Assembly (NCBI GenBank): GCA_958267355.1
Contig: OY279575.1
Location: 1,246,295 to 1,310,294 of the forward strand
Length of the DNA: 64,000 bases
Source of the DNA: an uncultured Alphaproteobacteria bacterium
GTDB taxonomy: Bacteria > Pseudomonadota > Alphaproteobacteria > JALCBB01
Direction of reading: 5' to 3'
Positions within the stretch are counted from its first letter, which is position 1. Each line of letters opens with the position of its first letter. Positions 1 to 64,000 of this stretch are shown piece by piece. The position numbers were made by a program, and so were the translations under genes. Below the pieces are notes generated by a model. The model was not told the DNA's origin. It made no database searches and saw only the letters and a list, made by a program, of their open reading frames with translations.

Positions 1-362
1 CGGCTGTTGTGGGTACATTGCTGGCGGGATTATTGGCTCCGTTTAACTGGCAGGCGATGGAGATGCAACATTTTATTTTTGCTTGTCTGTTGGGTTTGCA
101 TGCGATTTTTTCGCATGCGGCGATTATTATTGCGTTTTCGTTGGCACCTGCTTCGCTAGCAACAGCGTTTGGCTATGTAGGAATTTTTTGGTCGGCATTG
201 TTCGGGCTGATTATTTTTGGAGTCCTACCCGACTTGCTGGCGTGGTTAGGGATTTTGCTGGTGGTGGCGAGTGGGATCTATCTGCTGTGGCGTGAGACGC
301 ACCACAAGCTGCCGCCAACGCCGTTGCAGCGTTTGCCTGTCCCCATGGACGATACCAACTAG
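1..362 (+). CDS. EamA/DMT-family transporter, C-terminal part (5' end outside window)
   Basis: ORF 9..362 translation is hydrophobic and multi-TM, ending ...LLVVASGIYLLWRETHHK, typical of an EamA C-terminus; the open frame continues to the window start. Confidence 0.5.
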   Translation, partial: AVVGTLLAGLLAPFNWQAMEMQHFIFACLLGLHAIFSHAAIIIAFSLAPASLATAFGYVGIFWSALFGLIIFGVLPDLLAWLGILLVVASGIYLLWRETHHKLPPTPLQRLPVPMDDTN

Positions 363-595
363 GGGCTATCCCTAACCCTGTGGGGCTTGTCTTTGCTCTG
401 TGGGCTATCGCTTGCCCCGTGGGGCTATTCCCTTCCCTGTGGGCTTGTCCTTGCCCTGTGGGGCTATCCCTGCCCCGTGGGGCTATTCCTTCCCCTGTGG
501 GCTTATCCCTGCCCTGTGGGCTATTCCCCGCCTTACAGAGCTATTTCCTGCCCTGTGAAGCCTATCCCTAGCCCTGTGGTGCTGGCTCTAACTCC
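363..595. repeat. tandem repeat, ~22-bp unit (ccctgtggggctatccc...), ~10 copies
   Basis: direct reading; degenerate head-to-tail copies; the overlapping ORFs are translation artefacts. Confidence 0.8.
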
Positions 596-602
596 AAGGG
601 GG

Positions 603-631
603 TTGAAAGGGCGATTCGTTCGCCCTATATA
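603..631 (+). promoter_or_regulatory. sigma70-like promoter TTGAAA-N17-TATATA upstream of groES
   Basis: TTGAAA at 603-608 and TATATA at 626-631, immediately 5' of the CIRCE operator. Confidence 0.5.
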
Positions 632-638
632 TCCTGTG

Positions 639-665
639 TTGGCACTCACCTAAGCAGAGTGCTAA
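639..665 (+). promoter_or_regulatory. CIRCE operator (HrcA binding site) for groESL
   Basis: TTGGCACTC-acctaagca-GAGTGCTAA matches the CIRCE consensus TTAGCACTC-N9-GAGTGCTAA at 8 of 9 positions in each arm; sits upstream of groES; hrcA is present in the window. Confidence 0.8.
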
Positions 666-689
666 CAGAGAGATTTCTCTGACATAGAC

Positions 690-745
690 ACGAAATCCAC
701 CCTTACGAAATCCACCTTTACGAAATCCACTAATACGAAACCAAC
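690..745. repeat. tandem repeat, 17-bp unit (acgaaatccaccttt) x4 in the groES leader
   Basis: direct reading. Confidence 0.7.
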
Positions 746-763
746 GGAGAACAGGAGAAAACC

Positions 764-1099
764 ATGAAATTTAGACCCCTACACGATCGGGTCCTGGTTC
801 GTCGCACAGAAGAAGACGAGCGCAGTGCGGGCGGGATTATCATCCCCGACACCGCCAAGGAAAAACCTTCACAGGGCGAGATTGTAGCCGCGGGTCCTGG
901 AGCCCGCGACGAGTCAGGCCGCTTGGTAACACTCGATGTCAAAGTCGGAGACCGCGTGCTGTTTGGCAAGTGGTCTGGCACCGAGGTTAAAGTTGGCGGC
1001 GAAGAGCTGCTGATTATGAAGGAGTCCGATGTGCTCGGCGTCATCGACGGCGGACGCAAAACCGCGAAGAAGGCAACAAAGAAAGCTGCAAAGCGTTAA
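764..1099 (+). CDS. groES: co-chaperonin GroES with a 15-aa Lys/Ala-rich C-terminal tail
   Basis: [14 protein letters not shown]...[13 protein letters not shown]...[14 protein letters not shown] is canonical GroES; a tail [15 protein letters not shown] follows the normal end. Confidence 0.95.
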
Positions 1100-1120
1100 C
1101 TTTGTGCTGATCGCGATTGA

Positions 1121-2803
<1,683 letters not shown>

Positions 2804-2844
2804 GCCTATCCCTTATCTCTAACCTTCGTTTTCATTCCCACCCT

Positions 2845-2878
2845 GGGGGTACTGCCACGCAGTACCCCCTTTTTCTTT
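2845..2878 (+). terminator. intrinsic terminator after groEL
   Basis: hairpin gggggtactgc-cacg-cagtaccccc followed by tttttcttt. Confidence 0.7.
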
Positions 2879-2931
2879 AAGCCTTGTTAAGAAGCCTTGC
2901 TGCTTAAGCCTTGAAGCTTCCAAACCCCGCT

Positions 2932-3501
2932 CTACGATTGCGGAGCTTCTAAGCCCCAGGCGTGCCAGCCTGGGTGGTGGGTGCGGGCAAAGAGTTCAAT
3001 TTTGCTCTGGTCAGGAAACATCTCAGCAATACGGACTCGCACTTCGTCAGGCTTGGCAGAATGCACGCCACGCTCGGCTTCTAAGTATTGCCGCACATTG
3101 CGTGCTCCCCTCGGTTGGGGAATTCGTCCGCGTTTGAAGACCAAGCACAGCTCGCATTGCGACAAGGTATAAAAACCCGGATTGGTGCGTAGCTTGTTCC
3201 AAACAAAAGCCACAGTCGCCCAAGAAAAACCCCACGCCTTGCCTAAGTCTATCGCTTGGTCTAAGTGCGGATTACTGCTCCACAGAAACAACAGCGCGTC
3301 TGCTTCGCAGATCGAGTCTATCGGCCACTGTGCCATTGCATCCAACGGCACAGTCGGATAATGGCGCACCGCTCCACCCGAGTCGCCACTGCCCACACCC
3401 GCGTGTTGGAGTTGTCCCTTGTAATCCCACGGCGGGTCAGCATACAAAATCGCAAACCGCGAACGCGGAAGCGGCGGCATAGTCGCAGGCATAACAGTCA
3501 T
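2932..3501 (-). CDS. MT-A70 family N6-adenine DNA methyltransferase (small, orphan)
   Basis: ILYADPPWDY (DPPW catalytic motif) plus downstream WSSNPHL / GFSWATVAFVWNK blocks typical of MT-A70; 189 aa; no adjacent restriction endonuclease gene seen. Confidence 0.75.
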   Translation of the reverse strand: MTVMPATMPPLPRSRFAILYADPPWDYKGQLQHAGVGSGDSGGAVRHYPTVPLDAMAQWPIDSICEADALLFLWSSNPHLDQAIDLGKAWGFSWATVAFVWNKLRTNPGFYTLSQCELCLVFKRGRIPQPRGARNVRQYLEAERGVHSAKPDEVRVRIAEMFPDQSKIELFARTHHPGWHAWGLEAPQS

Positions 3502-3528
3502 ACAAAAACTCGCATAGAAGCCACACCC

Positions 3529-4248
3529 CTAACGCGGCTCGTGTCCGCGACGCGGTTTGGGTTTGGGTGCGGGCGTATCCTTGCGCGGCTTTTGGGACTT
3601 GCCAAGCGGTACAGGCTCAACGGCACCTGTAAGACCTTCCAAGCCGCCAAGCCGCAACTCTAGGGCAAGAAACCGCATCGTCTCACTGCGTAGGCTTGCC
3701 GCTCCATGCCATGGGAGAAATAATCCACGCTCGGCGGCAAGACGAAACCCAAAAGCACGGTAATACTCAGGCTCACCGATAAGCACAGCTCCACGCCAGC
3801 CTGCCCGCCGTCCTGCCGCTAGATGTTCGGCAAGCAGGGTTTTGCCTATTCCCTGTCCGCGTAGCGAAGGCTCAACGGCAAGCGGACCTGCAAGAATAAG
3901 CGGCACTTTTTCTTTGCCCGTTTTCTTGCCCGTTTTTCTGCCCGTTTCCTTGCTCGTTTGCTTATCACTTTGCTGGCTCGTTTCCTTGACCGTTTCCTTG
4001 CTAGTTTCTGTGTCGCTGTCCTTGCCCACCTGGACTTCCCAGCCACGGACCACACCCAAAAGACGCGCCGCCCCTGACGCATCCTGTGCTTCAGCGACAC
4101 GACACAAACCCGCTATCGGTTTGCGTCCTTGGCGGAACAACTCCGAGCGACGCAAATGCCGCTCGCCGCCAAAGGCACGGTCTAAAAGCCGCTCAATCTG
4201 TTCTGTATCTGCTACGCGTTCTGCGCGTGTGCGCCAAGCCGCCGACAT
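3529..4248 (-). CDS. GNAT family N-acetyltransferase (YhbS-like) with an internal KET/KQT repeat insertion
   Basis: C-terminal acetyl-CoA binding block LAVEPSLRGQGIGKTLL...YYRAFGF; internal SKETVKETSQQSDKQTSKETGRKTGKKTGKEK is encoded by a 15-bp tandem repeat at ~3890-4010. Confidence 0.7.
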   Translation of the reverse strand: MSAAWRTRAERVADTEQIERLLDRAFGGERHLRRSELFRQGRKPIAGLCRVAEAQDASGAARLLGVVRGWEVQVGKDSDTETSKETVKETSQQSDKQTSKETGRKTGKKTGKEKVPLILAGPLAVEPSLRGQGIGKTLLAEHLAAGRRAGWRGAVLIGEPEYYRAFGFRLAAERGLFLPWHGAASLRSETMRFLALELRLGGLEGLTGAVEPVPLGKSQKPRKDTPAPKPKPRRGHEPR

Positions 4249-4274
4249 TGCCTTGCCTAACTCTTACGATTCCG

Positions 4275-4425
4275 TTGCTGTCTTGTTGCCTGTCCTGTGG
4301 CTTGCCTTGTTGCTGTCCTGTGGCTTGCCCTGTTGCTGTCCTGTGGCTTGCCTTGTTGCTGTCCTGTGGCTTGCCTTGTTGCTGTCCTGTGGCGTGCCCT
4401 GTTGCTGTCCTGCTTGCTGTTCTGT
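4275..4425. repeat. tandem repeat, 21-bp unit (ctgtcctgtggcttgccttgttg) x7
   Basis: direct reading; generates spurious Cys-rich ORFs in both frames. Confidence 0.85.
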
Positions 4426-4451
4426 TGCGGAGCTTTGTCTGCTTTGCGTGG

Positions 4452-5021
4452 CTACTGTCCGAACCGCACGGAAGGATCGCGCAAAAATTCTTCTTCTTCA
4501 GGCGTAGTCTCCCGCCCCAAGACTTCATTGCGATGCGGAAACCTGCCAAAGCGGGCAATTATTTCGTGGTGTTTCTTAGCGTAGAGCATTAGCTCCTCGC
4601 TATCGCCCAAGGAGGCAAAGAGAGCAAGCGAGCGTTCTTGGTCTTCTAGCCGTTCGCTATGTTCAAAGGGCAGGTACAGAAACACGCGTTCTGGGATCAT
4701 CAAGGTGCGGTCTTGTCCGCGTTCAATTGCGGCGGCACTGACGCGGCGGGCTTGGGCGTCGCTGGCAAAGGCTCGTGCGGTACGGCGGAACAGATTGCGT
4801 GGCACTTGGTCTAGCAACAAAACCAGAGCCAGCGAGCCATGCGGAGTCTCTACCCAAGAGTCCAAACGTTGGGCGGCGGCAAGGCTATGGGCTTCGCTCA
4901 GTTGGAGGCGAATTTCTTCATCAAAGCCCGAGTCAGAGGAAAACCACTGCTCTTGTCGGCCTTCCCTGAACCAGAAGTCCAGAATGCCCTGGGCGTCGGT
5001 GATGGAAGCAAGGCTCGTCAT
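4452..5021 (-). CDS. DUF924 family protein
   Basis: W-rich N-terminus (ILDFWF...QWF), LLLDQVPRN and FGRFPHRNEVLGRETTPEE motifs characteristic of DUF924. Confidence 0.75.
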   Translation of the reverse strand: MTSLASITDAQGILDFWFREGRQEQWFSSDSGFDEEIRLQLSEAHSLAAAQRLDSWVETPHGSLALVLLLDQVPRNLFRRTARAFASDAQARRVSAAAIERGQDRTLMIPERVFLYLPFEHSERLEDQERSLALFASLGDSEELMLYAKKHHEIIARFGRFPHRNEVLGRETTPEEEEFLRDPSVRFGQ

Positions 5022-5067
5022 AAAGCAAGACTAGGCGTAGAGACTCCATACGGCAAGAAGTGGTGCT

Positions 5068-6366
5068 GTGAGCGGTGCTATTCTGGTTTTTGTGTTGTCG
5101 CTGACTGATAGTTCTGTGCGTCTTTCGCTGGCGGAAGCTCTGGCGCGTTTGGAGCGTGATTTCGCGCCTGCGCGGCGTCTGGTGGATAGCTCCGAGCAGG
5201 TGCCGCTTGCCGAGGCGTTAGGGCGGGTTCTGGCGGAGCCTGTACTTGCTGGGCGGGCTGTTCCGCCAACCGACAACGCCGCCGTGGATGGCTGGGCGTT
5301 TTGCCATGACGGGGCAGAGGGTAAGGCACAGGGTGGGACAAGCGGGGCGCGGATTTCGTTACAGGTTATTGGCCGTGCGGCGGCAGGTCATCCCTTTGAC
5401 GGAGTGGTTAAGTCGGGGCAAGCGGTGCGTATCTTTACGGGTGCGGCTTTACCGCAAGGAGCCGATACGGTGGCTCCTGAAGAAGTTTGTGAAGTTGGCG
5501 GTGATCTTGTTGCGGTGCCTGCTGACTTGCAGGCAGGAAGCAACGCTCGCAAAGCAGGAGAAGACTTAACGCAAGGGCAAGAAGCTTTACCTGTGGGGCG
5601 GCGCTTGCGTCCGCAGGATGTGGGTTTGGCGGCGGCGTGTGGTCTGGGGCGGGTTGCGGTGCGGCAGCGTTTGTCGGTGGCGGTATTTTCCAGCGGAGAT
5701 GAATTGATTGACCCGCCACAAGAACCAGATGCGGCGGGGGTATGGGATAGCAATCGGGCAATGGTTTGCGCTTTGCTTTCGGCTCTTGGCTGCGTTGTGG
5801 AAGATGGAGGAATTTTACCCGATGCACGACAGGCGACAGAGTCGGCTTTGGCACGGGCGGCGGAAAGTCATGACCTTGTTTTGGCATCGGGCGGAATGTC
5901 TGCGGGCGAGGAAGATCATCTACGCCTTGCCGCTGAGTCTTTGGGCGGACTTTCTTTCTGGCGGCTTGCCATTAAGCCCGGCAGACCTATTGCTTTAGGA
6001 CAAATTTGCCAAACGCCATTTGCGGGTTTGCCTGGGAATCCTGTGGCGGCGTTTGTGACTTTTGTGGTTTTTGTGCGTCCGTTGATTTTGCGTCTGACGG
6101 GAGCTATTCCCGAGCCGCCGATTGGTGTTCCTGTGGCGGCAGGATTTTCTATGGCGAAGAAGACAGGCAGGCGTGAGTGGGTGCGGGTATCGCTTTGCAC
6201 TGATGCGGCGGGTCGGGTTTATTGTGAGAAGTTCCCGCGTTCTGGGGCGGGTATTTTATCGTCTCTGACCGAGACCAGTGGCTTGCTGGAGTTGGCTGAA
6301 GACCTAGACAGGGTGGAAGCGGGTGCGGTTTATCCGTTTTTGTCTTTTTCTTCGCTGATCTATTAG
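5068..6366 (+). CDS. moeA: molybdopterin molybdenumtransferase MoeA
   Basis: GADTVAPEE, ASGGMSAGEEDH and IALGQ...PGNPVAAFVTF motifs; 432 aa. Confidence 0.9.
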   Translation: MSGAILVFVLSLTDSSVRLSLAEALARLERDFAPARRLVDSSEQVPLAEALGRVLAEPVLAGRAVPPTDNAAVDGWAFCHDGAEGKAQGGTSGARISLQVIGRAAAGHPFDGVVKSGQAVRIFTGAALPQGADTVAPEEVCEVGGDLVAVPADLQAGSNARKAGEDLTQGQEALPVGRRLRPQDVGLAAACGLGRVAVRQRLSVAVFSSGDELIDPPQEPDAAGVWDSNRAMVCALLSALGCVVEDGGILPDARQATESALARAAESHDLVLASGGMSAGEEDHLRLAAESLGGLSFWRLAIKPGRPIALGQICQTPFAGLPGNPVAAFVTFVVFVRPLILRLTGAIPEPPIGVPVAAGFSMAKKTGRREWVRVSLCTDAAGRVYCEKFPRSGAGILSSLTETSGLLELAEDLDRVEAGAVYPFLSFSSLIY

Positions 6367-6370
6367 GGGT

Positions 6371-6649
6371 TTGCAAATGGCGGAAACAATCCAGCTGAAG
6401 ACTTTTGCTTGGGTGCGGGAAGCGATTGGCACTGACGAACAGGCTTGTCCTTTGCCGCAGGTGCGCGGTGGAGCGTCTGTGCGCGATTTACTAGACGCAC
6501 TGGCGGGACGCGATGAAGCGTGGCGGGGCTTATTGGCGAGTCGCCGTGAGCAGTTGTGCTTTGCGGTTAATCACAAGCTTTGCGGACAAGACCAAGTTCT
6601 TGCCGCAGGAGATGAAGTGGCGATTTTTCCGCCCATCACGGGGGGGTAG
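6371..6649 (+). CDS. moaD: molybdopterin synthase sulfur-carrier subunit MoaD
   Basis: 92 aa, ends in PPITGG (C-terminal Gly-Gly), immediately after moeA. Confidence 0.8.
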   Translation: MQMAETIQLKTFAWVREAIGTDEQACPLPQVRGGASVRDLLDALAGRDEAWRGLLASRREQLCFAVNHKLCGQDQVLAAGDEVAIFPPITGG

Positions 6650-6764
6650 CTTTTGGCGGGAGGGCAATTCCGTGCTTTTCGCGGCGGGATAATTTCTGTG
6701 GCTAACTTTTACTGTGGCTAACTTTTACTGCTAACCCTAACGCTAGCTCTACTAGCAACAAGGG

Positions 6765-6905
6765 GCGGAATTGCTCCATCTAATCGGTGGGGGAATTGCC
6801 CCATCTAATCGGTGGGGGGAATTGCCCCATCTAATCAGTCGGGGAATTGCCCCATCTAATCGGTGGGGGAAATTGCCCCATCTAATCAGTGGGCGGAATT
6901 GCCCC
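6765..6905. repeat. tandem repeat, ~24-bp unit (ggaattgccccatctaatcggtgg) x6; a second 17-bp duplicate at 6697-6730
   Basis: direct reading. Confidence 0.85.
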
Positions 6906-6911
6906 AGCGGA

Positions 6912-7412
6912 CTAACGAGTCGGAGTCGGTGTATTAAAGCGCCCGAAGTTTCCGACAAATTGTTGCCATAGAGTGAATTGTCGTCCTGGCGTTGGTGTGG
7001 TGCGAGCGCGTGGAATAATTAATTGTCCGTTGTCGTAGGTTAGAATTTCGCGCTCACTGACGAATCCTGTTTCGTCAAAGTGCAGGACAATAATTCGTCT
7101 ATCTAGCACTTTGGTGTCGTGGTAGGTTTTTTGTGAAGTTCGCTCGCCGATGTAGAGCCAGGTTTCGCCTTCGTCTGTGCCGCGTAGCATGCGCCGTGTG
7201 CTGGGCTCGCCAAGGAAGCTACGCACGGCATCGCGGTTGAGTGATTCGCCTTCTAAGACGGCGATATCTGCGTCTTCTAGGAAGTGTCCGCGGGTGGCGA
7301 GTCGTTCCTGACAGGCTGACAGAGCCAGCAGGAGTGCAAGCCCCACTGCCAGCCATAGGGGGCGTAATCCTACGGGCTGGGCGGGTGCGCCTTGGGGGTG
7401 GAAAGTAGCCAT
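6912..7412 (-). CDS. bamE: outer-membrane assembly lipoprotein BamE (SmpA/OmlA)
   Basis: signal peptide with lipobox LALSAC, mature domain with ADIAVLEGESLNRDAVRSFLGEPS; start chosen at MATFHPQ, upstream in-frame ATGs at 7454 and 7490 are possible. Confidence 0.7.
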   Translation of the reverse strand: MATFHPQGAPAQPVGLRPLWLAVGLALLLALSACQERLATRGHFLEDADIAVLEGESLNRDAVRSFLGEPSTRRMLRGTDEGETWLYIGERTSQKTYHDTKVLDRRIIVLHFDETGFVSEREILTYDNGQLIIPRARTTPTPGRQFTLWQQFVGNFGRFNTPTPTR

Positions 7413-7484
7413 TGCTGTAATTTGTCCTCGGACAAGTCCGCGTGGAAGAATCATAGCCAATTCGCCTATACAATACCAAGTGTT

Positions 7485-8243
7485 ATGCAAAGGACAATTT
7501 CTAGGCTTGTCGCTTCTAGGCTTGTTGCTTCTAAGTCAGCGGCTTCTAGGTCAGCCGCTTCTAAGCCTGCTGTGGGCTCGGTGGCGATGACAGGCGCGGC
7601 GGTTTCTACGCTCTATGCGGACTTAGTTACGGCGACTCGGGCTCTGGGCTGGGCGGACTCTGCCGAGCCTGTGCGGGCGGGGCAGTGGCTTCGTCCGCAA
7701 TGGGAGGCACAGGTTCTGGTCTATTGTCTGCTCCACGAGCGGATTGTCGGTGAAGCGGCGGAGCAATCTGTTCAGCAGGCGGATGGTTTAACGCCTCGGG
7801 CTTTTGCCCAGAGTGTTTTTGATTTGATGACCTATGACTGGGATCAGACTTTGCGTGTCCGTGGTTCGGGAGATGCTAAGACAGTTCGTTTAATGCGGCA
7901 TTTGGGGCAGGGGTTTTACGGACGCATGCAGGGGTATCAAGAAGCCGTGGCACAGGATAGTCATCAAGCCCGCGAGCGGGCTTTGGCGGAAATGCTTGCG
8001 CGTACTTTGTTTGCTGATAGCGTGGATGATGATTCCATTGCGGAGTCTGCGCGTCGGGTGGGGCGGGAAGTTTTGGCGTTGCGGGAAGCTTTACGGCTTC
8101 GTGATGTGGCGGAAGTTTGGGCGGGGGTTTGTTTGACGGCGGCGGTGCGGTCTATGGGTGTGGCGAGACAAGAAGCCGAGGCAAAGTCAGAGCCAAAAGC
8201 CGAGGCAAGGGCAAAGCCAGAGTCCGAACGGGGAGTTGCGTAA
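7485..8243 (+). CDS. ubiquinol-cytochrome c chaperone family protein (Cbp3-like)
   Basis: WEAQVLVYCLLHERI...FAQSVFDLMTYDWDQTLRVRG...VRLMRHLGQGFYGRMQGY matches the Ubiq_cyt_C_chap domain; start uncertain (7392, 7485 or 7587) because the 5' end runs through an 18-bp tandem repeat at 7500-7570. Confidence 0.65.
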   Translation: MQRTISRLVASRLVASKSAASRSAASKPAVGSVAMTGAAVSTLYADLVTATRALGWADSAEPVRAGQWLRPQWEAQVLVYCLLHERIVGEAAEQSVQQADGLTPRAFAQSVFDLMTYDWDQTLRVRGSGDAKTVRLMRHLGQGFYGRMQGYQEAVAQDSHQARERALAEMLARTLFADSVDDDSIAESARRVGREVLALREALRLRDVAEVWAGVCLTAAVRSMGVARQEAEAKSEPKAEARAKPESERGVA

Positions 8244-8261
8244 GGGCTCGTATCTGCGGGT

Positions 8262-9071
8262 TTGGGTGCGCGAATAGGGTTTATGCGGAATTCCTTTTCT
8301 TCGTCTGGGGGGCAGGCTGGGGAGCAGACTGACACGCAAGCTGAGTCTCGAGCTGGCTCTGCGGGTGCGGAATTTTCGCACAGGATTGCTCTAGCTGAAA
8401 TCAGCTCTCGCGGACTTAGCCTATCCCTAGAAGCCAACGCGCAGGAGCGACAAGCGGTCGCGGAGCGATTGCGTCTTGTGGCGGTAGCACACTTGGCGGG
8501 AAGTTTTACGCTTATGCGTGAAGCGGCGGGGGTAATCCGTGCCGAGGGTAAGTTAGAAGCGCGTTGCACGCAGACTTGCGTGGTTTCGCTGGAGCCTTTG
8601 ACTCGTGAAGTTCGCAAGTCTTTGCGGGTGCGGTTTTTTCCGCGGGCGGCGGCACAGGAAGCCACGCCGAGGGGAAAGACAGAGAGGGGAAAGACAGATA
8701 CGCGAAGCAATGCGCCTAGAGAAACTGAAACTAGAGCCAAAGCTGGAACAACTGGCGCAAAGTCTTCACGGGCTTCTGCGGTGGGTTCTGGCTATGACTT
8801 GATTGCGGATCCGTTTGCTACGGATGAAGAAGATGCACTTTTTTATAGTGGTCTTGCGGGGCCTGATTTGGGCGAGGCTTTGGTGCAGGAGTTGGCGTTA
8901 TCGCTGGATCCATATCCGAGGCGTGAAAACGCGGCTTTGACCCAGACCACCTGGGGCGAAGAAGCGGGAGACGATAAAGCGAGAGATGATAAAGCGGGAG
9001 ACAAAGTAGGAAATGAAGCAGGTAGCGAAGCGGCAGATGATACGGCGACAGGCACGGGTTCCAAGCCTTAG
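8262..9071 (+). CDS. yceD: YceD/DUF177 family protein (23S rRNA accumulation protein) with low-complexity insertion and acidic tail
   Basis: position immediately upstream of rpmF-plsX-fabH; conserved block EARCTQTCVVSLEPL; inserted TPRGKTERGKTDTRS repeat. Confidence 0.6.
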   Translation: MGARIGFMRNSFSSSGGQAGEQTDTQAESRAGSAGAEFSHRIALAEISSRGLSLSLEANAQERQAVAERLRLVAVAHLAGSFTLMREAAGVIRAEGKLEARCTQTCVVSLEPLTREVRKSLRVRFFPRAAAQEATPRGKTERGKTDTRSNAPRETETRAKAGTTGAKSSRASAVGSGYDLIADPFATDEEDALFYSGLAGPDLGEALVQELALSLDPYPRRENAALTQTTWGEEAGDDKARDDKAGDKVGNEAGSEAADDTATGTGSKP

Positions 9072-9227
9072 CTTTAAGTCTGAAATCTGGAGTGCGGAAA
9101 ATCTGGATTGAATTTGTGGCAATTTGCTAAAAACTGCGCTTTAACCTATCTTTACGGCAGTTAACGGCTCTACTTCTAGGCAAGGACTGGGCTTCTAAGG
9201 GCTTAGTTTTTAGCGAAAGGCTTTGTT

Positions 9228-9416
9228 ATGGCAGTTCCTAAGAGAAAAACGACTCCGAGCAAGCGCGGCTTGCGGCGGAGCCACGACAGCTTGCGCCAGG
9301 CTTCCCCTGCTTGGGTGGAGGACAAAGACAGCGGCGAGCTGCGCCGCCCGCATCATATTGACCTAAAAACGGGTCAGTACAACGGAAGGGAAGTCCTGCC
9401 ACCATCCGAGCGTTGA
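9228..9416 (+). CDS. rpmF: 50S ribosomal protein L32
   Basis: [20 protein letters not shown]...[15 protein letters not shown] canonical L32. Confidence 0.95.
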
Positions 9417-9516
9417 GTTGGTGGCGGAATGCATTCCCGCCGTGTTTGTGTGTATTTTCTTGTCGTGTTTTTTTGCTGTCTGGCTGTATTTTTCTGTTCG
9501 GCGTGGTTGGTAGTGG

Positions 9517-10593
9517 ATGGGTAGGCACGCGGTGGGCGGTTCTGAGATTACTCTAGCGATTGATGCGATGGGCGGAGCGCATGCGCCGCCTGTTGCTGTG
9601 CGGGGTGCGACTTTGGCGTTGCAGGATCATCCGCGTTTGCGCTTTCTGCTGTTCGGAGATGAACAGGCTTTGGCGCATGAGCTTAAGCGTAAGGGCAATG
9701 CGGCGTTGCGCTCGGTTGCGGAAATTTGCCATGCCCCTGATAGGGTGGCTGATGATGATAAGCCTTCGGCGGCGGTGCGGCGTGGACGCGAGTCATCTAT
9801 GTGGCTGGCTTTGCAGGCGGTTGGAGAAAAGCGGGCGATTGCTGCGGTTTCGGGTGGCAATACGGGGGCTTTTATGGCGATGGCGCGTTTGAACCTGAAG
9901 CCGATGGAAGGTGTGCATCGTCCTGCGATTGCATCTTTTTTGCCGAGTGCTAAGGGGCCAATTGTTTTGCTTGACCTTGGAGCGACTGTGCAATGTTCGG
10001 CACGGAATTTGGTTGAATTTGCGATTATGGGTACGGCGTTTGCGCATTCGGTTTTGGACAAGGAAAATCCGACTTGTGCTTTGTTGAATGTTGGCGAGGA
10101 AGATGTAAAGGGACACGAAGAATTGCGCGAAGCGGCGCGGTTGATGCAGAATGTGGAGATTTCGGGTGCGTTTATTGGTTTCGTTGAAGGACACGATATT
10201 GCGCAAGGTGGTGCGGATGTGATTGTCACCGATGGGTTTACGGGCAACATAGCTCTCAAGACTGCTGAAGGGGCGGTTAATTTACTGAATGATACTTTGC
10301 GGCAAAGGCTTAAGGCTTCGCCTTTGTCTAGGCTTGGGGCTTTGCTGGTGGGTCCGTCGTTGAAGCGTGGTTTGTCGCGTTATGATCCGCGGCACCACAA
10401 CGGAGCTGTATTTCTGGGGCTAGATGGCTTGGCAATCAAAAGCCACGGACGCATGGACGAAATCGGCTTTGCGCGGGCGATTGAAGTTGCGGCGGCTTTG
10501 TCGGAGCATGATTTTCTGCACCAAGTTCAGGATGCAATTGCCCGCCAACCAGACCAAGCCACGGCGCAATCTGAATCTTCTGTACCTGCTTAG
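9517..10593 (+). CDS. plsX: phosphate acyltransferase PlsX
   Basis: ITLAIDAMGGAHAP...GGNTGAFMAMA...VVTDGFTGNIALKT; 358 aa. Confidence 0.93.
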   Translation: MGRHAVGGSEITLAIDAMGGAHAPPVAVRGATLALQDHPRLRFLLFGDEQALAHELKRKGNAALRSVAEICHAPDRVADDDKPSAAVRRGRESSMWLALQAVGEKRAIAAVSGGNTGAFMAMARLNLKPMEGVHRPAIASFLPSAKGPIVLLDLGATVQCSARNLVEFAIMGTAFAHSVLDKENPTCALLNVGEEDVKGHEELREAARLMQNVEISGAFIGFVEGHDIAQGGADVIVTDGFTGNIALKTAEGAVNLLNDTLRQRLKASPLSRLGALLVGPSLKRGLSRYDPRHHNGAVFLGLDGLAIKSHGRMDEIGFARAIEVAAALSEHDFLHQVQDAIARQPDQATAQSESSVPA

Positions 10594-10699
10594 AGACTTG
10601 CCGAGCCTTAGAGACTTGCCGAGCTTTGTACGGATATTTTTACTGAATCGCTATACAATCGGTTCGTCAAACCGCTTTACAATTGCTTTACAAACGCTT

Positions 10700-11020
10700 C
10701 TGCCCTGATTGCCCCCTACTGCCCTAGCTTTGCTCCCCTGTAAGCCTTGTCTATACCCCTACGCTCCATAGCCCCCTATCGCCCCTGTAAGCCCTTCTAG
10801 CCCCCTTACGCTCCATAACCACTCCATAGCCCCCCTATCGCCCCTGTAAGCCCTTCTAGCCCCCTTACACTCCATTACCACTCCATAACCGCTCCATAGC
10901 CCCCTACTGCCCCTGTACGCCCTTCTAGCCCCCTTACGCTATCGCCTTATCCCCTATCCCTCACCTAATCCCCCCTACCCCCCCTTAAATCCCCCCCCTT
11001 TCCCCTATCCCCCCCTTCCC
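10700..11020. repeat. degenerate tandem repeat (~55-60-bp unit, C-rich: ccatagcccccctatcgcccctgtaagcccttctagcccccttacgct) ending in a poly-C/T tract abutting the fabH start
   Basis: direct reading; no unique spacers, so not CRISPR. Confidence 0.85.
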
Positions 11021-11023
11021 CCT

Positions 11024-12034
11024 ATGAGCGGCACGGCAACAAAAGCAAGCGACGGAGCAAAACGGCTTGTTCCGTGTGGCTGGGGGCATTACCTGCCCGA
11101 GAAAGTGCTGACCAACGCTGAGCTTTCGCAAGCCTTGGACACATCAGACGAATGGATTCGCCAACGCACGGGAATACGCCAACGGCATATTGTCGCGGAT
11201 GATGAAAGCACTTTGACTCTTGCTGAGCGGGCGAGCCGCCAGGCGTTGGCGCATGCGGGTTGGCGTGCGAGTGAAGTTGATTTGGTGTTGGTTGCGACGG
11301 CGACTCCTGATATGACATTTCCGTCTGTGTCGTGTCTTTTGCAGGAAGCCTTGGGATGCAGGCCTGGTGGAGCGGCATTTGACATTCAAGCGGCGTGTTC
11401 GGGTTTCATATACGGACTTAGCGTTGCTGACGCGCTTGCTAAAAGCGGAGACTTTGCGAAGATTTTGCTGGTGGGTTCTGAGACTTTCAGCCGCATATTG
11501 GATTGGCAAGATCGCCGTACGGCGGTGTTGTTTGGCGATGGGGCGGGTGCTGTTGCCTGTGAAGTTCGCGGTGGGGCTACGGCGGGTTCTGGTGGTGCGG
11601 GCGTGTTATCTACGCATTTGTTTGCTGATGGCAAGCATGCGCAGGCGTTGCGTTCGTCGGGAGGGATTTCGCTGACGCGCACGGCGGGTGTGGTGGAGAT
11701 GGACGGGCGTGAAGTTTATCGTCATGCGGTTGTGCGTATGGCGGAAGCGATTGAAGTGGCTTTGTCGGCGCACGGCTTGACTTCGGCGGATATTGATTGG
11801 TTTGTGCCGCATCAGGCGAACTTGCGTTTGATGGAGACGATGGCGGAGCGGTTGCATTTACCACGCGAGCAGATGTTGAGTCCTGTTGAGCGGCACGCGA
11901 ATACTTCGGCGGCGTCTATTCCCTTGGCGATATCGGAAGCGGCGGCGGAGGGAAAGTTTAAGTCTGGTGATTTGCTGTTGCTGGAAGCTTTGGGGGCGGG
12001 CTTTACTTGGGGGTCTGCACTGCTTAGATGGTAG
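11024..12034 (+). CDS. fabH: 3-oxoacyl-ACP synthase III FabH
   Basis: GWGHYLPEKVLTNAEL...AACSGFIYGL...GAGFTWGSALLRW; 336 aa. Confidence 0.93.
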   Translation: MSGTATKASDGAKRLVPCGWGHYLPEKVLTNAELSQALDTSDEWIRQRTGIRQRHIVADDESTLTLAERASRQALAHAGWRASEVDLVLVATATPDMTFPSVSCLLQEALGCRPGGAAFDIQAACSGFIYGLSVADALAKSGDFAKILLVGSETFSRILDWQDRRTAVLFGDGAGAVACEVRGGATAGSGGAGVLSTHLFADGKHAQALRSSGGISLTRTAGVVEMDGREVYRHAVVRMAEAIEVALSAHGLTSADIDWFVPHQANLRLMETMAERLHLPREQMLSPVERHANTSAASIPLAISEAAAEGKFKSGDLLLLEALGAGFTWGSALLRW

Positions 12035-12273
12035 TTGTGGTGGGTGTGGTGGTACTTGTGGCGGTAGGTGTTGTCTTGGCTGTTGTGGCACGAGCTGGTG
12101 CGGAACATTTAGCGCAATGAACTGCTTGGAGAATAAAAGTTTGCGGAATTAATTGTTTTAATTGTTGGGCTATGAAATGCCTTGAAATGGGTTTGCGTCC
12201 GTGCAATACTACGGGTCTGACGAACGGATGCACCTTAGGTGATGTTTTTGGAGGAAAAGGGGGGTATAGTTTT

Positions 12274-12618
12274 ATGAGCAATTCGCTCACGCGCAAAGAC
12301 ATCTATGAAAAGGTGCGCGAGCAAGTTGGCTTGCCCTATGCGGAGTCGCATCGTTTATTGGATCAGATGTTTGTGATTGTCCGCGAGGGATTGAAACGCG
12401 GCGAAGATATTAAGATTGCGCGGTTTGGAGTTTTTGCGGTGCATCACAAGAAGGCGCGGATTGGACGTAATCCGAAGACGAAGCGTGAAGTGATGATTAG
12501 CGAACGTTATTCTATAAGTTTTCGTGCATCGGGATTGTTGAAGGAGCGGATACGCCACGCTAACCAACAAGCCACTCAACGAGCTAACCAACAAGCCAAT
12601 CGGAAGCAGGAGCCTTGA
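12274..12618 (+). CDS. ihfA: integration host factor subunit alpha
   Basis: MSNSLTRKDIYEKV...IARFGVFAVHHKKARIGRNPKTKREV; C-terminus carries the ANQQATQRANQQAN repeat; the ORF upstream extension (12172) is not homologous. Confidence 0.85.
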   Translation: MSNSLTRKDIYEKVREQVGLPYAESHRLLDQMFVIVREGLKRGEDIKIARFGVFAVHHKKARIGRNPKTKREVMISERYSISFRASGLLKERIRHANQQATQRANQQANRKQEP

Positions 12619-12621
12619 GCT

Positions 12622-13584
12622 ATGGTGGCTTCTTCTGCTGGACGGGCTACTGCTTTGCCGACGGGGGCGGAGGAATCGCCTGAATCCCCTGAAATTGGCG
12701 GTGGGCTTGGCGGAAAGGCGCAAGAAACTGCGGAAAAACCTGCGGACAAGCCACAAGAAAAGTCGCAAATTGGGCAAGACGCGCAAGAAGGGCAGGAATT
12801 GGCGGAAAATTCTGGCTTATCTGCGGCTTCTTCGGTGGAAGCGGCTTTCGGGCAGGACAGTAGCCAGACCCGCAAGCAGACCCACAAGCAGACAGGCGAT
12901 GAGGCAAGCGAGCGGGCAAGGGGGCAGGTAAGCCCCCAAACAGGCTCTCACGGAGCCACAGGTGCCACTGGAGCGGTTTTTTCTGGTTCTGGTGCTATTC
13001 CCCCCTCTAGCCCTGTTCTTGCCGCTGTGGAGCCACCAGAAGCCGCTCCAGATGGGGGAATCGCCTTAGGGGCAGGGACTACTTCGCAAGTTGTGGCTTT
13101 TCCTGTGCGCGAGCCAGCGGCACAGCCCATTCCACAGCCCAGCACTCCGCCTACCCCACAGAACAGCACCCAGCCCGCCCCACAGCCTAGCGAGCTAGCC
13201 AAGGGAATTCCTGTTTCGCCTGTTGGTGTTAAACCTGCGAAGGCTTCTTTGACGAAGATTCAGAGCAAGGATGCACTGCGGGGTATTCGTGAAGCGGCGC
13301 AAGAAATTGGCGTGGAGCCGCATGTCTTGCGTTTTTGGGAGACTCGTTTTTCGGCTTTGAAGCCGATTAAGCATGCTGGCGGCAGGCGACTCTATCGTCC
13401 GCAAGATATGGAGCTTTTGCGCCGTATTTATGCTTTGTTGCGCGAAGATGGTATGACCATCAAGGGAGCGGCAAAAGTGATTGGCAATCGTGCTGGACGT
13501 GCTGAGGCAAAAAACGACAGCTTGCGCATCCGCGCCAACGAGATCTTGCACATCGCCGACGAGCTAGAATCCCTATTTAAGTAG
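12622..13584 (+). CDS. MerR family transcriptional regulator, with a ~220-aa Pro/Ala/Gln-rich N-terminal region of uncertain translation
   Basis: C-terminal IREAAQEIGVEPHVLRFWETRFSALKPIKHAGGRRLYRPQDMELLRRIYALLREDGMTIKGAA is a MerR-type HTH; the ihfA-merR adjacency is conserved; a TTG near 13240 is an alternative start. Confidence 0.6.
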   Translation: MVASSAGRATALPTGAEESPESPEIGGGLGGKAQETAEKPADKPQEKSQIGQDAQEGQELAENSGLSAASSVEAAFGQDSSQTRKQTHKQTGDEASERARGQVSPQTGSHGATGATGAVFSGSGAIPPSSPVLAAVEPPEAAPDGGIALGAGTTSQVVAFPVREPAAQPIPQPSTPPTPQNSTQPAPQPSELAKGIPVSPVGVKPAKASLTKIQSKDALRGIREAAQEIGVEPHVLRFWETRFSALKPIKHAGGRRLYRPQDMELLRRIYALLREDGMTIKGAAKVIGNRAGRAEAKNDSLRIRANEILHIADELESLFK

Positions 13585-14021
13585 CACCTTGCCTGAAACA
13601 AAGTCAGGGTTAGGCTCTACTTCCCCGTCTTTGTCTTACTGGTGGGTTAAGCCTTTATAGGGCTTCGTCTCAAAGTTAATCTGTGCCTTCCCCATCTTTA
13701 CAGTACCCTGATTTCTGAGCCGCAAAAAAATGGGTTGGGGTTAGGCTTTACTTCAACATTTAATTTACGCACCCTTGCGGGTGCTTTTGCTCGCGCAAGC
13801 GCGAGCGTCCGCTTCGCTACGCTCGTTTCACTCCGCTACGCTCGCGCTCGTGCGCTACGCGCACTCGGTGGGTCTTCATCTCCATAACGGGAGCCAGTTA
13901 ATCCCACTAATCTTACGCTCCCCCCGTTAGGGGCTTCGGCTCAATTAACCCGTCACTAAAACTATGGGGCTTAACAGCTGGTGGGAGCAACAAGGCCTGG
14001 CACGAATGCCCCACCGCAAGG
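13585..14021 (+). repeat. composite dispersed element (modules C+A) running from the merR stop codon to the tRNA-Pro 3' end
   Basis: related copies at 38035-38365, 34283-34620 (rc), 52145-53391 (rc/mosaic), 31167-31645, 36377-36850 and 46346-46762 (rc). Confidence 0.85.
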
Positions 14022-14098
14022 TGGTCGGAGCGGCGGGATTTGAACCCACGACCTCCTGCGCCCCATGCAGGCGCGCTACCAAGCTGCGCTACGCTCCG
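14022..14098 (-). tRNA. tRNA-Pro (GGG)
   Basis: rc gives cggagcg-ta-gcgcagcttggtagcgc-g-cctgc-aTGGGGc-gcagg-aggtc-gtgggttcaaatcccgc-cgctccg-a-CCA; cloverleaf with anticodon GGG, G37, CCA encoded. Confidence 0.85.
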
Positions 14099-14149
14099 AG
14101 AGAGGGGGAATTTTTGGGGAGGGAATTTTGGGCGAAGTATTTGGGGTGC

Positions 14150-14320
14150 GGTATTGGGGCGGGGTGGAGTTTATAGCGGGATAGCGTGGGGTGTATAGCG
14201 GGGCGGAGCGGAGTTGAGTCTATAGCGGGATAGCGTGGGGTGTATAGCGGGACGGGGTGGAGTTTATAGCGGGATGGCGTGGGGGTATAGCGGGGTGGAG
14301 TGGAGTGTATAGCCTTTGTG
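14150..14320. repeat. tandem repeat, ~44-bp unit (gcgggatagcgtggggtgtatagcggg...) ~4 copies
   Basis: direct reading. Confidence 0.8.
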
Positions 14321-14393
14321 GGTTTTCTACTAGGCGAGTTGGGGGAAGCTAGGCTGATTTGCGGTAGTGGGGGTTAGGCTTTGCGGACAGGCT

Positions 14394-15458
14394 TTAGGCT
14401 TTGCGGGCTTGGCTGAAGCCTGCAAGGTAGCTGGAAACATTTTCGCCGATATTTTCTATGTCGTATCCGCCTTCTAGTATGAAGACAGTGGGTAGGTTGA
14501 GCTGGGCGATCATACGTCCTGCTTCTAGGTAGTCTTCTTGGGTTAGGCGGAAGAAAGACAGCGGGTCGTTGTGGAAGGTATCTACACCGAGTGAGACGAC
14601 TAAGGCTTCGGCTCCGTAGTCTGTGTAGTAGCGGCAGGCTTGGTTGAGTCCTTCTTGCCACAGGTTCCATCCCGTGCCGGGCGGGTAGGGAAAGTTTAGG
14701 TTAAAGCCTTCGCCGACTCCTGAGCCGCGTTCGTCGGCGTAGCCTAGAAAGTTGGGGAAGGTGTGTTCGGGGTCTCCGTGGAGTGAAATGTAATAGACAT
14801 CTTTGCGGTCGTAGAAGATTTCCTGTGTGCCGTTGCCGTGGTGGAAGTCTACATCTAGCACGGCGACTCGTTCGGCTCCTGCGTGGATGAAGTCTTGGGC
14901 GGCGATGGCAGCGTTATTTAAGAAGCAGTATCCGCCGTATTGGTTTTTTGATGCGTGGTGACCAGGCGGACGACACAAGCCGAAGGCGGCTCCTAATCCG
15001 TTGCGTACGGCGGCGGTTGCGGTCAGGGCGGTTTGTGCCGCCCAGTAAGCCGCTTGCCAGGTGCCTTCTTGGATTGTGGTTTCGGCGGCAAGAGCGTAAT
15101 AGCCGACTCGTCCTTCTAGGTCGTGAGCGGGGGGTACGGTGCGTCCTGGCATGGAGCGCGAAGGCCAGACTGAAGGCACAACATCGTTTTTGTTGCCAGC
15201 GGCGTTCCAGGCTTGCCAGATGGTGCGTAGGAACTCCACATAGTCGGAGTCGTGTATGGCGAGAATCATCTCACTGCCGAAGTCATCAGGCTTGTGCAGG
15301 TCATCGGGCTTGCACAGGGTTCCGCCGCCGAAGGAGAGCAATCCTTCGCGGACTGCTTCGGCGCGTTGTGGGATTTCCACAGGGGCGCGGAAGCCGCCGC
15401 CAGCCAGCTCGTTGGCAGGTGCGTGCAGGGCGTGTTTTTCGGAAAAAACTGTCAGCAT
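14394..15458 (-). CDS. histone deacetylase-family amidohydrolase (AcuC/HDAC-like)
   Basis: VLDVDFHHGNGTQEIFY...YISLHGDP...FILEGGY motifs of the arginase/deacetylase fold. Confidence 0.85.
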   Translation of the reverse strand: MLTVFSEKHALHAPANELAGGGFRAPVEIPQRAEAVREGLLSFGGGTLCKPDDLHKPDDFGSEMILAIHDSDYVEFLRTIWQAWNAAGNKNDVVPSVWPSRSMPGRTVPPAHDLEGRVGYYALAAETTIQEGTWQAAYWAAQTALTATAAVRNGLGAAFGLCRPPGHHASKNQYGGYCFLNNAAIAAQDFIHAGAERVAVLDVDFHHGNGTQEIFYDRKDVYYISLHGDPEHTFPNFLGYADERGSGVGEGFNLNFPYPPGTGWNLWQEGLNQACRYYTDYGAEALVVSLGVDTFHNDPLSFFRLTQEDYLEAGRMIAQLNLPTVFILEGGYDIENIGENVSSYLAGFSQARKA

Positions 15459-15534
15459 TCTCTGATGCTTCTAGGATACCGCGTCTGTGGAGCAAAAACA
15501 AACGCGGCATCAGCGTAGTGCCAGCGTGGCGTTA

Positions 15535-15800
15535 GCGTAGTGTTAGCGTGGCTTATGCGTGGCTTATATGGCTTGTGTGTCGCTTATGTGGCTTGTGTGT
15601 GGCTTGTATGGCTTGTGCGTAGCTTATGTGGCTTGTGTGTGGCTTATATGGCTTGTGTGTGGCTTATATGGCTTGTGCGTGGCTTATATGGCTTGTGCGT
15701 AGCTTATGTGGCTTGTGCGTAGCTTATGTGGCTTGTGCGTAGCTTATATGGCTTGTGCGTGGTGTTTATGTGGTTTGTGTGTTCTGCGTGTTCTGTGTGC
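15535..15800. repeat. tandem repeat, 24-bp unit (gtggcttgtgtgtggcttatatggc) x~10
   Basis: direct reading; yields spurious LCVAY-repeat ORFs. Confidence 0.85.
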
Positions 15801-15874
15801 TCTCTTTGCTCTCTGTGCGTTATTCGCCTGCCGTTTGCGTGGCGGATACGACTGCTATACTCTGCAGCCTGCCT

Positions 15875-15947
15875 GTCCCCTTCGTCTAGAGGCCTAGGAC
15901 ACCGCCCTCTCACGGCGGCAACAGGGGTTCGAATCCCCTAGGGGACG
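15875..15947 (+). tRNA. tRNA-Glu (CTC)
   Basis: gtccccttcgtctagaggcctaggacaccgccctCTCacggcggcaacaggggttcgaatcccctaggggacg; near-identical to E. coli tRNA-Glu but with anticodon CTC. Confidence 0.85.
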
Positions 15948-15949
15948 CA

Positions 15950-16205
15950 ATACACCCTAGACGCACCTAAGCCACTCCCTAGATGCACCCTAAACGCACC
16001 TAAGCCACACCTAAGCCACACCCAAGCCACACTTTAAGCCCCACCCAAGCCACACCCAAGCCAAAGTACAAGCACTTTTTTCAAGCCTTTTTTCTGCCCC
16101 ATCTTGCTAAGCTCTAACCCTTGCTACGACTTAACCCTTGCTACGCCCTATCCTTGCTACGACTTAACTCTTGCTACAACTTAACCCTTGCTACGACTTA
16201 ACTCT
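15950..16205. repeat. two adjacent tandem repeats (cacctaagccacac units, then cccttgctacgacttaac 18-bp x5)
   Basis: direct reading. Confidence 0.8.
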
Positions 16206-17720
16206 GGCTACGAAATGCACTCCATCAGTTCGCTTTTGAATGGCACGGCAGTTGGCTCTGCGGACTCAACGGCTACTTCTCCTGTCTTTGACCCAGCGAC
16301 AGGAGTGCAGACAGCAGAGCTACACAACGCCAATGCAGCTCTGGTAGATAAAGCCGTGCAGAGCGCAAGCCAAGCAGCTCCTGCTTGGGGAGATCTGGCA
16401 ACAGCAAAGCGGGCTTCGCTGTTCTTTCGTCTTCACCAAATCTTAGACGCAAACCGCGACAGCATTGCGCGGGCGATTAGTGCCGAACACGGCAAAACCC
16501 ACGGAGATGCACTCGGCGAAGTCTCTCGTGGCATTGAAGTAGTAGAATTTGCCTGCGGACTTACCAAGCAAACCGCAGGCACTTTTTCGCCCCAAGCGGC
16601 AACGGGAATTGATGTCTATGACTTCCGCCAGCCGTTGGGTGTAGTGGCGGGGATAACGCCTTTTAACTTTCCGTTTATGGTGCCGATGTGGATGGCACCA
16701 ATGGCTTTGGCATGTGGCAATGCGTTTATCTTGAAGCCATCAGAACGCGACCCATCCGCTTCGTTGCTGTTGCATCAATATTTTATGGAAGCGGGCTTTC
16801 CGCCCGAAGTCTTGCAGGTGATCCACGGCGGCAAAGAAGCCGTGGATGCACTTCTCACACACGAGCAAATTGCCGCGGTAAGCTTTGTCGGCTCAACCGC
16901 GATTGCGCGTTATATCTACGAAACTGCAACCGCCCACGGCAAACGAGTCCAAGCCTTAGGCGGAGCAAAAAATCATATGGTGATCTTGCCCGATGCTGAT
17001 TTAGAAGCAGCGGCGAATGCACTTATGGGTGCGGCTTTTGGTTCAGCAGGTGAGCGTTGTATGGCAATTTCTGTTGCAGTACCCGTGGGCAAAGAAACCG
17101 CCGACAAGCTTGTCGCTCTACTCAAAGAAAAAATCCACGCTCTGAAGATTGCACCCGCCACAGACGAAACCGCCGAAATGGGCCCGTTGATTACAGCGGA
17201 AGCACAAAAGCGCGTACTAGACTTCATCTCCACAGGCGAAGAAGAAGGCGCGGAAGTGGTTTGCGATGGGCGGGGCTTTACTCCGCCCGCAGGATGCGAA
17301 CAGGGCTTTTTTGTCGGCGGAACTTTATTAGACAAGGTGACTCCCGCAATGCGGGTTTGGCAGGAAGAAATCTTCGGCCCTGTGCTTTCTGTTGTCCGTG
17401 CTGACTCGGCTGAAGAAGCGTTAGCTGTTGTCAATCAACATCCCTACGGCAACGGCACGGCACTTTTCACCCGCAACGGAGAAGCCGCACGGTCTTTTGT
17501 CCGTGGTGTGAAGGCAGGTATGGTCGGAATCAATGTGCCGATACCCGTGCCTGTCTCGTGGCACTCCTTCGGCGGCTGGAAAAGCTCGCTGTTCGGAGCC
17601 AACGCCATCTACGGCACAGAAGGGTTAAACTTTTACTCCAAGCTCAAGACCGTCACCGCCCGTTGGCATTCTGCTGAAAGTAAAGACGCAGCGCAGTTTC
17701 ACTTTCCGACTCTTGCTTAG
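16188..17720 (+). CDS. mmsA: CoA-acylating methylmalonate-semialdehyde dehydrogenase
   Basis: aldehyde dehydrogenase fold with FGSAGERCMA active site and GWKSSLFG C-terminal motif typical of MmsA; start could be the second ATG (MHSISS). Confidence 0.85.
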   Translation: MLRLNSGYEMHSISSLLNGTAVGSADSTATSPVFDPATGVQTAELHNANAALVDKAVQSASQAAPAWGDLATAKRASLFFRLHQILDANRDSIARAISAEHGKTHGDALGEVSRGIEVVEFACGLTKQTAGTFSPQAATGIDVYDFRQPLGVVAGITPFNFPFMVPMWMAPMALACGNAFILKPSERDPSASLLLHQYFMEAGFPPEVLQVIHGGKEAVDALLTHEQIAAVSFVGSTAIARYIYETATAHGKRVQALGGAKNHMVILPDADLEAAANALMGAAFGSAGERCMAISVAVPVGKETADKLVALLKEKIHALKIAPATDETAEMGPLITAEAQKRVLDFISTGEEEGAEVVCDGRGFTPPAGCEQGFFVGGTLLDKVTPAMRVWQEEIFGPVLSVVRADSAEEALAVVNQHPYGNGTALFTRNGEAARSFVRGVKAGMVGINVPIPVPVSWHSFGGWKSSLFGANAIYGTEGLNFYSKLKTVTARWHSAESKDAAQFHFPTLA

Positions 17721-17737
17721 TTCGGTGCCAAGCGACA

Positions 17738-17812
17738 CACCTTTAGCGAAACATCTTTAACGAAACATCTTTAACGAAACATCTTTAGCGAAGCATCTTT
17801 AACGACACGCCT
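17738..17812. repeat. tandem repeat, 16-bp unit (cgaaacatctttaa) x4
   Basis: direct reading. Confidence 0.8.
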
Positions 17813-17831
17813 TGAAGCGACAAATTTTTCT

Positions 17832-19088
17832 ATGGCAACGAAACGCAAAGCCGCCAAAAGTACTTCTCCGTTCGGCAGGGGAGACGCGGCATTCCTACGC
17901 CAAGACCTTAGGGGAATAGCCCCCGAAATAGCCTATGCTGGCGCAACTTCGTTTTTGCGCAGACGCTATAGCCGTGATTTATCTGAAGCTGACCTTGCGG
18001 TGGTGGGTGTGCCGTATGACTTGGCGACGACAAATCGCTCGGGTGCGCGTCTTGGCCCGCGAGCTATTCGTGCGGCTTCGGCGATGATTGCCTGTTGGAC
18101 ACGCATCTACCCATGGGACTTTGACCCTATGCTCCGTATTGCTGTTGCCGATTGGGGCGATGTAGCTTTTGACCACGGACTGCCAGACAAGATTCCCGAC
18201 ACCATCACCCAGACCTTCCGTGAAATCTTGGCGAGCGACACGGCTACCCTTGCTTTGGGTGGAGATCATTTTATGACCTATCCGATCTTGCGTGCCTACG
18301 CCGAAAAGTATGGGGCTTTATCGTTGATTCACTTTGACGCGCATAGTGATACTTGGCGCGATAGTCATAACCGCATTGACCACGGCACGATGTTTTTTCA
18401 TGCGGCACGGGCGGGTTTGGTTGTGCCTGAGCGTTCGGCACAAATTGGCTTGCGGACATACAATCCTGAAAGCCACGGTTTTAATATCTTTGATGCACGC
18501 ACCGTCAAGCAAAGGGGAGCCAAAGTCGTAGCCCGTGAAGTGCGCAAGCTTGTCGGGCAGAACAAATGCTACCTGACTTTTGACATTGACTGCCTAGACC
18601 CTGCCTACGCACCTGGCACGGGCACACCTGAAATGGGCGGACTAACTAGCTACGAAGCCCAAGAACTGCTCTACGGCTTGCGGGGGATTAACTTGGTGGG
18701 AGCTGATGTGGTGGAAGTGGCTCCGCCTTTTGACCAGGCGGAAATTACGGCTTTGGCGGCGGCGACAATTGGTTTTATGCAGATTTCATTGTTTGCGGAA
18801 AATTTCCCTATGCACGAGCGTGAGAAGAGCCGTGCGCGGCACCTGGCTCGTGCGTCTGCCAAGGCTTCAAGGGGCAAGAAGTCAGCTACCAAGCGGAGTA
18901 TAAAAACAAAAAGAAAAACTAGGGTACAATCTGGAGTACAATCTAAGCCCAAGCCAAAAACCAAGCCAAAAACAAAAACCAAACCCAAGGCGAAAACAAA
19001 AGCCAAGGCAAAAACAAAGTCCAAGGCGAAAGCCAAGGCGAAAACAAAAGCCAAGGCAAAAGCCAAATCCAAGACTCGCAAAAGCTAG
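17832..19088 (+). CDS. speB: agmatinase/ureohydrolase family protein with a ~60-aa Lys/Ala/Pro-rich histone-H1-like C-terminal tail
   Basis: GGDHFMTYPILRAY...IHFDAHSDTW...DIDCLDPAYAPGTGTPEMGG arginase-family metal-binding motifs; tail KPKPKTKPKTKTKPKAKTKAKAKTKSKAKAKAKTKAKAKAKSKTRKS. Confidence 0.8.
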   Translation: MATKRKAAKSTSPFGRGDAAFLRQDLRGIAPEIAYAGATSFLRRRYSRDLSEADLAVVGVPYDLATTNRSGARLGPRAIRAASAMIACWTRIYPWDFDPMLRIAVADWGDVAFDHGLPDKIPDTITQTFREILASDTATLALGGDHFMTYPILRAYAEKYGALSLIHFDAHSDTWRDSHNRIDHGTMFFHAARAGLVVPERSAQIGLRTYNPESHGFNIFDARTVKQRGAKVVAREVRKLVGQNKCYLTFDIDCLDPAYAPGTGTPEMGGLTSYEAQELLYGLRGINLVGADVVEVAPPFDQAEITALAAATIGFMQISLFAENFPMHEREKSRARHLARASAKASRGKKSATKRSIKTKRKTRVQSGVQSKPKPKTKPKTKTKPKAKTKAKAKTKSKAKAKAKTKAKAKAKSKTRKS

Positions 19089-19090
19089 CT

Positions 19091-19567
19091 ATGACTTCTA
19101 CGACCCAAAAGCCATCGGGCAAAAAGCCTGCGCAGGAAGCCAGCCAAGACAGCGACGCGCCACCTTTCGGCGAAAGTGCGCGTTCTGTGGCGGAAGAATT
19201 TGTCGCTCGCGGAGCAGACGCACTATCAGGAGCGGCAGGTTTGTTGCAGGGTGTGGAACGTGAAAGCCGCACCCAGTTCCGCGATGTGAGTCGGCGTATG
19301 GCGCGTAGGCTTGAGCTGGTGGAAGAAGAAGAGTTTTTGGCGTTGCGCGAGCAGGTGCGAGATTTATCAAAGCGCGTGGCGGTGCTTGAGGGCAAAAAGC
19401 CCGCAAAAAAATCTACACGGAAAAAATCTACACTGAAAAAATCCACACGCAAAAAATCTACACGCAAGACTACACGCAAAAAATCTACACAAAAGAAATC
19501 CAACAAGCAGACAAGCCGCAAGAAGACAACGAAGAAAGCGAAGAAATCTTCAGCCAAAAGAAAATAA
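19091..19567 (+). CDS. UbiK/BMFP (YqiC) family accessory factor with a Lys-rich C-terminal tail
   Basis: core GLLQGVERESRTQFRDVSRRMARRLELVEEEEFLALREQVRDLSKRVAVLE resembles UbiK/BMFP coiled-coil proteins; followed by a KKSTRKKST repeat tail (~70 aa). Confidence 0.55.
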   Translation: MTSTTQKPSGKKPAQEASQDSDAPPFGESARSVAEEFVARGADALSGAAGLLQGVERESRTQFRDVSRRMARRLELVEEEEFLALREQVRDLSKRVAVLEGKKPAKKSTRKKSTLKKSTRKKSTRKTTRKKSTQKKSNKQTSRKKTTKKAKKSSAKRK

Positions 19568-19599
19568 GCCAAAAGAATCCGCCGAAGGAAAATCCGCCG

Positions 19600-20040
19600 A
19601 TGGGTGCAGACAACACATTAGAAATGGCGCAGACGCTAAACGCTGTGCCTGAGTTAATCTTCCGCATCTGGACAGAAGCCGAGCAGTTGCGTAGCTGGTT
19701 TGGCGGCACGGGGTTTGAAGTGGTGGAGGCAAGTGCCGATGCGCAGGTGGGTGGCAAGTGGTCTGTGACCCTGCGCGGAGCTGATAGCGGCAACGAGTGG
19801 CAAGCGGTGGGTGAATACCGCGAGCTGGACTCACCCCATCGCATTGCGATGACTATGGCGTGGTTGATGGGTGAGGGAAATCGCTCTGAAGAAAGTTTGC
19901 TGACTCTTGTGCTCACAGCCCAAGGCGACAAAACCGAAGTTGCGCTCACCCAGACGGGTTTTAATTCTCCTGAAATGCGCGACAGGCACCGCGATGGCTG
20001 GCAGTCTTCGTTTGCTCTGATGGAGAAAAACTTTACTTGA
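19600..20040 (+). CDS. SRPBCC/AHSA1-family protein
   Basis: ELIFRIWTEAEQLRSWFGG and overall fold pattern of Activator-of-Hsp90-ATPase-like SRPBCC proteins. Confidence 0.65.
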   Translation: MGADNTLEMAQTLNAVPELIFRIWTEAEQLRSWFGGTGFEVVEASADAQVGGKWSVTLRGADSGNEWQAVGEYRELDSPHRIAMTMAWLMGEGNRSEESLLTLVLTAQGDKTEVALTQTGFNSPEMRDRHRDGWQSSFALMEKNFT

Positions 20041-20225
20041 AGCTCTGTCAATTAAATCCCTGTCAATTAAACTTCCACTACTTAAACCCCTGATAATTAA
20101 AGCCCTGATAATTAAAGCCCGTTAATAAACTCGTGATAATTAAAGCCCGTTAATAAACCCCCGATAATTAAACTTCTATCAATTAAATCCCTGTTAATTA
20201 AACTCTGGTTAATTAAACTCCTATC
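20041..20225. repeat. AT-rich tandem repeat, ~13/26-bp unit (cctgataattaaagcccgttaataaac)
   Basis: direct reading; an AT-rich island in a GC-rich background. Confidence 0.85.
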
Positions 20226-20238
20226 GCTGAACTCCCCA

Positions 20239-21246
20239 TCAAGGACGAGTCTGCAGTTTCTCTCCTGTTAGGGTTTCGTACTTCTCGGCAACGGCTAACA
20301 GGTCAGCCCAGGCGAAGCGGGTTTGCTGTGGCGAGCGCAACAGATAGGCAGGATGAAAACTGCCATAGACGGGCATTTGCAAAGCGGCTTGCGTTGTCTT
20401 GGGCTCTTTGGCGAAATCGCCTGTATCTTCGGAGGCGAAATTTGTCCACTGCCCGCGGGCGCGGGTAATTCCGCTTGTGCCGAGTCGGGGCAATAGAGCT
20501 TTCATCGGCGTATTCCCGAGTAGCAGAACAATTTCGGGCTTCAACAGAGCCAACTGCTTCCACACGAAGGGCAAGCAGACGGAAACTTCCGCAGGCTCGG
20601 GAGCGCGATTCTTTGGTGGCCGCCAAAAGACAACATTGGTGATAAAGACCTGCGACTCGTCAAATCCTGCCCAGTGCAACAAGCCGTCTAGCAGCTTTCC
20701 TGCTCGCCCAACGAAGGGCTTGCCTTGTGCGTCTTCGTCTGCTCCGGGGGCTTCACCGACGATGGCGAGACGTGCCGTGGCATTGCCGCGCCAGATGACT
20801 GTGTTGTTGGCACCTGCTCGCAGATTGCATCCTTCAAAGGCGGCGATTGTCTGCCACAGGGCTTCTAGCGAGTCGGCTTGGGCGGCGAGCTTTTGGGCTT
20901 CGGCGATTTCTGCGGAGAAAACAGGCTTCTTCGCCCGCCGTGGCGGAGTGCTTTTCTCCGCTGTACTGCCTGCCCCCATATCTTCAGCCCCCATAGCATC
21001 AACCCCTGCCGCATCCTGTGGCTTGCCTGTTGCCTTGTCCCCTATCTTCCCCTGTGGCTTACCTGTTTCCTTACCCCCTGCCCTGTCCTGTGCCCTGCTC
21101 TGTGCCTTCCCTTCTACCTTCCCGCCTATCTTTCCTGTGGGAGCTGTCCGTTTGCGGGGTGTATTGTCTAGCAGGGCAGTAGCCCCCATTTCCTCCTGCA
21201 GGGACAGAGCCGCCAGCAAGTCGGCTTTGTGGTTTTTCTCTGTCAT
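20239..21246 (-). CDS. uracil-DNA glycosylase, family 4, with an N-terminal low-complexity extension
   Basis: GEAPGADEDAQGKPFVGRAGKLLD...FITNVVFWRPP...LLLGNTPMKALL are family-4 UDG motifs; start taken at the internal ATG (MTEKNHK, 21246) because the longer ORF reaches past the ETF-QO start. Confidence 0.75.
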   Translation of the reverse strand: MTEKNHKADLLAALSLQEEMGATALLDNTPRKRTAPTGKIGGKVEGKAQSRAQDRAGGKETGKPQGKIGDKATGKPQDAAGVDAMGAEDMGAGSTAEKSTPPRRAKKPVFSAEIAEAQKLAAQADSLEALWQTIAAFEGCNLRAGANNTVIWRGNATARLAIVGEAPGADEDAQGKPFVGRAGKLLDGLLHWAGFDESQVFITNVVFWRPPKNRAPEPAEVSVCLPFVWKQLALLKPEIVLLLGNTPMKALLPRLGTSGITRARGQWTNFASEDTGDFAKEPKTTQAALQMPVYGSFHPAYLLRSPQQTRFAWADLLAVAEKYETLTGEKLQTRP

Positions 21247-21334
21247 TGGCGCAAGGCTACAATAAAGGTGGCATTCTTGCGAGGGGTAAAAACAGGCTAA
21301 ACTGCTGTCAGCCGCGGGCGGCATAGGAGAGCTT

Positions 21335-22981
21335 ATGGCAGATCGTGAAGAAATGGAATTTGATGTTGTAATTGTCGGAGCTGGCCCATCGGGTTTGGCG
21401 ACGGCGATACGTTTGGCACAGCTTGGCAAGGAAGCGGGGCGTGAGCTTAACATCTGTGTTGTGGAGAAAGGCTCTGAAGTTGGAGCGCATATTCTATCGG
21501 GAGCGGTCTTTGAAACCCGTGCCTTGGACGAGTTGATTCCCGATTGGCGCGACAAAGGTGCACCCTTGGATGTGCCTGTCAAAGATGAAAAGTTTTTGTT
21601 TTTGGGTAAGCGGCGGGCTTTGTCTGTTCCGACTTGGCTTTTGCCGCCTGAGACGCAGAATCACGGCAACTATATTATTTCGCTCGGAAACCTGTGCCGT
21701 TGGCTTGGACAACAAGCCGAGGCATTAGGCGTGAGTGTTTTTGCGGGGTTTCCTGCGGCGGACTTACTGCTTGAAGATGCGACTGTGCGTGGGGTGATCA
21801 CGGCTGATATGGGGCGGGCGCGTAATGGGAGTGAAAAGTCGGGCTTTCAGGCGGGAATTGCTTTGCGCGCCAAATGGACTGTTTTTGCTGAGGGGTGTCG
21901 CGGCTCACTTGCGAACAAGTTGGAGAAAACTTTTAATCTGCGCGAAAAATCTGACCCGCAGACCTACGGCATTGGCATTAAAGAGCTTTGGGAGTTAACC
22001 CCTGAAGAGCATAACGAAGGCTTGGTACTACATACGGCGGGTTGGCCGATGGATCGGCGCACTTGGGGTGGATCTTTTGTCTATCACTTGAATAACAATC
22101 AGGCGTATATCGGCTTTGTTGTTGGCTTGGATTACAGCAATCCGTGGCTTGATCCTTTTGCGGAAATGCAACGGTTTAAAACTCATCCGCGGCTTGCCAA
22201 GATGCTGAAAGGCGGCAAGCGTATTTCGTATGGTGCGCGGGCACTCAACGAAGGCGGATTGCAATCTTTGCCGCGTTTGGTTTTTCGGGGTGGATTGATT
22301 GTCGGTTGTGCGGCGGGTTTTTTGAATGTTCCGAAGATTAAGGGTTCGCACACGGCGATGAAGACAGGAATGCTTGCGGCAGAAAGTATTTTTCAGGCTT
22401 TACAGAATGACAGTGACTCTGCGGTACCTCTTACGGCGTATGAAGAAGCGGTGCGTAAGTCTTGGGTTTGGAAAGAATTGCATCGGGCGCGTAATTTTCG
22501 TCCTGCGGCGGCACGGTTTGGTATGGTTTTGGGTATGGCGTATGGGGGTTTGGATTTAAAAATTCTGCGGGGCAAGGCTCCATGGACGTTCCGCCACCGT
22601 CACCATGACCACGAAACTTTGCGGCGTGCGGCGAAGTCTAAAAAGATTCACTACCCCAAGCCCGATGGAGTCCTTACCTTTGACCGCAACGCTTCTGTCT
22701 TCCTAGCAGGAGTCAATCACGAAGCCGATCAACCTGTGCATCTTAAGCTTACTGACTCGGCGGTGCCGATAGCCCAGAACTTGCCTGCGTTTGCTGAGCC
22801 TGCGCAACGCTATTGTCCAGCGGGCGTGTATGAAGTATCCGAGAAAGATGGCGGACATGAATTCGTTATCAACGCGCAGAATTGTGTTCATTGTAAGACC
22901 TGTGACATCAAAGACCCTGCGCAAAACATCACTTGGAGCGTTCCCGAAGGTGGTGGTGGCCCGAACTATCCGAATATGTAA
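21335..22981 (+). CDS. electron-transferring-flavoprotein:ubiquinone oxidoreductase
   Basis: FDVVIVGAGPSGLATAI FAD motif; C-terminal 4Fe-4S ferredoxin-like CPAGVYE...CVHCKTCDIKDP; 548 aa. Confidence 0.92.
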   Translation: MADREEMEFDVVIVGAGPSGLATAIRLAQLGKEAGRELNICVVEKGSEVGAHILSGAVFETRALDELIPDWRDKGAPLDVPVKDEKFLFLGKRRALSVPTWLLPPETQNHGNYIISLGNLCRWLGQQAEALGVSVFAGFPAADLLLEDATVRGVITADMGRARNGSEKSGFQAGIALRAKWTVFAEGCRGSLANKLEKTFNLREKSDPQTYGIGIKELWELTPEEHNEGLVLHTAGWPMDRRTWGGSFVYHLNNNQAYIGFVVGLDYSNPWLDPFAEMQRFKTHPRLAKMLKGGKRISYGARALNEGGLQSLPRLVFRGGLIVGCAAGFLNVPKIKGSHTAMKTGMLAAESIFQALQNDSDSAVPLTAYEEAVRKSWVWKELHRARNFRPAAARFGMVLGMAYGGLDLKILRGKAPWTFRHRHHDHETLRRAAKSKKIHYPKPDGVLTFDRNASVFLAGVNHEADQPVHLKLTDSAVPIAQNLPAFAEPAQRYCPAGVYEVSEKDGGHEFVINAQNCVHCKTCDIKDPAQNITWSVPEGGGGPNYPNM

Positions 22982-23113
22982 TTCCTGCGAACGAGCGGTA
23001 TAATTGCCACGATGAAGTACTTGCGAAATCGTTTCCAGCCCAGCGCCCAATCTGTGGCAGGGTCTGTAGCAGAGTCTATGGCGCAATCTATGGCACAGCC
23101 TATGGCGCAATCT

Positions 23114-24865
23114 ATGGCACGAACGATAGCTAGGGTTCGGGCAGGGCTTGTCTCTGCTTTCTTGGTCTCTGCTTTGTTGTTGGCTTTTGGTGTAGCGACA
23201 GTGGCGACAGTGGCACCTGCTAGGGCTGCGACTGAAAGCACACTTGGCACGAGCGGAGATTTACTTTCTGCTCTTGTTGCCTTACAGCGTGCGGACTTTG
23301 GCACAAGCGAAGCTTATCTCTCACGGGTCTTTGCGGTTGATGGTGGTCTTCGGGTTGAAGAAGGCTTGCGGTCTTATTACTTTTTGCTTTCTCTGGCACT
23401 GGGTAAGGGTGGTCAGGCGACGGAACTTGCCCGCCGTCTTGTTGCTGAAGGAGAAGAAGCCAATCAGCTTTTGCCCTATTTGGTTTTGGCGGCGGATGCA
23501 ATCCGCAAGAATGACAAGCAGGCGGCTTTGGCGGTGTTGGATCGTGTGCCGAGCAGTGCGACTCGTCAGCTTGAAGTTTTGTTGTTGCGGGCTGTTTTGC
23601 TGAGCCACGGAGACTCTGCTGACAAGACTTTGGCGTTGCGGGCGATGCAGACTTTTGGCGAGCAGGAAGAGCAGATTGAAACGGCGTTTTACTTTACGAC
23701 TTTAATCTTGGATGCACTGGGCGAGCGTGAAGAAGTTTTGGCGCGGATTGAAGAAGCGGTGGATGAGCGGTCTATGGATGTTGCGGAAGTATTTTTAAAA
23801 TTCGGCGCGGTTTTGGAAGCCAACGGAGAAGACCAAGCGGCGATTGATTTTTACGAACGCGGACTTAGCCAATATCCTGAAGATTTTTTTCTGGCGACAC
23901 GCCTTTGGACTTTAACCAACAGCAACAGCAGACCGCACTTGCTTGACAACAGCTCGCTACGGCTACGGGCGGCGTATGCGTTATCTGACTTGGCGCGGAT
24001 TCAGATTGCCAGTGGTGGTTCGGGTTTGCAGGCTTTGTCGGATTCGAGCTTAGCGCTTTTCTTGGAGCCTAAGTTAGAAGAAGCTTTACTTTTGCGGGCT
24101 GAAGTTTGGGCGGAACTGGGAGACCAACAAAGTGCTTTGCGTGATTTGTCGCGTTTATCGGGCAGGAGTCCGACGGGTTGGTTTGGCACTTTGGAGCGGG
24201 CGCAGACTTTAATCCGCCAGGATGCACTAGACGAAGCGCAGAAGCTATTAGACGGGCTTGGCAATCGTTGGCAAAGGCACGAGCTGCCGCAGTTGCGGGG
24301 CGGGCTTGCCCGTGCCCAAGAGCAATGGCAAGAAGCGGCGGGCTATTACGATGAAGCGATAGCCTTTTATCCGAAGCAGGGGGAAGGGTTATGGTGGCTG
24401 TACTACTCGCGTGGTATTGCCCACGAGCGGGCTGACCAATGGGACAAAGCCGAAGCAGATTTTTTGCATGCTTTATCGTTGCGTGAGAATCAGGCAGATG
24501 TTTTGAACTACTTGGCGTATTCTTGGGCTGACCAGAACCGCAATTTGGAGCAGGCATTAGAAATGCTTCAAGAAGCGGCGGGGCAACGCCCTGACCAGGG
24601 GCATATTATCGACTCATTGGGTTGGGTTTATTATCGTTTGGGTGATTACGAGCGGGCGACTGAGTATTTGGAAGAAGCGGCGAGTTATTTGCCTGTTGAT
24701 GCTGTGGTGAATGATCATTTGGGTGATGCGTACTGGCGAACGGGGCGCAAGCGTGAAGCGCGGGTGCAGTGGCGGCGGGCTTTGAGTGCGGGGGGTGAGC
24801 ATCCAGATGGCGGACAAGAAATGCTGGACTCGCTTAACGACAAATTGAAAAACGGACTTAACTAG
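23114..24865 (+). CDS. TPR-repeat protein (secreted), conserved upstream partner of ispE
   Basis: signal peptide LVSAFLVSALLLAFG...APARA, multiple TPR-like helical repeats (WWLYYSRGIAHERADQWDKAEADF...); start chosen after the 15-bp tandem repeat at 23030-23110. Confidence 0.7.
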   Translation: MARTIARVRAGLVSAFLVSALLLAFGVATVATVAPARAATESTLGTSGDLLSALVALQRADFGTSEAYLSRVFAVDGGLRVEEGLRSYYFLLSLALGKGGQATELARRLVAEGEEANQLLPYLVLAADAIRKNDKQAALAVLDRVPSSATRQLEVLLLRAVLLSHGDSADKTLALRAMQTFGEQEEQIETAFYFTTLILDALGEREEVLARIEEAVDERSMDVAEVFLKFGAVLEANGEDQAAIDFYERGLSQYPEDFFLATRLWTLTNSNSRPHLLDNSSLRLRAAYALSDLARIQIASGGSGLQALSDSSLALFLEPKLEEALLLRAEVWAELGDQQSALRDLSRLSGRSPTGWFGTLERAQTLIRQDALDEAQKLLDGLGNRWQRHELPQLRGGLARAQEQWQEAAGYYDEAIAFYPKQGEGLWWLYYSRGIAHERADQWDKAEADFLHALSLRENQADVLNYLAYSWADQNRNLEQALEMLQEAAGQRPDQGHIIDSLGWVYYRLGDYERATEYLEEAASYLPVDAVVNDHLGDAYWRTGRKREARVQWRRALSAGGEHPDGGQEMLDSLNDKLKNGLN

Positions 24866-24905
24866 TTTTTGGGTACGTTTGGCGTGTGAATGGATTGGTG
24901 GTGGA

Positions 24906-25988
24906 ATGGTGGTTTCTGATTTAGCGGTTCGGGCGCGTGAAGCGCGGGCGAAGATTAATTTGTCTTTGCGCGTGGGTAGCAGGCGGGCAGATGGTTTGCA
25001 CGGGTTGGATTCTTTGCTGACGATTGTGCGGGGGGTTTCTGACCGTGTGATTTCTGATTCTTGGGATGAGCAGATTTTTTCTATGGCGGGGGCTTTTGCT
25101 GATGACTTAGCCGATGCTTTACAGGAGCAGATATTTCTTCAGGAGCCGAAGTCTAAGCAACAAGAGTCGGCGAAGACAGCCGAGCAAAGCCTGCAAGAGA
25201 GTCTGGAACATAACCCGCAACAGAGCCGTCAAGAAAGCTCGCAAGAAAGTCTGCAAAGAAACGCGGTGGAAGATAACTTGGCGTGGCGGGCGGCGTGTGT
25301 TTTTGATACGGCGCGGCGTGGTTTTGGTGTGAGTCCTGCTCCTTTGCCGATACGCCTAGAGAAAAACCTACCTTTCGGAGCGGGCTTTGGTGGTGGTTCG
25401 GCTGATGCGGCGGCGGTATTGCTTTTGCGGGCGGGAGAGATTCCGACTGACTTGGCTACTCTGTGTGAATTGGCGGCGGGTCTTGGGGCTGATATTCCTG
25501 CTTTACTGCACGCTGAAACGGGCACGGGAGCGGTTTGGGTTTCGGGGGCAGGAGAAATTTGTGTGCCTGCTCCTGCTTTGCCACAGACATATGTGGTCTT
25601 GGCTTGGCCGAAGGTTTCGCTTAGTACGCAGAAAGTCTATGCGGCTTTTGCGGCGGAGCGGAATTCTTCATCCAGTTCTGAAGCTGAAGACGCGCAGGCG
25701 ACGCGAGTCCAAGAAGTTTCTGCTTTGGCGGATGCGAAGGCTCTGGCGGCTTGGGCGGGGGGGCAAGGCAATGATTTGGCGGAAGCTGTGGCGGCGGTTT
25801 GTCCTGAGGCGGAAATTTTGCGTAAGCGGCTGGGGGCGCAGAAGCACTGCTTGCTGGCGCAGATATCGGGGGCAGGAAGCGGCTGTTTTGGGCTTTTCAC
25901 CCAACAGCGGCATGCAGTCCGAGCCGCGAGTCAACTTCGTGATGTTTGGGCGAGTGTTGGCGTGATAGGAAGCGAAGCCGTAAAATAG
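24906..25988 (+). CDS. ispE: 4-diphosphocytidyl-2-C-methyl-D-erythritol kinase with a ~60-aa Gln/Ser/Glu-rich insertion
   Basis: AKINLSLRVGSRRADGLHGLDSL, then an insertion, then KNLPFGAGFGGGSADAAAVLL (GHMP kinase ATP motif). Confidence 0.8.
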   Translation: MVVSDLAVRAREARAKINLSLRVGSRRADGLHGLDSLLTIVRGVSDRVISDSWDEQIFSMAGAFADDLADALQEQIFLQEPKSKQQESAKTAEQSLQESLEHNPQQSRQESSQESLQRNAVEDNLAWRAACVFDTARRGFGVSPAPLPIRLEKNLPFGAGFGGGSADAAAVLLLRAGEIPTDLATLCELAAGLGADIPALLHAETGTGAVWVSGAGEICVPAPALPQTYVVLAWPKVSLSTQKVYAAFAAERNSSSSSEAEDAQATRVQEVSALADAKALAAWAGGQGNDLAEAVAAVCPEAEILRKRLGAQKHCLLAQISGAGSGCFGLFTQQRHAVRAASQLRDVWASVGVIGSEAVK

Positions 25989-26095
25989 CTTTGGGCTAAT
26001 CCTTTCCTAACCGATTAGCCTTCTTCGGGCTAATCCTTTCCTAACCGATTAGCTTTCTTTGGACTAACCCTTTCCTTACAGGTTAGCTTTCTTCA
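25985..26095. repeat. tandem repeat, ~47-bp unit (gggctaatcctttcctaaccgattagc...) x3
   Basis: direct reading. Confidence 0.8.
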
Positions 26096-26409
26096 CTGAA
26101 GGTATCGGGTTCGTCAAAGTCTGCGTCGGCGATATCATCGTCGGCGACTGAGTCTGTGTCATCGTCCAGCAGATCGGACTCACCTGCGTCTGCACTCGGA
26201 GTGGGTTCTTCGCGGTTTGTTGTCCGTCCACCACTGCTGAGCACAGCATGGACTTCGTACTGCTTGCCACAGGTCTCAACGGGACAAACTGCTGGCCAGA
26301 CTCCTTTATCGTAGTACTGGGTTTGGCAGGCAGGACAGATCCGCAGGTAGCCTAAGTCTTGGGCGGCGTTGGTGGCGGTGTAATCTGCGATAGCGGTTAG
26401 TTTTGCCAT
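26083..26409 (-). CDS. TIGR02300-like zinc-ribbon protein with acidic C-terminus (FYDLN_acid family)
   Basis: CPACQTQYYD...CPVETCGKQYE zinc ribbon followed by a D/E-rich tail; adjacency to aroA as in other alphaproteobacteria. Confidence 0.6.
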   Translation of the reverse strand: MAKLTAIADYTATNAAQDLGYLRICPACQTQYYDKGVWPAVCPVETCGKQYEVHAVLSSGGRTTNREEPTPSADAGESDLLDDDTDSVADDDIADADFDEPDTFSEES

Positions 26410-26429
26410 TGTGCGAGTCCTTTGTGCGT

Positions 26430-26485
26430 TGGTTCTGGGTGTTGGTTCTGGGTGTTGGTTCTGGGTGTTGGTTCTGGGTTGGGTT
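26430..26485. repeat. tandem repeat, 13-bp unit (ggttctgggtgtt) x4; further GT-rich repeats to ~26660
   Basis: direct reading. Confidence 0.75.
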
Positions 26486-26733
26486 TGGTTTGTGGCTTAG
26501 GGGCTTGCGGGGGGGCTAGCGAAGTGCGGAGCAAAATTTCTTACGGCGGGATTTTGTGCCACGCTGGGGGGTATCTGTCAATTCTGCGTGGTTTGTTGTG
26601 GTGTTTTCTGTGGTGTTTGCTGTGGTGGTTGTGGTGGTGGTTGTGGTGGTGTGGTTTTGTGTGTGGTGATGTGGAGTTTGTGCAGGGCAATTGGCTTGGA
26701 TAAATCGGCTGGTAATTGGCTATAGTCGCGGTT

Positions 26734-28311
26734 ATGGGGCATTTGGCGACAGGGACAAGCGGTGTGTTGAAACGGGCATTGATTGCGCGGACAAGCAGTC
26801 TATCCCCTTCTCTATCCCCTTCTGTGTCTCCTTCAGGTCTTGCCCTGCGTCCGCTTGGAGATAAATCGCTTTCGCATCGGGCCTTGATATTTTCGGCTTT
26901 GGCGGAAGGCACGAGTGAGATTACGGGTCTTTTAGAGTCGGAAGATGTTTTGGCGACGGCGGCGGCTCTTGGGGCTTTGGGGGTGGAGATACAGAAAGCT
27001 CCTGCGCCAGCCGCTCACGGAGCCACAGGCGGGGCTACAGGCGGGGGTACAGGGTCTAGAGACGCATTTAGGGGTAGTACAGGCAAAACCACCGAAGAAG
27101 CCACAGGCGGGGCTACAGACGCGCCTACGGGGGTGATTTGGCGTGTATCTGGCGTTGGTATTGGTGGTTTGACGAGTCCAGCCCAGCCGCTTGATTTGGG
27201 GAATAGCGGCACGGGTGCGCGCTTACTTCTTGGGGCTTTGGCGGGTAATCCGCTGATGGTGCGAATGGTTGGCGATGAGTCACTATCGGCGCGTCCGTTT
27301 CTGCGTGTCTTGGAGCCGTTGGCGGCGATGGGGGCTATGTATCGAGCGGCTGAAGGCGGCAGGCTTCCTGTTGAGCTTACGGGGCGGAGTGATTTGTCTG
27401 CTATTCGTTGGCGTTTGCCTGTGGCGTCGGCGCAGATTAAGGGAGCGATTTTGCTGGCGGCTTTGGCGGCGGCGGGACGCACCGAGATAGAAGAGCCGAT
27501 TGCCTGTCGTGACCATAGCGAGCGGCTTTTGCCTCTTTACGGAGCCAAGCTTGCCACGGAAAAGCTAGCGACAGGCGGCAGGTTGATTTCGCTTGAAGGA
27601 AAGCAGCCACTGCGTTCTATTTCTTTGTCTATTGCGGGGGATCCATCTACGGCGGCGTTTTTGGTGGTGGCGCAGTTGCTTTGTGGCACGGGTGAGCTGG
27701 TGTTGGAAAATGTTGGGGTTAATCCTTTGCGGACAGGATTATTTGAAACTTTGCTTGAAATGGGTGCGGAGATACAAATTGAACCTGAAGCCACTGCCAC
27801 ACCTGAAGCCACAGCCACCACAGATACCACAGGCACCACGGATACAAAGGCGCGTGGTGAGCCGACAGCGACTTTGCGGGTTTGGCGTTCGGCTTTGCGG
27901 GGTGTTGTGGTGCCGAGTGAGCGGGTTGCGACGATGATTGATGAGTATCCGATTCTTGCGGTGGCGGCGGCGTGTGCGGAGGGAAGAACGCGCATGGAAG
28001 GGCTAGACGAACTACGCCATAAGGAAAGCGATAGGCTTGCGGCGATTGCTACGGGATTGCAGGCGGTGGGTGTGGCGATTGAGTTGGCGGGTGATGATTT
28101 AGTTGTGCTTGGTACGGGCAAGCCGCCGCAGGGTGGAGCGACGATTGAGAGTCGGCGTGACCATCGGATTGCGATGGCGTTTTTGGTTTTGGGTTTGGCG
28201 ACTGCGGAGCCGATTAAAGTCCTTGGCACGGAATGGATTGCGACTTCTTTTCCGAACTTCCGTGAAGTTATGGAAGGCTTAGGGGCGAAGTTTGAGTCGG
28301 CGCGTGTGTAG
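26734..28311 (+). CDS. aroA: 3-phosphoshikimate 1-carboxyvinyltransferase (EPSP synthase) with two low-complexity insertions
   Basis: LRPLGDKSLSHRALIFSALAEG, LGNSGTGARLL, MIDEYPILAVAAACAEG, DELRHKESDRLAAI, RRDHRIAMAFLVLGL; insertions GATGGATGGGTGS... and EATATPEATATTDTTGTTDT. Confidence 0.9.
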   Translation: MGHLATGTSGVLKRALIARTSSLSPSLSPSVSPSGLALRPLGDKSLSHRALIFSALAEGTSEITGLLESEDVLATAAALGALGVEIQKAPAPAAHGATGGATGGGTGSRDAFRGSTGKTTEEATGGATDAPTGVIWRVSGVGIGGLTSPAQPLDLGNSGTGARLLLGALAGNPLMVRMVGDESLSARPFLRVLEPLAAMGAMYRAAEGGRLPVELTGRSDLSAIRWRLPVASAQIKGAILLAALAAAGRTEIEEPIACRDHSERLLPLYGAKLATEKLATGGRLISLEGKQPLRSISLSIAGDPSTAAFLVVAQLLCGTGELVLENVGVNPLRTGLFETLLEMGAEIQIEPEATATPEATATTDTTGTTDTKARGEPTATLRVWRSALRGVVVPSERVATMIDEYPILAVAAACAEGRTRMEGLDELRHKESDRLAAIATGLQAVGVAIELAGDDLVVLGTGKPPQGGATIESRRDHRIAMAFLVLGLATAEPIKVLGTEWIATSFPNFREVMEGLGAKFESARV

Positions 28312-28338
28312 GCTACGGGTGAAAGTTGTTAAGACGCG

Positions 28339-29016
28339 ATGAAGAAGCAGATTGCGATTGATGGACCTGCGGCATCGGGCAAGGGAACGATTGCTCGTGG
28401 TTTGGCGCGAGCGTTAAACTTTGCCTACTTGGATACGGGTTTGCTCTATCGGGCGGTGGCGCAAAGGCTTCTTCAAGGCGCGGAGTCGCGGGCTGTGGTG
28501 GTGGCGCGTTCTTTAGTCCGTGCCGATATACAAGACTTGCACGATCTTCGGGTTTTGGAAGATTTGGGCTTGCGTCATCCTGCGGTATCGGCGAAGGCGT
28601 CTGAAGTGGCGGCGGAGTCAGAAGTGCGTTCTGTCTTGCGCGGGCTTCAGCGTGACTTTGCGGACAATCCGCCTGCCGACAAGTCAGGAGCGATTTTAGA
28701 CGGACGAGATATTGCGACGGTAATTTTGCCTAATGCGGCGTGTAAGATTTTTGTTACGGCGGCGGTGGTGGTGCGGGCGCGGCGGCGTTTGGCGGATTTA
28801 GAAGCGGCGAATTTTGGCGGCACGGAATCTGTGCCTACGCTGGAAGATTTGCGGGCTGATTTGCAGGCGCGTGATCTGCGTGATGAAACGCGGGCTGACT
28901 CGCCCTTGCGGCGTGACTCTGGGGCTTTGCTTTTGGACACGGGCGAGCAATCGGTGGCGGAGTCTATTGCTGAAGCCTTAGCCTATGCCCGTGATTGCCT
29001 GAATCTGGCGGATTAG
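28339..29016 (+). CDS. cmk: cytidylate kinase
   Basis: MKKQIAIDGPAASGKGTIARGLARALNFAYLDTGLLYRAVA. Confidence 0.9.
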   Translation: MKKQIAIDGPAASGKGTIARGLARALNFAYLDTGLLYRAVAQRLLQGAESRAVVVARSLVRADIQDLHDLRVLEDLGLRHPAVSAKASEVAAESEVRSVLRGLQRDFADNPPADKSGAILDGRDIATVILPNAACKIFVTAAVVVRARRRLADLEAANFGGTESVPTLEDLRADLQARDLRDETRADSPLRRDSGALLLDTGEQSVAESIAEALAYARDCLNLAD

Positions 29017-29084
29017 GGTTTTTTGGCTTGCCAAGCTTGGCGGGGCGGGGTATAACCCGACTCTCTTGTTCTCCGTCCTGCCCC

Positions 29085-29155
29085 TGTAATTGCTGGGCGA
29101 TTGCTCCTGTAGTTGTTGGGTGATTGCCCCTGTAATTGTTGGGCGATTGTGGTGG
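29085..29155. repeat. tandem repeat, ~23-bp unit (ctgtaattgttgggcgattgc) x3 in the rpsA leader
   Basis: direct reading. Confidence 0.75.
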
Positions 29156-29302
29156 GTTTTGCGGAGACAAGCCTTACCGACAATTCGGTATCTGCCACGG
29201 AAGGCGTGGTGGAAGATTTCCCTTCTCGGGTGCGGAGCCTTTTTTGCGTTCCCGATACAAGCAGACGCACGATGGGCTATGGAAGTGGCTTGGTGCGAGA
29301 CC

Positions 29303-31166
29303 TATGAACGACAGTTTGACTGAGACTTTATCTCCTGACACTGAAATTGACGGCGGAGAGAAATTCGCTGACCTTTTGAAAGAACATCAAATCACGGCGA
29401 CGGACGAGAGCTTAGAAGGCTCGGTCTTGCGTGGGCGGGTTGTGGCGTTTGATGGTGATTATGTTGTTGTGGATGTGGGCTTGAAGTCCGAGGGGCGAAT
29501 TCACGCGCATGAGTTTAAGCGTGAGGGAGAGCTTGAGGGTTTGAAGAAAGACGATATTGTTGAGGTATATCTTGACCGTTTAGAAGACTCGCAGGGGATT
29601 GTTGTTTTGTCGCGTGAGAAGGCGCGGCGTGAAGAGGCGTGGGCGCGTTTGGTGGATGTATATAACGCGGGCACTCCTGTTGAGGGAATTATTCAAAATC
29701 GGGTCAAGGGGGGGTATGTTGTGGATTTGAAGGGTGCGACGGGTTTTTTGCCGTCGAGTCAGGTTGATATTCGTCCGCAATCCAACATTACGCATTTGAT
29801 GGGTTCGCCCCAGCGGTTTAAGATTCTGAAGATGGACAGGAACCGTGGCAATCTTGTGGTTTCGCGGCGTTCGGTTTTGGAAGAAGAGCGGTCTGCGATG
29901 TTAGAAGACACGATGTCGCGGATTAAGGAAGGTGAAATTTTTACGGGCATTGTTAAGAATGTTACTGAATACGGAGCCTTTGTGGATTTGGGTGGTGTTG
30001 ATGGTTTATTGCATGTGACTGACATATCGTGGCAGCGGGTGAATCACCCGTCTGAGCATTTGCGGGTTGGACAGCAGGTTACGGTACAGATTACGCGTTA
30101 CAATCCTGAGACTCATCGTTTAAGCTTGGGTATGAAGCAGCTGGAAGCGGATCCGTGGCAGGGTACGGTGGAGCGTTTTCCTGTTGGTACGAAGCTGAAG
30201 GGGCGGGTTTCTAACATTACTGATTACGGGGCTTTTGTACAGCTGGAGCCGGGCATTGAGGGTTTGGTGCATATATCGGAGATGAGCTGGTCGCAGCGTA
30301 ATGTTCATCCGCGCAAGCTGGTATCGGTGAGTCAAGAAGTGGATGTGGTGGTCTTAGACATTGATGAAAAGCGGCGGCGGGTTTCGTTGGGTATGAAGCA
30401 GGCTTTACCGAATCCGTGGAATGAATTTGCCGAGCGTCATCCGACGGGAAGCGAAGTTACGGGCAAGGTGAAGAACATAACGAACTTTGGTTTGTTTATT
30501 GAGTTGGAGGAAGGTGTTGATGGGATGGTGCATTTTGCTGACTTGTCGTGGGACAAGCCTGGCGAAGAAGTCATCAAGGAATACCACCGCGGACAACAGG
30601 TTACTGCCAAGGTGACCAATGTGGATAGTGATCGCTGTCGTATATCGTTATCCATTAAGCACTTGACGGAAGATCCGTTTGAAGACGGAGATGAAAAGCA
30701 CAAGATTGGAGCGACAGTGACCTGTACGATTTCGTCGGTCTTTAGCGGCGGCGTGGAAGTCACGCTCGGAGACGAGAAGACTCCAGGGGTTATTAAAAAA
30801 GCCGAGTTGTCGCGTGAGCGTGATGGACAAGACCCCAATCAGTTTGCGGCGGGTGAGAAGGTGGATGCGAAGATTGTTTCGCGTGATAAGAAGGCGCGGC
30901 GTTTTGTTTTGTCTATTAAGCAGTTGCAGATTGAAGAAGCCGAGCAGGCGGTGGCGGATTACGGCTCTACCGAGTCGGGAGCGCAGCTGGGCGAGATTTT
31001 GGGTGCATCCAAGCTGGCGGCTCTAGCTCCGACAGGAGACGACACCGCCAAAGCCCCCAGCGAAGCCCCTGATGAAGCTCCTGTGGCTGATGACTCCCCC
31101 GAGCCCACAGACGCGCCCACAGAGCCAACAGACGAGCCCACAGAAGCCCCCAAAGAAGCCCAGTAG
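29303..31166 (+). CDS. rpsA: 30S ribosomal protein S1 with an acidic Pro/Thr/Glu-rich C-terminal extension
   Basis: repeated S1 domains (GSVLRGRVVAFDGDYVVVDVGLKSEGRIHAHEF..., GTKLKGRVSNITDYGAFVQLEPGIEGLVHISEMSW...); start at MNDSLTE rather than the 29136 ORF start. Confidence 0.92.
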
Positions 31167-31645
31167 CCCCCTTGCGGGGGAGCATTCATGCCAAGTCTTA
31201 GGAAACCAAGCAAGGCTTGGCTTCATAGCTTCCAGCACAGGCTAATTGTGTCTAAGCACCTTGCGGTGCGGCGATAGTGCCTAGCGTTAACTCTCTAATC
31301 TGCCCACGGACTTCATAGTTTTAGCCAAGGGCTAATTGTGTCTAAGCACCTTGCGGTGCGGCGATAGTGCCTAGCGTTAACTCTCTAATCTGCCCACGGA
31401 CTTCATAGTTTTAGCCAAGGGCTAATTGTGTCTAAGCACCTTGCGGTGCGGCGATAGTGCCTAGCGTTAACTCTCTAATCTGCCCACGGGCTTCATAGTT
31501 TTAGCCAAGGGCTAATTGTATCTAAAGGTCTTGCAGGGGGCTTCGGCTCAATTAGCCCTTCATTGAAACTATGGGGCTTAACAGTTGGTGGAAGCAAAAA
31601 GGGCTGGCACGAATGCCCCGCCGCAAGGCGGGGAAACCCGCAGAA
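31167..31645 (+). repeat. dispersed element copy: A-module fragment + ~80-bp B-module x3.5 + A-module, between rpsA and ihfB
   Basis: begins one base after the rpsA stop codon; B unit cttcatagttttagccaagggctaattgtgtctaagcaccttgcggtgcggcgatagtgcctagcgttaactctctaatctgcccacgg. Confidence 0.85.
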
Positions 31646-31809
31646 ATCCGTGCTTTTTCGGCTAATTCTTAGGCGTGGCGAATCTTTTTTATTGCCTCAC
31701 GGATGAAAAAATACTATAAAGACAATATCTTACGGGCGGAAACCAGCACTTGAGCCCACGCCTCCCGTGAGCCTGAGGAGAAGCCGTGGTTAGAAAAAAC
31801 GCCAGTACG

Positions 31810-32145
31810 ATGAATCGCAGTGATTTGATTCGTCTTTTGGCAGAGAAGAACCCGCGAATGGACTCCAAAACCTTGGAGCGTTACGTGGATGTTGTCTTTG
31901 AAGCGATCAGCGAAGCCTTGGTGGAAAACCGCCGCGTAGAGATTCGCGGCTTTGGCTCGTTCTGGACGAAAGAGCGAAGCGAGCGTATATCGCGTAATCC
32001 GCGTTCTGGTGAGTCGGTATTTGTGGCGGCGAAACGTGTGCCTGCCTTCCGCCCTGGACGGCAGCTCCGCCGCGAGCTGGTTGAAGCGGGCGGAGCAGGA
32101 AGCCGCCGCCGTGCTTCTGCTTTAGACCCCCGCGATGGAACTTGA
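31810..32145 (+). CDS. ihfB: integration host factor subunit beta
   Basis: MNRSDLIRLLAEKNPRM...RRVEIRGFGSFWTKERSERISRNPRSGESV. Confidence 0.85.
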   Translation: MNRSDLIRLLAEKNPRMDSKTLERYVDVVFEAISEALVENRRVEIRGFGSFWTKERSERISRNPRSGESVFVAAKRVPAFRPGRQLRRELVEAGGAGSRRRASALDPRDGT

Positions 32146-32890
32146 ACTTGCGGCTGAGCCGCTTGCGCCCTTGGCTGATGGTTTTTCTTCTGCTGAAGGG
32201 CGGGCGCGGTTGGCGGCGGCTTCTGTGCTTATTGTCGGAGCGGGCGGGCTTGGCACGCCTGCTGTTCTGTACTTGGCGGCGGCGGGAGTCGGCAAGCTGA
32301 CTTTGTTAGACGATGATGTGATAGAAGCGACAAACCTTGCCCGCCAGATTTTGTATGCGCCTGATGATCTAGCCAAGAGCAAGGCGGAAGTGGTGGGGCA
32401 GAAGTTAGCGAAGCAATTTCCTGAGTGCGGAGTTTTTGCGCATAGAACGCGCTTGGTGGCAGACAACGCGGCGGATTTTCTTTCTGACGCAGACCTTGTC
32501 CTAGATGCCAGCGACAACTTGGAGACACGGCTCGTACTCAACGACACGGCACGAGCGACAGCCACGCCCCTGATTACAGGAGCCATCGGCGGCACGCTGG
32601 GTATTTTGGCGACGATTTTGCCGAGCAGTCCTTGTTATCGTTGTCTTTTGGTGCCGCGAGCGGCGGGTTCAGAAGCGGCGGGTGGCGAGCCACCGCGTCA
32701 GCCTGTCTTGGGAGCTTTGGCGGGTATGATTGGTGCGATGATGGCGAACGAGGCGTTGAAGTTTTTGCTATTTGGCTCAAATCATACGCTGGCGGGCAAG
32801 CTTTTGCTTATGGACAGCCTGACGGGCAGTCCACAGCTATTGCTGGCTGAGTCCCGCCCGTCTTGTCTGACTTGTGGTAAGAATTCCTAA
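32135..32890 (+). CDS. ThiF/MoeB/HesA-family adenylyltransferase
   Basis: LIVGAGGLGTPAVLYLAAAGVGKLTLLDDDVIEATNLARQILY Rossmann/ThiF motif; CxxC pairs near the C-terminus. Confidence 0.75.
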   Translation: MELELAAEPLAPLADGFSSAEGRARLAAASVLIVGAGGLGTPAVLYLAAAGVGKLTLLDDDVIEATNLARQILYAPDDLAKSKAEVVGQKLAKQFPECGVFAHRTRLVADNAADFLSDADLVLDASDNLETRLVLNDTARATATPLITGAIGGTLGILATILPSSPCYRCLLVPRAAGSEAAGGEPPRQPVLGALAGMIGAMMANEALKFLLFGSNHTLAGKLLLMDSLTGSPQLLLAESRPSCLTCGKNS

Positions 32891-32946
32891 AAAGCCCACC
32901 TTAAAAAGCCCCTTAAGAAAGCCCCTTAAGTAAAGAAAGACCTACT

Positions 32947-34281
32947 ATGAGCGAAGCGACAAAAACAAAAGCGCCATCTAACCCCCAACGAGCCGAAGAC
33001 TTTTGCGTTAAGGACTTATCCTTAGCCGAATGGGGCAGGGCTGAGATAACCCTAGCTGAGTCTGAAATGCCGGGCTTGATGGCGTTGCGGGCGGAACACG
33101 GGGCGAGTCGTCCGCTTGCGGGAGCGCGAATTATTGGCTGTCTGCATATGACGGTGCAGACTGCGGTCTTGATAGAGACTCTGACGCACTTGGGCGCGTC
33201 TGTTCGTTGGTCGTCGTGCAATGTTTTTTCGTCTCAAGACCATGCGGCGGCGGCGGTTGCCAAGGCAGGAGTCGCCGTCTTTGCGTGGAAAGGTATGAGC
33301 GAAGATGAATACTGGCGGGCGATAGACCAGACACTGGATGCGCCTGACGGTGGCAAGCCTGACTTGATTGTTGATGATGGCGGCGACTTAACGCAGGTTT
33401 TGCATCGTCCTGAACGGGCGGACTGGCTTGCGACTGTGCGCGGCATTTCTGAAGAGACGACAACGGGAGTCCTACGTTTAGAAGAAATGGCGCGCAAGGG
33501 TACACTTGGTTGTCCTGCGATTAATGTGAATGACTCGGTTACGAAGTCTAAGTTTGACAACCGCTACGGGGTGCGTGAATCGCTAGTAGATGGAATTCGC
33601 CGAGCGACGGACTTGATGTTGTCGGGCAAGGTGGCGATGGTCTGTGGCTTTGGCGATGTGGGCAAGGGCTCGGCGGAATCTTTGGCACGAGCGGGCTGTC
33701 GGGTTTTGGTGAGTGAGATAGATCCGATTTGCGCTTTACAGGCGGCGATGCAGGGGTATGAAGTGGTGACGATGGAAACGGCGGCTCCACGGGCGGACAT
33801 TTTTGTTACTGCGACGGGCAATCGTGATGTGATAACGGTTGATCATATGCGGGCGATGAAGGATTGTGCGGTGGTGTGCAACATCGGACATTTTGACAAC
33901 GAGATTCAAGTTGAAGGTTTGCGTAATTTCCGTTGGCAGAACATTAAGCCGCAAGTGGATCAAATCACCTTTCCTGACGACAAGCGGCTTTTACTGTTGT
34001 CTGAGGGCAGACTGGTGAATTTGGGCAATGCTACGGGACATCCTTCATTTGTGATGAGCACAAGCTTTGCCAATCAAGTTTTGGCACAGCTTGACCTATG
34101 GCAGAACGGAGCGAATTACGAGCGCAAGGTATATGTATTACCCAAACACCTAGACGAAAAGGTGGCGGCTTTGCACTTACAACACTTAGGAGCAGAACTT
34201 TCCACCTTGACTGACTCGCAAGCCACCTACCTCAACCTCCCCCCCCAAGGCCCCTTCAAACCCCCCCACTACCGCTACTAA
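32947..34281 (+). CDS. ahcY: adenosylhomocysteinase
   Basis: [28 protein letters not shown]...GDVGKGSA...[10 protein letters not shown]; 444 aa. Confidence 0.95.
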
Positions 34282-34282
34282 C

Positions 34283-34620
34283 CGCCTTGCGGCGGGGCAT
34301 TCATGCCAACCCTTGTTGCTTCCACCAACCGCCCCGCCCCATAGTTTCCAGTAAAAGGTTAATTGAGCCGAAGCCCCCTACGGGGGGAGCGTAAGATTAG
34401 GGGGATTAACTGGCTCCCGTTATGGAGATGAAGACCCACCGAGTGCCCGTAGGGCACGAAACCACCCCCCCTAACTGCCAAAGCTGTCTCCTGCACCCGT
34501 GCTGGACGCACGGGGCAGTCGCCCGCTTTGGTTTCCTGTTAACACCCCCTAGAGGCGAGACGTGGCGAAGCTTGCCGAGCCGTGCAAAAAGGCGGCGCAA
34601 GCGGGCGTAATAAACAATTG
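34283..34620 (-). repeat. dispersed element copy (rc orientation: A-module + C-module variant) between ahcY and the SSADH gene
   Basis: rc matches 13800-14021 (gagccagttaatccc...ggcttcggctcaatta...aactatgggg); begins 2 nt after the ahcY stop. Confidence 0.85.
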
Positions 34621-34626
34621 CAGGAT

Positions 34627-36090
34627 TTACAATCCCGCAAATTGGACGTATTTGGTTTCGGTGAATTCGTCCATGCCTTGGTGGGAGCCTTCGCGGCCTA
34701 AGCCCGACTCTTTGTAGCCGCCAAAGGGGGCGACTTCAGTTGTCATCACGCCCGCGTTCAGTGAGACCATTCCTGACTCTAGGGTTTCGCTAACGCGAAA
34801 GGCGCGGGCAAGGTCTTGGGTGAAGGCGTAAGCGGCGAGTCCGAATTCGGTGTCGTTCGCCATCGCCACGCCTTCGGCTTCGGTCGCAAACCGCACCACA
34901 GGAGCCACAGGACCAAACGTTTCTTCGCAAGCAAATTCCATCTTGGTGTTGGCGTTGGCAATCACTGTTGGCATATGAAAGCAGCCGCCTAAGGTGCCTT
35001 GGTCTCCGCCGCAGAGAATTTCTCCGCCCAAGGACTTAGCGTTTTCTACTTGGCGCAGTACTTTTTCTACCGCCGCTTGATTAATCAACGGACCCTGCTG
35101 CATGCCTTCTGTGAGTCCGTTGCCGACTTTGATCTGTGCCGCCTGCTCGGCAAGTCCGCTGATGTAGGAGTCGTAAATCTTGTCTTGAACAAAAATACGG
35201 TTCGGACAGATGCAAGTTTGTCCGCCGTTGCGAAACTTGCTTTGCATCGTGCCTGTTATCGCTGTCTCTAGGTCAGCATCGTCAAAGACCAACAAGGGCG
35301 CATTGCCGCCTAACTCCATCGCGGTTTTTTTGACTGTGCTGGCACATTGGCGCATTAACTCCTTGCCCACCGCTGTTGAACCCGTAAAGGAAAAAGCCCG
35401 TATCCGCGCATCTTCGGTCAAGACCTTGCCAACTTCGCCCGCCCGCTTGCTCGGGACAATGTTAAACACACCCGCAGGAATGCCCGCTTCGTCCGCCAAG
35501 ACCGCCAAAGCCAAAGCCGATAGCGGAGTCTCCGCCGCTGGCTTCGCCACCAGAGAGCAACCACTGCCCAAAATCGCCGCCGCCTTGCGCGTCAGCATCG
35601 CCGACGGAAAGTTCCACGGCGTTATCACGCCCACAGGGCCAATAGACTGACGAAACACCAACAGACGCGCATCGGGGCGGTGGCTCGGAATCACATCTCC
35701 GTAGATGCGTCTGCCTTCTTCTGCACCCCACTCTATATAGGCAGCACTCAACGCCGTTTCTAAGCGCGCTTCCGCCAAGACCTTGCCGTTTTCCAAAGTC
35801 ATAATGCGGGCTAAGTCTTCTTGATGCTGAAGTATCAAACCCGCCCAACGGCGCATTAACACACTGCGCTCTTTGGCGGTCAGGCGGCTCCAGCTGTGCC
35901 AAGCTTCAGTCGCCGCCGATACCGCGGCTTCTGTGTCGCTTGCGCCCAGATCTGCGACTTCCGCCAAGGTTTCACCCGTGGCAGGATTTTTGACCGCAAA
36001 GCGTGCGTCTCCTGCCCGCCACTTGCCGCCCAGATAGCCGCTGGTTGGGGCTAGCTCTGCCCTGTCTAAGATTTCTAAGCCTTGCCCCAT
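34627..36090 (-). CDS. gabD: NAD(P)-dependent succinate-semialdehyde dehydrogenase
   Basis: aldehyde dehydrogenase family with ELGGNAP and GQTCICPNRIFVQ motifs and a GabD-like N-terminus (ILDRAELAPTSGYLGGKW); start at the internal ATG 36090, the longer ORF N-terminus is not homologous. Confidence 0.8.
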   Translation of the reverse strand: MGQGLEILDRAELAPTSGYLGGKWRAGDARFAVKNPATGETLAEVADLGASDTEAAVSAATEAWHSWSRLTAKERSVLMRRWAGLILQHQEDLARIMTLENGKVLAEARLETALSAAYIEWGAEEGRRIYGDVIPSHRPDARLLVFRQSIGPVGVITPWNFPSAMLTRKAAAILGSGCSLVAKPAAETPLSALALAVLADEAGIPAGVFNIVPSKRAGEVGKVLTEDARIRAFSFTGSTAVGKELMRQCASTVKKTAMELGGNAPLLVFDDADLETAITGTMQSKFRNGGQTCICPNRIFVQDKIYDSYISGLAEQAAQIKVGNGLTEGMQQGPLINQAAVEKVLRQVENAKSLGGEILCGGDQGTLGGCFHMPTVIANANTKMEFACEETFGPVAPVVRFATEAEGVAMANDTEFGLAAYAFTQDLARAFRVSETLESGMVSLNAGVMTTEVAPFGGYKESGLGREGSHQGMDEFTETKYVQFAGL

Positions 36091-36202
36091 GGGGAGTCTC
36101 CTTGCCTTGATATTTGGTTCTTGCACTCCGTCGTTGAGAGGTATAGCATAAGGCAAAAGCTCCGCTTTGTCGCTAGACAAGGCCCACAACCCAAAAGGAG
36201 GC

Positions 36203-36376
36203 ACCATGACTTCAGAAGTACACCTCGCCGCTTTACGCCGCAAACACAGCGGATTAGAAGAAAAGATCACCCTAGAAACGCAACGTCCGCAGCCTGATAC
36301 AGTACTTTTGAGCGAACTGAAAAAACAAAAACTGGTTATCAAAGAAGAAATAGAAAAGCTCTCCGCTTCTGCGTAA
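36203..36376 (+). CDS. DUF465 (YdcH-like) small protein
   Basis: MTSEVHLAALRRKHSGLEEKI...LSELKKQKLVIKEEIEKL is the typical DUF465 pattern. Confidence 0.6.
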   Translation, partial: TMTSEVHLAALRRKHSGLEEKITLETQRPQPDTVLLSELKKQKLVIKEEIEKLSASA

Positions 36377-36850
36377 GCTCCGCCGCCGCCCCGCCAGGCG
36401 GCTTTTTTAATTGACGCCAAGGTGCTTTGGCTCAATTAGCCCTTCCGTTGAAACTATGGGGCTTAACGGCTGGTGGGGGAGCTAAGGGCTGGCACAGATG
36501 CCCCGCCGCAAGGTGCTTGGCTCAATTAGCCTGTTAGCAAAACTATGGGGCTTAACAGTTGGTGGGGGAGCTAAGGGCTGGCATGAATGCCGCACCGCAA
36601 GGTGCTTGGCTTCATAGCTTCCAGCACAGGCTAATTGTGTCTAAGCACCTTGCGGTGCGGCGATAGTGCCTAGCGTTAACTCTCTAATCTGCCCACGGGC
36701 TTCATAGTTTTAGCCAAGGGCTAATTGTGTCTAAAGGTCTTATAGGGGGCTTCGGCTCAATTGGCCTGTTAGCAAAACTATGGGGCTTAACGGCTGGTGG
36801 GAGAGTTAAGGGCTGGCACGAATGCTCCACCGCAAGGTGCCGGTGGTGAA
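36377..36850 (+). repeat. cluster of dispersed-element modules (A x3, B x2)
   Basis: ggcttcggctcaatt...aactatggggcttaacggctggtgg...ggctggcacgaatgc...caccgcaaggtg reiterated; the last ~45 bp overlap the 3' end of the TPR ORF on the opposite strand. Confidence 0.85.
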
Positions 36851-37903
36851 GTGTTTCCAGGCGATGCGGATGAAGCGCCAGGCGGCGGTGAGGTAACTTT
36901 TCTCCTCGTAGGACAAGATTGCCAAGCCGACATAGATGCGTATTTGTCCTGCTTTGTCTTCCATGGATTGGTAGAGCGTCAAGGATTGGTTGTACCACTC
37001 TTCGGCGCTCCCGAAGTCGCCGCGTTTGACGGAAATATTACCGAGATGGTTATAGACCGTTGCGAGTCCGATTTGTTGTTCTTGGTCGTTGACGGACTCG
37101 TATTGCTCAATTGCGCGGTCGTAGAAGGAAATGGCACGCGACCACTCGCGGCGGATTTGCGCAATCTCGCCAAGATGGCTGTAGCTGGAGGCTAATCCGA
37201 GGCGATTGTTTAGGTCTTCGCTCAGTGCTAGGGCTTGTTCGTAGAAGCTATGGGCTTCGTTTAGGTCCTTGTTGATCTGTCCTTGGCTGCCGAATTTTCT
37301 GTAAATTTTGGCGGCTCCGTCTGCACCGCCAATGATATCTTTGCTGGCGAGGTATCCGTAGAAGTAGCGCGAGATTTTGCCGATGGCGTTTTGCACGCCG
37401 CGGGCGACGGCGACATATCCGAGGGCATTGTAGGTGTGGATGAGTCCTGCTGTATCGCCCAGCGACTCGCGGACGGTGAGCGATTGTTTGTACCAGTCGC
37501 TCGCGGATTCAAAATCGCCGCGCAGTTGGGCGATGTTGCCGAGGTTATGGTAGGTGTCGGCGACTCCGTGTTGGTCTCCGAGGTGTTTGCGGGTAGCGAG
37601 CGAGTCGTTGTAGTAGGTTTCGGCTTTGTCTAGGTCTCCTTTATTGGCGGCGAGTGCTCCGAGATTATTGTAGGTGGCGGCGCGGATGCGCAAGTTTTCT
37701 TCGTCCTGCAGGAGTTCTAAGATTTGCAGGTAGCTATCGCGAGCTTTGTTTGGCTTGTTCTCCTCGCGGAATTCGCGGGCGGCTTGGAACAGCTCGTCTA
37801 TGGTTTGCGGCTTCTCCTGCGCCTGTGCTGGACTTGCCAACACAAGTCCTGTGCTTAGAAGCAAACAGAAAAACGAACAAGCGATCTTTTGGACGCGGTG
37901 CAT
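36806..37903 (-). CDS. secreted TPR-repeat protein
   Basis: signal peptide MHRVQKIACSFFCLLLSTGLVLASPAQA; ~7 TPR units (YNNLGALAANKGDLDKAETYY...); the C-terminal ~15 codons are encoded by the repeat element. Confidence 0.65.
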   Translation of the reverse strand: MHRVQKIACSFFCLLLSTGLVLASPAQAQEKPQTIDELFQAAREFREENKPNKARDSYLQILELLQDEENLRIRAATYNNLGALAANKGDLDKAETYYNDSLATRKHLGDQHGVADTYHNLGNIAQLRGDFESASDWYKQSLTVRESLGDTAGLIHTYNALGYVAVARGVQNAIGKISRYFYGYLASKDIIGGADGAAKIYRKFGSQGQINKDLNEAHSFYEQALALSEDLNNRLGLASSYSHLGEIAQIRREWSRAISFYDRAIEQYESVNDQEQQIGLATVYNHLGNISVKRGDFGSAEEWYNQSLTLYQSMEDKAGQIRIYVGLAILSYEEKSYLTAAWRFIRIAWKHFTTGTLRWSIRASP

Positions 37904-38034
37904 ACTTCCCCCGCTTTGTACTCTCCATCAAGAGCGGCAATTATACCACAACCCTAAGTATACATAAATCCTATAAAAATTCCCCCCCGCGGCTTCATCA
38001 CCCCCGCTCTTGCGGGCAATTTGCCACATCTGGC

Positions 38035-38365
38035 TTGTCTTCCAATTACCCTGATTTCTAAGCCGCAGAAAAAGAGGTTAGGCTTGGGCTCTACTTCAAC
38101 ATTTAATTTACGCCCGCTTGCGCGGGCTCTTGCCGCCTACGGCGGCGTCCGCTTCGCTCCGCTCGTTTCACTCCGCTACGCTCGCGCTCGTGCCCTACGG
38201 GCACTCGGTGGGTCTTCGTCTCCACAATAGGAGCCAGATCATCACACTAACCTCACGCTCCCCCCGCAAGGGGGCTTCGGCTCAATTGGCCTGTTAGCAA
38301 AACTATGGGGCTTAACAGCTGGTGGAAGCAACAAGGCTTGGCACGAATGCCGCACCGCAAGGTGC
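38035..38365 (+). repeat. dispersed element copy (C+A modules) between the TPR gene and etfA
   Basis: near-colinear with 13700-14021; ends (…caccgcaaggtg) 2 nt before the etfA stop codon on the opposite strand. Confidence 0.85.
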
Positions 38366-38366
38366 G

Positions 38367-39317
38367 CTAGGGGTCTAGGGCTTTGGATAGGGCGGGGAGG
38401 GCTTCGAATAGGTCAGCGACTAGGCCGTAGTCGGCGACTTGGAAGATCGGTGCATCAGGGTCGTTGTTAATCGCCGCTATTACTTTTGAGTCTTTCATTC
38501 CCGCCAAGTGTTGAATCGCACCCGATATGCCCACCGCAATATATAAATCAGGAGCCACCACCTTGCCCGTCTGTCCCACCTGATATTCGTTGGGAACATA
38601 GCCAGCATCCACCGCCGCTCGCGACGCACCCACCGCCGCTCCAAGCTTGTCAGCCACCGATTCAAGTAAGGCAAAGTGCTCGCCGCTTTGCATACCGCGT
38701 CCGCCCGAGATGACAATGCGAGCGTTCGTTAGCTCGGGGCGTTCGCTCTTGGAAACTTCGTCCGCCGTCCAAGACGACAAGTCCGACTCTCCTGCCTGAC
38801 CCGCCTGACTCGCCACTTCTTCTAAAGTCGCACTTCCGCCTTCGCTCGCCACCGCTTCAAACGAAGTCGCACGTACCGTCAGCAGCTTTTTCGCATCCCT
38901 TGAGCGCACCGTCGCCAAAGCATTCCCCGCATACAACGGACGAACAAAAGTATCCGCCGCAACAATTTCTAACACCTCGGTTATCGGTTGCACATCAAGC
39001 AATGCCGCCACACGCGGAAGCAAGTTCTTCGCAAAACTCCCCACAGGCGCAAGAACTGCATCGTAGTCCGCCGCTAACTCAGCAACAAACGGAGCCGCCG
39101 CTTCAGCACTCGCATGCTGCCAAGACTCCGCACAGACAAGCCGCACCTTCGCCACACCCATAACCCGTGCCGCCAAATCAGCAACCGCTCTGGATGACTC
39201 ACCTCCCATAACCAACAAATCACAAGTCGCGGCAAACTTGCCCGCCGCCGCCACTGCACTCAAAGTCGCGGGCTTTAAAGACTCTCCGTCGTGGTCTGCC
39301 AATACCAATACGCGCAT
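38367..39317 (-). CDS. etfA: electron transfer flavoprotein alpha subunit
   Basis: [11 protein letters not shown]...C-terminal FAD-binding block [37 protein letters not shown]. Confidence 0.92.
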
Positions 39318-39344
39318 GGTTCTTCTCCTGTTGTAGAAAACTTT

Positions 39345-40100
39345 TTACAAAACTTCAGCTTCGTCCTTCAACTTCGCAACCAGCTCTTCCACCGACTGCA
39401 CCTTTACCCCCGCCTTGCGGGCTGGTGGCTCTTCCACCTTCAAAATCTCCAAACGCGGAGCCAAGTCAGACTCGGAAAGTAAATCTGTCGCCGTGATTGT
39501 CTCCAAGGGCTTAGACCGCGCCTTCATAATGTTCGGCAAACTCGCATACCGCGGCGTGTTCAAACGCAAATCCGCACTAACCACACTCGGCAAAGATAAA
39601 CTGCGCTTTTCTATACCCGCATCCACTTCGCGGGCGACCAGCAACTTGTCGCCTTCAACTTCCAACGACGAGGTAAAACAGCCCTGACTCCACCCCAAAC
39701 GCGCCGCCAAAATCTGCGTCGTGCTGTTAAAATCATTATCCACCGCCTGCTTGCCCAACAAAACCAAACGCGGAGACTCACGCTCCACCAAAGCCGCCAA
39801 AATCTTCGCCACCGCGAGTGGCTCCAACGCGCCATCGTGCTGCACCAAAATAGCTCTATCGCAGCCCACCGCTAACGCCGTGCGCAAAGTCTCCTGATTT
39901 GCCGCAGGACCACACGACACCGCCACCAGCTCACTCGCAGTACCCGCTTCCTTCAAGCGCACCGCTTCTTCCACCGCGATCTCGCAAAACGGATTCATCG
40001 ACATCTTCACATTGTCCGTCTCAACACCCGTGCCGTCACCGCGCACCCGAACCTTGACATACGCGTCAATCACCCGCTTTACTCCAACCAAAACCTTCAT
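39345..40100 (-). CDS. etfB: electron transfer flavoprotein beta subunit
   Basis: [19 protein letters not shown]...[19 protein letters not shown]. Confidence 0.92.
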
Positions 40101-40146
40101 CGTTCGCTATCCCTTGTCTGTCAGAAACCTTCGGACAGAAAACTCC

Positions 40147-40470
40147 GCCCAAAATTTGTTCGTAAAACCCGCTTGAAAACCGCTTTGAAACCTGCAGTGA
40201 AACCCGCGTTGAAAACTTCCGCTGAAAACTCCACCGAAACCCGTGCTGGAAAATCGCGGTGCAACTCGGCTATTTACAGCCTTTTTATCGCCGATGCAAT
40301 CCTGCCTGTCTGGGGGCGTAGTTCTATCTGTCTGGTGGTAAGTCCCTGCCCGTCTAGTGGTGTAGCTCTAAGCGTCTAGTGGTGTATTTCTAGCTGTCTG
40401 GGGGTAAGTCCCTAGCCGTCTAGTGGCGTAGTTCTAGCTGTCTGGGGTAAGCCCCTAGCCGTCTGGTGGC
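40147..40470. repeat. two tandem repeats (15-bp gaaaaccgctttgaa-like x6; ~33-bp gtctagtggtgtagctctagc x5)
   Basis: direct reading. Confidence 0.8.
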
Positions 40471-41213
40471 ACATCGCGCGTAGCACTTCGTGTGCCGCCG
40501 GGCTGCCACAAAACATCTGCCTCTCCTCCATCATTCGCAACCCGCGACAAAACAAACAACAAATCAGACAAACGATTCATATAACGCAAAACCGACTCAC
40601 CCACAGACTCAGATTCCGCCAAAGCAAAAAGCGCACGCTCAGACCGCCGCGCCATCGTGCGAGCCAAATGCAATCCCGCCGCCGTGCGCGTGCCGCCAGG
40701 CAAAATAAAACTCGTCAGCGGAGCCAAGCCCGCATTATGCGTATCTATCGCTTGCTCTAATGCCTCCACCTGCGCAGGGATAATACGCAGAGCTGTATCT
40801 TGGCGCGCGGCTTTAGTTGTGTCCTTGTTGGTTGCGTCTGTGCCGTTAGTGTCTGTGCCGTTAGCGTCTGTGCCGTTAGCGTCTGTGCCGTTAGTATCCG
40901 CGCTAGCCGATTGCGCAGTCGGCGGACACGCCAAGTCAGCTCCCAAATCAAACAGCTCGTTCTGCACCCGCGCAAGCAAGTCATCCAACGCCGCGGCTTG
41001 GGGCTCTAGGTCAGCGCGGATCACCCCCAAGACCGCGTTTAGCTCGTCCACCGCACCAAACGCCGCAACCCGCAAGCCGCTCTTCGCAACCCGCGAACCA
41101 TCGCCAAGCGAAGTTTTGCCCGCGTCTCCGCCACGGGTGTAGATGCGAGTTAAGCGAACCAATTCTGCTTCTCCAAAGCCCGAGCAAAAGCCAAGCCCGC
41201 CCGCGCCATCCAC
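40455..41213 (-). CDS. PduO-type ATP:cob(I)alamin adenosyltransferase with an internal NGTDA repeat insertion
   Basis: LTRIYTRGGDAGKTSLGDGSRVAKS...FILPGG motifs; insertion TNGTDANGTDANGTDTNGTDATN from 15-bp repeat x4 at ~40800-40910; a TTG at 41162 is the more likely start. Confidence 0.8.
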   Translation of the reverse strand: MDGAGGLGFCSGFGEAELVRLTRIYTRGGDAGKTSLGDGSRVAKSGLRVAAFGAVDELNAVLGVIRADLEPQAAALDDLLARVQNELFDLGADLACPPTAQSASADTNGTDANGTDANGTDTNGTDATNKDTTKAARQDTALRIIPAQVEALEQAIDTHNAGLAPLTSFILPGGTRTAAGLHLARTMARRSERALFALAESESVGESVLRYMNRLSDLLFVLSRVANDGGEADVLWQPGGTRSATRDVPPDG

Positions 41214-41214
41214 G

Positions 41215-41285
41215 CCACGCCAAGGCTAAAGTCGGGTACAATAGCCGCCACAATAACCATCACAATAGCCGCCACAATAACCATC
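41215..41285. repeat. tandem repeat, 18-bp unit (agccgccacaataaccat) x3
   Basis: direct reading. Confidence 0.7.
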
Positions 41286-41296
41286 CGAGCCCACGC

Positions 41297-41491
41297 TCAA
41301 CGCGCCGCCAAGACCGCAAGCACAAAAAATCCTATCGTCACCGCCTGGGCAATCACGCGCCACCGCATCAAACGATTTGACCAACGAGCGTTGGTATCTC
41401 CGCCCCGCGCCATTACCGCCAAGCCCGCAAGCAAGATCGCGAGAGTCGCCGCCATGGACACGCCCAGCAAGACAAAAAGAACAAAAGCCAT
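41297..41491 (-). CDS. twin-transmembrane small protein (HIG1-domain-like)
   Basis: MAFVLFVLLGVSMAATLAILLAGLAVMARGGDTNARWSNRLMRWRVIAQAVTIGFFVLAVLAA: two TM helices with an RWRV motif; the longer ORF N-terminus is discounted. Confidence 0.5.
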   Translation of the reverse strand: MAFVLFVLLGVSMAATLAILLAGLAVMARGGDTNARWSNRLMRWRVIAQAVTIGFFVLAVLAAR

Positions 41492-42503
41492 CACTGGCAA
41501 GTCTAGCGACTCGCGCGGGCTTTCGCTAGGGGGCAGGACTGCGCCCAACCGTGCCGATGCCGTTCTGTGGCTCATCGGCACGCCGATCGGCAACTTGGGC
41601 GACTTGACCTTGCGGGCACGGGAAGCCTTGCGCTCTGCCGATGCGCTTGCCGCCGAGGATACACGGCGTATCCGCAAGCTTTTGTCGGCGGAAGCGATTG
41701 CGACTCCGCGTCAATGTTTTTCCTATCGGGCGGAAAATGAAGCCCGCGCCAGCCAGCGCATTCTTGGACTTCTAAGCACAGGACAAAAAGTCGCGCTCGT
41801 CAGTGATGCAGGTATGCCCGCCATCAGCGACCCTGGAGCGGTGGCAGTCCGTGAAGCCCTTGCTGCGGGGTTTCGCGTTGAAGTGATACCCGGAGTCAGT
41901 GCTGTGACTACGGCGGTGGCTTTGTCGGGGTTTGGCGGTAAGGGTTTTGTTTTTACGGGCTTTGCTCCACATCGCAAGGCGCGGATTGCGCGTATGCTGG
42001 CTCCGTATCAAGACTTTGCAGGAGCGATTGTGGTTTTTGAAAGTCCGCGTAGGTTGGGGCGTATGCTTGCAGTTGCCGCTGAAACTTTGGGCGGAAATCG
42101 CTCTGCCTTAGTGGCTTTTGAAATGACAAAGTTGCACGAGCGGGTATGGCGGGGGACTTTAGATGAACTTGCGGTGCGGGCGGTTGCGGCGCAAGCGAAT
42201 TTGCAAGCGGCGGGAAGCAACAAGGGAAAAAGCACAGAAAAAAACAAGGAAAGAAACAAGAAAAGAAGCAAGGAAAGCAACAAGGAAAAAAACAAAGAAA
42301 AAAACAAAACTAGGAGTCAGAGCATAAGTGCGGCAAAAGACCAGACGCAACGCGGGCAGGACAAACCAAAAGCAGAAAGCACAGGCGAAGCACTGCCTGA
42401 TGATTTTCCTTCTAATGACTTGCCTTCTGATGACTTGCCTTTGGGAGAGGCGACTCTGGTGATTGCTCCTGCACCGAAACCAGAACCAGACGAAGAAGAT
42501 TAG
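41454..42503 (+). CDS. rsmI: 16S rRNA (cytidine1402-2'-O)-methyltransferase RsmI with a Lys/Asn/Glu-rich C-terminal extension
   Basis: LWLIGTPIGNLGDLTLRAREAL...ALVSDAGMPAISDPG...VIPGVSAV; start uncertain (no ATG close to the motif; 41454 or a non-ATG start); tail KSTEKNKERNKKRSKESNKEKNKEKNK... Confidence 0.8.
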   Translation: MDTPSKTKRTKAITGKSSDSRGLSLGGRTAPNRADAVLWLIGTPIGNLGDLTLRAREALRSADALAAEDTRRIRKLLSAEAIATPRQCFSYRAENEARASQRILGLLSTGQKVALVSDAGMPAISDPGAVAVREALAAGFRVEVIPGVSAVTTAVALSGFGGKGFVFTGFAPHRKARIARMLAPYQDFAGAIVVFESPRRLGRMLAVAAETLGGNRSALVAFEMTKLHERVWRGTLDELAVRAVAAQANLQAAGSNKGKSTEKNKERNKKRSKESNKEKNKEKNKTRSQSISAAKDQTQRGQDKPKAESTGEALPDDFPSNDLPSDDLPLGEATLVIAPAPKPEPDEED

Positions 42504-42504
42504 C

Positions 42505-42575
42505 TTTTACTGCCAACTCAGAAGATTAGCTTTTACTGCCAACTCAGAAGATTAGCTTTTACTCTTCTTGCCAAT
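42505..42575. repeat. tandem repeat, 26-bp unit (ccaactcagaagattagcttttactg) x3
   Basis: direct reading. Confidence 0.8.
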
Positions 42576-42927
42576 CCACAGGCACAAAACAACTCGGACG
42601 ATTCAAGTGGCAGGCATTTCCTGTCTGTTCAACATAGGCGAGCAAGCTATCGCCATCGCAATCTTGCAAGAGCTCAACCAGTCGCTGATAATTGCCGCTG
42701 GTTTCTCCTTTACGCCATAGCTTTTGCCGTGAGCGCGACCAGTACCACATATCGCCGCTGGTGAGCGTGCGGCGCAGGGCTTCTTCGTTCATCCAGGCGT
42801 GCATGAGCGGCTCGCCTGACCCTGCCCGACACGCCAGCACGGAGATTAATCCGTCCGCTGTGAAGCACAGGCGGGCGATGAAGGCGTCTTGGGCGGCAGA
42901 CGCAGGAGCGGTATAGGTAGAAGCCAT
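42559..42927 (-). CDS. hisI: phosphoribosyl-AMP cyclohydrolase
   Basis: LMHAWMNEEALRRTLTSGDMWYWSRSRQKLWRKGETSGNYQ...DCDGDSLL...GNACH. Confidence 0.85.
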   Translation of the reverse strand: MASTYTAPASAAQDAFIARLCFTADGLISVLACRAGSGEPLMHAWMNEEALRRTLTSGDMWYWSRSRQKLWRKGETSGNYQRLVELLQDCDGDSLLAYVEQTGNACHLNRPSCFVPVDWQEE

Positions 42928-43025
42928 TGCCCCAAGCCTAGCACCCAAAGGCGGGAAACCCTAGCAAGGCGGAGCGATTGCCTATAGGATAGCCAGACGC
43001 GCGTCACATTTTCGGTAGGTCTGGA

Positions 43026-43754
43026 ATGTCGCTATACAGCAATCTTCGTCGTCGTCGTCGTCGTCGCCTTTTGGTCTTGGCGCGGCGGTTTCTGGTGCTT
43101 GGAGTTTTGGCGGCGGGCTTTGCTTTTGTCTGGGATCTCGGACGACAGAGCGAGTCGGGGCGGGCTTTGACGGTAACGCGCCAGCTGGAAGAACAGGCGG
43201 CGCGTTTGGCGACTTTGGCGGAGCAACAGGCGAAGGCTTTGGCGGACAATGAGTTGTTGCAGCGTGAGATTTACAGCTTGCGGGTGCAGCTGCGGCGTGA
43301 GGGACAGCTTGGCGATCTGTCGGGGGTGATGGAAGAGGCAAGGCGCAAGGTGGCGGAAGGGGTTGCAATCTCGCGCTTGGAAGCGCGGATTCGTTCAACG
43401 GCTCCGTTGCTGACCTGTGGCGAAGCGGTGGAGCGAAGTATTTTGGTGCGCACGGGTACTTCGCGGCACGGAGATGAAACTGCAACTTTTGCCAACGGAG
43501 CCATTGCCATCAGCTTGACGGCACAGGATGCGAATGGAGTTTTGCCTGAACGTTATCATCCTGCGCATAGTTTGCGGCTTGTGGCGGCACAGGCGGGGCA
43601 GGTGCCGTATGTTGCGGAGGGCAGGCTTCCGCATTCTTTTGCTTTGACCCGCGAAGAAGCGGAGTATCGGTTTTTGGTTTTTGCGCCTTTGGGTAGTCGT
43701 AGTTCGGGTACGGCGATTGTGCGGGGCGAGCGTTGTTTAGAGGAAAAGCAGTAG
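43026..43754 (+). CDS. hypothetical membrane-anchored protein with a poly-Arg N-terminus
   Basis: MSLYSNLRRRRRRRLLVLARRFLVLGVLAAGFAFVW (single TM), then a coiled-coil-like and conserved-looking C-terminal domain; no family recognised. Confidence 0.4.
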   Translation: MSLYSNLRRRRRRRLLVLARRFLVLGVLAAGFAFVWDLGRQSESGRALTVTRQLEEQAARLATLAEQQAKALADNELLQREIYSLRVQLRREGQLGDLSGVMEEARRKVAEGVAISRLEARIRSTAPLLTCGEAVERSILVRTGTSRHGDETATFANGAIAISLTAQDANGVLPERYHPAHSLRLVAAQAGQVPYVAEGRLPHSFALTREEAEYRFLVFAPLGSRSSGTAIVRGERCLEEKQ

Positions 43755-43915
43755 GGTTTTTTGGCTTGTTGTTTTTTAGCTTGTTATTTTTAGGTTTGGA
43801 GTTTTTGGGCTTAGTGTTTTTGGGCTTGGAGTTTTTGGGCTTGATGTTTTTGGGCTTAGTGTTTTTGGGCTTAGTGTTTTTGGGTTTAGTGTTTTCAAGC
43901 TTGGTGCGTATAAGT
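43755..43915. repeat. tandem repeat, 15-bp unit (gtttttgggcttagt) x~10
   Basis: direct reading. Confidence 0.85.
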
Positions 43916-44782
43916 TTAGTACTTCCAAGCTAGGTGCAGGGCGGCGATACCGCCGCCGAGTCGTTCGCTGACGACCGAGCGAAATCCTGCGGCTTTGAGC
44001 CACTGGCTTACGGTTTCGGCGTCGGCGAAGGTTTCAATGGACTCCACCAGATAGCGGTATGCGGCTTCGTTGTCGGCGATTTGTTTGCCTAAGGCGGGAA
44101 TGAGTCGCCGCGACAGGCGGCGATAGAGTTCTGAAAAAATCGGCGTATCGGGCGGGGAAAATTCCAGCACGGCGAGTCGTCCGCCTGAGTCCAAGACGCG
44201 GAAGGCTTCGCTTAAGGCTTGTCTGGGGTGCGTCATATTGCGCAAGCCGAAGGCAAGGGTAATTGCGGCAAAGGAGTTGTCAGCACACTTTAAGTCTTCG
44301 GCGTTGGCGACTTGCCAGGTGATAGCGTGGGGTGGGATTCCGTGGGTGAAGCTTCGGTTTTGTCCGTGGTGTAGCATTTCGGCGGTTAGGTCAGCGACGG
44401 TGATGATGGCTTTGCCGTTTGTGGCTTTGTATAGGCGGAAGGCGATATCTCCTGTGCCGCCTGCTAGGTCTAGGCAGTGTTCGCCCGCTCGCGGAGCCAC
44501 GCGAGCGACGAGTGCATCTTTCCAGACCTTGTGGAGTCCGAGCGACATTAAGTCATTCATTTGGTCATAGGAGTCTGCGACTTCGGCGAAGAGCTGGCGC
44601 ACGCGGTTGGTTTTGTCGTGGGCGTTTATGGTTTCGGCTCCGAAGGAAACCTGTGGCGGACTTTCTTGTCGGCGAGCAGTGCGATGGGCAGTGCGACGTA
44701 CGGGGTGGCGTTCAGGACGGCGTTGGGAGCGGCGTTCAGGGCGGCTTGCGGGGCGAAGGCGATTTTTTGTGGTCTGTTGCAT
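43916..44782 (-). CDS. ubiE: ubiquinone/menaquinone biosynthesis C-methyltransferase UbiE
   Basis: VSFGAETINAHDKTNRVRQLFAEVADSYDQMNDLMSLGLHKVWKD...LDLAGGTGDIAF; the Arg-rich N-terminal 45 aa are of uncertain translation. Confidence 0.85.
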   Translation of the reverse strand: MQQTTKNRLRPASRPERRSQRRPERHPVRRTAHRTARRQESPPQVSFGAETINAHDKTNRVRQLFAEVADSYDQMNDLMSLGLHKVWKDALVARVAPRAGEHCLDLAGGTGDIAFRLYKATNGKAIITVADLTAEMLHHGQNRSFTHGIPPHAITWQVANAEDLKCADNSFAAITLAFGLRNMTHPRQALSEAFRVLDSGGRLAVLEFSPPDTPIFSELYRRLSRRLIPALGKQIADNEAAYRYLVESIETFADAETVSQWLKAAGFRSVVSERLGGGIAALHLAWKY

Positions 44783-44799
44783 AGGCTTATGATAGCCTG

Positions 44800-44990
44800 C
44801 TTTGCTGTTGCTTTGTAAGTTGCCTTGCTGTTGCTCTGTACATTGCTTTGGCTCTGTACATTGCTTTAGCTCTGTATATTGCTTTGGCTCTGTACATTGC
44901 TTTAGCTCTGTATATTGCTTTGGCTCTGTAGATTGCTTTGGCTCTGTATATTGCTTTGCAGTTGCTTGCTACTGGGAGTCATAGTCTTAT
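44800..44990. repeat. tandem repeat, 18-bp unit (gctctgtacattgctttg) x~10
   Basis: direct reading. Confidence 0.85.
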
Positions 44991-45015
44991 CTCGGCTTTG
45001 TGTTAAAGTTGTTCT

Positions 45016-45903
45016 ATGCCTGAATTGCCTGAAGTAGAAACACTACGCCGCGATCTGGAGCCTGTCCTTACAGGCAAGCGGATTGAATGGGTGCGGGTTC
45101 GGCGGCGTGATTTGCGCTTTCCGTTGCCGCGTGGTTTTGCGGGGCGGCTTGGCGGGCGGCGGGTTGTGGCGTTAGCACGGCGGGGTAAATATCTTTTGTT
45201 GCATTTAGAAGATGGCGTGACGGCGATTTGCCACTTGGGTATGAGCGGACAGCTTTTAGCCGAGCGGACAAATCTAGAGCCGCGTCAGGATTCTGTGCCA
45301 CGGGCAAAGCACGAGCATTTGGTATTTTTTCTTGAAGGCGGGGTGCGGCTTGGGTTTGTTGATCCGCGGCGGTTTGGCTTTTGGGATCTTTGTCCGACTG
45401 AGCGGCTTGGAGTTTATGCGCGGTTTGCGGCGATGGGTCCTGAGCCACTGGACAGCTCCTTTAACGGAGCGGTTTTGCGAGCGGCATTGAAGGGCAAGCG
45501 GAGTGCGATTAAGCCTGCTTTGCTTGACCAGCGGGTTGTCGCGGGGGTGGGAAATATTTATGCGAGTGAAGCTTTGTTTTACGCGGGGATTTCTCCCTTG
45601 TCTGAAGCGGGGCGTATTGGTGCGAAGCGGGCGGAGCGTTTAGCTGAGTCCATTCGCATGGTTTTGGGTCAGGCGATTCAGGCGGGGGGTAGTACGCGGC
45701 GGGATTATCTGCGTCCGAATGCGGAAGCGGGTTGGTTTCAGCATTCTTGGGCGGTTTATGAGCGGGCGGGTATGGCGTGTCCGCAGTGTGTTTGCGGAGC
45801 AGGCAGGCGCAAACAATTGGGCGGGGCGAAGGCTAGGGGCGGAATTCGGCGTATAGAGCAAGCTGGAAGATCTACCTTTTACTGTCCGCATAAACAGGGC
45901 TAG
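45016..45903 (+). CDS. mutM: formamidopyrimidine-DNA glycosylase
   Basis: MPELPEVETLRRDL N-terminal catalytic Pro-Glu, H2TH region, C-terminal zinc finger CPQC...C. Confidence 0.9.
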   Translation: MPELPEVETLRRDLEPVLTGKRIEWVRVRRRDLRFPLPRGFAGRLGGRRVVALARRGKYLLLHLEDGVTAICHLGMSGQLLAERTNLEPRQDSVPRAKHEHLVFFLEGGVRLGFVDPRRFGFWDLCPTERLGVYARFAAMGPEPLDSSFNGAVLRAALKGKRSAIKPALLDQRVVAGVGNIYASEALFYAGISPLSEAGRIGAKRAERLAESIRMVLGQAIQAGGSTRRDYLRPNAEAGWFQHSWAVYERAGMACPQCVCGAGRRKQLGGAKARGGIRRIEQAGRSTFYCPHKQG

Positions 45904-45913
45904 ACTTGCGGCT

Positions 45914-46345
45914 ATGGCTTTTCGGCGAATCTTGTGGCTTGCGGTGCTGGTGCTGGTGGCGGTTTCTGTTGCCGAGCGGCGGGCGGGTTTTGTTTCTGGG
46001 TCTGTGGAAGGGCAGAGTCTGCAGGCGGCTTGGGCACAGACTGCGACGATTGCGACCACTGACTTTTTGTCTATTCTGCCTGAAATTCCTTTGCCCGCAG
46101 GTTTTGTGGAGTACACAGAAGAAGCGATTGTCTTTGACAAGCCCGCTGGACGAATTGCTGAAGCGGCGGCGTTTGGTGCGACTGATGCGGAAGTGGTGCG
46201 GCAATTCTACGCTGACACCTTGCCTTCGCTTGGCTGGCAGGAGTCGGGTGAGCTGATGTGGTTGCGCGACAGCGAAGAGCTTAGATTAGAAATTCTTGCT
46301 GAAGAAGCGGCGACACAGGTGCGTTTTTTTCTCCGCCCGCACTAG
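45914..46345 (+). CDS. hypothetical secreted protein
   Basis: signal-peptide-like N-terminus MAFRRILWLAVLVLVAVSVA; no recognisable family; 143 aa. Confidence 0.4.
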   Translation: MAFRRILWLAVLVLVAVSVAERRAGFVSGSVEGQSLQAAWAQTATIATTDFLSILPEIPLPAGFVEYTEEAIVFDKPAGRIAEAAAFGATDAEVVRQFYADTLPSLGWQESGELMWLRDSEELRLEILAEEAATQVRFFLRPH

Positions 46346-46762
46346 CACCTTGCGGTGGCACCTTGCGGTGCGGCATTCGTGCCAAGCCTTGGCTCTTCCA
46401 CCAGCCGTTAAGCCCCATAGTTTCAATAAGGGGTTAATTGAGCCAAAGCCCCCTGCAAGACCTTTAGACACAATTAGCCTGTGCTGAAAGCTATGAAGCC
46501 AAGCCTTGCTTGGTTTCCTAACACTTGGCATGAATGCTCCCCCGCAAGGGGGCTTGCGGTGCGGCATCAATGCCAGGCGTTAACCCTCTAATCTGCTTAA
46601 AAGCCCCATAGTTTCAAACATAGGCTACTTGTGTTTAAGCACCTTACAGGGGGCTAGACAAAATTAGCCTGTCCCTAAAACTATGAAGCCAAACCTTGCT
46701 TGGTTTCCTAACACTTGGCATGAATGCTCCCCCGCAAGGGGGCTTGCGGGGGTGCATCGGTG
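46346..46762 (-). repeat. cluster of dispersed-element modules in rc orientation (A x3, B x2); inverted partner of 36377-36850
   Basis: rc of 46441-46505 matches 36600-36760; begins right after the 45914..46345 stop and ends at the stop of the cold-shock gene. Confidence 0.85.
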
Positions 46763-47392
46763 CTAGAGTTCTGAGCCAGCGTCGCCTTTTTCGTCTATGC
46801 CTATGGCGGGAGCTTCTTCGCTTGCTGGGTCTGTGTTGCTGCTGCTGTCGCCGCTGGGGGCTTGCGAGGAAAGCTCAACTGTTTCGGCGGACAAGCCGCG
46901 CATTCCTTGTCGTACTTGCATGACCAAGCGATCGTCGGGGTTAACCGACAGGATTCCGCAACGGGTTAGCACGCGGCCGGGCAGGAAGATATCGGGTCCG
47001 CCGTCGTCGGGGGTGACGAAGCCGAAGCCTTTGCGGGCGTTGTAGAACTTGACTGTGCCTTCAACTGTGTGGAGTGGCCCACTTGGAGCGCGTGGTACGC
47101 CGCTGGCACTACCGCTACCGTATTGTGGTTCGCCTTCGCTTTCTACGGAGATTAAACGCTCTACCTGTACTCCGCGTGGGCTTTGCGATAGGGTTATGGT
47201 GATTTCTGCTCCTGGGTGCAGGGTTGTGACACCTGCCGCCGATAGGGCCGAGATATGCAAGAACGCGTCTTGTCCTTTGCTGGCGATTTCTACGAAGCCG
47301 AAGCCCTTGGTGGGATTAAACCACTTAACTTTGCCTGCGACTTGCTCTGCGTCTTCTGACGGAGCGGGTGAAGAGTCGTTTTCTTCTTGCAT
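46763..47392 (-). CDS. cold-shock-domain protein with two CSDs
   Basis: GKVKWFNPTKGFGFVEI... and GTVKFYNARKGFGFVTPDDGGPDIFLP: two RNP1-containing cold-shock domains. Confidence 0.8.
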   Translation of the reverse strand: MQEENDSSPAPSEDAEQVAGKVKWFNPTKGFGFVEIASKGQDAFLHISALSAAGVTTLHPGAEITITLSQSPRGVQVERLISVESEGEPQYGSGSASGVPRAPSGPLHTVEGTVKFYNARKGFGFVTPDDGGPDIFLPGRVLTRCGILSVNPDDRLVMQVRQGMRGLSAETVELSSQAPSGDSSSNTDPASEEAPAIGIDEKGDAGSEL

Positions 47393-47589
47393 TTCTGTGT
47401 GTCCTGGGTTACCTGATTTCGCGTGTTGTTGTCTTGTGGGTTGTGGGTTTGGTGCTGGGTCTGTTGCTGGTTAAATGGCTTGTGCCCTGACTCTGCCTTG
47501 CGGGATGGGTCGCAGGGCAGACAACAGGCACGGAACCAAGCCGTATTTTACGATACTTGTTGGGCTAGCTGGCGGGATACTTGGCAACG

Positions 47590-47730
47590 AAGGGGGCGCG
47601 GTGTAAGTTCAATGGGGCAAGTGTGGCACTGCGGACTTGTTTTGGCAAGGGGGAGATAAAGGGGGAGCTATACGGGGAGATGAAGGGGCAGGTGAAGGGG
47701 GGGATAAAGGGCAGATGAAAGGGGGAGATA
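47590..47730. repeat. G-run-rich tandem repeat (ggggagataaagg units) upstream of ileS
   Basis: direct reading; six or more G3-G7 runs on the + strand. Confidence 0.7.
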
Positions 47731-47919
47731 AAAGGCGGAGCCAATTGACGAGCCAATTTTGTGCTCTGGCGTGGTGGTGGGGGGAGCGATTTTGTGATTT
47801 TGTCTATCTTTGCGCTTTTTGGCTCTTGTCTATCTTTGCTTTTGGCTTTTACCTTGTCTAATTGTCTATGAATTGTCTAATTGTGCCTGCGTGGCGGATC
47901 GCGTTTCGGTTCTAATTTT

Positions 47920-50886
47920 ATGCCTTCCAAGAAGCCTTCTAGCGCGGTGTCTGTCCGTGGTTCGGCGGAGACTCCGCCGCCGTCTCTGTCTGCTCGGGGG
48001 GGGCAGAAGGCGGGGAAATCTTCTGACCGTTGGCGGGAGTCGGTGTTTCTGCCGCAGACTGATTTTCCGATGCGGGGTAGGCTTCCTGAGACGGAGCCTG
48101 ATATTTTGCGGCTCTGGGATGATTTAGGGCTGTATGAACGCCAGCGTCAGGCGGCACAGGGGCGGGAGAAATTTGTGTTACACGATGGTCCGCCTTATGC
48201 CAATGGTGAGTTGCATATGGGTACTGCGTTGAACAAGATTTTGAAGGATATTATTAATCGTTCGCGGCAGATTACGCATTATGACGCGAATTATGTGCCG
48301 GGCTGGGATTGCCATGGCCTTCCGATTGAGTGGAAGGTGGAAGAAGAATACCGCGCCCAGGGTAAGAGCAAAGATGATTTGCCAGCGGTTGAATTTCGCC
48401 GTAGGTGTCGTGGCTTTGCGGAAAAGTGGATAGATATTCAGCGGGCGGGGTTTCGGCGTTTTGGCGTGATTGGTGACTGGCAGGATCCGTATTTGACTAT
48501 GTCTCCTTTGGCGGAAGGGCAAATTGTTCGCGAGCTGGGGAAATTTTTAGACAAGGGTGCATTGTATCGTGGTGTGCGGCCTGTTTTGTGGTCTGTGCCT
48601 GAGAAGACGGCTTTGGCGGATGCGGAAGTGGAGTACTTGCCGCATACTTCGCCGAGTATTTGGGTGGCGTATCCGTTGCGGGAGTCTGTGCATCCTGTTT
48701 TGGCGGAGAAGTTAGCCGACACTGCCTTCGCGGTCTGGACAACGACTCCTTGGACTGTGCCGATGGTGCGGGCGATTGCCTATGCCGAAGACGCGGATTA
48801 CTCCCTGCTTGAAGTGAAGGCGGCGGAAGACTCTGCTTTACTTGGCAAACGCTATCTGGTGGCAAGTGCTTTGGCGGAAGCGTTTTGCGAAGTTTCAGGC
48901 TTGAGCGAGACCACGAAGCTTGCGACCTTAAAGGGAAGCGAATTTGCAGGTACTTTCGGCGGGAGTCCCTTGCGGTGCGAAGTGGAAGGCAAGTTTGTTT
49001 ATGATGCAGACTTTCCGCTTTTGCCTGCTGACTTTGTCACGCTAGACCAAGGGACAGGCTTTGTGCAGATTGCTCCATCGCACGGAGCGGACGATTACGC
49101 TCTGTGCCAAGCCCACGACATTGCGGCTCTACCGCAAATGGATGGCGAAAGCTGTTTTGCCGAGTCGGTGCCACTCTTTGCGGGGACTCGTGTCTTGCGA
49201 GATGATGGCAGCGAAGGCGACAGCAACAAGCGGGTTTTGGAAGTCTTGGCGAGCTGTGGCACTTTGCTTGCCAGCCGTAAGTTAAATCATCCCTATCCGC
49301 ATTCGTGGCGGTCAAAGGCACCACTGATTTTTCGGGTGACGCCGCAGTGGTTTATCTCCATGGAGAAAACAGGCTTGCGTGATACGGCGATGCAGGCGAT
49401 TAGCGATACGCGCTTTTATCCGCCTGAATCGCGTGAGCGTTTGCGGTCAATGGTTGATGGTCGGCCTGATTGGTGCGTTTCGCGGCAACGGCTGTGGGGT
49501 GTGCCTTTACCGCTCTTTACCCACAAGCAGACAGGAGAAGTCTTAAACGACCCGCAGGTGATTGAACGGATTGCCCAAGCTTACGAGAAAGAAAATTCTG
49601 ATTTATGGTTTACCGAGCCAGCGAGTCGGTGGCTGGCTCCTGACTATGATGCAGATGAATGGCAGCAAGAAGAAGATATTGTGGAAGTATGGTTTGACTC
49701 GGGCTCTACCCATGGCTTTGTTTTAGAAAAGCGCGAAGACTTGAAGCCGATTGCCGACTTATATCTTGAAGGAACAGATCAACATCGTGGTTGGTTTCAA
49801 TCGTCATTGTTGGTGGGCTGTGGCACACGCGGACGGGCACCGTACGATGGACTTTTAACCCACGGCTTTGTGCTGGACGATGTTGGACAAAAGATGAGCA
49901 AATCGCTTGGCAACACGACAGACCCGAAAGATGTACTGAAAGATTACGGAGCCGATATTCTGCGGCTCTGGGTGACGACTGCGGATTACACGGGCGATTT
50001 GCGGATTGGTCCGAAGATTTTGAAGCAGACAAGCGAGTCCTATCGGCGTTTGCGTTATTCCCTGCGCTATCTTCTGGGCGGATTGCATGGCTTTGATGAA
50101 AGCGAGCGGATTGCTCCTGCTGATATGCCGCTATTAGAAAAGTGGCTACTGCATCGTTTGTGGTTAGCGACGGGCGAGCTGGAAGGCTACTTTGCTGAAT
50201 ACGATTTCCACCGTGCTTTTGTGCTGTTGCATCAGATTGCGGGAAATGACTTGTCTTCGTTTTACTTTGATATCCGCAAGGATTCGTTGTATTGCGATGC
50301 ACCTACGAACGAGCAACGGCAAGCGGTGCGTAGTACTTTTGATTTGTGTTTTGATTTTTTGGCGACTTGGCTATCGCCGATTTTGTCTTTTACGACCGAA
50401 GCGGCGTGGCAAGCCCGAGGCAAGGATTTAGATACGATTCCGTCTATGCACCTAAACCTTGTCAAGAAGCAAACGGAGTTAGCGGCGTGGCAAGACCGAC
50501 AAGCCTACGACACGGTGGAAAGCTTGCGTCCTGTCCGCCGAGTGATTACAGGGGCGTTAGAACGCGCCCGCACGGCATCCGATATTGGCGCATCTTTAGA
50601 GGCATCTGTGCGGCTGTGGCTTGACCTTACAGAAGCCAAACAAGCCGCCGAGCAGGTTGGAGATGCAGGCTTAGCCGACTGGGCGATTGTCTCGGGCTTG
50701 TCGCTTGCTGATGCGGAAGAAAAGCCCCCCACAGACGCTTTCCGCCTAGACGAAGTGCCAGGGGTGGCGGTGGTCGTAGAAAAGGCACAGGGTGCGAAAT
50801 GCGAGCGTTGTTGGCAGGTTTTGCCTGAAGTGGTGGCAGACGCTGAAAGCCTGTGTTTTAGATGTAGGCGGGTGGTGGGCGCGTAA
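47920..50886 (+). CDS. ileS: isoleucine--tRNA ligase
   Basis: PPYANGELHMGTALNKILKD (HIGH-class motif), KMSKSLGN, C-terminal CERCWQ...CFRC zinc finger; start could also be 47881. Confidence 0.93.
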   Translation: MPSKKPSSAVSVRGSAETPPPSLSARGGQKAGKSSDRWRESVFLPQTDFPMRGRLPETEPDILRLWDDLGLYERQRQAAQGREKFVLHDGPPYANGELHMGTALNKILKDIINRSRQITHYDANYVPGWDCHGLPIEWKVEEEYRAQGKSKDDLPAVEFRRRCRGFAEKWIDIQRAGFRRFGVIGDWQDPYLTMSPLAEGQIVRELGKFLDKGALYRGVRPVLWSVPEKTALADAEVEYLPHTSPSIWVAYPLRESVHPVLAEKLADTAFAVWTTTPWTVPMVRAIAYAEDADYSLLEVKAAEDSALLGKRYLVASALAEAFCEVSGLSETTKLATLKGSEFAGTFGGSPLRCEVEGKFVYDADFPLLPADFVTLDQGTGFVQIAPSHGADDYALCQAHDIAALPQMDGESCFAESVPLFAGTRVLRDDGSEGDSNKRVLEVLASCGTLLASRKLNHPYPHSWRSKAPLIFRVTPQWFISMEKTGLRDTAMQAISDTRFYPPESRERLRSMVDGRPDWCVSRQRLWGVPLPLFTHKQTGEVLNDPQVIERIAQAYEKENSDLWFTEPASRWLAPDYDADEWQQEEDIVEVWFDSGSTHGFVLEKREDLKPIADLYLEGTDQHRGWFQSSLLVGCGTRGRAPYDGLLTHGFVLDDVGQKMSKSLGNTTDPKDVLKDYGADILRLWVTTADYTGDLRIGPKILKQTSESYRRLRYSLRYLLGGLHGFDESERIAPADMPLLEKWLLHRLWLATGELEGYFAEYDFHRAFVLLHQIAGNDLSSFYFDIRKDSLYCDAPTNEQRQAVRSTFDLCFDFLATWLSPILSFTTEAAWQARGKDLDTIPSMHLNLVKKQTELAAWQDRQAYDTVESLRPVRRVITGALERARTASDIGASLEASVRLWLDLTEAKQAAEQVGDAGLADWAIVSGLSLADAEEKPPTDAFRLDEVPGVAVVVEKAQGAKCERCWQVLPEVVADAESLCFRCRRVVGA

Positions 50887-50904
50887 TCTTGCTATAATTG
50901 GCGT

Positions 50905-51501
50905 ATGCGAAGGTTTCGTTATATCTGTGCGCTGGTGTTTGGGCTGGCGTTGGTGCCGAGCTTGGCGGGCTGTGAGGACACACGCCGTGCTGTTGGCTTG
51001 GGTGTTCGTGATGCGCCTGATGAATTTGCGGTGGTGCGGAATGATCCGCTGGTGGTGCCAGAGGGCTTGGAGCAGGCGGCGATTTTGCCGACTCCGCGGG
51101 CGGCGAATCCGAACTTGCCGTTGTTGTCTGACGCGGTGGATGATGCTGAACGGGCGTTATTTGGCGCACCGATTACGAACGCCAGCAACGCCAGCAACGC
51201 GAGCAATGGTACGGCGGCGGCGGCGGGTGAAGTGGCGCGTTCGCCTGTGGAGCATTTTTTGCTAGAAGGAGCGGGAGCGGGTACGGGCAATCGTGATATT
51301 CGGGCGATTTTGGCGAATGAAGCTCCTGATACGGGCACGACATTGGGCGAGCGGATTTTGTTTTGGCAGGAGCGGGCGCAGGGTTTGGTTCTTGACCCTG
51401 AGGCGGAGCAGGCGCGGATACAGTCCTTGCGCGAGCGTGGTGAGGCGATTAATGGTGATGGAGTGCCGGTATTGCTTGACCAGCAGAATAATTTGTTTTG
51501 A
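50905..51501 (+). CDS. DUF3035-like lipoprotein (possible BamF-like) with a NASNASNAS repeat
   Basis: lipobox LAGC; Pro-rich conserved N-terminal domain DAPDEFAVVRNDPLVVPE; position after ileS. Confidence 0.5.
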   Translation: MRRFRYICALVFGLALVPSLAGCEDTRRAVGLGVRDAPDEFAVVRNDPLVVPEGLEQAAILPTPRAANPNLPLLSDAVDDAERALFGAPITNASNASNASNGTAAAAGEVARSPVEHFLLEGAGAGTGNRDIRAILANEAPDTGTTLGERILFWQERAQGLVLDPEAEQARIQSLRERGEAINGDGVPVLLDQQNNLF

Positions 51502-51504
51502 TGT

Positions 51505-51600
51505 GATTCTTGCGAATGTAGTGCGAATGTAATTGTGAGCGTGTAATTGCGAGTGTAATTGTAAGTGTGATTGCGAGTGTAATTGCGAGTGTGTAATTGT
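51505..51600. repeat. tandem repeat, 13-bp unit (gtgtaattgcgagt) x7
   Basis: direct reading. Confidence 0.85.
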
Positions 51601-52144
51601 GAGTGTAATTGTGTTTAGATTTTTGCGTAGCTGTTCGCCTATGCGTACCCGTTCGTCTATGGGTAGCTGTTCGTCTATGCGTGTCTGGGCGATGATGGCT
51701 TCTGTGGTTTCTGTGGTTTTGGTTGTGGGTTTGGCGGGTTTGTGGGCTGATGCGGTGGCGGAAGATTTATTTCGTTATGGTCGTGGTTTTGTGGAGACGG
51801 ATGATGGGGTGCGGTATTTGTTTTCGTTGGAGGTAGCGGAGACAGCGGAAGCGCGGGCGCGTGGTTTGATGTTTCGCGAGTCGTTGGGTGCGGAGAGTGG
51901 AATGTTATTGGTTTGGCAGGAGTCGCGTGATGTGGGTATTTGGATGAAGAACACGCCCTTGTCGCTTGATTTGTTGTATATCCGTGATGATGGAGTTGTG
52001 GTTCGGGTTTATGAGCGTGCGAAGCCGTTTGACTTGACGATCTTGCATAGCGGCGAACCTGTGCGCTCGGTCTTGGAGCTTCCTGCTGGCACGGTATCCC
52101 GCCTTGGCATAACCCCAGGCGCCCACTTTCGTCTATTGGATTGA
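51599..52144 (+). CDS. DUF192 domain protein (COG1430)
   Basis: FSLEVAETAEARARGLMFRESLGAESGMLLVW...SLDLLYIRDDGVV...LELPAG are DUF192 motifs; start ambiguous among several in-frame ATGs. Confidence 0.65.
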   Translation: MSVIVFRFLRSCSPMRTRSSMGSCSSMRVWAMMASVVSVVLVVGLAGLWADAVAEDLFRYGRGFVETDDGVRYLFSLEVAETAEARARGLMFRESLGAESGMLLVWQESRDVGIWMKNTPLSLDLLYIRDDGVVVRVYERAKPFDLTILHSGEPVRSVLELPAGTVSRLGITPGAHFRLLD

Positions 52145-53391
52145 ATACTGAGACGAAGCTTGGGAGAAGTAGCGGCTTGCCCTTTCCCAACCTTAGAGAC
52201 GAAGACCCACCGAGTGGCGTAGCCACGAGCGCGAGCGGAGTGGAGCGTTAGCGAACGGAGCGAAGCGGACGCCGTGAAGCGTCTTGCGCGTAGCGCACCG
52301 CTTCACGGCACTAGGCGGCGTAAGCCGCCGTAACTTAAACAGTAAGAGAAAGACTAGCCCTGACCTTTTCTTTTACGGACTAGGAATTAGGGTTCTGTAA
52401 AGACGGGGAAGGCGCGACTTGCCCTTTCCTACCTTTGAGACGAAGACCCACCGAGTGGCGTAGCCACGAGCGCGAGCGGAGTGGAGCGTTAGCGAACGGA
52501 GCGAAGCGGACGCCGTGAAGCGTCTTGCGCGTAGCGCACCGCTTCACGGCACTAGGCGGCGTAAGCCGCCGTAACTTAAACAGTAAGAGAAAGACTAGCC
52601 CTGACCTTTTCTTTTACGGACTAGGAATTAGGGTTCTGTAAAGACGGGGAAGGCGCGTCTTGCCCTTTCCTACCTTTGAGACGAAGACCCACCGAGTGCC
52701 CCGCGTGGCGAAGCTTGCCGAGCCACGCCAACGCGTCCGTTAGGACGCACAAAAAAGAGGCACGAGCGCGAGCGTAGCGGGCACCTTGCGGTGCGTCCGC
52801 CTTGCGGCGGGGCATTCGTGCCAAATGTTATACCCCCACCAGCCGTTAAGCCCCATAGTTTCAATGGGGGGGCTAATTGAGCCGAAGCCCCATTGAGTGT
52901 CTACAGGGCGAATTTATTTTTTACCCTTTTATTTTTTCTCTCTAACAGGGGGATATTAATAATTTACCCCCCTAGGGGCGCGAGTGAGCGTAGCGAACGA
53001 GCGGGCAAAGGGGGGTCAAGCTCACAAGCCCGTAGGGCGTAGTGAGCTTGGGGGGGATGGGTGGGAACGCGCCACAAGGGTGCGTAAATTAAATGTTGAA
53101 GTAGAGCCTAACCCCAACCCATTTTTCTACGGCTCAGAAATCAGGGTAATTAGAAGACAGGGAAAAGGCACAGCCCAACCTTAGAGACGAAGACGGGGGA
53201 TACGCGGCTTGCCCCGCAGGGCTTGCCCTGCGGGGTTCGCGCGAATTTAGCGCGAACCGCGGGAGCGTAAGGGTGGTGGGACTGCCCACAGGCGCAGGTG
53301 GTCTTGCGTCTCGCGCCCTTTAGGGCGCGGGTAGCAAGCCAGATGCGCCCAAAGCACGCGCAAGCGTGCGTAAAAACTCTCCACCGCAAGG
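52145..53391 (-). repeat. amplified array of dispersed-element modules (C module ~240 bp x~2.5 in rc, A module rc, further C-like segments) from the DUF192 stop to the tRNA-Pro(TGG) 3' end
   Basis: 52200-52440 and 52440-52680 near-identical; 52800-52890 is rc of the A module; ends …ccaccgcaaggtg abutting the tRNA. Confidence 0.85.
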
Positions 53392-53468
53392 TGGTCGGGG
53401 CGACTGGGTTCGAACCAGTGACCTCCTGCTCCCAAAGCAGGCGCGCTACCAGGCTGCGCCACGCCCCG
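53392..53468 (-). tRNA. tRNA-Pro (TGG)
   Basis: rc: cggggcg-tg-gcgcagcctggtagcgc-g-cctgc-tTTGGGa-gcagg-aggtc-actggttcgaacccagt-cgccccg-a-CCA; anticodon UGG, G37. Confidence 0.85.
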
Positions 53469-53678
53469 ATTTTGTGGATGGGTTTTGTGTTTTGGATAAT
53501 GCCACTAAAGCGGGGGTTTGTGTGGGCTGTGGGCTGTGGGGGTTTTTTGTTGTGGGCGGAGCGGTTTAGGTCATTGATTTTCAAGAATAAATACCAAATT
53601 GCAGTATTTTTCTTAAATTTAATTGCTTTTGACGGCAAATTAATTCTAATTCTGGCGAAAATGTGCTATATTGACTGA

Positions 53679-53862
53679 AATTGGTTCGCACTTTATAACA
53701 GCCATAGGAATCTGACAAAAGAGGTACGCCCGCCGCGCATAGAGTTTGTTTTCCGAGCTGATCCGTTCCGTCGCTATACTCTCCTCCTCCTCGTGGCACG
53801 GGACGGGTCGCCTCCCCACGCGGGTGAGGCGGGAGGGCATCGCATAGCCGATTGCCCTCCCC
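53679..53862 (+). ncRNA. candidate small RNA (unclassified)
   Basis: extended -10 promoter tgcTATATT at 53664-53672; intrinsic terminator gggagggcatcg-catagc-cgattgccctcccc + ttcttttt at 53823-53862; no credible ORF; internal CU-rich ctcctcctcctc tract. Confidence 0.3.
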
Positions 53863-53994
53863 TTCTTTTTAAGCAAAGTTTTTAAGCTGGGCTTTCAGCC
53901 TGCGCTTTTTCTGTTTGCTAAAACTTCTGCTCATTTGTCTGTTTATCTGTTCGTGTCGTACGACACGTACTATAGCTTCCAATTATTCAAACCG

Positions 53995-54069
53995 CGCGCT
54001 CGGGAGGACTCGAACCTCCGACCTAGTGCTTAGAAGGCACTCGCTCTAATCCAGCTGAGCTACGAGCGC
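53995..54069 (-). tRNA. tRNA-Arg (TCT)
   Basis: rc: gcgctcg-ta-gctcagctggattagagc-g-agtgc-cTTCTAa-gcact-aggtc-ggaggttcgagtcctcc-cgagcgc-g; anticodon UCU; CCA not encoded. Confidence 0.85.
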
Positions 54070-54079
54070 ACCGCCTTGC

Positions 54080-54385
54080 CTAATGCGTCCAACGCAGAAG
54101 TCTATTGGCACGGAAATTCGCATCATAAGCCTTGGGCTTGCTCCGCCGCACAGATGGCGGCGAGAGCGCATAGCCAAAGCCCTGACTCTTTGCCCAAGCG
54201 ACTGCCTGTTCTTCACTGGCAAAACGTAGCTTTACTTGGCGGGTTGTGTCTTCCATCGTTGCCCAGCCCATCAAAGCATCAGGAGCCAAAGGCTTTTGCC
54301 GAACAAATTCGGCAATCCACTCTTTTTCGCCTGCCCGCCCCGACTGCATCGCCGACCGCGGAGCAGAATAGATCTTCACTTCCAT
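54080..54385 (-). CDS. ETC complex I subunit conserved-region protein (NDUFS4 homologue)
   Basis: MEVKIYSAPRSAMQSGRAGEKEWIAEF...PLMGWATMEDTTRQVKLRFASEEQAVAWAKSQGFGY follows the NDUFS4/AQDQ-like pattern. Confidence 0.65.
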   Translation of the reverse strand: MEVKIYSAPRSAMQSGRAGEKEWIAEFVRQKPLAPDALMGWATMEDTTRQVKLRFASEEQAVAWAKSQGFGYALSPPSVRRSKPKAYDANFRANRLLRWTH

Positions 54386-54485
54386 AGCAATTCTCCTTAA
54401 GCCCTAAGTTTTTCCTACGGCGTACAACCCGCACACTATACAACAAGCCCAGCCCTTGAAGGAGTGGCAGGGTTTGGGGTGGGGC

Positions 54486-55151
54486 TTATGGCTTGTCGGC
54501 GGGCTTTTCTTCTGCCAGCGCCTTCGCCACCACCACCCGAGCCGCCCGCAACAAACGCCCATGAATTAACCAACCCGTCTGTACTTCCTGAATCACCGTA
54601 CCCGCAGACGCTTCGCCACTTGCCAGCTCCGCCATTACCTCGTGGCGACTCGGATCCAACTTCTCACCCAGTGAGGCAAAGGGAACAATTCCATGGCGGG
54701 CAAAAGCTTCTTCAATACCGCGTAGAACTAAGTCCAAACCGCCACGCAAAGATTGCGGACACTCAGGAGCCGCCACCGCCCGCCGCAAGTTATCCAACGA
54801 GTCCAACAAATCAAAGGCTAAAGGTTCGGCTCCGCGTTTGCGGGCTTCGCCCAAAGCCTTGTCGTGACGCGCAGAAATGTTACGCAACTCCGCCAAGGCT
54901 AAAAGATAACGCTCTTGAAAATCCTGCTCGCTCGCCTGTGCAGATGCGTTCTTTCCTGCCCTGCCCTTTCCTGCCCTGCCCTTTTCTGGCGTATCTTTTT
55001 TTGGCGTATCTTTTTCTTGCGTAGAGTCCCCCGCCGCAGATTCCTGCTCTGCTGACCCCTTGCCCGCTGACTCGCTACCCGCCGACTCTGGCGCGTTTTT
55101 ACTCGGCGTATCCGCTTTGTGAGACTTGTCTTTACGCATTGTCCTTAACAC
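54486..55151 (-). CDS. grpE: nucleotide exchange factor GrpE with a Lys/Gly-rich N-terminal repeat
   Basis: coiled-coil ERYLLALAELRNISARHDK then GIVPFASLGEKLDPSRHEVMAE...GTVIQEVQTGWLIHGRLLRAARVVVAK. Confidence 0.85.
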   Translation of the reverse strand: MLRTMRKDKSHKADTPSKNAPESAGSESAGKGSAEQESAAGDSTQEKDTPKKDTPEKGRAGKGRAGKNASAQASEQDFQERYLLALAELRNISARHDKALGEARKRGAEPLAFDLLDSLDNLRRAVAAPECPQSLRGGLDLVLRGIEEAFARHGIVPFASLGEKLDPSRHEVMAELASGEASAGTVIQEVQTGWLIHGRLLRAARVVVAKALAEEKPADKP

Positions 55152-55227
55152 CCTGCCCTTACGCTTTATCCTTACGCCCTGTCTTTGCGCCCGCTCCTTG
55201 CTTATATCGGGCTTGCGCCACCAGAAA

Positions 55228-56322
55228 TCAAGAGCCAGCTGTCTCCGCCGTGCCTGTCTGTTGTGGCTCCTGTGCTGTCTCGTCGCCGCTCAGAGTCCGC
55301 ACCACCTGTGCCGTGTAATCCACCATCGGAATAATCCGCGCATAGTTCAGCCGCACAGGACCAATCACACCCAAAGCCCCAACGGGCTTGCCTCCCTGCT
55401 GAACCCACGGAGCCAAGATCACCGAACAACCCGCCACTCCAAACAACGGCGAACCCGCACCAATAAAAATCTGCACCCCATCCGCCGTGCCAGCCAAGCG
55501 GAGCAATTCCAGCACCGACTCCTTGCGCTCTAATGCCGCAAAAAGCGCACGGATACGCTCCACATCTGCGGCTTCCCGCACTCCCGACAAAAGATTGGCA
55601 TGACCCGAAACCAAAAGACTCGGCATCGCCTGCTCGCCACCCCAAAACGCCAAGCCCGACTCCACCAACTGCGAAGTGAGTCCATCCAGCGTCGCCCTGT
55701 CGCGGCGGATACACTCGCCTATCTCTAGCGTCGCCTCACGGAATGTGCGTCCGAAAAAACGTTGCGAAATATAATTGCCCGCTTCCACCAAAGCCGATGC
55801 AGGAAGGGAAGGCGAAACTTCTAGAACGCGGTTTTCAACCTGTCCGCTTTCCGTCACCAAGACCATCAAAACCCGACTCGGAGACAAACGCACAAACTCC
55901 ACATGCCGCAAAGCCGAGTCTTCCGCCGCAGGAACCGCCACCAAGACCGCACAACGCGATAACTCCGACAAGACTTCAGAAGCCTGCTGCAGGGCAACTT
56001 CTCCCGACAGAGTGCTACCCGTCAAAGAATGCTTGTGGAAGTGATTGGCAATTTCTGCACGCTCTTGGGTGGTCAAGTTGTCGCGCTCCATCAAGCCATG
56101 GACAAACAGCCGTAGCCCATGTTCGGTTGGCAAACGTCCCGCCGAAGTATGCGGAGCCGCCAGCAAACCAAGCGACTCCAAATCCGCCATAACAGTGCGC
56201 AGAGTTGACGCGGAAAAACGCCCGCCCATTTTGTCCGCAAGCGTGCGCGAGCCAACAGGCGAACCCGTACGCATATAGGTATCCACCAACCGCGAAAAAA
56301 CTTCGCGGGTACGGGAGTCCAT
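55228..56322 (-). CDS. hrcA: heat-inducible transcription repressor HrcA
   Basis: MDSRTREVFSRLVDTYMRTGSPVGSRTLADK...LRTVMADLESLGLL; start at the internal ATG 56322; the ORF extends to 56715 through a VAHKSEMHKSEVHK-coding tandem repeat of uncertain translation. Confidence 0.85.
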   Translation of the reverse strand: MDSRTREVFSRLVDTYMRTGSPVGSRTLADKMGGRFSASTLRTVMADLESLGLLAAPHTSAGRLPTEHGLRLFVHGLMERDNLTTQERAEIANHFHKHSLTGSTLSGEVALQQASEVLSELSRCAVLVAVPAAEDSALRHVEFVRLSPSRVLMVLVTESGQVENRVLEVSPSLPASALVEAGNYISQRFFGRTFREATLEIGECIRRDRATLDGLTSQLVESGLAFWGGEQAMPSLLVSGHANLLSGVREAADVERIRALFAALERKESVLELLRLAGTADGVQIFIGAGSPLFGVAGCSVILAPWVQQGGKPVGALGVIGPVRLNYARIIPMVDYTAQVVRTLSGDETAQEPQQTGTAETAGS

Positions 56323-56561
56323 CGCCGACAAGGCTTCAGCAGGAGCTGGCTTATGCATCTCCGTTTTATGCACTTCCGACTTGTGCATCTCCGACTTGTG
56401 CGCCACAGAACTGCGCACTCCCGACTTGTGCGCCACAGATTTGGCAGGCGTGTCTGTCATAGCCCTTCTGTTGTACGACAAGCTCGCCGCAACGACAAGA
56501 ATTAGGCTAAACTCGCCCAAGACACAGAAGCCAAACCCAAACCACTCAAATCCAAACCAAA

Positions 56562-57302
56562 ATGCCCCAAAGACACAATGGGCGGAATTCCGCCAGCCTG
56601 CGTCCGCTTGCCTTCGCCAGCGGAGCCCTGACCTGGGCGGAAGGCTCGTGCCGCGTTGTCCAAGGACGCACCGAGCTACTCTGTGCGGCAAGCCTAGACG
56701 ATCGCGTCCCACCATGGATGCGCAACGCAGGACGCGGCTGGGTCACCGCCGAATACGGTATGCTTCCGCGTTCAACTTCAGAGCGTATGCGACGCGAAGC
56801 CGCCAACGGCGGACAAAGCGGACGCACTTTAGAAATCCAGCGTCTCATCGGACGAGCCCTACGCGCCGTGCATTCCCTAGAAGCCATGGGCGAGCGCACC
56901 CTGCGGCTTGATTGCGATGTCATCAACGCCGACGGCGGCACACGCTGTGCGGCCATCAACGGAGCCTACATCGCCGCCGCGTGCGCTTGGGAAGCCTTAG
57001 TCCAACGCGGACTTGTGCGGGCGAGTCCGTTGCGCGAAGCGGTGGCGGCGGTGAGCTGTGTCATCAATCAAGACCGCGTCTTGTTGGATCCTGATTACAG
57101 CGAAGACTCCACGGCTTCGGTAGATGCAAACTTTGTCTTCGCAGAAAGCGGCAAGCTGATTGAAGTGCAGATGAGTGCAGAAGGCGCGGCTTTTTCTGAC
57201 TCGCAACTGAACGAGATGTTAAGCCTTGCCCGTCAGGGCGCAGGGGAAATCTTTGCCGCCCAAAAACAAACCTTAGAAGAAGCGCGGGCGAAATCTTCTT
57301 GA
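56562..57302 (+). CDS. rph: ribonuclease PH
   Basis: LRPLAFASGALTWAEGSCRVVQGRTELLCAASL...GWVTAEYGMLPRSTSERMRRE...DCDVINADGGTRCAAINGA. Confidence 0.92.
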   Translation: MPQRHNGRNSASLRPLAFASGALTWAEGSCRVVQGRTELLCAASLDDRVPPWMRNAGRGWVTAEYGMLPRSTSERMRREAANGGQSGRTLEIQRLIGRALRAVHSLEAMGERTLRLDCDVINADGGTRCAAINGAYIAAACAWEALVQRGLVRASPLREAVAAVSCVINQDRVLLDPDYSEDSTASVDANFVFAESGKLIEVQMSAEGAAFSDSQLNEMLSLARQGAGEIFAAQKQTLEEARAKSS

Positions 57303-57374
57303 AAGACCGCTTGCACAGACCTACAAAGCACTGCGCTCAAAGAAAGTACTGCGCTCAAAGATTGGCAAAGCAAA

Positions 57375-58031
57375 GTGGCACAGGATTCCTTACGCAGAGT
57401 CTTTGACGCGAGCGACAAGTCGCTACTGATTGCCAGCCACAACGCAGGCAAGGTAGAAGAATTCGCCGCCTTGCTAAAACCGCTTGGCGTGCGGGCTGTG
57501 GCGGCAGGTGATTTGGGCGTAGCCGAAGCGGTAGAAGACGCGAGCGACTTTGCAGGAAACGCACGTCTGAAGGCGCAAGCGGCGGCGGGGGCTACGGGGC
57601 GCATTGCTCTCGGAGACGACTCGGGGCTTAGTGTTGCGGCATTAGATGGTGCGCCTGGATTACTTTCTGCACGCTGGGCGGAAAGGCAAGACGCGCGGGG
57701 CGAGACAATCCGCGATTTTTCCTACGCTATGGAGCAGGTACAGCGGGCTTTACAAAAACGCGGCGTTGAGCCAAGTGGAGCAAGCGCACAGTTTGTTTGC
57801 GCCTTGTGCCTAGCCGAGCCAAGCGGACAAGCCGCCAGCTTTACGGGCGCAGTGAAGGGCAGGCTTACCTTTCCGCCACGGGGTGGGCGGGGGTTTGGCT
57901 ATGACCCGATTTTTATTCCTGAAGGTGAAAGCCGCACCTTTGGCGAAATGCCGCGTTTAGAAAAGGAGTCACAAAGCCACCGCGCCCGTGCTTTTGCCGA
58001 ACTGATGGCGTGGCTTGATGAAACTTCTTGA
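57375..58031 (+). CDS. rdgB: non-canonical purine NTP pyrophosphatase (RdgB/Ham1)
   Basis: LLIASHNAGKVEEFAALL...GDDSGLSVAALDGAPGLLSARWA...FGYDPIFIP. Confidence 0.9.
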   Translation: MAQDSLRRVFDASDKSLLIASHNAGKVEEFAALLKPLGVRAVAAGDLGVAEAVEDASDFAGNARLKAQAAAGATGRIALGDDSGLSVAALDGAPGLLSARWAERQDARGETIRDFSYAMEQVQRALQKRGVEPSGASAQFVCALCLAEPSGQAASFTGAVKGRLTFPPRGGRGFGYDPIFIPEGESRTFGEMPRLEKESQSHRARAFAELMAWLDETS

Positions 58032-58095
58032 ACACAAACCCGTTAAAGCAAACCCGTTAAAGCAAATTCTTTAAAGCAAAAGCGCGAGGCAAAAA

Positions 58096-59622
58096 GTGAG
58101 TCAAGGCGTGAGCGAAGGTATGAGTCAAAGCCTAAGCGCGTTGCAGTCTGGCGGTGCATCTCCCTTGGCGGATGCATCTGCTCCTGCTTTTGGAGTCTAT
58201 CTGCACTGGCCGTTTTGTGCGTCTAAGTGTCCGTATTGCGACTTCAACAGCCATGTCCGTGATGCTGTTGATACGGCGGCTTGGCAAGAAGCCTTGTGTG
58301 CTGAACTAGAAGATGCGGCGGCACATCTTTGGGCAAATCCACCCGATGCACCGCGCCAAGTTGCCAGTGTGTTTTTTGGCGGCGGAACCCCTTCGCTTAT
58401 GCCGCCTGAATGCGTAGCCGCGATTCTTGAGAAGGTGCAGGCTCTGTGGCAGAGCCTAGATGCAATAGAAATCACCTTGGAGTGTAATCCTAGCGATTTG
58501 GACGAAGCCCGTTGTCGTGGCTTGCGCGATGCGGGAGTTAATCGTTTGTCTATTGGAGTGCAATCGTTTGACGATGCGGTTTTGTCTTTTCTGGGTAGGC
58601 GGCACGATGGCGCACAGGCACGAGCGGCTTTAACGGCGGCGTGCAAAACTTTTCCGCGGGTTTCATTGGATATGATCTACGCTCATCCTGAACAGAGCGT
58701 TCGGGCGTGGCGCGAAGATTTGCACCAAGGACTCGCCTTCGCCACCGAACACGTATCTGCCTATCAATTGACTCTTGAGCCGAATACGCCTTTTTACGCT
58801 CAGGCACGGCGGGGTGTGTTTTCTGTACCTGGCGAAGACGCGGCTCTGGCTTTGTGGAATGAAACCCAAGAAGCGACTGTGCGGGCGGGTTTGGTGCGCT
58901 ATGAAACTTCTAATCATGCGCGTGGTGGTGTGGCGGGGGCGAGTCGCCATAACTTAGAGATTTGGCGGGGCGGAGATTATGCGGCGATTGGGCCCGGTGC
59001 ACATGGGCGCACTACAATAGAAACAAGTGCGCACGGGCGCACCACAATAGAAACAAGTGCGCACGGGCGCACCACAATAGAAACAAGTGCGCACGGGCGC
59101 ACCACAATAGAAACAAGTGCGCACGGGCGCACTACAATTGAAACAAGTGCGCACGGGCGCACCACGATGGAAACAAGTGCGCACGGGCGCACCACGATGG
59201 AAAGCCGAAGGCAAAACGAAGTACAAGACAAAAAGCGTATCGCCGTTTCGCGGATTGCTTCCCCCGAACGTTGGCTTGCCCTGCGGAGTACAGGCAAAGA
59301 CACCTTAAGCGAAGAACAGCTACTTTCAGCGGATGAAATCCGTGATGAAATTTTTTTGAATGGCTTGCGTCTTAGCACGGGGGTTTCGCGTGCCCGCCTG
59401 ACCCGCGAGACGGGATACCAAGACTTCCAGCAAGCCCTACCTGCTGACCGCCTGACAAGTCTTGTTGAAAGCGGCTTGCTGGTGCTGGACGAAACGGGCT
59501 TGCGCACCACAGAAGCAGGAGCTGTGCGCTTGAATGCAATCCTTGGCTATCTTTTGGCGCTTCCTGCGGGCGATAAAAAACGGGCGCAAGAAGAACAGGC
59601 ACAAGAAGTACAAGGCGTATAA
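58096..59622 (+). CDS. hemW: radical-SAM heme chaperone HemW (coproporphyrinogen-III-oxidase-like) with an in-frame 30-bp x7 tandem insertion
   Basis: GVYLHWPFCASKCPYCDFNS radical-SAM CxxxCxxC; AIGPGAHGR motif expanded by HGRTTIETSA x7. Confidence 0.85.
   Translation: MSQGVSEGMSQSLSALQSGGASPLADASAPAFGVYLHWPFCASKCPYCDFNSHVRDAVDTAAWQEALCAELEDAAAHLWANPPDAPRQVASVFFGGGTPSLMPPECVAAILEKVQALWQSLDAIEITLECNPSDLDEARCRGLRDAGVNRLSIGVQSFDDAVLSFLGRRHDGAQARAALTAACKTFPRVSLDMIYAHPEQSVRAWREDLHQGLAFATEHVSAYQLTLEPNTPFYAQARRGVFSVPGEDAALALWNETQEATVRAGLVRYETSNHARGGVAGASRHNLEIWRGGDYAAIGPGAHGRTTIETSAHGRTTIETSAHGRTTIETSAHGRTTIETSAHGRTTIETSAHGRTTMETSAHGRTTMESRRQNEVQDKKRIAVSRIASPERWLALRSTGKDTLSEEQLLSADEIRDEIFLNGLRLSTGVSRARLTRETGYQDFQQALPADRLTSLVESGLLVLDETGLRTTEAGAVRLNAILGYLLALPAGDKKRAQEEQAQEVQGV
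58985..59215 (+). repeat. perfect-to-near-perfect 30-bp tandem repeat x~7.5 inside hemW
   Basis: gcgcacgggcgcaccacaatagaaacaagt reiterated; the last two units carry atg-for-ata substitutions. Confidence 0.9.
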
Positions 59623-59652
59623 GCCTTGCCTATAGAACGTACCGTATAGGGC

Positions 59653-61368
59653 TTAGTTGGCTCTATCGCCAAACCGCTCGGGGGGTGGAGCGAGTAGTTG
59701 GTTTCCTGTTGCTGTTGCTTGATAGACGGCAAGGGCGCGTTCGTTTCCGCCATCGCGGCGGAGGCGAAACAAGCCCGCCACACCCGAAAACCCCTGCGGA
59801 CGAGTCAGTGCCGCAACGCCCCAAGGTGAAGTGTGTTTTTTCTGGCTTGGAGTTTCGCCCTGTGTTTTGTCTTGTGTTTCGTTTGATTTTTCTGTGTCTG
59901 AATTTTCTGTTTCTGTGTTTTTTGTATCTGTGTTTTCTGTATCTGTGTTTTTTGTATCTGTGTTTTTGGCTTTTTGTTTTTGCTGGTGGTCGCGGTAGAG
60001 CAAGACCGCTACCGCCGCCGCATCATACGCCGTGCCAGCAATCGCAGGCGGAGCATAGCCCAGCAAATTTTCAAAGCGGCTAGCAAAACGCGTCATTAAG
60101 GGTTCTGGCGGTACGGCAAACCACGAGCCATGCAAGGCGGGTTCTGCGCGCAAGGATATTTCAGCCCCGCCAGCGAAGGTGGCAAGGCGCACGGAATCAA
60201 ACTCTGCATCGTGGAAGGCGAAGCTGTTGGCGATTCCTGCTAAGCCGCGTCCGCCTGTTGTCAGGAGCAGTACATCATAACGCCGTGCGCGGTCTAAAAA
60301 GTAGCGGACAGACTCCGAAGCGATTGGATCAGACGCGTCGTGAAACCCTTCGGCGACCAGATCCAGCTGATTGTCATTGGCGAAGGCGCGTAGGCTTTCT
60401 ACGGCGACGAATCCTAGATCATCATTGGCGGAAAAGATTGCGAAGCGATACAAGCCTTGGGTTTGGGCTTGGGCGACGATGGCGGCGATTTGCGATTGTG
60501 GTGTGCGTCCGAGAATAAAGATTCCTTGGCGGGCGACTCGCAGGTCATTGGAAAAGGTGAGAAGCGAAATTCCGTGCGGAGATAAAATTTCTCCAGCGGC
60601 TTCGGCTTGGGCGGCGAACAAAGGCCCTAAGACTAAGCCGACTCCTGCTTCTACGGCGTTTTGGGCGGCTTGGCGGGCGGTGTCGGGGGTTTCGCCTGAG
60701 TCAAAGACAAGAAAGCGCAGTGGTTCATCTACCTTGCCGCCGTGGTCGGCGACAGCTAAGCCGATTGCGTCGAGCAGGGCATTGCCCAAGGCGGCGGAGC
60801 GTCCTGCAAGGGGGACAAGCACTCCGACTTGCAAGCCTTCGGGTTCGGGCAGAACAATTGTGCGGCTGGCGGTGATTAATCCTTCGGGCAGGGGTGCAAC
60901 GACAGCCCGTGGCGAGCCGCTTTTTTTGTCCTGTTTTTGTGCGGTTGTGGTGGTGTCGCTGTTGTCTGTCTTGTCGTTCTTGTCTGTTGTCTCGGGTGCT
61001 GATGCTTTTGGTGCTATCGTGGCGGGAGCTGTTGCGTTATTTTTGGCTTGCGACACCCGCTCGGGATTGGAGCAAGCCGCCAGTGCCACCAGAAGCGTTA
61101 GCCCCACGGCAAGACAGAGAGCAGAAACGGGTGCGGCGGGAGACGAAATGCGAAGCGGCACGAGCAGAAACACCAACAGGGACACGAGCGGGAAAACGAA
61201 CAGGAACACCAACAGGAACACGAGCAGGAAACAGCAACAGGGACAGGGACAGGGACACGAAGAGGAAAACGAAGACGAAAAGGTAAGCCATCGCGTGAAA
61301 GATCGTTTTGACAACTCTGACAGCATAGCACCTGCGGGCGAGTCGCGTGAGTCTCTCGAGGAGAGCAA
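59653..61368 (-). CDS. LpoA-like penicillin-binding-protein activator / Peripla_BP_6-family lipoprotein, with a TDTKNTDTEN repeat near the C-terminus
   Basis: lipobox LLVALAAC; periplasmic-binding fold blocks (GVLVPLAGRSAALGNALLDAIGLAV...); adjacent to yraN; the true start is probably internal (~61100), as the 5' end runs through a tandem repeat. Confidence 0.55.
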   Translation of the reverse strand: MLSSRDSRDSPAGAMLSELSKRSFTRWLTFSSSFSSSCPCPCPCCCFLLVFLLVFLFVFPLVSLLVFLLVPLRISSPAAPVSALCLAVGLTLLVALAACSNPERVSQAKNNATAPATIAPKASAPETTDKNDKTDNSDTTTTAQKQDKKSGSPRAVVAPLPEGLITASRTIVLPEPEGLQVGVLVPLAGRSAALGNALLDAIGLAVADHGGKVDEPLRFLVFDSGETPDTARQAAQNAVEAGVGLVLGPLFAAQAEAAGEILSPHGISLLTFSNDLRVARQGIFILGRTPQSQIAAIVAQAQTQGLYRFAIFSANDDLGFVAVESLRAFANDNQLDLVAEGFHDASDPIASESVRYFLDRARRYDVLLLTTGGRGLAGIANSFAFHDAEFDSVRLATFAGGAEISLRAEPALHGSWFAVPPEPLMTRFASRFENLLGYAPPAIAGTAYDAAAVAVLLYRDHQQKQKAKNTDTKNTDTENTDTKNTETENSDTEKSNETQDKTQGETPSQKKHTSPWGVAALTRPQGFSGVAGLFRLRRDGGNERALAVYQATATGNQLLAPPPERFGDRAN

Positions 61369-61379
61369 GGCGCGTGATT

Positions 61380-61735
61380 GGCGGCGGGGGCGGTTTGCTG
61401 AGACTTGGGTTTTGTGGCATTTGCGTTGGCGTGGCTGGCGGTTTGTGGCGCGGAACTGGCGGGGTCCTGCGGGAGAAATTGATTTGATTGTGCGCCGTGG
61501 TGCGATTTTGGCGTTTGTTGAGGTTAAGTTGCGTAGTGAGAAGAATGTGGGTGAGGTATTGAAGGCGCATCAGCGGCGGCGGCTTGAGCGTTCGGCGGAA
61601 GACTTTGCGGCGCGCTATGGAATGAGTCGGGCGCGGACTCCGCTGACTTTGCGTTTTGACTTGGCGGTTGTGGAGTCGCGCTATGGGTTGTGGCGGGTGC
61701 GTTATTTGGAAAGTGCTTGGCGGAGTGGCGATTAG
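61380..61735 (+). CDS. yraN: YraN family (UPF0102) protein
   Basis: GRFAETWVLWHLRWRGWRFVARNWRGPAGEIDLIVRRGAILAFVEVKLRS matches the YraN signature; no ATG nearby, so a non-ATG start is assumed; it is only the C-terminal part of the long ORF 60371..61735. Confidence 0.55.
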
Positions 61736-61736
61736 G

Positions 61737-62040
61737 CTAGGGATTAGACTGGGGATTAAGCAGGGGATTAGGCTAGTGATTTGAGCTGGTGATTTGGGCT
61801 GGAAATTGAGCTGGTGATTTAAGCTGGGAATTGGGCTAGTGATTAAGCTGGTGATTAAGCTGGTGATTAAGGCGATGATTAGCGTGGTGCTTGGGAGTGG
61901 ATTTGCGCCGAAGCTGTGCTTGCTCAAAGGTGCAGTCAAAAGCGCTATCACGGGCGGGATGAAAAGCCCAATCAAAAGCGAAATGAAGAGCGGAATCAAA
62001 AGCGGTATCACGAGCGGAAGATGCGATGCAGTGTACAACC
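61737..62040. repeat. two tandem repeats (~21-bp gctggtgatttaagctgg-like x7; 15-bp atcaaaagcggaatg-like x5) upstream of gshB
   Basis: direct reading. Confidence 0.85.
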
Positions 62041-62129
62041 AAGCGTGTAGCCAAGTGTCAAGCTGACTTTAAAATCAAGCGTGAAAGCAGGTGTGAAATC
62101 AGGTATGAAATGAAAAGAGTTCTAGCACG

Positions 62130-63098
62130 ATGAAACTGCGTATTGCTGTGCAAATGGATCCGCCTGAACAGCTTGTTCTGGCGGGCGATACGACTTTCGC
62201 GATGGCACTAGAAGCGACAAATCGCGGACATCAACTCTTTGCCTACACGCCTGACTCTTTGGCATTGGATGAAAGCTGGTTTCCTGTTGCGTGGGTGCAA
62301 AAATTAAACGCGAAGGCAAAGCCTGAGCGGTTTTATAGAAGTCAGCCTGCGACTTGTGAGTCGCTTGCGGCTTTTGATGTGGTGCTGGTGCGTCAGGATC
62401 CGCCGTATGATCTGCGGTATCTTACGGCGACTTGGTTTTTGGACTTCGCACGGGACAAAACATTAATTGTTAATGATCCGACAACTTTGCGCGATGCGCC
62501 TGAGAAGTTATGGATGGGCGCGTTGCGCGAGTCTATTCCGCGGACAATGACTAGCGATGACTTGGAGCAAGTCCGTGCCTTTGCCCAGACCTGTCCGCAC
62601 GGCGTTGTTCTCAAGCCGCTCTATGGCAATGGTGGCAGGGGGGTGGTGCGCACAAGTGCTAGCGATGAAAACCTGGCTTCGCTTTTGGAGTCCTGGGCAG
62701 ACGCCTGGCAGGCGCCACCGCAGGTTCAGGAATTTTTGCCCGCTGTGATGCAGGGTGACAAGCGTGTGCTTTTGATTGCGGGAGCGGTGGTGGGTGCGTT
62801 GAATCGTGTTCCTGCGGCGGGAGATTTTCGTGCCAACTTGCGGGTTGGAGCGACCAGCACGCCTTGTGGCTTGACCGACGGGGAGCAGGAAATATCTCAG
62901 CGGGTGGCGGATGCGCTGTGGCGGCGGGGTGTTTTTGTGGCGGGTTTGGATTTTATTGATGGCAGGCTTACGGAGGTGAATATTACTTCGCCGACGGGTT
63001 TTCGTGGTCTTGAAACTGCGGCGACAGGAAAGGTTTCTTGCAGTGCGCTTTTTTGGGATGCAGTGGAGCAGGCGGTAGAAGTCCGCCAGCAGAGATAG
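62130..63098 (+). CDS. gshB: glutathione synthetase
   Basis: MKLRIAVQMDPPEQL...VLVRQDPPYDLRYLTATWFLD...ATP-grasp C-terminal half. Confidence 0.92.
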   Translation: MKLRIAVQMDPPEQLVLAGDTTFAMALEATNRGHQLFAYTPDSLALDESWFPVAWVQKLNAKAKPERFYRSQPATCESLAAFDVVLVRQDPPYDLRYLTATWFLDFARDKTLIVNDPTTLRDAPEKLWMGALRESIPRTMTSDDLEQVRAFAQTCPHGVVLKPLYGNGGRGVVRTSASDENLASLLESWADAWQAPPQVQEFLPAVMQGDKRVLLIAGAVVGALNRVPAAGDFRANLRVGATSTPCGLTDGEQEISQRVADALWRRGVFVAGLDFIDGRLTEVNITSPTGFRGLETAATGKVSCSALFWDAVEQAVEVRQQR

Positions 63099-63110
63099 GG
63101 CAGGTGGTGT

Positions 63111-64000
63111 ATGGCACGGGCAGATAAAAAACCTACGGGCAAAAAGTCTTTGCGTAAAAAAGCTATGGGTAAAAAATCTTCGCGTAAAAAAGTTACGGGT
63201 AAAAACCCTGCGTATAAGAAAGCTACGGGTAAAAAATCTTCGCCTAGTACAATTGCGCGGAAAGAAACCATGCATAGAAAAACTACAGGTAAAAAAGCTA
63301 CAGGTAAAAAATCTTCACCTAGTACAATTGCACGGAAAGAAACTATGCATAGAAAAACTACAGATAAAAAGCATACGAATAAAAAGAATCCGAATAAAAC
63401 AATTACGGACAAAAAGAATACAAGCAAAAAAGCTACGCATAAAAAAACTTCGCGTAAAAACCCTGCGTATAAAAAAGCTTCGCGTAAGAAAGCTACGAGC
63501 AAAAAAGCGATTCCCCGTGCAACTTCTGCTCTGTCTGACCAAGAGTGCAAAAAGTTTTTTGCCGCTCTAGCCGCTGAACGCCCCGAGCCACAAGGCGAGC
63601 TACACTACACCAATTCCTATACTTTGCTGGTGGCGGTGGTGCTATCCGCGCAAGCCACCGATAGCGGAGTCAATCGCGCAACGGTTAATTTATTTCCCCT
63701 TGCTGACACGCCACAAAAAATGCTTGCCTTGGGAGAAGCCAAACTGCGCACCAAGATTCAAACCATTGGCTTGTATCGTACCAAGGCAAAAAATGTCATT
63801 GCTCTATCGCGGCAGCTCGTGAGCCACCACCAAGGACAAGTCCCCCAAGACCACGACTCGCTTGTAGCCTTGCCAGGGGTAGGACGCAAAACCGCGAATG
63901 TTGTTCGCAACATTGCTTTTGCCGCCGAGACGATTGCCGTTGATACCCATGTTTTTCGGGTTGCAAATCGCACGGGCTTGGCGGCGGGAAAAAACACCGA
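63111..64000 (+). CDS. nth: endonuclease III (Nth) with a ~145-aa Lys-rich repeat-containing N-terminal tail; 3' end outside window
   Basis: ATG at 63111 preceded by an aggtgg SD-like sequence; the frame stays open through the AAA-rich repeats into ELHYTNSYTLLVAVVLSAQATDSGVNRAT...LPGVGRKTANVV (HhH-GPD); not in the supplied ORF track because no stop lies within the window. Confidence 0.8.
   Translation, partial: MARADKKPTGKKSLRKKAMGKKSSRKKVTGKNPAYKKATGKKSSPSTIARKETMHRKTTGKKATGKKSSPSTIARKETMHRKTTDKKHTNKKNPNKTITDKKNTSKKATHKKTSRKNPAYKKASRKKATSKKAIPRATSALSDQECKKFFAALAAERPEPQGELHYTNSYTLLVAVVLSAQATDSGVNRATVNLFPLADTPQKMLALGEAKLRTKIQTIGLYRTKAKNVIALSRQLVSHHQGQVPQDHDSLVALPGVGRKTANVVRNIAFAAETIAVDTHVFRVANRTGLAAGKNT

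Follow-up and report, generated by a model that had tools for sequence, protein, structure and literature searches.

Hairpin-bounded modules form a dispersed family of mosaic repeats in intergenic spacers of an uncultured alphaproteobacterium

Seven repeat loci and their modules

Self-BLAST of the whole 64,000-nt stretch analysed here (the window), with local tandem hits ignored, detected non-local similarity at 13663-14099, 31165-31631, 34281-34459, 36415-36841, 38036-38365 and 46345-46744 and in four blocks within 52196-53192. These are the seven loci named in the original prediction, and no dispersed repeats were found in the window beyond them. In the first block, the last 11 nt and the tRNA-Pro gene match a second tRNA-Pro gene. 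A separate repeat search of the window returned the same families (D3, D6, D7, D12, I1-I25). The loci occupy 5.8% of the window and all lie within 40 kb, with no copies in the ~18 kb flanking the window; about 82 kb (window and flanks) of the 1.86 Mb genome was read. The same arrays are present on independently assembled contigs of several strains and are thus not assembly artefacts.

The loci are homologous, and their hairpin-bounded non-coding modules were confirmed to form one modular dispersed family, as had been proposed. One nhmmer model of a ~93-nt unit, designated U, found 18 copies on both strands of the window, with the subtypes A, B1 (including B1') and B2 (Table 1). The signature of module A, GGCTCAATT-N12-AAACTATGGGGC, occurred six times, with none expected from 100 shuffles of the window. 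All motif strings originally given for modules A, B and C were recovered. The B module, however, proved not to be separate; it is a diverged module A unit in the opposite orientation (~60-70% identical), repeated with a period of 90 nt at 31240-31525 (3.2 copies, 98%, Tandem Repeats Finder). The predicted size of ~240 bp for module C agreed with the 241-nt period of its two tandem copies at locus 7 (52172-52698, 2.2 copies, 98% identity, Tandem Repeats Finder). Copies of module C measure ~221-241 nt, and in that of locus 1 linear conserved segments alternate with three variable GC hairpins. The repeats predicted at locus 7 were confirmed, but the scheme of modules A, B and C had missed a fourth, module D (about 53180-53391), a hairpin-rich segment adjoining tRNA genes. 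Two stretches were removed from the predicted repeats: 36377-36414 belongs to the upstream DUF465 gene as its intrinsic terminator, and 34460-34620 has no homologue inside the window. No coding capacity was found in the repeat modules.

Table 1 Repeat modules and adjoining tRNA genes at the seven loci
Locus	Feature	Position	Strand	Evidence
1	Degenerate C-like pieces	13600-13674
1	Module C, full copy	13675..13884	+	nhmmer C model positions 2-221, alignment
1	U, subtype A	13930..14023	+	nhmmer
1	tRNA-Pro(GGG)	14022-14098	-
2	U, subtype B2, left end of composite B2 - B1(n) - A	31170..31260	-	nhmmer
2	Three tandem U, subtype B1/B1' (31258-31350, 31348-31440, 31438-31525)	31258..31525	-	nhmmer, tandem repeats
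2	U, subtype A	31537..31629	+	nhmmer
3	U, subtype A	34284..34377	-	nhmmer
3	C-to-U linker (as elsewhere) and module C 3' fragment (34423-34459)	34378..34459	-
4	Two tandem U, subtype A (36421-36514, 36514-36603)	36421..36603	+	nhmmer
4	Half B2 (36600-36649), then B1' (36647-36734)	36600..36734	-	nhmmer
4	U, subtype A	36746..36838	+	nhmmer
5	Module C, full copy	38015..38224	+	nhmmer C model
5	U, subtype A	38271..38364	+	nhmmer
6	Array of units 46649-46741 (+), 46553-46643 (-), 46464-46551 (+), 46359-46452 (-)	46359..46741	-	nhmmer
7	Two tandem full module C (52194-52424, 52435-52665)	52194..52665	-
7	Module C 3' part, directly 3' of U on the element's strand	52676..52798	-
7	U, subtype A	52799..52891	-	nhmmer
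7	Module C, model positions 2-204	52981..53179	-	nhmmer C model
7	Module D, adjoining the tRNA-Pro(TGG) 3' end	53180..53391	-
7	tRNA-Pro(TGG)	53392-53468	-

Hairpin joints and placement at gene ends

The modules meet at hairpins that are short and GC-rich, for the most part C(N)CC-GCAA-GG(N)G, with stems of 5-7 bp and loops rich in GCAA, UUCG and UACG; the seven loci contain 21 of the window's 25 GCAA/TTGC-loop hairpins. G+C is higher at these delimiters and lower within the units. Compensatory changes were seen at stem positions, which prove neither function nor neutrality, since template switching could produce them through palindrome self-correction. Taken alone, U is no palindrome (z = -1.85). 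Hairpins of ~190 nt (-77 to -108 kcal/mol, z = -5.7) are formed by inverted U pairs, with arms that are only ~62-66% Watson-Crick complementary; the head-to-head A and B1' units of locus 2 are one such pair (-90.9 kcal/mol, z -5.7).

The arrays sit at gene 3' ends, occupying 5/12 convergent, 2/36 co-directional and 0/12 divergent spacers of the window (Fisher p = 0.0024). At locus 1 the 3' hairpin of U, CCACC-GCAA-GGTGG, overlaps the CCA end that the tRNA-Pro(GGG) gene encodes. The B2 unit of locus 2 begins at the hairpin CCCCC-TTGC-GGGGG directly past the rpsA stop codon (31164-31166), and U of locus 3 has its hairpin CCGCC-TTGC-GGCGG directly after the AdoHcyase stop codon. The tandem A units of locus 4 lie downstream of the DUF465 terminator (36385-36402), and U of locus 5 ends 2 nt ahead of the etfA stop codon. 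Locus 6, ordered B2(inverted) - B1-like - B2(inverted) - A on the minus strand, takes up the whole spacer that separates the CSD gene from a 143-aa gene, reaching from one stop codon to the other.

Loop composition could indicate functional RNA modules in 3' UTRs (stabilisers, RNase barriers or terminators) with hairpins selected for stable GNRA/UNCG tetraloops, and many REPs are thought to be RNA elements downstream of genes (PMC3733652). The A-forward strand also gave more stable minimum-free-energy folds, with more G-U pairs. Yet this asymmetry fits the plus-strand G+T skew, and alignment-based counts of wobble versus A-C mismatches (10:5, 12:4, 8:10, 9:8) gave no significant strand bias. 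We consider the RNA explanation very unlikely, as U occurs in either orientation with respect to the gene upstream of it, the upstream genes at loci 3 and 4 have their own canonical terminators ahead of the array, most hairpins have no T tract, and array content varies between close strains. Whether Rfam lists the family had been left open in the original prediction, and no match was found there even at E = 10, which also speaks against an RNA function.

The composite B2(inverted) - B1(n) - A of loci 2 and 6, and partly of locus 4, has the same outer ends and could be read as a classical MITE, a deletion derivative of a DDE insertion sequence in which B2 and A would be imperfect terminal inverted repeats of ~90 nt enclosing a variable B1 core. 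Its small size and lack of coding capacity would suit such an element, and BOX, with a similar A-B(n)-C layout, has been linked to an IS via its terminal repeats (PMC3049150). Nevertheless, a MITE origin is highly improbable: no target-site duplication was found at comparable ends, including the composite flanks at loci 2 and 6, the element is GC-rich rather than AT-rich, single U units and C-U blocks occur without a partner repeat, and no IS is among the gene calls of the regions read. Consistent with the original statement that the window encodes no transposase, no called gene in the ~82 kb read, or in the corresponding regions of relatives, matched a transposase family.

Variation between strains and sister lineages

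We compared the loci with at least four close genomes from the same sample (~97-98% identical). Every syntenic genome has repeats at the same six of the seven loci, and a gene cassette stands in for the remaining one, locus 5, in one strain. Arrays differ between close strains in copy number, inversion, deletion, module gain, loss or swap, and gene-cassette insertion. Locus 2 holds 2-5 B1 copies across strains (in the window, units 1 and 2 are 100% identical and each is 94% identical to unit 3), locus 4 has 1 versus 4.5 units, and one B1 unit is inverted at locus 6. In strain s103 the entire C-U block of locus 1 is inverted, with a breakpoint at the GCACC-TTGC-GGTGC hairpin; strain s347 lacks module C of locus 5, the site being marked by an 8-9-nt direct repeat, (T)CCCCCCGC. 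Strains also differ in whether they have an eighth locus, ~300 nt long, beside tRNA-Arg, of which the window keeps only the half-hairpin GCAAGGCGG. The same array boundaries are insertion points of TPR/NYN gene cassettes, and module D also flanks tRNA-Pro(GGG) and tRNA-Arg in other strains. Clear presence/absence differences number only two among these genomes, and each can be read as a deletion.

Local array dynamics are shown by this comparison. The breakpoints appear to fall at the hairpins, but since the shared sequence is the hairpin itself, they cannot be assigned to an exact base; the same junctions would be expected from homologous recombination, from template switching and from site-specific cleavage. 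A copies are 73-90% identical, and the B1' unit of locus 4 is 99% identical to the locus 2 unit at 31438-31525, 5 kb away, which suggests some exchange between loci.

U is absent from two sister lineages (~72-89% nucleotide identity in genes), which have other repeats in the same spacers. One of them, s29, has module D and tandem terminator-like 'TTTACG-hairpin-TTTT' units. The U family therefore seems to be young and lineage-specific, and its positions would be hot spots. Strain-variable, unrelated tandem repeats also occur in many spacers and some coding regions of this lineage.

Such tandem repeats, the different repeats of the sister lineages and the confinement of all seven loci to 40 kb would be expected if the family were not mobile, being a by-product of general tandem-repeat instability spread only via segmental duplication or gene conversion between nearby spacers. 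This is quite unlikely, as the family occurs in either orientation in seven or eight distinct spacers whose flanks are unrelated, and subtypes including the near-identical B1' are common to several loci. Some inter-locus transfer is needed, because pure local slippage cannot give subtypes shared across loci.

Known repeat systems and a candidate mechanism

REPINs typically measure roughly 70-110 nt. Under a REPIN-like origin, a HUH tyrosine transposase present in single copy (RAYT or IS200/IS605-type TnpA) would move the elements in trans; its gene would lie outside the window, and the enzyme would recognise hairpins in single-stranded DNA and insert the elements without target duplication. 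The long hairpins of inverted U doublets, the missing target-site duplications, the compensatory stem changes, the gene 3'-end placement and the near-identical B1' copies at two loci agree with it, and REPs resemble IS200/605 subterminal hairpins while RAYTs are usually single-copy (PMC3333891, PMC3116915). REPINs of Pseudomonas and Enterobacteria likewise form long hairpins from inverted doublets, occur also as singletons, and are intergenic and vertically inherited (PMC3116915, PMC3337134). However, the doublet here is ~190 nt with imperfect arms, and stems of 5-7 bp in a 93-nt unit stand against a 20-40-nt palindrome (PMC3733652). A GTAG or CGTC tag was found on only 4 of 57 hairpins, the level expected by chance, and no Y1 transposase or RAYT was seen in the ~82 kb or in the relatives' matching regions. 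Only two presence/absence differences were clear among the close genomes, each readable as a deletion, and we regard the REPIN-like origin as unlikely. The transposition of MITE or REP type put forward in the original prediction was not shown, given no target-site duplication, tags at chance level and loci that stay occupied across strains; nor do the sequences demonstrate that the family is a MITE.

CGTC-tagged REPs, the REP superfamily typical of Alphaproteobacteria, which includes Rickettsia RPE-4/6 and Neisseria dRS3, share the host class, common head-to-head dimers, the lack of a known dedicated transposase and placement between convergent and unidirectional genes (PMC3733652). In contrast, the repeats here lack the CGTC head that defines these REPs, as well as their CCA tail and their stem of 8-9 bp that opens with A-T pairs.

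The loci are probably a lineage-specific family of intergenic mosaic repeats of the same class as NIME, BIME and BOX, with arrays changed by recombination at hairpins. The family is new in that no match was found in Rfam, GTDB species representatives, JGI metagenomes, IMG/VR, plasmids or phages, while the class of mosaic intergenic repeats is already known. In NIME arrays, short inverted repeats surround 50-150-bp units at syntenic positions in variable number (PMC1797815). Both systems have short palindromes delimiting 50-200-nt units of several sequence families, stacked in arrays whose positions are syntenic between genomes and whose repeat number, length and content differ (PMC1797815); both also show G+C rising at delimiters and falling in units, and an association with variable neighbouring genes. 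Nonetheless, the two are unrelated in sequence. Units here are delimited by a C(N)CC-GCAA-GG(N)G hairpin of 12-14 nt instead of by dRS3 (ATTCCC-N8-GGGAAT), unit families number three or four against >100, the host belongs to the Alphaproteobacteria and has a genome of 1.86 Mb, neighbours are housekeeping genes rather than surface antigens, and no counterpart of a dRS3-targeting phage or recombinase was found in the sequence read. Enterobacterial BIMEs (REP Y/Z and linkers) are likewise extragenic mosaics of palindromic motifs at gene 3' ends, with distinct subtypes, alternating orientation and variable tandem copy number (PMC3333891), but the 93-nt unit here is itself not palindromic and has neither GTAG tag nor a RAYT in the sequence read. 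BOX of Streptococcus pneumoniae (boxA - boxB(n) - boxC) has partly complementary end modules, variable tandem internal modules, strain-variable copy number and a predicted long stem-loop (PMC3049150), with B2 - B1(n) - A as the counterpart here. It differs in its unrelated sequence and host; in the present family a single unit has diverged into both the end and the internal modules, and C and D modules are additional.

In this mosaic family, modules U, C and D are joined via the GC-rich palindromic hairpins, which would supply direct and inverted microhomology because a near-identical small palindrome stands at every module end. Replication slippage, template switching or recombination between hairpins could then produce tandem duplication, deletion, inversion and module exchange, and the hairpins may serve as entry points for strain-specific gene cassettes. 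Arrays would accumulate where spacers tolerate insertions, mainly between convergent genes and at tRNA 3' ends. The enzymes at work could be those of the host's replication and recombination, or there could be a dedicated one, a hairpin-specific recombinase or HUH nuclease, whose gene lies elsewhere; no recombinase was identified in the sequence read. The original spread to 7-8 loci presumably involved some inter-locus transfer or gene conversion. By analogy with proposals for REP/BIME, the elements may have a host-level role in mRNA 3' protection or in binding a nucleoid protein or gyrase. Most likely they are selfish or neutral DNA for which terminator-like hairpins at the ends of genes were the seed, with side effects on genes rather than a dedicated RNA function. 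The TPR protein may owe its new C-terminus to such an effect: the reverse strand of the subtype A unit at 36746..36838 (locus 4) encodes the protein's final 11 residues (GTLRWSIRASP) and supplies the stop codon of its gene (36806-37903, minus strand).

Modules and hairpin joints of the repeat family

Self-BLAST of the window, with local tandem matches ignored, recovered dispersed similarity at the seven loci for which the original prediction had proposed a repeat family and at no others (see the table), and a repeat search for direct and inverted families agreed with this result. The seven loci total 3,723 nt (5.8% of the window). The module A signature, GGCTCAATT-N12-AAACTATGGGGC, occurred six times in the window and in none of 100 shuffles. 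The repeat family in the window is confirmed.

An nhmmer model trained on the A copies detected 18 copies, on both strands, of one unit of ~93 nt, which we designated U. Alignment of the copies in one orientation separated three subtypes, A (GGGGCTTCGGCTCAATT...GGGGCTTAAC), B1 (GGTGCTTAGACACAATT...GCAGATTAGAGAGTTAAC) and B2 (...GAAGCCAAGC-CTTGCTTGGTTTCC...). The module B described earlier as a separate element is real as sequence but corresponds to subtype B1 on the opposite strand, with ~60-70% identity to A. The sole structure common to all U units lies at the 3' end, where it makes up the last ~26 nt, and is a small GGC...GCC hairpin followed by a (C/G)C(A/G/C)CC-GCAA-GG(T/C/G)G(G/C) hairpin, which showed compensatory changes at two stem positions. 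Every unit opens with the 3' half of a GCAA-type hairpin, so that adjacent units share one hairpin. Two further modules belong to the family: C, of ~221-241 nt, consists of well-conserved linear segments broken by three GC hairpins, whose positions are constant between copies while their stem sequences are almost entirely different, and D adjoins tRNA genes.

The window contains 25 perfect hairpins whose loop is GCAA or TTGC, and 21 of them fell inside the seven loci, indicating that this hairpin is a property of the family and not a general terminator of the genome. The stems of 57 hairpins were G-C throughout and 5-7 bp long, apart from two of 10 bp. In quasi-palindrome mutagenesis, template-switch correction inside a palindrome can keep stems perfect while they change fast; hence, the compensatory stem changes are not proof of selection.

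The fold of a single U was not more stable than that of shuffled sequences (z = -1.85). Head-to-head B-A doublets, with spacers of ~11 nt, form hairpins of ~190 nt (-77 to -108 kcal/mol; z = -5.7 for the doublet at locus 2), and their arms are ~62-66% Watson-Crick complementary. With respect to strand-specific selection on an RNA, minimum-free-energy folds favoured the A-forward strand; this bias tracked the G+T-rich plus strand, and alignment-based counts of wobble pairs versus A-C mismatches between the arms (10:5, 12:4, 8:10 and 9:8) were in no case significant. An RNA-level reading of the U units is not supported. By eye, no IHF, CtrA or GANTC motif was conserved in U and C, and no sigma-70-like promoter site was found within module C.

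Repeat loci and other features in window coordinates unless a contig is named, with their state in the close strains s103, s104 and s347
Feature	Coordinates	Self-BLAST blocks	State in the window	State in close strains
Locus 1	13585-14021	13663-14099		whole C-U block inverted in s103, left junction exactly at the GCACC-TTGC-GGTGC hairpin after the MerR stop codon
Locus 2	31167-31645	31165-31631		B1 copy number 2, 3, 4 or 5 between strains
Locus 3	34283-34620	34281-34459		s347: far larger array and one additional TPR gene (681 aa); a C hairpin is where homology with the window breaks off
Locus 4	36377-36850	36415-36841	A-A-half B2-B1-A	same in s347; single A unit in s103 and s104
Locus 5	38035-38365	38036-38365	C present	C present in s103; absent in s347, whose corresponding site shows an 8-9-nt direct repeat, (T)CCCCCCGC; s104 has a 3.4-kb cassette (two TPR proteins, one NYN-domain protein) instead of C and U
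Locus 6	46346-46762	46345-46744		five arrangements between identical flanks; B1 unit inverted in s347 relative to the others
Locus 7	52145-53391	four within 52196-53192		
Eighth locus			half-hairpin GCAAGGCGG alone	same in s103; ~300 nt of degenerate U and inverted D, from NDUFS4-like stop codon to tRNA-Arg, in s347 and s104
90-nt tandem array (Tandem Repeats Finder)	31240-31525		copies 98% identical	
241-nt tandem array (Tandem Repeats Finder)	52172-52698		copies 98% identical	
Module D	~53180-53391			
Hairpins after tRNA-Pro genes	14011-14024, 53381-53394			
U unit overlapping TPR gene	36746-36838			
TPR gene (minus)	36806-37903		U-encoded part 36806-36838	
81-aa ORF (minus)	46286-46531			
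GroEL / MT-A70 convergent spacer	2804-2931			
Strain-specific cassettes	L090:11400-14840; L089:6278-8323; L088:4261-7116, 10257-13545			exactly at repeat loci, equivalents of window loci 3-5
Tandem units downstream of DUF465 in s29	L112:12930-13080			
Spacer tandem repeats, examples	363-583, 4282-4412, 6763-6906, 15549-15762, 17733-17805, 26428-26479, 42494-42563, 43756-43906, 44825-44958, 61726-61889			
20-nt spacer repeat	15549-15762			
HemN-like ORF	58096-59622		in-frame repeat 58997-59203	
EndoIII gene	start 63111		coding repeat 63125-63508, in its 5' part	

Placement at gene 3' ends and turnover between strains

Based on the gene calls attached to the contig, the arrays were present in 5 of the 12 spacers between convergent genes, in 2 of the 36 between co-directional genes and in none of the 12 between divergent genes (Fisher p = 0.0024). 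They extend from stop codon to stop codon, or up to the 3' end of a tRNA, and their neighbours are housekeeping genes (rpsA, ahcY, etfA and tRNAs). tRNA genes adjoin three of the eight repeat loci, and a CCACC-TTGC-GGTGG hairpin that contains the genomically encoded CCA follows both tRNA-Pro genes (GGG and TGG). Derivation of the units from tRNA was rejected, as neither ARAGORN nor the Rfam tRNA model called any U unit. A reading of the hairpins as intrinsic terminators was rejected on two grounds: most of the hairpins carry no T tract, and at loci 3 and 4 the canonical terminator of the upstream gene precedes the array. One U unit forms the 3' end of a TPR gene, contributing its final 11 codons and its stop codon; the product ends in ...HFTTGTLRWSIRASP in the window versus a shorter ...HFTTA in a strain whose array differs. 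The public contig's gene caller also placed an 81-aa ORF almost wholly within the locus 6 array; this ORF is almost certainly spurious. The repeat arrays, like the many other tandem repeats, give rise to false gene calls.

The window comes from a circular 1.86 Mb contig (hifiasm.ptg000096c) of ENA sample ERZ19433661, with window position 1 at record position 1251373. Its gene content is alphaproteobacterial (GroES/EL, NDUFS4-like, ETF, ETF-QO, S1 and AdoHcyase), and the coding fraction is ~81%. The closest AdoHcyase among 185,579 species representatives was merely 72-75% identical, indicating that no close relative is catalogued. GroEL, L32, DUF465 and the NDUFS4-like protein of the window are identically encoded on other contigs of the sample, among them circular s103 (1.87 Mb), circular s104 (1.90 Mb) and the 884-kb contig s347, which match the window at ~97-98% identity across the blocks that align in the GroEL region. 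The long-read metagenome ERZ19433661 holds at least three circular genomes (1.86-1.90 Mb) in one species-level cluster plus two sister lineages of ~1.84 Mb, and the protein clusters of the lineage, drawn from ENA and NCBI, have members from this sample alone.

Six of the seven loci were filled in every syntenic genome, the exception being locus 5, which holds a gene cassette in s104; locus 4 was missing from two rearranged fragments. The strains differ by fast duplication, deletion, inversion and swapping of modules, with junctions at hairpins. Orthologous copies are ~97-100% identical between strains (by eye), whereas identity between copies from different loci is mostly 60-90%, which argues that the positions are old relative to strain divergence and that their content turns over fast. 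The exception is B1', a form of B1, with 99% identity between its units at locus 2 and locus 4, indicating that some sequence moves or converts between loci.

Strain-specific cassettes lie exactly at repeat loci. Their products are TPR_12-type paralogues, an NYN-domain protein (match to PADLOC HEC-09) and a 560-aa protein (match to HEC-07), and the cassettes are possibly defence islands for which the arrays would serve as hot spots of integration or recombination. The convergent spacer between GroEL and MT-A70 contains a ~2.1-kb restriction-modification pair (an NgoFVII-type endonuclease and a cytosine methylase) in s347 and s104, and two other genes, one of them methyltransferase-like, in s103; the window genome has neither set.

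The two sister lineages from the same metagenome, s29 and s61 (~1.84 Mb each), show 65-89% nucleotide identity to the window in their genes. No U unit was found in either at E <= 1, while s29 has module D and some C-like pieces. The s29 counterpart of the locus 6 spacer contains unrelated tandem repeats of 9-19 nt, and the tRNA-Pro spacer of s61 contains a different repeat of ~120 nt; since the sister spacers carry other repeats, the loci are permissive hot spots with fast-replaced contents. From these comparisons, the expansion of U followed the split from the s29 and s61 lineages, which dates the family. Downstream of DUF465, s29 has a tandem run of five to six ~24-nt units of the form TTTTTTACG-hairpin(TTGC loop)-CTTTTTT. 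Their appearance is that of bidirectional terminators stacked on one another, with a resemblance to hairpin 1 of module C, and such units may be the raw material of the repeat family.

Relation to known repeats and candidate mechanism

Database searches returned no known counterpart. In Rfam, only four tRNAs reached the gathering score, and no hit overlapped the loci at E <= 5 (whole window) or E <= 10 (locus 1). The U signature had no match in GTDB species representatives, JGI metagenomes or IMG/VR, nor the module C signature in JGI metagenomes. BLAST found nothing for locus 4 against plasmids or for locus 1 against phages, and the nhmmer U model found nothing beyond this organism in 80 alphaproteobacterial AdoHcyase loci (~1.4 Mb).

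The interpretation of the family as a MITE- or REP-like transposon is only partly supported. In its favour, U units are arranged at loci 2 and 6, and partially at locus 4, as a composite B2(inverted)-B1(n, inverted)-A with outer ends in common and terminal inverted repeats, GCCCCCTTGCGGGGGAGCATTCATGCCAAG and CTTGGCACGAATGCCGCACCGCAAGGTGC, as in a MITE, and the B-A doublets are inverted copies that form one long hairpin across a short spacer, as in a REPIN. However, comparison of the sequences flanking the composite at loci 2 and 6 revealed no target-site duplication; deletion accounts equally well for the single direct repeat detected, that around C at locus 5. At ~93 nt, U is too long for a REP unit, which requires an imperfect palindrome of 20-40 nt. 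The two REP superfamilies are defined by an unpaired GTAG or CGTC, respectively, at one end of the stem-loop, and the CGTC type, typical of Alphaproteobacteria, has a stem of 8-9 bp that opens with A-T pairs, plus a CCA tail (Di Nocera et al. 2013, PMC3733652). Such a tag lay within 6 nt in 4 of the 57 hairpins, which is chance level, and the stems are shorter.

The earlier statement that the window encodes no transposase stood, as no transposase family matched any called gene across ~82 kb. The same held for the matching regions of relatives and for the strain-specific genes at the loci, whose products are TPR, NYN-domain (PADLOC HEC-09), HEC-07-like and methyltransferase-like proteins. No RAYT-type Y1_Tnp was matched in the ~82 kb read of the 1.86 Mb genome, and no parent IS with matching termini was present within the regions read. 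Integron attC sites lie 3' of promoterless cassette genes, with an integrase nearby, and have R''/R' core sites of RYYYAAC / GTTRRRY. One U copy, and one alone, has CTTAAC...GTTAAG as read from the alignment; the neighbours are housekeeping genes and no integrase was found, and attC sites were rejected.

In architecture and behaviour, this family fits the intergenic mosaic repeats, its most likely explanation, and the Neisseria NIMEs are its closest description. NIMEs are units of 50-150 bp of many families, flanked by short inverted repeats, in arrays that are stable in position and variable in repeat number and length (PMC1797815). Here too, short inverted-repeat delimiters bound units of several families (U, C and D) stacked in arrays, and the syntenic arrays differ between genomes in repeat number and content. 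The Neisseria delimiter dRS3 is ATTCCC-N8-GGGAAT, whereas that of the present family is C(N)CC-GCAA-GG(N)G, such that the architecture is alike and the family is not. Alternating orientation and variable internal copy number are further shared with BIMEs (PMC3333891) and BOX elements (PMC3049150). According to the 2007 NIME paper, mosaic arrays had not been observed outside Neisseria (PMC1797815). We conclude that the family is a new, sequence-unrelated intergenic mosaic repeat, uncatalogued, of an already known class.

With regard to mechanism, the shared palindromic hairpins could, in either orientation, supply microhomology on which replication slippage, template switching or recombination would act. 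The family might have been seeded from terminator-like hairpins, and its spread between loci would require gene conversion or an unseen enzyme. There is a modest probability that behind the family stands a dedicated recombination system specific for its hairpins. In its full form, which we consider unlikely, the GCAA hairpins would be the sites of a putative Piv/IS110-like or HUH-type enzyme encoded elsewhere, which inverts, duplicates and exchanges modules and captures cassettes (TPR paralogues, NYN nuclease) at gene 3' ends. If so, it would be the alphaproteobacterial counterpart of the specific recombinase for which, as for recombination in general, NIMEs were proposed and never shown to be substrates (PMC1797815), and the co-occurring strains would offer a natural population in which to study it.

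The family is unsurprising in principle, yet it provides a natural series of unusual clarity for the origin and change of mosaic arrays. To our knowledge, detailed descriptions of mosaic intergenic arrays are limited to a few genera, and this is a clear, sequence-unrelated example from an uncultured small-genome alphaproteobacterium. With several strains of ~97-98% identity and two sister lineages in one long-read metagenome, array evolution can be traced stepwise through copy-number change, inversion, module gain and loss, cassette capture and replacement of a protein C-terminus. This serves the open questions of how such repeats originate from terminator-like hairpins and whether a dedicated enzyme is needed.

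Tandem-repeat instability elsewhere in the lineage

Many intergenic spacers hold unrelated tandem repeats of their own, with periods of 11-60 nt (69 Tandem Repeats Finder rows in 64 kb), and both sister lineages have the same habit with different sequences. Across four co-occurring strains, the 20-nt spacer repeat numbers 11, 7, 6 and 10 copies. Since many spacers and several genes carry strain-variable tandem repeats, slippage-type instability appears to be general in the lineage, and this fits the local dynamics of the arrays; arrays and tandem repeats alike are good strain markers.

In coding sequence, the HemN-like radical SAM protein has an in-frame repeat of the 10 residues SAHGRTTIET, with seven copies in the window, two in s347 and six in s104. 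The in-frame repeat in the gene of the EndoIII homologue encodes a lysine-rich, HC2-like N-terminal tail of strain-dependent length (300-350 aa for the protein in total). The malic enzyme encoded immediately outside the window also matches HC2.

Follow-up and report, generated by a model that had tools for sequence, protein, structure and literature searches.

Why do intergenic repeats begin or end at the very last nucleotide of a gene? The question is posed by the spacer between merR and a tRNA-Pro(GGG) gene, which is filled by a 439-bp composite of repeats with a half hairpin as its outer end (Table 1), and by a first-pass annotation according to which such elements meet stop codons and tRNA 3' ends exactly at several other genes as well. 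We followed this up in the window, i.e., the whole stretch of 64,000 nt, which belongs to a 1.86-Mb circular hifiasm contig (ENA assembly ERZ19433661). Its AhcY, HDAC, and HrcA proteins place the organism in Alphaproteobacteria, with best named relatives of Rhodospirillales type (54-79% identity). The window contains 55 genes, all of them housekeeping genes (Pfam confirms MerR, the six S1 domains of rpsA, AdoHcyase, ETF-alpha, and 2xCSD), and intergenic DNA accounts for 22% of its length (13,954 bases).

Relatives for comparison come from the same sample and comprise same-species strains and the sister species B, C, and D. The same-species set consists of five contigs (L066-L070, three of them circular) with an identical HDAC protein, L069 being the window's own genome; a further contig, L076, has a nucleotide identity of ~97.5% to the window species. 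Species B is 95% identical to the window species in AhcY and 77% in HDAC, and the AhcY proteins of species C and D are 88% and 83% identical to it, respectively. Because the same junctions were found again in independent hifiasm and hifiasm-meta contigs, they are not an assembly artefact.

Palindromic arms form a single repeat family

A profile search detected 18 copies of the repeat family in the window, the unit being an arm of ~90 nt, and 17 copies could be aligned as members of one family, in which four subtypes (A to D) are distinguished. All 17 aligned copies share hairpins hp1 and hp2 and the motifs CATAGTTT and GGCTAATTG, and the order within an arm is hp1, hp2, a variable stretch of ~30 nt, CATAGTTT, and GGCTAATTG. 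The first hairpin, hp1, has a perfect GC stem of 4-6 bp and an invariant TTGC loop (12-16 nt in total), and hp2, with the pattern GGCA-NNNN-TGCC, follows it directly. Simple pattern counts agree with this anatomy: 13 sites in the window match GGCACGAATGCCNCACCGCAAGGTG when up to three mismatches are allowed, and the terminal motif GGCACGAATGCC-N-CACCGCAAGGTG likewise has 13 occurrences, with 0 expected in both cases, and the last 12 nt of the terminal motif, CACCGCAAGGTG, have 12 exact matches against 0.02 expected. When all perfect hairpins of 4 bp with a 4-nt loop are counted, no other loop is as common as TTGC or GCAA.

The stem of hp1 varies in a compensatory manner (CACC, CCGCC, CCCCC, and CGCACC) around its constant loop, with a covariation score of 0.212 versus 0.06 in shuffled alignments, a value reached by none of 500 shuffles. 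Pairing is perfect in 10 of the 12 distinct hp1+hp2 modules and G.U pairs are absent, as is typical of DNA palindromes; an attempt to read the transcribed strand from an asymmetry between G.U and A.C gave no signal, the stems being perfect. We also considered the whole arm as a structured RNA and rejected this, as single arms fold with z scores between -2.1 and +0.8 and have no Rfam match.

Arms occur in several arrangements. Four times they form tail-to-tail dimers of ~194 bp, imperfect palindromes whose DNA folds as a long imperfect hairpin (z = -3.3 in a second dimer besides that in Table 1). Because of this tail-to-tail pairing, dimers and whole arrays alike terminate in inverted copies of hp1+hp2 (~26 nt), so that both ends of an array face outward; this terminal inverted repeat is present in dimers and arrays and absent from a single arm. 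Arms also form 90-bp tandem arrays and combine with other repeat families, such as module E, a second repeat family, into composites of 320-440 bp. Orientation is balanced in the window (nine units on the plus and eight on the minus strand), without replication-strand bias.

Hairpins lie flush with stop codons

The claim that element termini coincide with gene 3' ends is borne out at four protein-coding genes, namely rpsA, ahcY, the ORF at 45914-46345, and etfA, where hp1 lies 0 nt from the stop codon with its TTGC loop on the sense strand of the gene. The rpsA stop (31164-66) is followed by CCCCCTTGCGGGGG from 31167, the ahcY stop (34279-81) by CCGCCTTGCGGCGG from 34282, and the TAG of the ORF at 45914-46345 by CACCTTGCGGTG from 46346; the stop of etfA on the minus strand (38367-69) adjoins CGCACCGCAAGGTGCG at 38351-38366. 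Starts 1-2 nt after the stop had been proposed for merR, rpsA, ahcY, and this ORF, which holds for the last three, all at 0 nt, but not for merR, next to which there is only half a hairpin. Similarly, of two elements said to end at stops, the one at etfA does so with a true hp1 terminus, whereas the unit at the two-CSD gene is cut after hp2. The CTAG found on both sides of the array at 46346-46762 is simply provided by the two stop codons.

Table 1. Repeat elements and tRNA-Pro genes in the window (positions count from its first nucleotide)
Feature	Position	Strand	Details
Half hairpin CACCTTGCC	13585..13593	+	First base after merR stop (13582-13584): TAG directly followed by CACCTTGCC
A-type arm, ~90 nt	13933..14024	-	Right after tRNA-Pro(GGG) discriminator; nhmmer E = 7.6e-27
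Hairpins of this A-type arm	hp1 14011-14024; hp2 13999-14010	-	hp1 CCACC-TTGC-GGTGG (- strand)
tRNA-Pro(GGG)	14025..14098 (body to discriminator)	-	ARAGORN 14022-14098(-); 'CCA' at 14022-14024 = first 3 nt of hp1
Array flush after rpsA stop	31167..31633	.	
Parts of rpsA array	31167-31256; 31257-31436; 31437-31633		C arm (+); two B arms in tandem (+); B/A dimer
A arm flush after ahcY stop	34282-34372 in 34282..34459	+	Followed by first part of module E
Array between DUF465 terminator and TPR gene	36416..36839	.	
Parts of this array	36416-36424; 36421-36604; 36605-36645		Half hp1; two A arms (-); partial C tail
B/A palindromic dimer, 194 nt	36646-36839		DNA fold -47.8 kcal/mol, z = -6.9
Composite of A arm and module E	38047..38366	-	Flush with etfA stop (38367-38369)
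A arm of etfA composite	38275-38366	-	hp1 with 6-bp stem at 38351-38366
Array filling the whole spacer from the stop of ORF 45914-46345 to the 2xCSD stop	46346..46762	.	
Parts of this array	46346-46357; 46359-46552; 46553-46742		Solitary hp1; A/C dimer; D/C dimer
D unit cut after hp2	46743-46762		End of cold-shock (2xCSD) gene, no true terminus
Solitary hp1 and A arm	52781..52891	+	hp1 52781-52794, 2-nt gap, A arm 52797-52891
Solitary hp1, CCACC-TTGC-GGTGG	53381..53394	-	Starts at CCA of tRNA-Pro(TGG)
tRNA-Pro(TGG)	53395..53468 (body to discriminator)	-	ARAGORN 53392-53468(-); CCA at 53392-53394

Other boundaries are of different kinds. The TPR gene (36806-37903, minus strand) has its stop codon (36806-36808) inside the last arm of the neighboring array and reads eight codons into the element. 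The far-end hp1 of the rpsA array lies ~5 nt from an HU upstream region/promoter block conserved with species B. The elements at 52781..52891 sit in a 1.25-kb spacer made of several repeat families. Half hairpins are located at the outer ends of arrays, and a doubled hp1-hp1-hp2 arrangement occurs at 46346 and 52781, at the TPR gene end of L076, and at NDUS4 of species B.

Two candidates were set aside in the course of this analysis. The sequence ATTCTTGCGAAT at 51506, 4 nt after a stop, was rejected as an hp1, being instead the unit with which a 12-nt tandem repeat begins, and TAG was rejected as a sequence target, given that TAG accounts for 55% of the stops in the window and that the junctions away from stops lack it. 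Short tandem repeats of unrelated sequence likewise begin at stop codons or extend across them, at positions 363, 10589, 25989, 42494, and 43756.

A hairpin adjoins both tRNA-Pro discriminators

At both tRNA-Pro genes the hairpin starts right after the discriminator and overlaps the 'CCA'. The element terminus had been thought to abut the CCA end of each gene; both junctions are indeed flush, but the fixed point is the discriminator rather than CCA, because the three bases that follow the discriminator of tRNA-Pro(GGG) differ among same-species strains (CCA in the window, CGC in L066 and L067, and CCG in L068 and L070). CCA is not encoded in tRNA-Glu and tRNA-Arg, and therefore the 'CCA' of tRNA-Pro(GGG) in the window is part of hp1. 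The CCA of tRNA-Pro(TGG) is encoded in species A, B, and C.

The two genes also differ in what they carry: the expectation of an element at both is met by an arm at tRNA-Pro(GGG), but the 3' side of tRNA-Pro(TGG) has hp1 only, a 14-nt hairpin CCACCGCAAGGTGG with neither GGCACGAATGCC, nor hp2, nor an arm. Downstream of this solitary hp1 on the sense strand come AGAGTTTTTAC and another TTGC hairpin, and this hp1, with a T5 located 4 nt downstream, is the only one with a T run. The further suggestion of a tRNA-Pro flank as progenitor was rejected: the body of the unit does not resemble tRNA-Pro (z < 2.4; global alignments of A, B, and C arms with both tRNA-Pro genes gave z from -1.3 to 2.3), and neither ARAGORN nor the Rfam tRNA model detected a tRNA-like structure in the arrays. 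Only the 12-14-nt hairpin could derive from a tRNA trailer.

Flush placement exceeds chance

Considering the 27 intergenic TTGC/GCAA hairpins, 55 gene ends, and 13,954 intergenic bases of the window, at least six flush hairpins in sense orientation were observed where 0.053 are expected (Poisson P ~3e-11), and flushness is thus real and far beyond chance. The predicted enrichment at gene 3' ends also holds within the window: arrays are present in 5 of 11 convergent spacers, in 2 of 32 co-directional ones, and in none of the 11 divergent ones (Fisher P = 0.0025), and in both co-directional spacers the array adjoins the upstream stop.

An explanation that requires no property of the element itself is pure saturation, in which repeats would overwrite all unconstrained intergenic DNA without end specificity and their boundaries would trivially become gene ends. 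Several observations agree with it, as repeats detected within the window alone cover 32% of its intergenic versus 1% of its genic DNA, TRF lists 120 rows of tandem repeats, stop codons lie at the start of, or within, other arrays, and the junction at the cold-shock gene is a truncated unit. However, random truncation should leave units in any of ~90 phases, yet six of the nine gene-adjacent units show the true hp1 terminus (P ~1e-7), and solitary hp1 hairpins are located at gene ends too. Simple saturation is excluded by this phase test, and we regard pure saturation as very improbable.

Arrays turn over among strains and are absent from sister species

The profile search recovered the expected copies in same-species strains and none in the syntenic DNA of species B, C, and D. 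Both ahcY (..HYRY*) and etfA stop at the same position in every species, and no such hairpin follows these two stops in species B, C, or D, which indicates that the elements were added exactly after native stops. The comparison of orthologous loci called for by the first-pass annotation therefore yielded native stops conserved without an arm in the three sister species, but no clean empty site: the ahcY and etfA spacers of species B contain no copies, but these spacers are non-homologous over their whole length.

Among the five same-species contigs, different composites lie between the tRNA-Pro(GGG) discriminator and the merR stop, always bounded by the same two nucleotides. The composite of L068 and L070 runs in the opposite direction and shares only 77% identity, its A arm being flush with merR and not with the tRNA; a full hp1+hp2 follows merR in these strains, TAG being directly followed by CACCTTGCGGTGCGGCATTCGTGCC on the merR sense strand. 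Three different hp1 variants were found at the tRNA-Pro(GGG) position among same-species strains. Copy number changes as well, since the rpsA array has three B units in one strain and four in another, and the etfA element is a single 82-nt unit in L076 versus a composite in the window, the single unit having been left by a deletion at an AATTG microhomology.

Microhomology was also observed at other junctions. The TPR gene of L076 ends in ..ACCGGCACCTTG TAG, whereas in the window a CACCTTG microhomology is fused to hp1, by which the protein gains eight amino acids (RWSIRASP). A 69-nt indel between L066 and L067 was considered as an insertion into a hairpin loop, a reading that was rejected in favor of an indel at a CGCG microhomology. 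On a larger scale, the aldDH-DUF465 block has the opposite orientation in species B and C, and in the window an inverted pair of A arms encloses it, one at the ahcY stop and the other at the TPR stop.

Flush hairpins of other sequence exist in the sister species. Species B has a diverged homologue, a stem with a TGC triloop followed by GGCAATAATGC, which is flush at the NDUS4 stop and at both tRNA-Pro genes, so that the flush habit predates the present sequence family. In species C, which lacks the family, native hairpins adjoin both tRNA-Pro genes without a gap, one being a classical GC hairpin with TTTT behind it.

Evidence for and against a function in RNA

A role as canonical terminators, one of the functions suggested for the elements, is not supported, because no U-tract follows hp1 or hp2 (hp1 is succeeded by hp2, not by a T run), the RNA free energy of hp1 is only -3.4 to -9.2 kcal/mol, and the hairpins are absent from sister-species orthologues, including ahcY and etfA of species B. 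Likewise, neither hp1 nor hp2 was reported by a terminator scan that did report the DUF465 hairpin at 36385-36402.

A broader possibility is a selected RNA function, in which flush hairpins would protect the transcript from 3'-to-5' exonucleases, set its 3' end, or influence termination or the 3' processing of tRNA. It would fit the UUGC loop (UUGC/UUCG) on the sense strand of every adjacent gene, including the solitary hp1 at tRNA-Pro(TGG) and that at 46346, the retention of flush hairpins at both tRNA-Pro genes in species A, B, and C, although the repeats around them differ, and the persistence of junctions while array interiors turn over. REP elements, moreover, are able to stabilise upstream mRNA, and Liang, Rudd and Deutscher reportedly found in 2015 that REPs within ~15 nt of a stop codon affect translation. 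However, only ~7 of the 55 genes carry the hairpin, the ahcY and etfA orthologues of species B and C do without it, stems are weak and lack a U-tract, and a whole arm is no stabler than its shuffled versions (z as given above). Many copies lie deep in arrays in either orientation, perfect Watson-Crick stems free of G.U pairs fit maintenance at the DNA level, and the native stop codon of the TPR gene was destroyed by the element. A selected RNA role appears less likely than joining by an enzyme or by recombination, and we consider it unlikely on the whole.

Searches elsewhere and relation to known elements

A pattern scan of 185,579 species genomes in GTDB gave only 59 hits, all single chance matches, and nothing of the family was found in two scans of JGI metagenomes or in plasmids and phages. 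At the Rfam 15 gathering threshold only the four tRNAs match in the window, and a permissive scan added only sub-threshold miRNA-precursor hits, which are due to the long hairpin. No transposase, RAYT, or integrase was detected by Pfam in the 64 kb and no Y1 transposase among the ORFs of the window and the retrieved loci of relatives; a strain-specific gene of 681 aa in L076, examined as a candidate transposase, encodes a TPR protein.

The family is best described as a new, lineage-specific, palindromic intergenic mosaic repeat of the REPIN/MITE/BIME-like kind. The analogy with REP/BIME drawn by the first-pass annotation is apt with regard to mosaic arrays, alternating orientation, and hairpin ends. 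As in REP/REPIN/BIME elements of Enterobacteria, Pseudomonas, and Stenotrophomonas, the repeats are short GC-rich extragenic palindromes whose inverted doublets form long hairpins, here a palindrome of 12-16 nt and four ~194 bp tail-to-tail dimers, and they make lineage-specific mosaic or tandem clusters of alternating orientation in 3'-end spacers, with new copies beside old ones (PMC3116915, PMC3337134, PMC3686654). However, REP/REPIN elements are defined by a conserved 5' GT[A/G]G tetranucleotide next to the palindrome (PMC3686654), which is not conserved 5' of hp1: the flanks are GTAG (2), CTAG (2), CTAA, CCGA (2), CTAAG, CCAAG, GGG, and TTT, and the GTAG flanks are simply stop codons, TAG being so frequent among the stops of the window. 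The present family differs further in its short palindrome with an invariant TTGC loop, in a doublet of ~194 bp rather than ~70-110 bp, in that no RAYT was seen in the window or the retrieved loci, and in its systematic 0-nt junctions with stop codons and tRNA ends.

The elements also resemble MITEs in having terminal inverted repeats and in being small, non-coding, and multi-copy. Palindromic bacterial MITEs, such as Correia/NEMIS of Neisseria, ERIC/IRU, RUP, and the RPEs of Rickettsia, are non-coding imperfect palindromes of 100-200 bp that have ~26-nt terminal inverted repeats and occur in high copy near gene ends, and RPEs occasionally fuse into coding sequences in a way that recalls the TPR gene here. 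Correia duplicates TA on insertion. In contrast, no cognate IS was seen for the present family and no target-site duplication was found at the etfA unit of L076 (which lies between TAG and CCCATT), at the dimers, or at the rpsA array. Its extreme terminus is itself a mini-palindrome, and single arms and solitary hairpins circulate independently and make tandem arrays.

Two further comparisons may be drawn. The RIMEs (Rhizobium-specific intergenic mosaic elements) that Osteras et al. are said to have described in 1995 as palindromic modules between genes are likewise an alphaproteobacterial intergenic mosaic of palindromic modules, set beside the present family by description and with no evident relation in sequence; we know of no reports of flush placement of RIMEs at stop codons or tRNA ends. 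Integron attC hairpins begin on or close to the stop codon of their cassette gene, and group IIC introns insert just after terminator hairpins, both of which provide a precedent for structure-directed placement at 3' ends. This analogy is one of mechanism only, since here core housekeeping genes are concerned and there is no integrase, attI, intron domain, reverse transcriptase, or Rfam match.

How flush junctions may arise

The reading that we favor, and to which we give an about even chance of being right, is that the family is a MITE/REPIN/BIME-like mosaic of selfish or neutral DNA whose hairpin ends join hairpins or microhomologies at gene ends and which is bounded by selection. It builds on the anatomy, flushness, restriction to one lineage, turnover among strains, and microhomology junctions observed here. 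The hairpin ends led by hp1 would be the reactive ends of the element and might join short resident hairpins or microhomologies at gene 3' ends; recombination among copies would then remodel the arrays by tandem duplication, inversion, and deletion at microhomologies, and purifying selection would halt these events at the last functional nucleotide, be it a stop codon, a tRNA discriminator, or the next promoter. Flushness would then probably have two components, a defined reactive end and purifying selection, and the 0-nt junctions would result from both together. That selection sets the limit is suggested by the cut unit next to the cold-shock gene, by the fusion at the TPR gene, and by the boundary of the rpsA array on the promoter side. 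We infer the joining mechanism and the lack of function from such comparisons of sequences, and selfish or neutral DNA is what the elements most likely are.

Some observations sit less easily with joining by recombination under selection. An intact terminus at +1 is not obviously predicted so often, no clean filled/empty site, transposase (in the 64 kb), or target duplication was found, and an invariant loop with a covarying stem would also be expected from a function at the protein or RNA level. In addition, the three hp1 variants at tRNA-Pro(GGG) would be consistent either with selection for a hairpin there or with an event that is precise, repeated, and site-directed.

A site-directed event of this kind could be targeted transposition, in which a trans-acting enzyme (RAYT/IS200-605-like, IS110-like, or other), its gene lying outside the window, would recognise the hp1+hp2 ends and insert copies precisely at or next to terminator-type TTGC hairpins at gene 3' ends, flushness being a property of the enzyme; we consider this unlikely. 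The termini are defined and strongly phased (P ~1e-7), and an invariant loop on a covarying stem is what is seen in hairpins bound by HUH enzymes; at the identical tRNA-Pro(GGG) and merR junctions, hp1 variants and orientations differ among strains of the same species. With regard to the target, native terminators of the clade carry TTGC loops (e.g., GGCGGCTTGCGCCGCC followed by T5 at 13575 in L061), and the earlier idea of insertion at resident 3' hairpins finds some evidence in the doubled hp1-hp1-hp2, which resembles an insertion beside a resident hairpin, in the outer half hairpins, and in the native hairpins of species C. However, the searches of the window and all retrieved loci revealed no transposase, hp1 lacks a 5' GT[A/G]G (its flanks being TAG, TAA, GA, AAG, GGG, or TTT), and target duplication and replication-strand bias are likewise lacking. 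The truncated cold-shock and fused TPR junctions resemble recombination instead, and the terminator hairpin of ahcY in species C lies 30 nt from the stop, so that a resident flush target is not general.

It is also conceivable, although quite improbable, that placement senses the end of the gene product rather than a DNA motif, with copies landing repeatedly and independently at +1 of stop codons and of the tRNA discriminator. Insertion coupled to the 3'-end hairpin of a transcript or tRNA or to an R-loop, or a hairpin-guided recombinase that swaps resident hairpins, would be examples, and gene-end sensing would explain why three hp1 variants in either orientation occur at the same two nucleotides in one species.

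Implications

Within this 1.9-Mb genome the repeats drive inversion of gene blocks, gene loss, and changes of protein C-termini. At least five same-species contigs with different arrays, together with three sister species, constitute a clean natural experiment on palindromic repeats that covers their birth, shuffling, and selective bounding. Should a mechanism lie behind the flush junctions, the family would represent a bacterial mobile element with the exact 3' boundary of genes as its target, which would bear on how selfish DNA spares its host and might offer a structure-guided insertion tool.

Tandem repeats at gene ends and another repeat family

Tandem arrays make up nearly every spacer in the window (TRF, 120 rows). 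Short, unrelated tandem repeats with periods of 11-58 nt start exactly at, or include, a stop codon or the end of tRNA-Glu, and the 26-nt unit at 42494 includes the last codons of a gene together with its TAG. A separate repeat family is represented by a 241-bp unit, present in 2.2 copies at 98% identity (window 52172-52698), which includes GAGACGAAGACCCACCGAGTG and runs of GAGCG/GAAGCGGA; pieces of this unit also adjoin A arms (subtype A of the ~90-nt repeat unit) at 13700-13900 and 38050-38230. The low-complexity, acidic/proline C-terminal tail of rpsA (..PTEPTDEPTEAPKEAQ*, window 31100-31166) varies among strains (8120-8144 in L076, a strain ~97.5% identical in nucleotide sequence) and is duplicated in sister species B (L061 7716-7950).

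Coordinates of tandem repeats at gene ends and of tRNA genes in the window
Feature	Window coordinates	Encoded CCA
Tandem repeats at gene ends	363-583, 10589-10624, 25989-26094, 42494-42563, 43756-43906, 40306-40470, 15952-16063	
tRNA-Glu	15875-15948	No
tRNA-Arg	53994-54069	No

tRNA ends, stop codons and promoters

The bases following the discriminator of tRNA-Pro(GGG) (window 14022-14098) are CCA, CGC or CCG depending on the strain (window, and same-species contigs L066 and L070), and CCA is encoded in tRNA-Glu of species C (L073). Given this variation and the two window tRNAs that lack CCA, CCA encoding is evolutionarily labile in this clade.

Stop codons in the whole window comprise 24-29 TAG, 16-19 TAA and 3-5 TGA, an unusual usage given the 55% GC of the genome, and TGA avoidance or a change in RF2 could be its source. 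Usage in species B (L061, L071, and L077) resembles that of the window, that in species C (L063, L073, and L079) is balanced, and species D (L064) is rich in TGA; the ahcY stop is TAA in the window, TAG in species B, and TGA in species C and D. The palindrome CTAG lies at both edges of one array (46342-46345 and 46763-46766) and supplies the TAG stop of both convergent genes, the 45914-46345 ORF and the gene with two cold-shock domains. The two CTAG copies may be left over from a target duplication, or may be coincidental in view of the TAG bias. Between 30000 and 48000, canonical -35/-10 motifs seem depleted, with only one sigma-70-like promoter match vs 7.5 ± 2.7 in shuffled sequence.

Rearrangement and gene content at repeat-rich spacers

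Comparison with L061 15403-17183 (species B) and L063 2682-4407 (species C) reveals that the aldehyde dehydrogenase-DUF465 block (window 34627-36376) has the opposite orientation in the window. Inverted A arms bracket this block (34282 on the plus strand and 36421-36839 on the minus strand), which suggests that its inversion was repeat-mediated.

The native stop of a TPR gene (36806-37903, minus strand) is replaced by an element at 36806-36839, so that the protein ends in ..KHFTTGTLRWSIRASP in the window vs ..KHFTTGTL in L076 (16763-16807); a 7-nt microhomology, CACCTTG, marks the point where gene and element fuse. Between the aldehyde dehydrogenase gene and the composite after ahcY (an A arm plus part of a second repeat family), L076 carries an extra 2.9 kb (11592-14545) including a 681-aa TPR protein, whereas this interval is only 180 nt in the window (34460-34642). 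Repeat-rich spacers are sites where TPR gene content differs among strains.

Follow-up and report, generated by a model that had tools for sequence, protein, structure and literature searches.

A possible REP/BIME/BOX-like mosaic repeat family in an uncultured alphaproteobacterium, with junction hairpins that keep pairing while their stems change

We identified 18 repeat units of about 90 nt at eight loci in a 64-kb stretch of DNA from an uncultured alphaproteobacterium (the window). The units fall into three subfamilies (alpha, beta and gamma), are accompanied by further modules (C, D, E and G) and are strung together with them in either orientation, each unit end and junction bearing a short, perfect, G+C-rich palindrome. 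Pairing in these hairpins is maintained while stem sequence changes, so the elements are not arbitrary repeats, as the initial annotation of this DNA had maintained. The best explanation, to which we give roughly even credence, is a lineage-specific mosaic intergenic repeat family of the REP/BIME/REPIN and BOX kind, with the hairpins as its terminal and junction palindromes; they are probably needed as nucleic-acid hairpins in single-stranded DNA.

Perfect hairpins with a TTGC or GCAA loop and a stem of at least 5 bp numbered 20 in the window (mean 0.5 and maximum 2 in 50 shuffles), and all 20 fall within the eight intergenic repeat loci. The sequence GGCANNNNTGCC is present in 10 copies, against 2.2 expected, and none of 100 shuffles reached 10. 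Counting sister strains as well, there are 41 distinct hairpin contexts. The terminal hairpin (hp1) has a fixed core, C-TTGC-G, which reads GCAA on the opposite strand, and every motif cited in the initial annotation was located where it had been placed (Table 1). Its description of a conserved GNRA-type loop holds for one strand, which reads GCAA, and fails for the strand that follows the upstream gene, which reads UUGC. The neighbouring hairpin (hp2, GGCA-N4-TGCC) behaves as had been described: its stem is invariant and shows no covariation, and its loop is variable (TTCG, TTCA, TCTG, TCAA or ATAG in the TTGC-strand reading).

Table 1. Repeat loci and hairpins in the 64-kb window.
Feature	Positions	Strand	Details
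Half hairpin 'CACC TTGC' after the stop TAG (13582-13584) of a MerR-family gene	13585-13595	+	Right arm absent
Composite of modules D, E, C and an alpha unit	13663-14024	+	Short palindromes between: 13769-13784 (GCACCC-TTGC-GGGTGC), 13789-13806, 13851-13865, 13922-13935; hp1 CCACC-GCAA-GGTGG (14011-14024) adjoins discriminator base of tRNA-Pro(ggg) (14025-14098, minus strand), outer 3 bp providing its CCA
Array gamma + 3 x beta + alpha (~90-nt units, last inverted), filling the rpsA-ihfB spacer	31167-31633	+	First hairpin CCCCC-TTGC-GGGGG (31167-31180), 0 nt past rpsA stop TAG (31164-31166); GCACC-TTGC-GGTGC in 'module B' units at 31256, 31346, 31436
hp2 GGCA-CGAA-TGCC of alpha unit	31606-31617	+	Stem same in all copies, loop varies
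hp1 CCCCGCC-GCAA-GGCGGGG, distal end of rpsA-ihfB array	31616-31633	+	One C-G pair shorter in strains L030 and L032
Alpha unit (inverted) + module C + palindrome GTGCCC-GTA-GGGCAC	34282-34470	+	hp1 CCGCC-TTGC-GGCGG (34282-34295), 0 nt past ahcY stop TAA (34279-34281); left breakpoint of inverted segment
Imperfect class-2 hairpin GCCCGC-TTGC-GCCGCC, then TTTTT	34591-34606	-	3' of aldehyde dehydrogenase gene
Array alpha, alpha, partial gamma, beta, alpha	36414-36841	+	Hybrid hairpin CCGCC-GCAA-GGTGC inside (about 36503-36516); GCACC-TTGC-GGTGC in 'module B' unit at 36645; last unit holds final 11 codons and stop of TPR gene (36806-37903, minus strand); right breakpoint of inverted segment
Second D-E-C-alpha composite copy	38036-38366	+	hp1 CGCACC-GCAA-GGTGCG (38351-38366) adjoins etfA stop codon (38367-38369, minus strand); relative to the copy at 13663, internal palindromes carry compensated changes or are swapped outright
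Palindromic array between convergent orf143 and csp	46346-46762	+	Follows orf143 stop TAG (46343-46345) with CACC-TTGC-GGTG and GCACC-TTGC-GGTGC; CCCCC-GCAA-GGGGG at 46539-46552 and 46729-46742; csp stop 46763-46765 (minus strand)
Two adjoining hp1 (GCACC-TTGC-GGTGC, CCGCC-TTGC-GGCGG) + hp2 + solo inverted alpha unit	52781-52898	+	
hp1, class-2 hairpin, modules G and D, downstream of tRNA-Pro(tgg) (53395-53468)	53072-53394	-	hp1 CCACC-TTGC-GGTGG (53381-53394; CCACC-GCAA-GGTGG on the other strand); class-2 hairpin GCACGC-TTGC-GCGTGC (53354-53369); more perfect palindromes in module G; module D terminates in half hairpin GCACCC-TTGT-GG (about 53072-53085)

For the covariation of hp1 we aligned, without gaps, 22 distinct terminal contexts taken from both the window and sister strains; 97% of pairs were Watson-Crick. 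Three of the five pairs were invariant and two had changed on both sides: the outer pair was C-G in 12 contexts, G-C in 8 and unpaired in 2, and the middle pair A-U in 11, G-C in 6, C-G in 4 and unpaired in 1. The covariation score (0.249) was above that of all 500 shuffles (0.086 ± 0.018) and fell to 0.06 or less once the partner was slid, bearing out the compensatory change that had been proposed from the letters alone. A second hairpin class, TTTAC-G…TTGC…C-TTT, covaried at four of its six pairs. Covariation was significant in both classes; the loop and the closing C-G pair were invariant in both. Not a single G-U or G-T pair was found in 110 hp1 pair-cells or in 90 cells of the second class. 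Stem changes were all two-sided and mostly flips between C-G and G-C, and on such paths there is no wobble intermediate. Stem type in hp1 partly tracks unit subfamily (all gamma units carry CCCCC and all beta units GCACC), and hence the number of independent double changes is small, about 3-5.

Stems varied more than the conserved modules on both sides of them. The flank tttgggcgcatctg, for instance, bears three different perfect stems, and between the contexts W53363 and L037:3557 there are differences at 4 of the 12 stem positions but at only 2 of the 34 in the 3' flank. An orthologous 12-bp stem shows a compensated change from A-T to G-C between two strains that are about 98% identical, and one hairpin of the composite was swapped between copies for a different palindrome (GCTCGCG-CAAG-CGCGAGC vs GCCGCC-TAC-GGCGGC). 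Hairpin arms segregate with the flanking module and breakpoints lie at the loop, as seen in hybrid and half hairpins. Hybrids are found at W36508 (GCACC/GGCGG), at L036:10733 (GCACC/GGGGG) and at 34591-34606, where the arms match two different perfect stems elsewhere and hence make a hybrid; half hairpins or remnants are found at the MerR-family gene, at NDUS4 and where module D ends. Inheritance is stable even for the decayed hairpins next to the MerR-family gene and csp.

The position of the elements relative to genes is their unusual feature. With no intervening nucleotide (0 nt), outer hairpins follow the stop codons of rpsA, ahcY, orf143 and etfA and the discriminator base of both tRNA-Pro genes. 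In strain L030 the TPR gene carries a single unit, its TAG again flush with the hairpin, and at NDUS4 in a sister species the first stem base directly follows the stop codon. All nine outer hairpins of the window have TTGC on the strand that is sense for the neighbouring gene, and the sister species shows this polarity too. The tetranucleotides just 5' of outer hairpins (GTAG, CTAG, TTAG or CTAA) overlap the neighbouring gene's own stop codon, those at internal junctions are TAAG or CAAG, and tRNA-adjacent copies have CCGA; as TAG or TAA before the hairpin is the host gene's stop, it cannot readily be counted as a REP-type GTAG. The CCA of tRNA-Pro is probably native, and we rejected it as a sign of insertion via RNA, since CCA without the hairpin is encoded in a more distant relative.

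Turnover was extensive among strains that are 97-99% identical. Beta units at rpsA-ihfB number two in L030, three in the window and five in L032; the csp-orf143 array has four internal architectures among five strains, with conserved outer ends; and upstream of tRNA-Arg a filled site of about 320 nt corresponds to an empty site of 10 nt. Repeat elements sit at both ends of an inverted segment, and at the ahcY locus unit sequences at orthologous sites appear converted from other copies. AhcY itself has its nearest named homologues in Rhodospirillales-like genera, at only 77% identity. No consistent target-site duplication or clean insertion footprint was found at the inspected borders, and at NDUS4/tRNA-Arg and ahcY the alleles with and without the element already diverge 1 nt ahead of the stop codon, unlike simple insertions. 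The sister species has a diverged homologue of the terminal module (stem-TGC-stem plus AGCRWTAATGCATTAGG) with the same stems CACC, CGCC and CCCC, plus CAAC, at different genes; hairpin positions at orthologous genes of species A and B are not conserved. After hairpins of the second class come 3-6 T, and in species B and C most of these hairpins lie downstream of genes in sense orientation. Several copies of the class are antisense to the neighbouring gene.

In the mosaic-repeat reading, pairing would be kept by the requirement of a mobilising or recombining machinery for a hairpin, most likely in single-stranded DNA. Candidates would be an HUH enzyme of the IS200/IS605 type, a REP-associated (RAYT) one or some other structure-specific enzyme. 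Copies would then descend only from lineages whose hairpins are intact, one or two stem pairs whose sequence is not read would be free to vary provided that they remain Watson-Crick, and exchange at the common CTTGCG core would reshuffle modules and whole hairpins. That the stem type of beta and gamma units follows subfamily is expected from descent from master copies, and the turnover, the hybrid arms, the tolerated decay and the moved sites in sister species are, as far as sequence comparison goes, consistent with this reading. Effects on flanking transcripts of a 3' hairpin right after the stop are likely a consequence, and not an established cause, of conservation. The gene tables of the window and the fetched loci, about 5% of the 1.86-Mb genome, held no transposase, RAYT or integrase family. 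A strain-specific 3.4-kb insert by etfA was considered as an autonomous parent element and rejected, as it encodes TPR_12 paralogues and an NYN protein and no transposase.

Several known systems resemble parts of this architecture. Like REPs, BIMEs and REPINs, the elements are short, extragenic, G+C-rich palindromes in many copies, often in inverted pairs or mosaics, at gene 3' ends. REPs have a conserved GTAG near the palindrome and are recognised as single-stranded DNA, and those of group 3 may consist of a perfect 5-bp palindrome around a 4-nt loop, the sequence of the loop being important (PMC8266576); here too there is a 5-bp stem and a 4-nt loop and, just 5' of outer hairpins, a (G/C)TAG-like tetranucleotide of ambiguous standing. 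In REPIN hairpins, which are thought to act as single-stranded DNA, compensatory changes are reported as common (PMC3116915). The arrays at 31167-31633 and 46346-46762 likewise open with stem-TTGC-stem plus hp2 and close with an inverted copy, while solo units occur here as well. Unlike REPs, however, stems vary here among copies of one family, palindromes punctuate units of about 90 nt in tandem arrays, the TAG is the stop of the host gene with hairpins flush (0 nt) with stops or tRNA ends in fixed polarity, and there is no RAYT gene in the roughly 5% of the genome covered. BOX elements of Streptococcus pneumoniae (boxA-boxBn-boxC) have mutually inverted end modules, a tandem middle and strain-variable copy number (PMC3049150). 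In architecture, the arrangement gamma + beta x n + alpha, with n = 2, 3 or 5 at one locus, is comparable; both have extensive predicted folding and an uncertain mobilising enzyme. The host phylum is unrelated, however, and the alphaproteobacterial elements are G+C-rich, with a fixed-loop mini-hairpin at each junction and exact abutment to stop codons. SPRITE, a pneumococcal repeat resembling Rho-independent terminators, combines a duplex of 18 bp with a long U-rich tract (PMC3049150). The second hairpin class is similarly dispersed, small-terminator-like and often downstream of genes, but it has a stem of 6-7 bp that is hypervariable, only 3-6 T and several antisense copies.

Terminal inverted repeats, formed by hp1 and hp2 inverted at both composite ends, give a likeness to MITEs; inspection of the borders revealed no consistent target-site duplication or TA target of the mariner/IS630-like kind. 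Neisserial intergenic mosaics consist of 50-150 bp blocks, each between short conserved inverted repeats (dRS3), and are associated with rearrangement; there, the boundary repeats are conserved in sequence and are used by phages for integration, and the insertion of Correia elements duplicates a TA target. The features shared with our elements are palindrome-bounded intergenic blocks and rearrangements. Relatives elsewhere were not found: a conserved 17-mer gave only 24 single chance matches in 185,579 species genomes, a 26-nt pattern had no match in JGI metagenomes, a degenerate hp1+hp2 pattern gave two chance matches only, and plasmids and phages had no match.

We considered whether the hairpins are instead selected copy by copy as transcribed 3'-end structures after stop codons or tRNAs, where they would protect against 3' exonucleases, mark a processing site or, in the second class, terminate transcription. 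This is somewhat unlikely. The significant covariation fits it, as do the UUGC reading of the outer hairpin on the neighbouring gene's sense strand, in all nine cases of the window and in the sister species, and the 0-nt start after stop codons and tRNA-Pro discriminator bases. Folded as RNA, hp1 plus hp2 adopt the predicted structure, with energies of -13 to -14.5 kcal/mol. UUCG and GCAA loops belong to classes of stable tetraloops, and the sense-strand loop of hp2 is most often UUCG, with GCAA of hp1 on the other strand; the T-run and the sense, downstream position of most second-class copies in species B and C also agree with it. Yet G-U pairs are wholly lacking and flips predominate, although wobble may be too weak in 5-bp RNA stems as well, and minimum free energies of the loci gave no consistent advantage to the sense strand. 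Differences of the G-U and A-C types between inverted units stood at 17:8 and 9:10, neither significant. Both hp1 and hp2 were rejected as intrinsic (Rho-independent) terminators, as neither is followed by a T-run and a terminator scan of the region, with 30 sites against 26 in shuffles, called neither. A sigma-54 promoter was rejected too: TGGCAC of hp2 resembles a -24 box, but TTGC is not at the required spacing. At gathering score Rfam returned only tRNAs, and at a relaxed threshold one chance miRNA match (E = 0.1). The antisense copies of the second class, the different sites at orthologous genes of species A and B and the stable inheritance of decayed hairpins also speak against a function of each copy as RNA. 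Of the selection at the RNA level put forward in the initial annotation, the survival of pairing through stem change thus stands, and its assignment to RNA is not supported, given the lack of G-U pairs, the flips, the lack of strand bias, stems more variable than their flanks, the loop breakpoints of hybrid and half hairpins and the precedent of REPIN hairpins; its alternative, a structured DNA hairpin, is still a candidate.

A strand-specific RNA role would likewise be compatible with the strict polarity and the 0-nt spacing, which counts against the mosaic-repeat reading. From the flush starts at stop codons and at the tRNA-Pro discriminator base, and from the CCA within the stem, one can suspect that units are placed by a mechanism reading the 3' boundary of genes in a fixed orientation, and then act as host 3'-end hairpins whose loop (UUGC, or UGC in the sister species) is read by a dedicated factor. 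Placement could proceed through strand-specific single-stranded-DNA transposition with a TAR-like target, or via RNA 3' ends. We consider this unlikely; if it were true, fixed loop and variable stems would amount to a recognition code of structure, not sequence.

Palindromes might also be kept perfect by concerted change at the DNA level, without any selection on structure, which we regard as distinctly improbable. Quasi-palindrome mutagenesis is the basis on which intrastrand templated correction could occur during replication; alternatively, whole hairpins could be converted in short patches from another copy, with the shared loop and flanks as homology. The hypervariable stems in conserved flanks (W53363 vs L037:3557), the wholesale swap in the composite, the compensated A-T to G-C change between near-identical strains and the converted look of the ahcY units all favour such a process, and flips without G-T pairs are the outcome expected of templated copying. 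Constraint is nevertheless suggested by the recurrence of the stems CACC, CGCC and CCCC in two species despite diverged loops and adjacent modules, and by the invariant loop and closing C-G pair; moreover, hybrid hairpins persist without correction.

Sites of another recombination system, either integron attC-like sites starting at the stop of a cassette or prophage or island att sites at tRNA 3' ends, would share the starts at stop codons and tRNA 3' ends, the conserved structure with variable sequence and the breakpoints at the loop, but they are highly improbable, and integron attC was rejected: the neighbours are housekeeping genes in conserved order (rpsA, ihfB, ahcY, etfA) and not cassettes, the fetched loci hold no integrase, the borders lack RYYYAAC/GTTRRRY core sites and the elements are tandem arrays of 90-nt units.

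On the best reading, then, the mosaic repeat is a new lineage-specific family among the many REP/BIME/BOX-like repeats of bacteria, and there are earlier descriptions of compensatory change in hairpins of this kind. What is distinctive is how precisely, and with what fixed polarity, the hairpins abut stop codons and the 3' end of tRNA-Pro in two sister species, and the natural experiment offered by a free stem with a fixed loop and Watson-Crick pairs only. A single long-read metagenome contains a number of genomes, complete or nearly so, from strains and sister species, and such a metagenome would let insertion, array expansion, hairpin turnover and element-mediated inversion be tracked at population scale.

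Perfect hairpins with a stem of at least 5 bp and a 4-nt loop number 90 in the window (54 ± 7 in shuffles), and the excess lies almost wholly in two loops, TTGC (11) and GCAA (9), which together would be expected 0.5 times. All 20 fall within eight repeat loci, and the hairpins cited in the initial annotation are all present where it placed them. The sequence GGCANNNNTGCC occurs 10 times (2.2 expected). A search with a profile made from six copies returned 18 units of ~90 nt which, brought to one orientation and aligned, fell into three subfamilies (alpha, beta and gamma; table). Units occur solo, in tandem arrays or head-to-head, so that entire spacers form large imperfect palindromes. Other modules of this mosaic repeat (C, D, E and G) build longer D-E-C-alpha composites at two loci and a D plus G arrangement at a third, where every module boundary is a short perfect G+C-rich palindrome. 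A recurrent class-2 hairpin reads TTTAC-G, 6-bp stem, TTGC, stem, C-TTT. Short-period tandem repeats (periods 11-30 nt) are also very abundant, some intergenic and some within coding sequences, whose K/P/A-rich tails they encode (Pfam HC2 matches on EndoIII and malic enzyme; a long ribosomal protein S1 tail), and they cause gene lengths to vary among strains.

We aligned, gap-free, 22 distinct 35-nt contexts spanning the terminal hairpin hp1 (stem-TTGC-stem) and the adjacent hp2 (GGCA-N4-TGCC). Hp1 was 97% paired, with three invariant pairs, an outer pair that was C-G in 12 contexts, G-C in 8 and unpaired in 2, and a middle pair that was A-U in 11, G-C in 6, C-G in 4 and unpaired in 1; no one-sided (wobble) change occurred across the 22. 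The covariation score of hp1 was 0.249, above all 500 shuffles (0.086 ± 0.018), while slid partners gave ≤0.06; hp2 kept its stem and varied its loop, as had been described. The class-2 alignment (15 contexts from three species, two imperfect ones included on purpose) had 93% of cells paired, two-sided change at four of six pairs (C-G/G-C 10:3; 7:4 plus A-U 3; 9:3 plus U-A 1; 8:7), no one-sided change, and a score of 0.59 (0.145 in shuffles, 0/500 reaching it), kinship among copies inflating this count and that of hp1 alike. Since stem type tracks subfamily in beta and gamma, the independent double changes in hp1 number, by our estimate, no more than about 3-5; the class-2 evidence is stronger because identical flanks bear different stems. 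A 12-bp TTGC hairpin orthologous in strains L030 and L032 shows a compensated A-T to G-C difference; this perfect palindrome, CCTAGGGGCTCC-TTGC-GGAGCCCCTAGG, is followed by the hairpin CCTGCGG-CCGAAC-CCGCAGG and sits within a strain-variable TPR/NYN island.

From varying stems with kept pairing, the initial annotation had argued for RNA-level selection, or structured DNA cruciforms. Constraint on pairing is supported; for RNA-level selection a demonstration is lacking, and on balance we consider constraint on the DNA hairpin of a selfish mosaic repeat more likely. RNA compensatory evolution mostly goes via wobble pairs, and here G-U pairs are wholly absent from the covarying stems and C-G/G-C flips dominate, which is not the usual RNA signature. 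Stem variability exceeds that of adjacent modules: three different stems precede module G ('tttgggcgcatctg…'), namely GCACGC/GCGTGC, GCGCCC/GGGCGC and GGCGGC/GCCGCC, two different stems follow module D ('…catttaatttac'), namely GCACCC/GGGTGC and GCCCGC/GCGGGC, and one D-E-C-alpha hairpin is wholly exchanged for another in the second composite copy. Stem arms segregate with their flanks, the breakpoint being the loop, and hybrid and half hairpins occur (table). Across the eight loci no consistent sense-strand advantage in RNA folding appeared, G-U-compatible bias between inverted units was not significant (17:8 beta, 9:10 gamma), and the repeat hairpins matched no Rfam family. A role of hp1/hp2 as T-tract terminators is not supported: they have no T-tract, and terminator-like sites occur at background frequency. 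An RNA function appears unlikely, and concerted DNA-level change without selection is quite improbable. The reading as a selfish mosaic repeat with constrained DNA hairpins has, in our judgement, an even chance of being correct, and the remainder falls to other explanations.

The window's AdoHcyase, GroEL and IHF-beta proteins are encoded in identical form on ena:ERZ19433661:hifiasm.ptg000096c, a contig of 1,859,045 bp with the circular suffix 'c' in its hifiasm name. Gene content of the window is alphaproteobacterial (cmk-rpsA-ihfB, FYDLN_acid, DUF465, NDUS4, ETF, ETF-QO), and the nearest named homologues of its AdoHcyase are just 77% identical (Tistlia, Aquibaculum). Nearer relatives all come from one sample, long-read metagenome assembly ERZ19433661: strains L026, L027, L030, L032, L036, L037, L039 and L040 (97-99% nucleotide identity), species B (L041/42, L046-49; AhcY 95%, NDUS4 86%), species C (L043; AhcY 88%), species D (L044/45; AhcY 83%) and a further relative (L050/51; NDUS4 74%). 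The 56 called genes of the window end in TAG (26), TAA (19) or TGA (11), an unusual preference for TAG in a 55% G+C alphaproteobacterium, and TAG is also numerous at species B (7/17) and species D (8/19) loci. GC skew is strongly positive in nearly all 2-kb bins and cumulative skew climbs throughout, which puts the window within a single replichore whose leading strand is the + strand.

The outer hairpin starts precisely where the neighbouring gene stops, with TTGC always on that gene's sense strand (table). In the window the TPR gene is fused into the unit by a 7-nt deletion. At both tRNA-Pro genes the hairpin directly follows the discriminator base, CCA being part of the outer stem (CCACC-TTGC-GGTGG); the genes for tRNA-Glu(ctc) and tRNA-Arg(tct) lack an encoded CCA. 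AhcY of the window shares its C-terminus (…YRY) with species B, C and D, so the normal end of the gene has been kept.

Repeat loci turn over rapidly among strains. In the rpsA-ihfB spacer gamma is followed by a run of beta units (three in the window, two in L030, five in L032) and then by alpha; the csp-orf143 spacer has four internal architectures in five strains, with both outer ends identical; and upstream of tRNA-Arg a 10-nt spacer in the window compares with 320-360 nt of modules in three strains. The window and L030 have the aldehyde dehydrogenase-DUF465 segment in the opposite orientation to L032, species B and species C, with a repeat locus at each breakpoint. Three genes that lie between ahcY and DUF465 in L032, species B and species C are missing from the window. 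The orthologous unit at ahcY differs among strains far beyond the 2% background and resembles other copies, which suggests conversion from these. At one D-E-C-alpha site other strains carry instead a 3.4-kb insert with genes for an NYN-domain protein and for two TPR_12 proteins of 361 aa that are paralogous to the adjoining TPR gene, so that TPR paralogue number differs among strains.

The terminal module has a diverged homologue in species B, stem-TGC-stem plus AGCRWTAATGCATTAGG, whose stems are CAAC, CGCC, CCCC(C) or GCACC. This homologue follows both the NDUS4 stop codon and the tRNA-Pro discriminator base with a spacing of 0 nt (CCAAC-TGC-GTTGG; in L046 CGCC-TGC-GGCG without CCA), and the more distant L050 has tRNA-Pro with native CCA and no hairpin. 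The triloop hairpin, AGCRWTAATGCATTAGG and ~90-nt bodies make up a family that is evidently homologous to the window's units but has diverged beyond the reach of the nhmmer profile. Species B has no hairpin at rpsA or etfA and only a remnant unit at ahcY, indicating recent, species-specific positions, a pattern more in keeping with insertion than with an ancient regulatory signal. No insertion target or target duplication was definable at the filled and empty alleles compared; at two loci the alleles differ from the final position of the last sense codon onwards (taT TGA vs taC TAA; caT TAG vs caC TAA). No transposase family appears in the gene tables, which covered the window and stretches of about 10 kb at selected genes.

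Coordinates and sequences of the features (window unless stated; slash, junction or, in hybrid hairpins, separator of the two arms)
Feature	Location	Details
D-E-C-alpha repeat loci	13663-14024, 38036-38366
D and G repeat locus	53072-53394
Other repeat loci	31165-31633, 34281-34470, 36414-36841, 46345-46762, 52781-52898
Alpha		9 copies; stem-TTGC-stem, GGCATTCRTGCC, …CCACCAGCYGTTAAGCCCCATAGTTT…AATTGAGCCGAAG
Beta		5 copies; GCACC-TTGC-GGTGC, GGCGATAGTGCC, …
Gamma		3-4 copies; CCCCC-TTGC-GGGGG, AGCATTCATGCC, …
rpsA end		TAG/CCCCC
ahcY end		TAA/CCGCC
orf143 end		TAG/CACC
etfA end		TAG/CGCACC
TPR gene end, L030		TAG/CGCACC
csp and MerR-family gene ends		TAG/CACC, both decayed
Hybrid hairpin	36503-36516	GCACC/GGCGG
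Hybrid hairpin	L036	GCACC/GGGGG
Hybrid hairpin	34591-34606	GCCCGC/GCCGCC
Half hairpin	3' of MerR-family gene	TAG CACC TTGC ctga
Half hairpin	3' of NDUS4	TAG GCAA GGCG
Half hairpin	module D end	GCACCC TTGY GG/cgcg
12-bp palindrome	L030 16927-16955; L032 about 15013-15041
tRNA-Pro genes	14022-14098, 53392-53468	CCA in hairpin
tRNA-Glu(ctc), tRNA-Arg(tct)	15875-15948, 53994-54069
Inverted segment	34627-36376
Inversion breakpoint loci	34282-34470, 36414-36841
D-E-C-alpha site with insert in other strains	37903-38367
TPR/NYN insert site	L030 15919-19325; L036 18913-20169; L040 10521-11903
Restriction-modification pair (NgoFVII-type endonuclease, C5 DNA methylase)	L026 11717-13763; L027 11716-13762	between groEL and MT-A70 gene in sister strains; missing from window (2879-2944)
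Species B repeat family	L047 6300-6640, 7606-7830; L048 6300-6600, 7540-7740; L046 7270-7440
Short-period tandem repeats	363-556, 3909-4421, 6738-6915, 14156-14318, 15509-15841, 15957-16217, 18931-19502, 20034-20237, 43752-43931, 44807-44976, 58967-59236, 61160-61280, 63094-63536
Tandem duplication	52181-52662	241-bp segment, 98% identity, downstream of DUF192 gene

In its architecture the family resembles REP/REPIN, BOX and SPRITE repeats. REP elements are 20-50-nt palindromes with a conserved tetranucleotide (usually GTAG) 5' of them, are arranged in BIMEs and are recognised by RAYT enzymes as single-stranded DNA; among 'Group 3' REPs are perfect palindromes of 5 bp whose 4-nt loop allows no change at some positions (PMC8266576). 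Compensatory changes are frequent in REPIN hairpins (PMC3116915), BOX elements are boxA-boxBn-boxC composites whose boxB number varies among strains, and SPRITE is a dispersed terminator-like repeat (PMC3049150). The phenomenon is of a known kind and the repeat family itself is new, its most unusual feature being the exact, polar abutment to gene ends.
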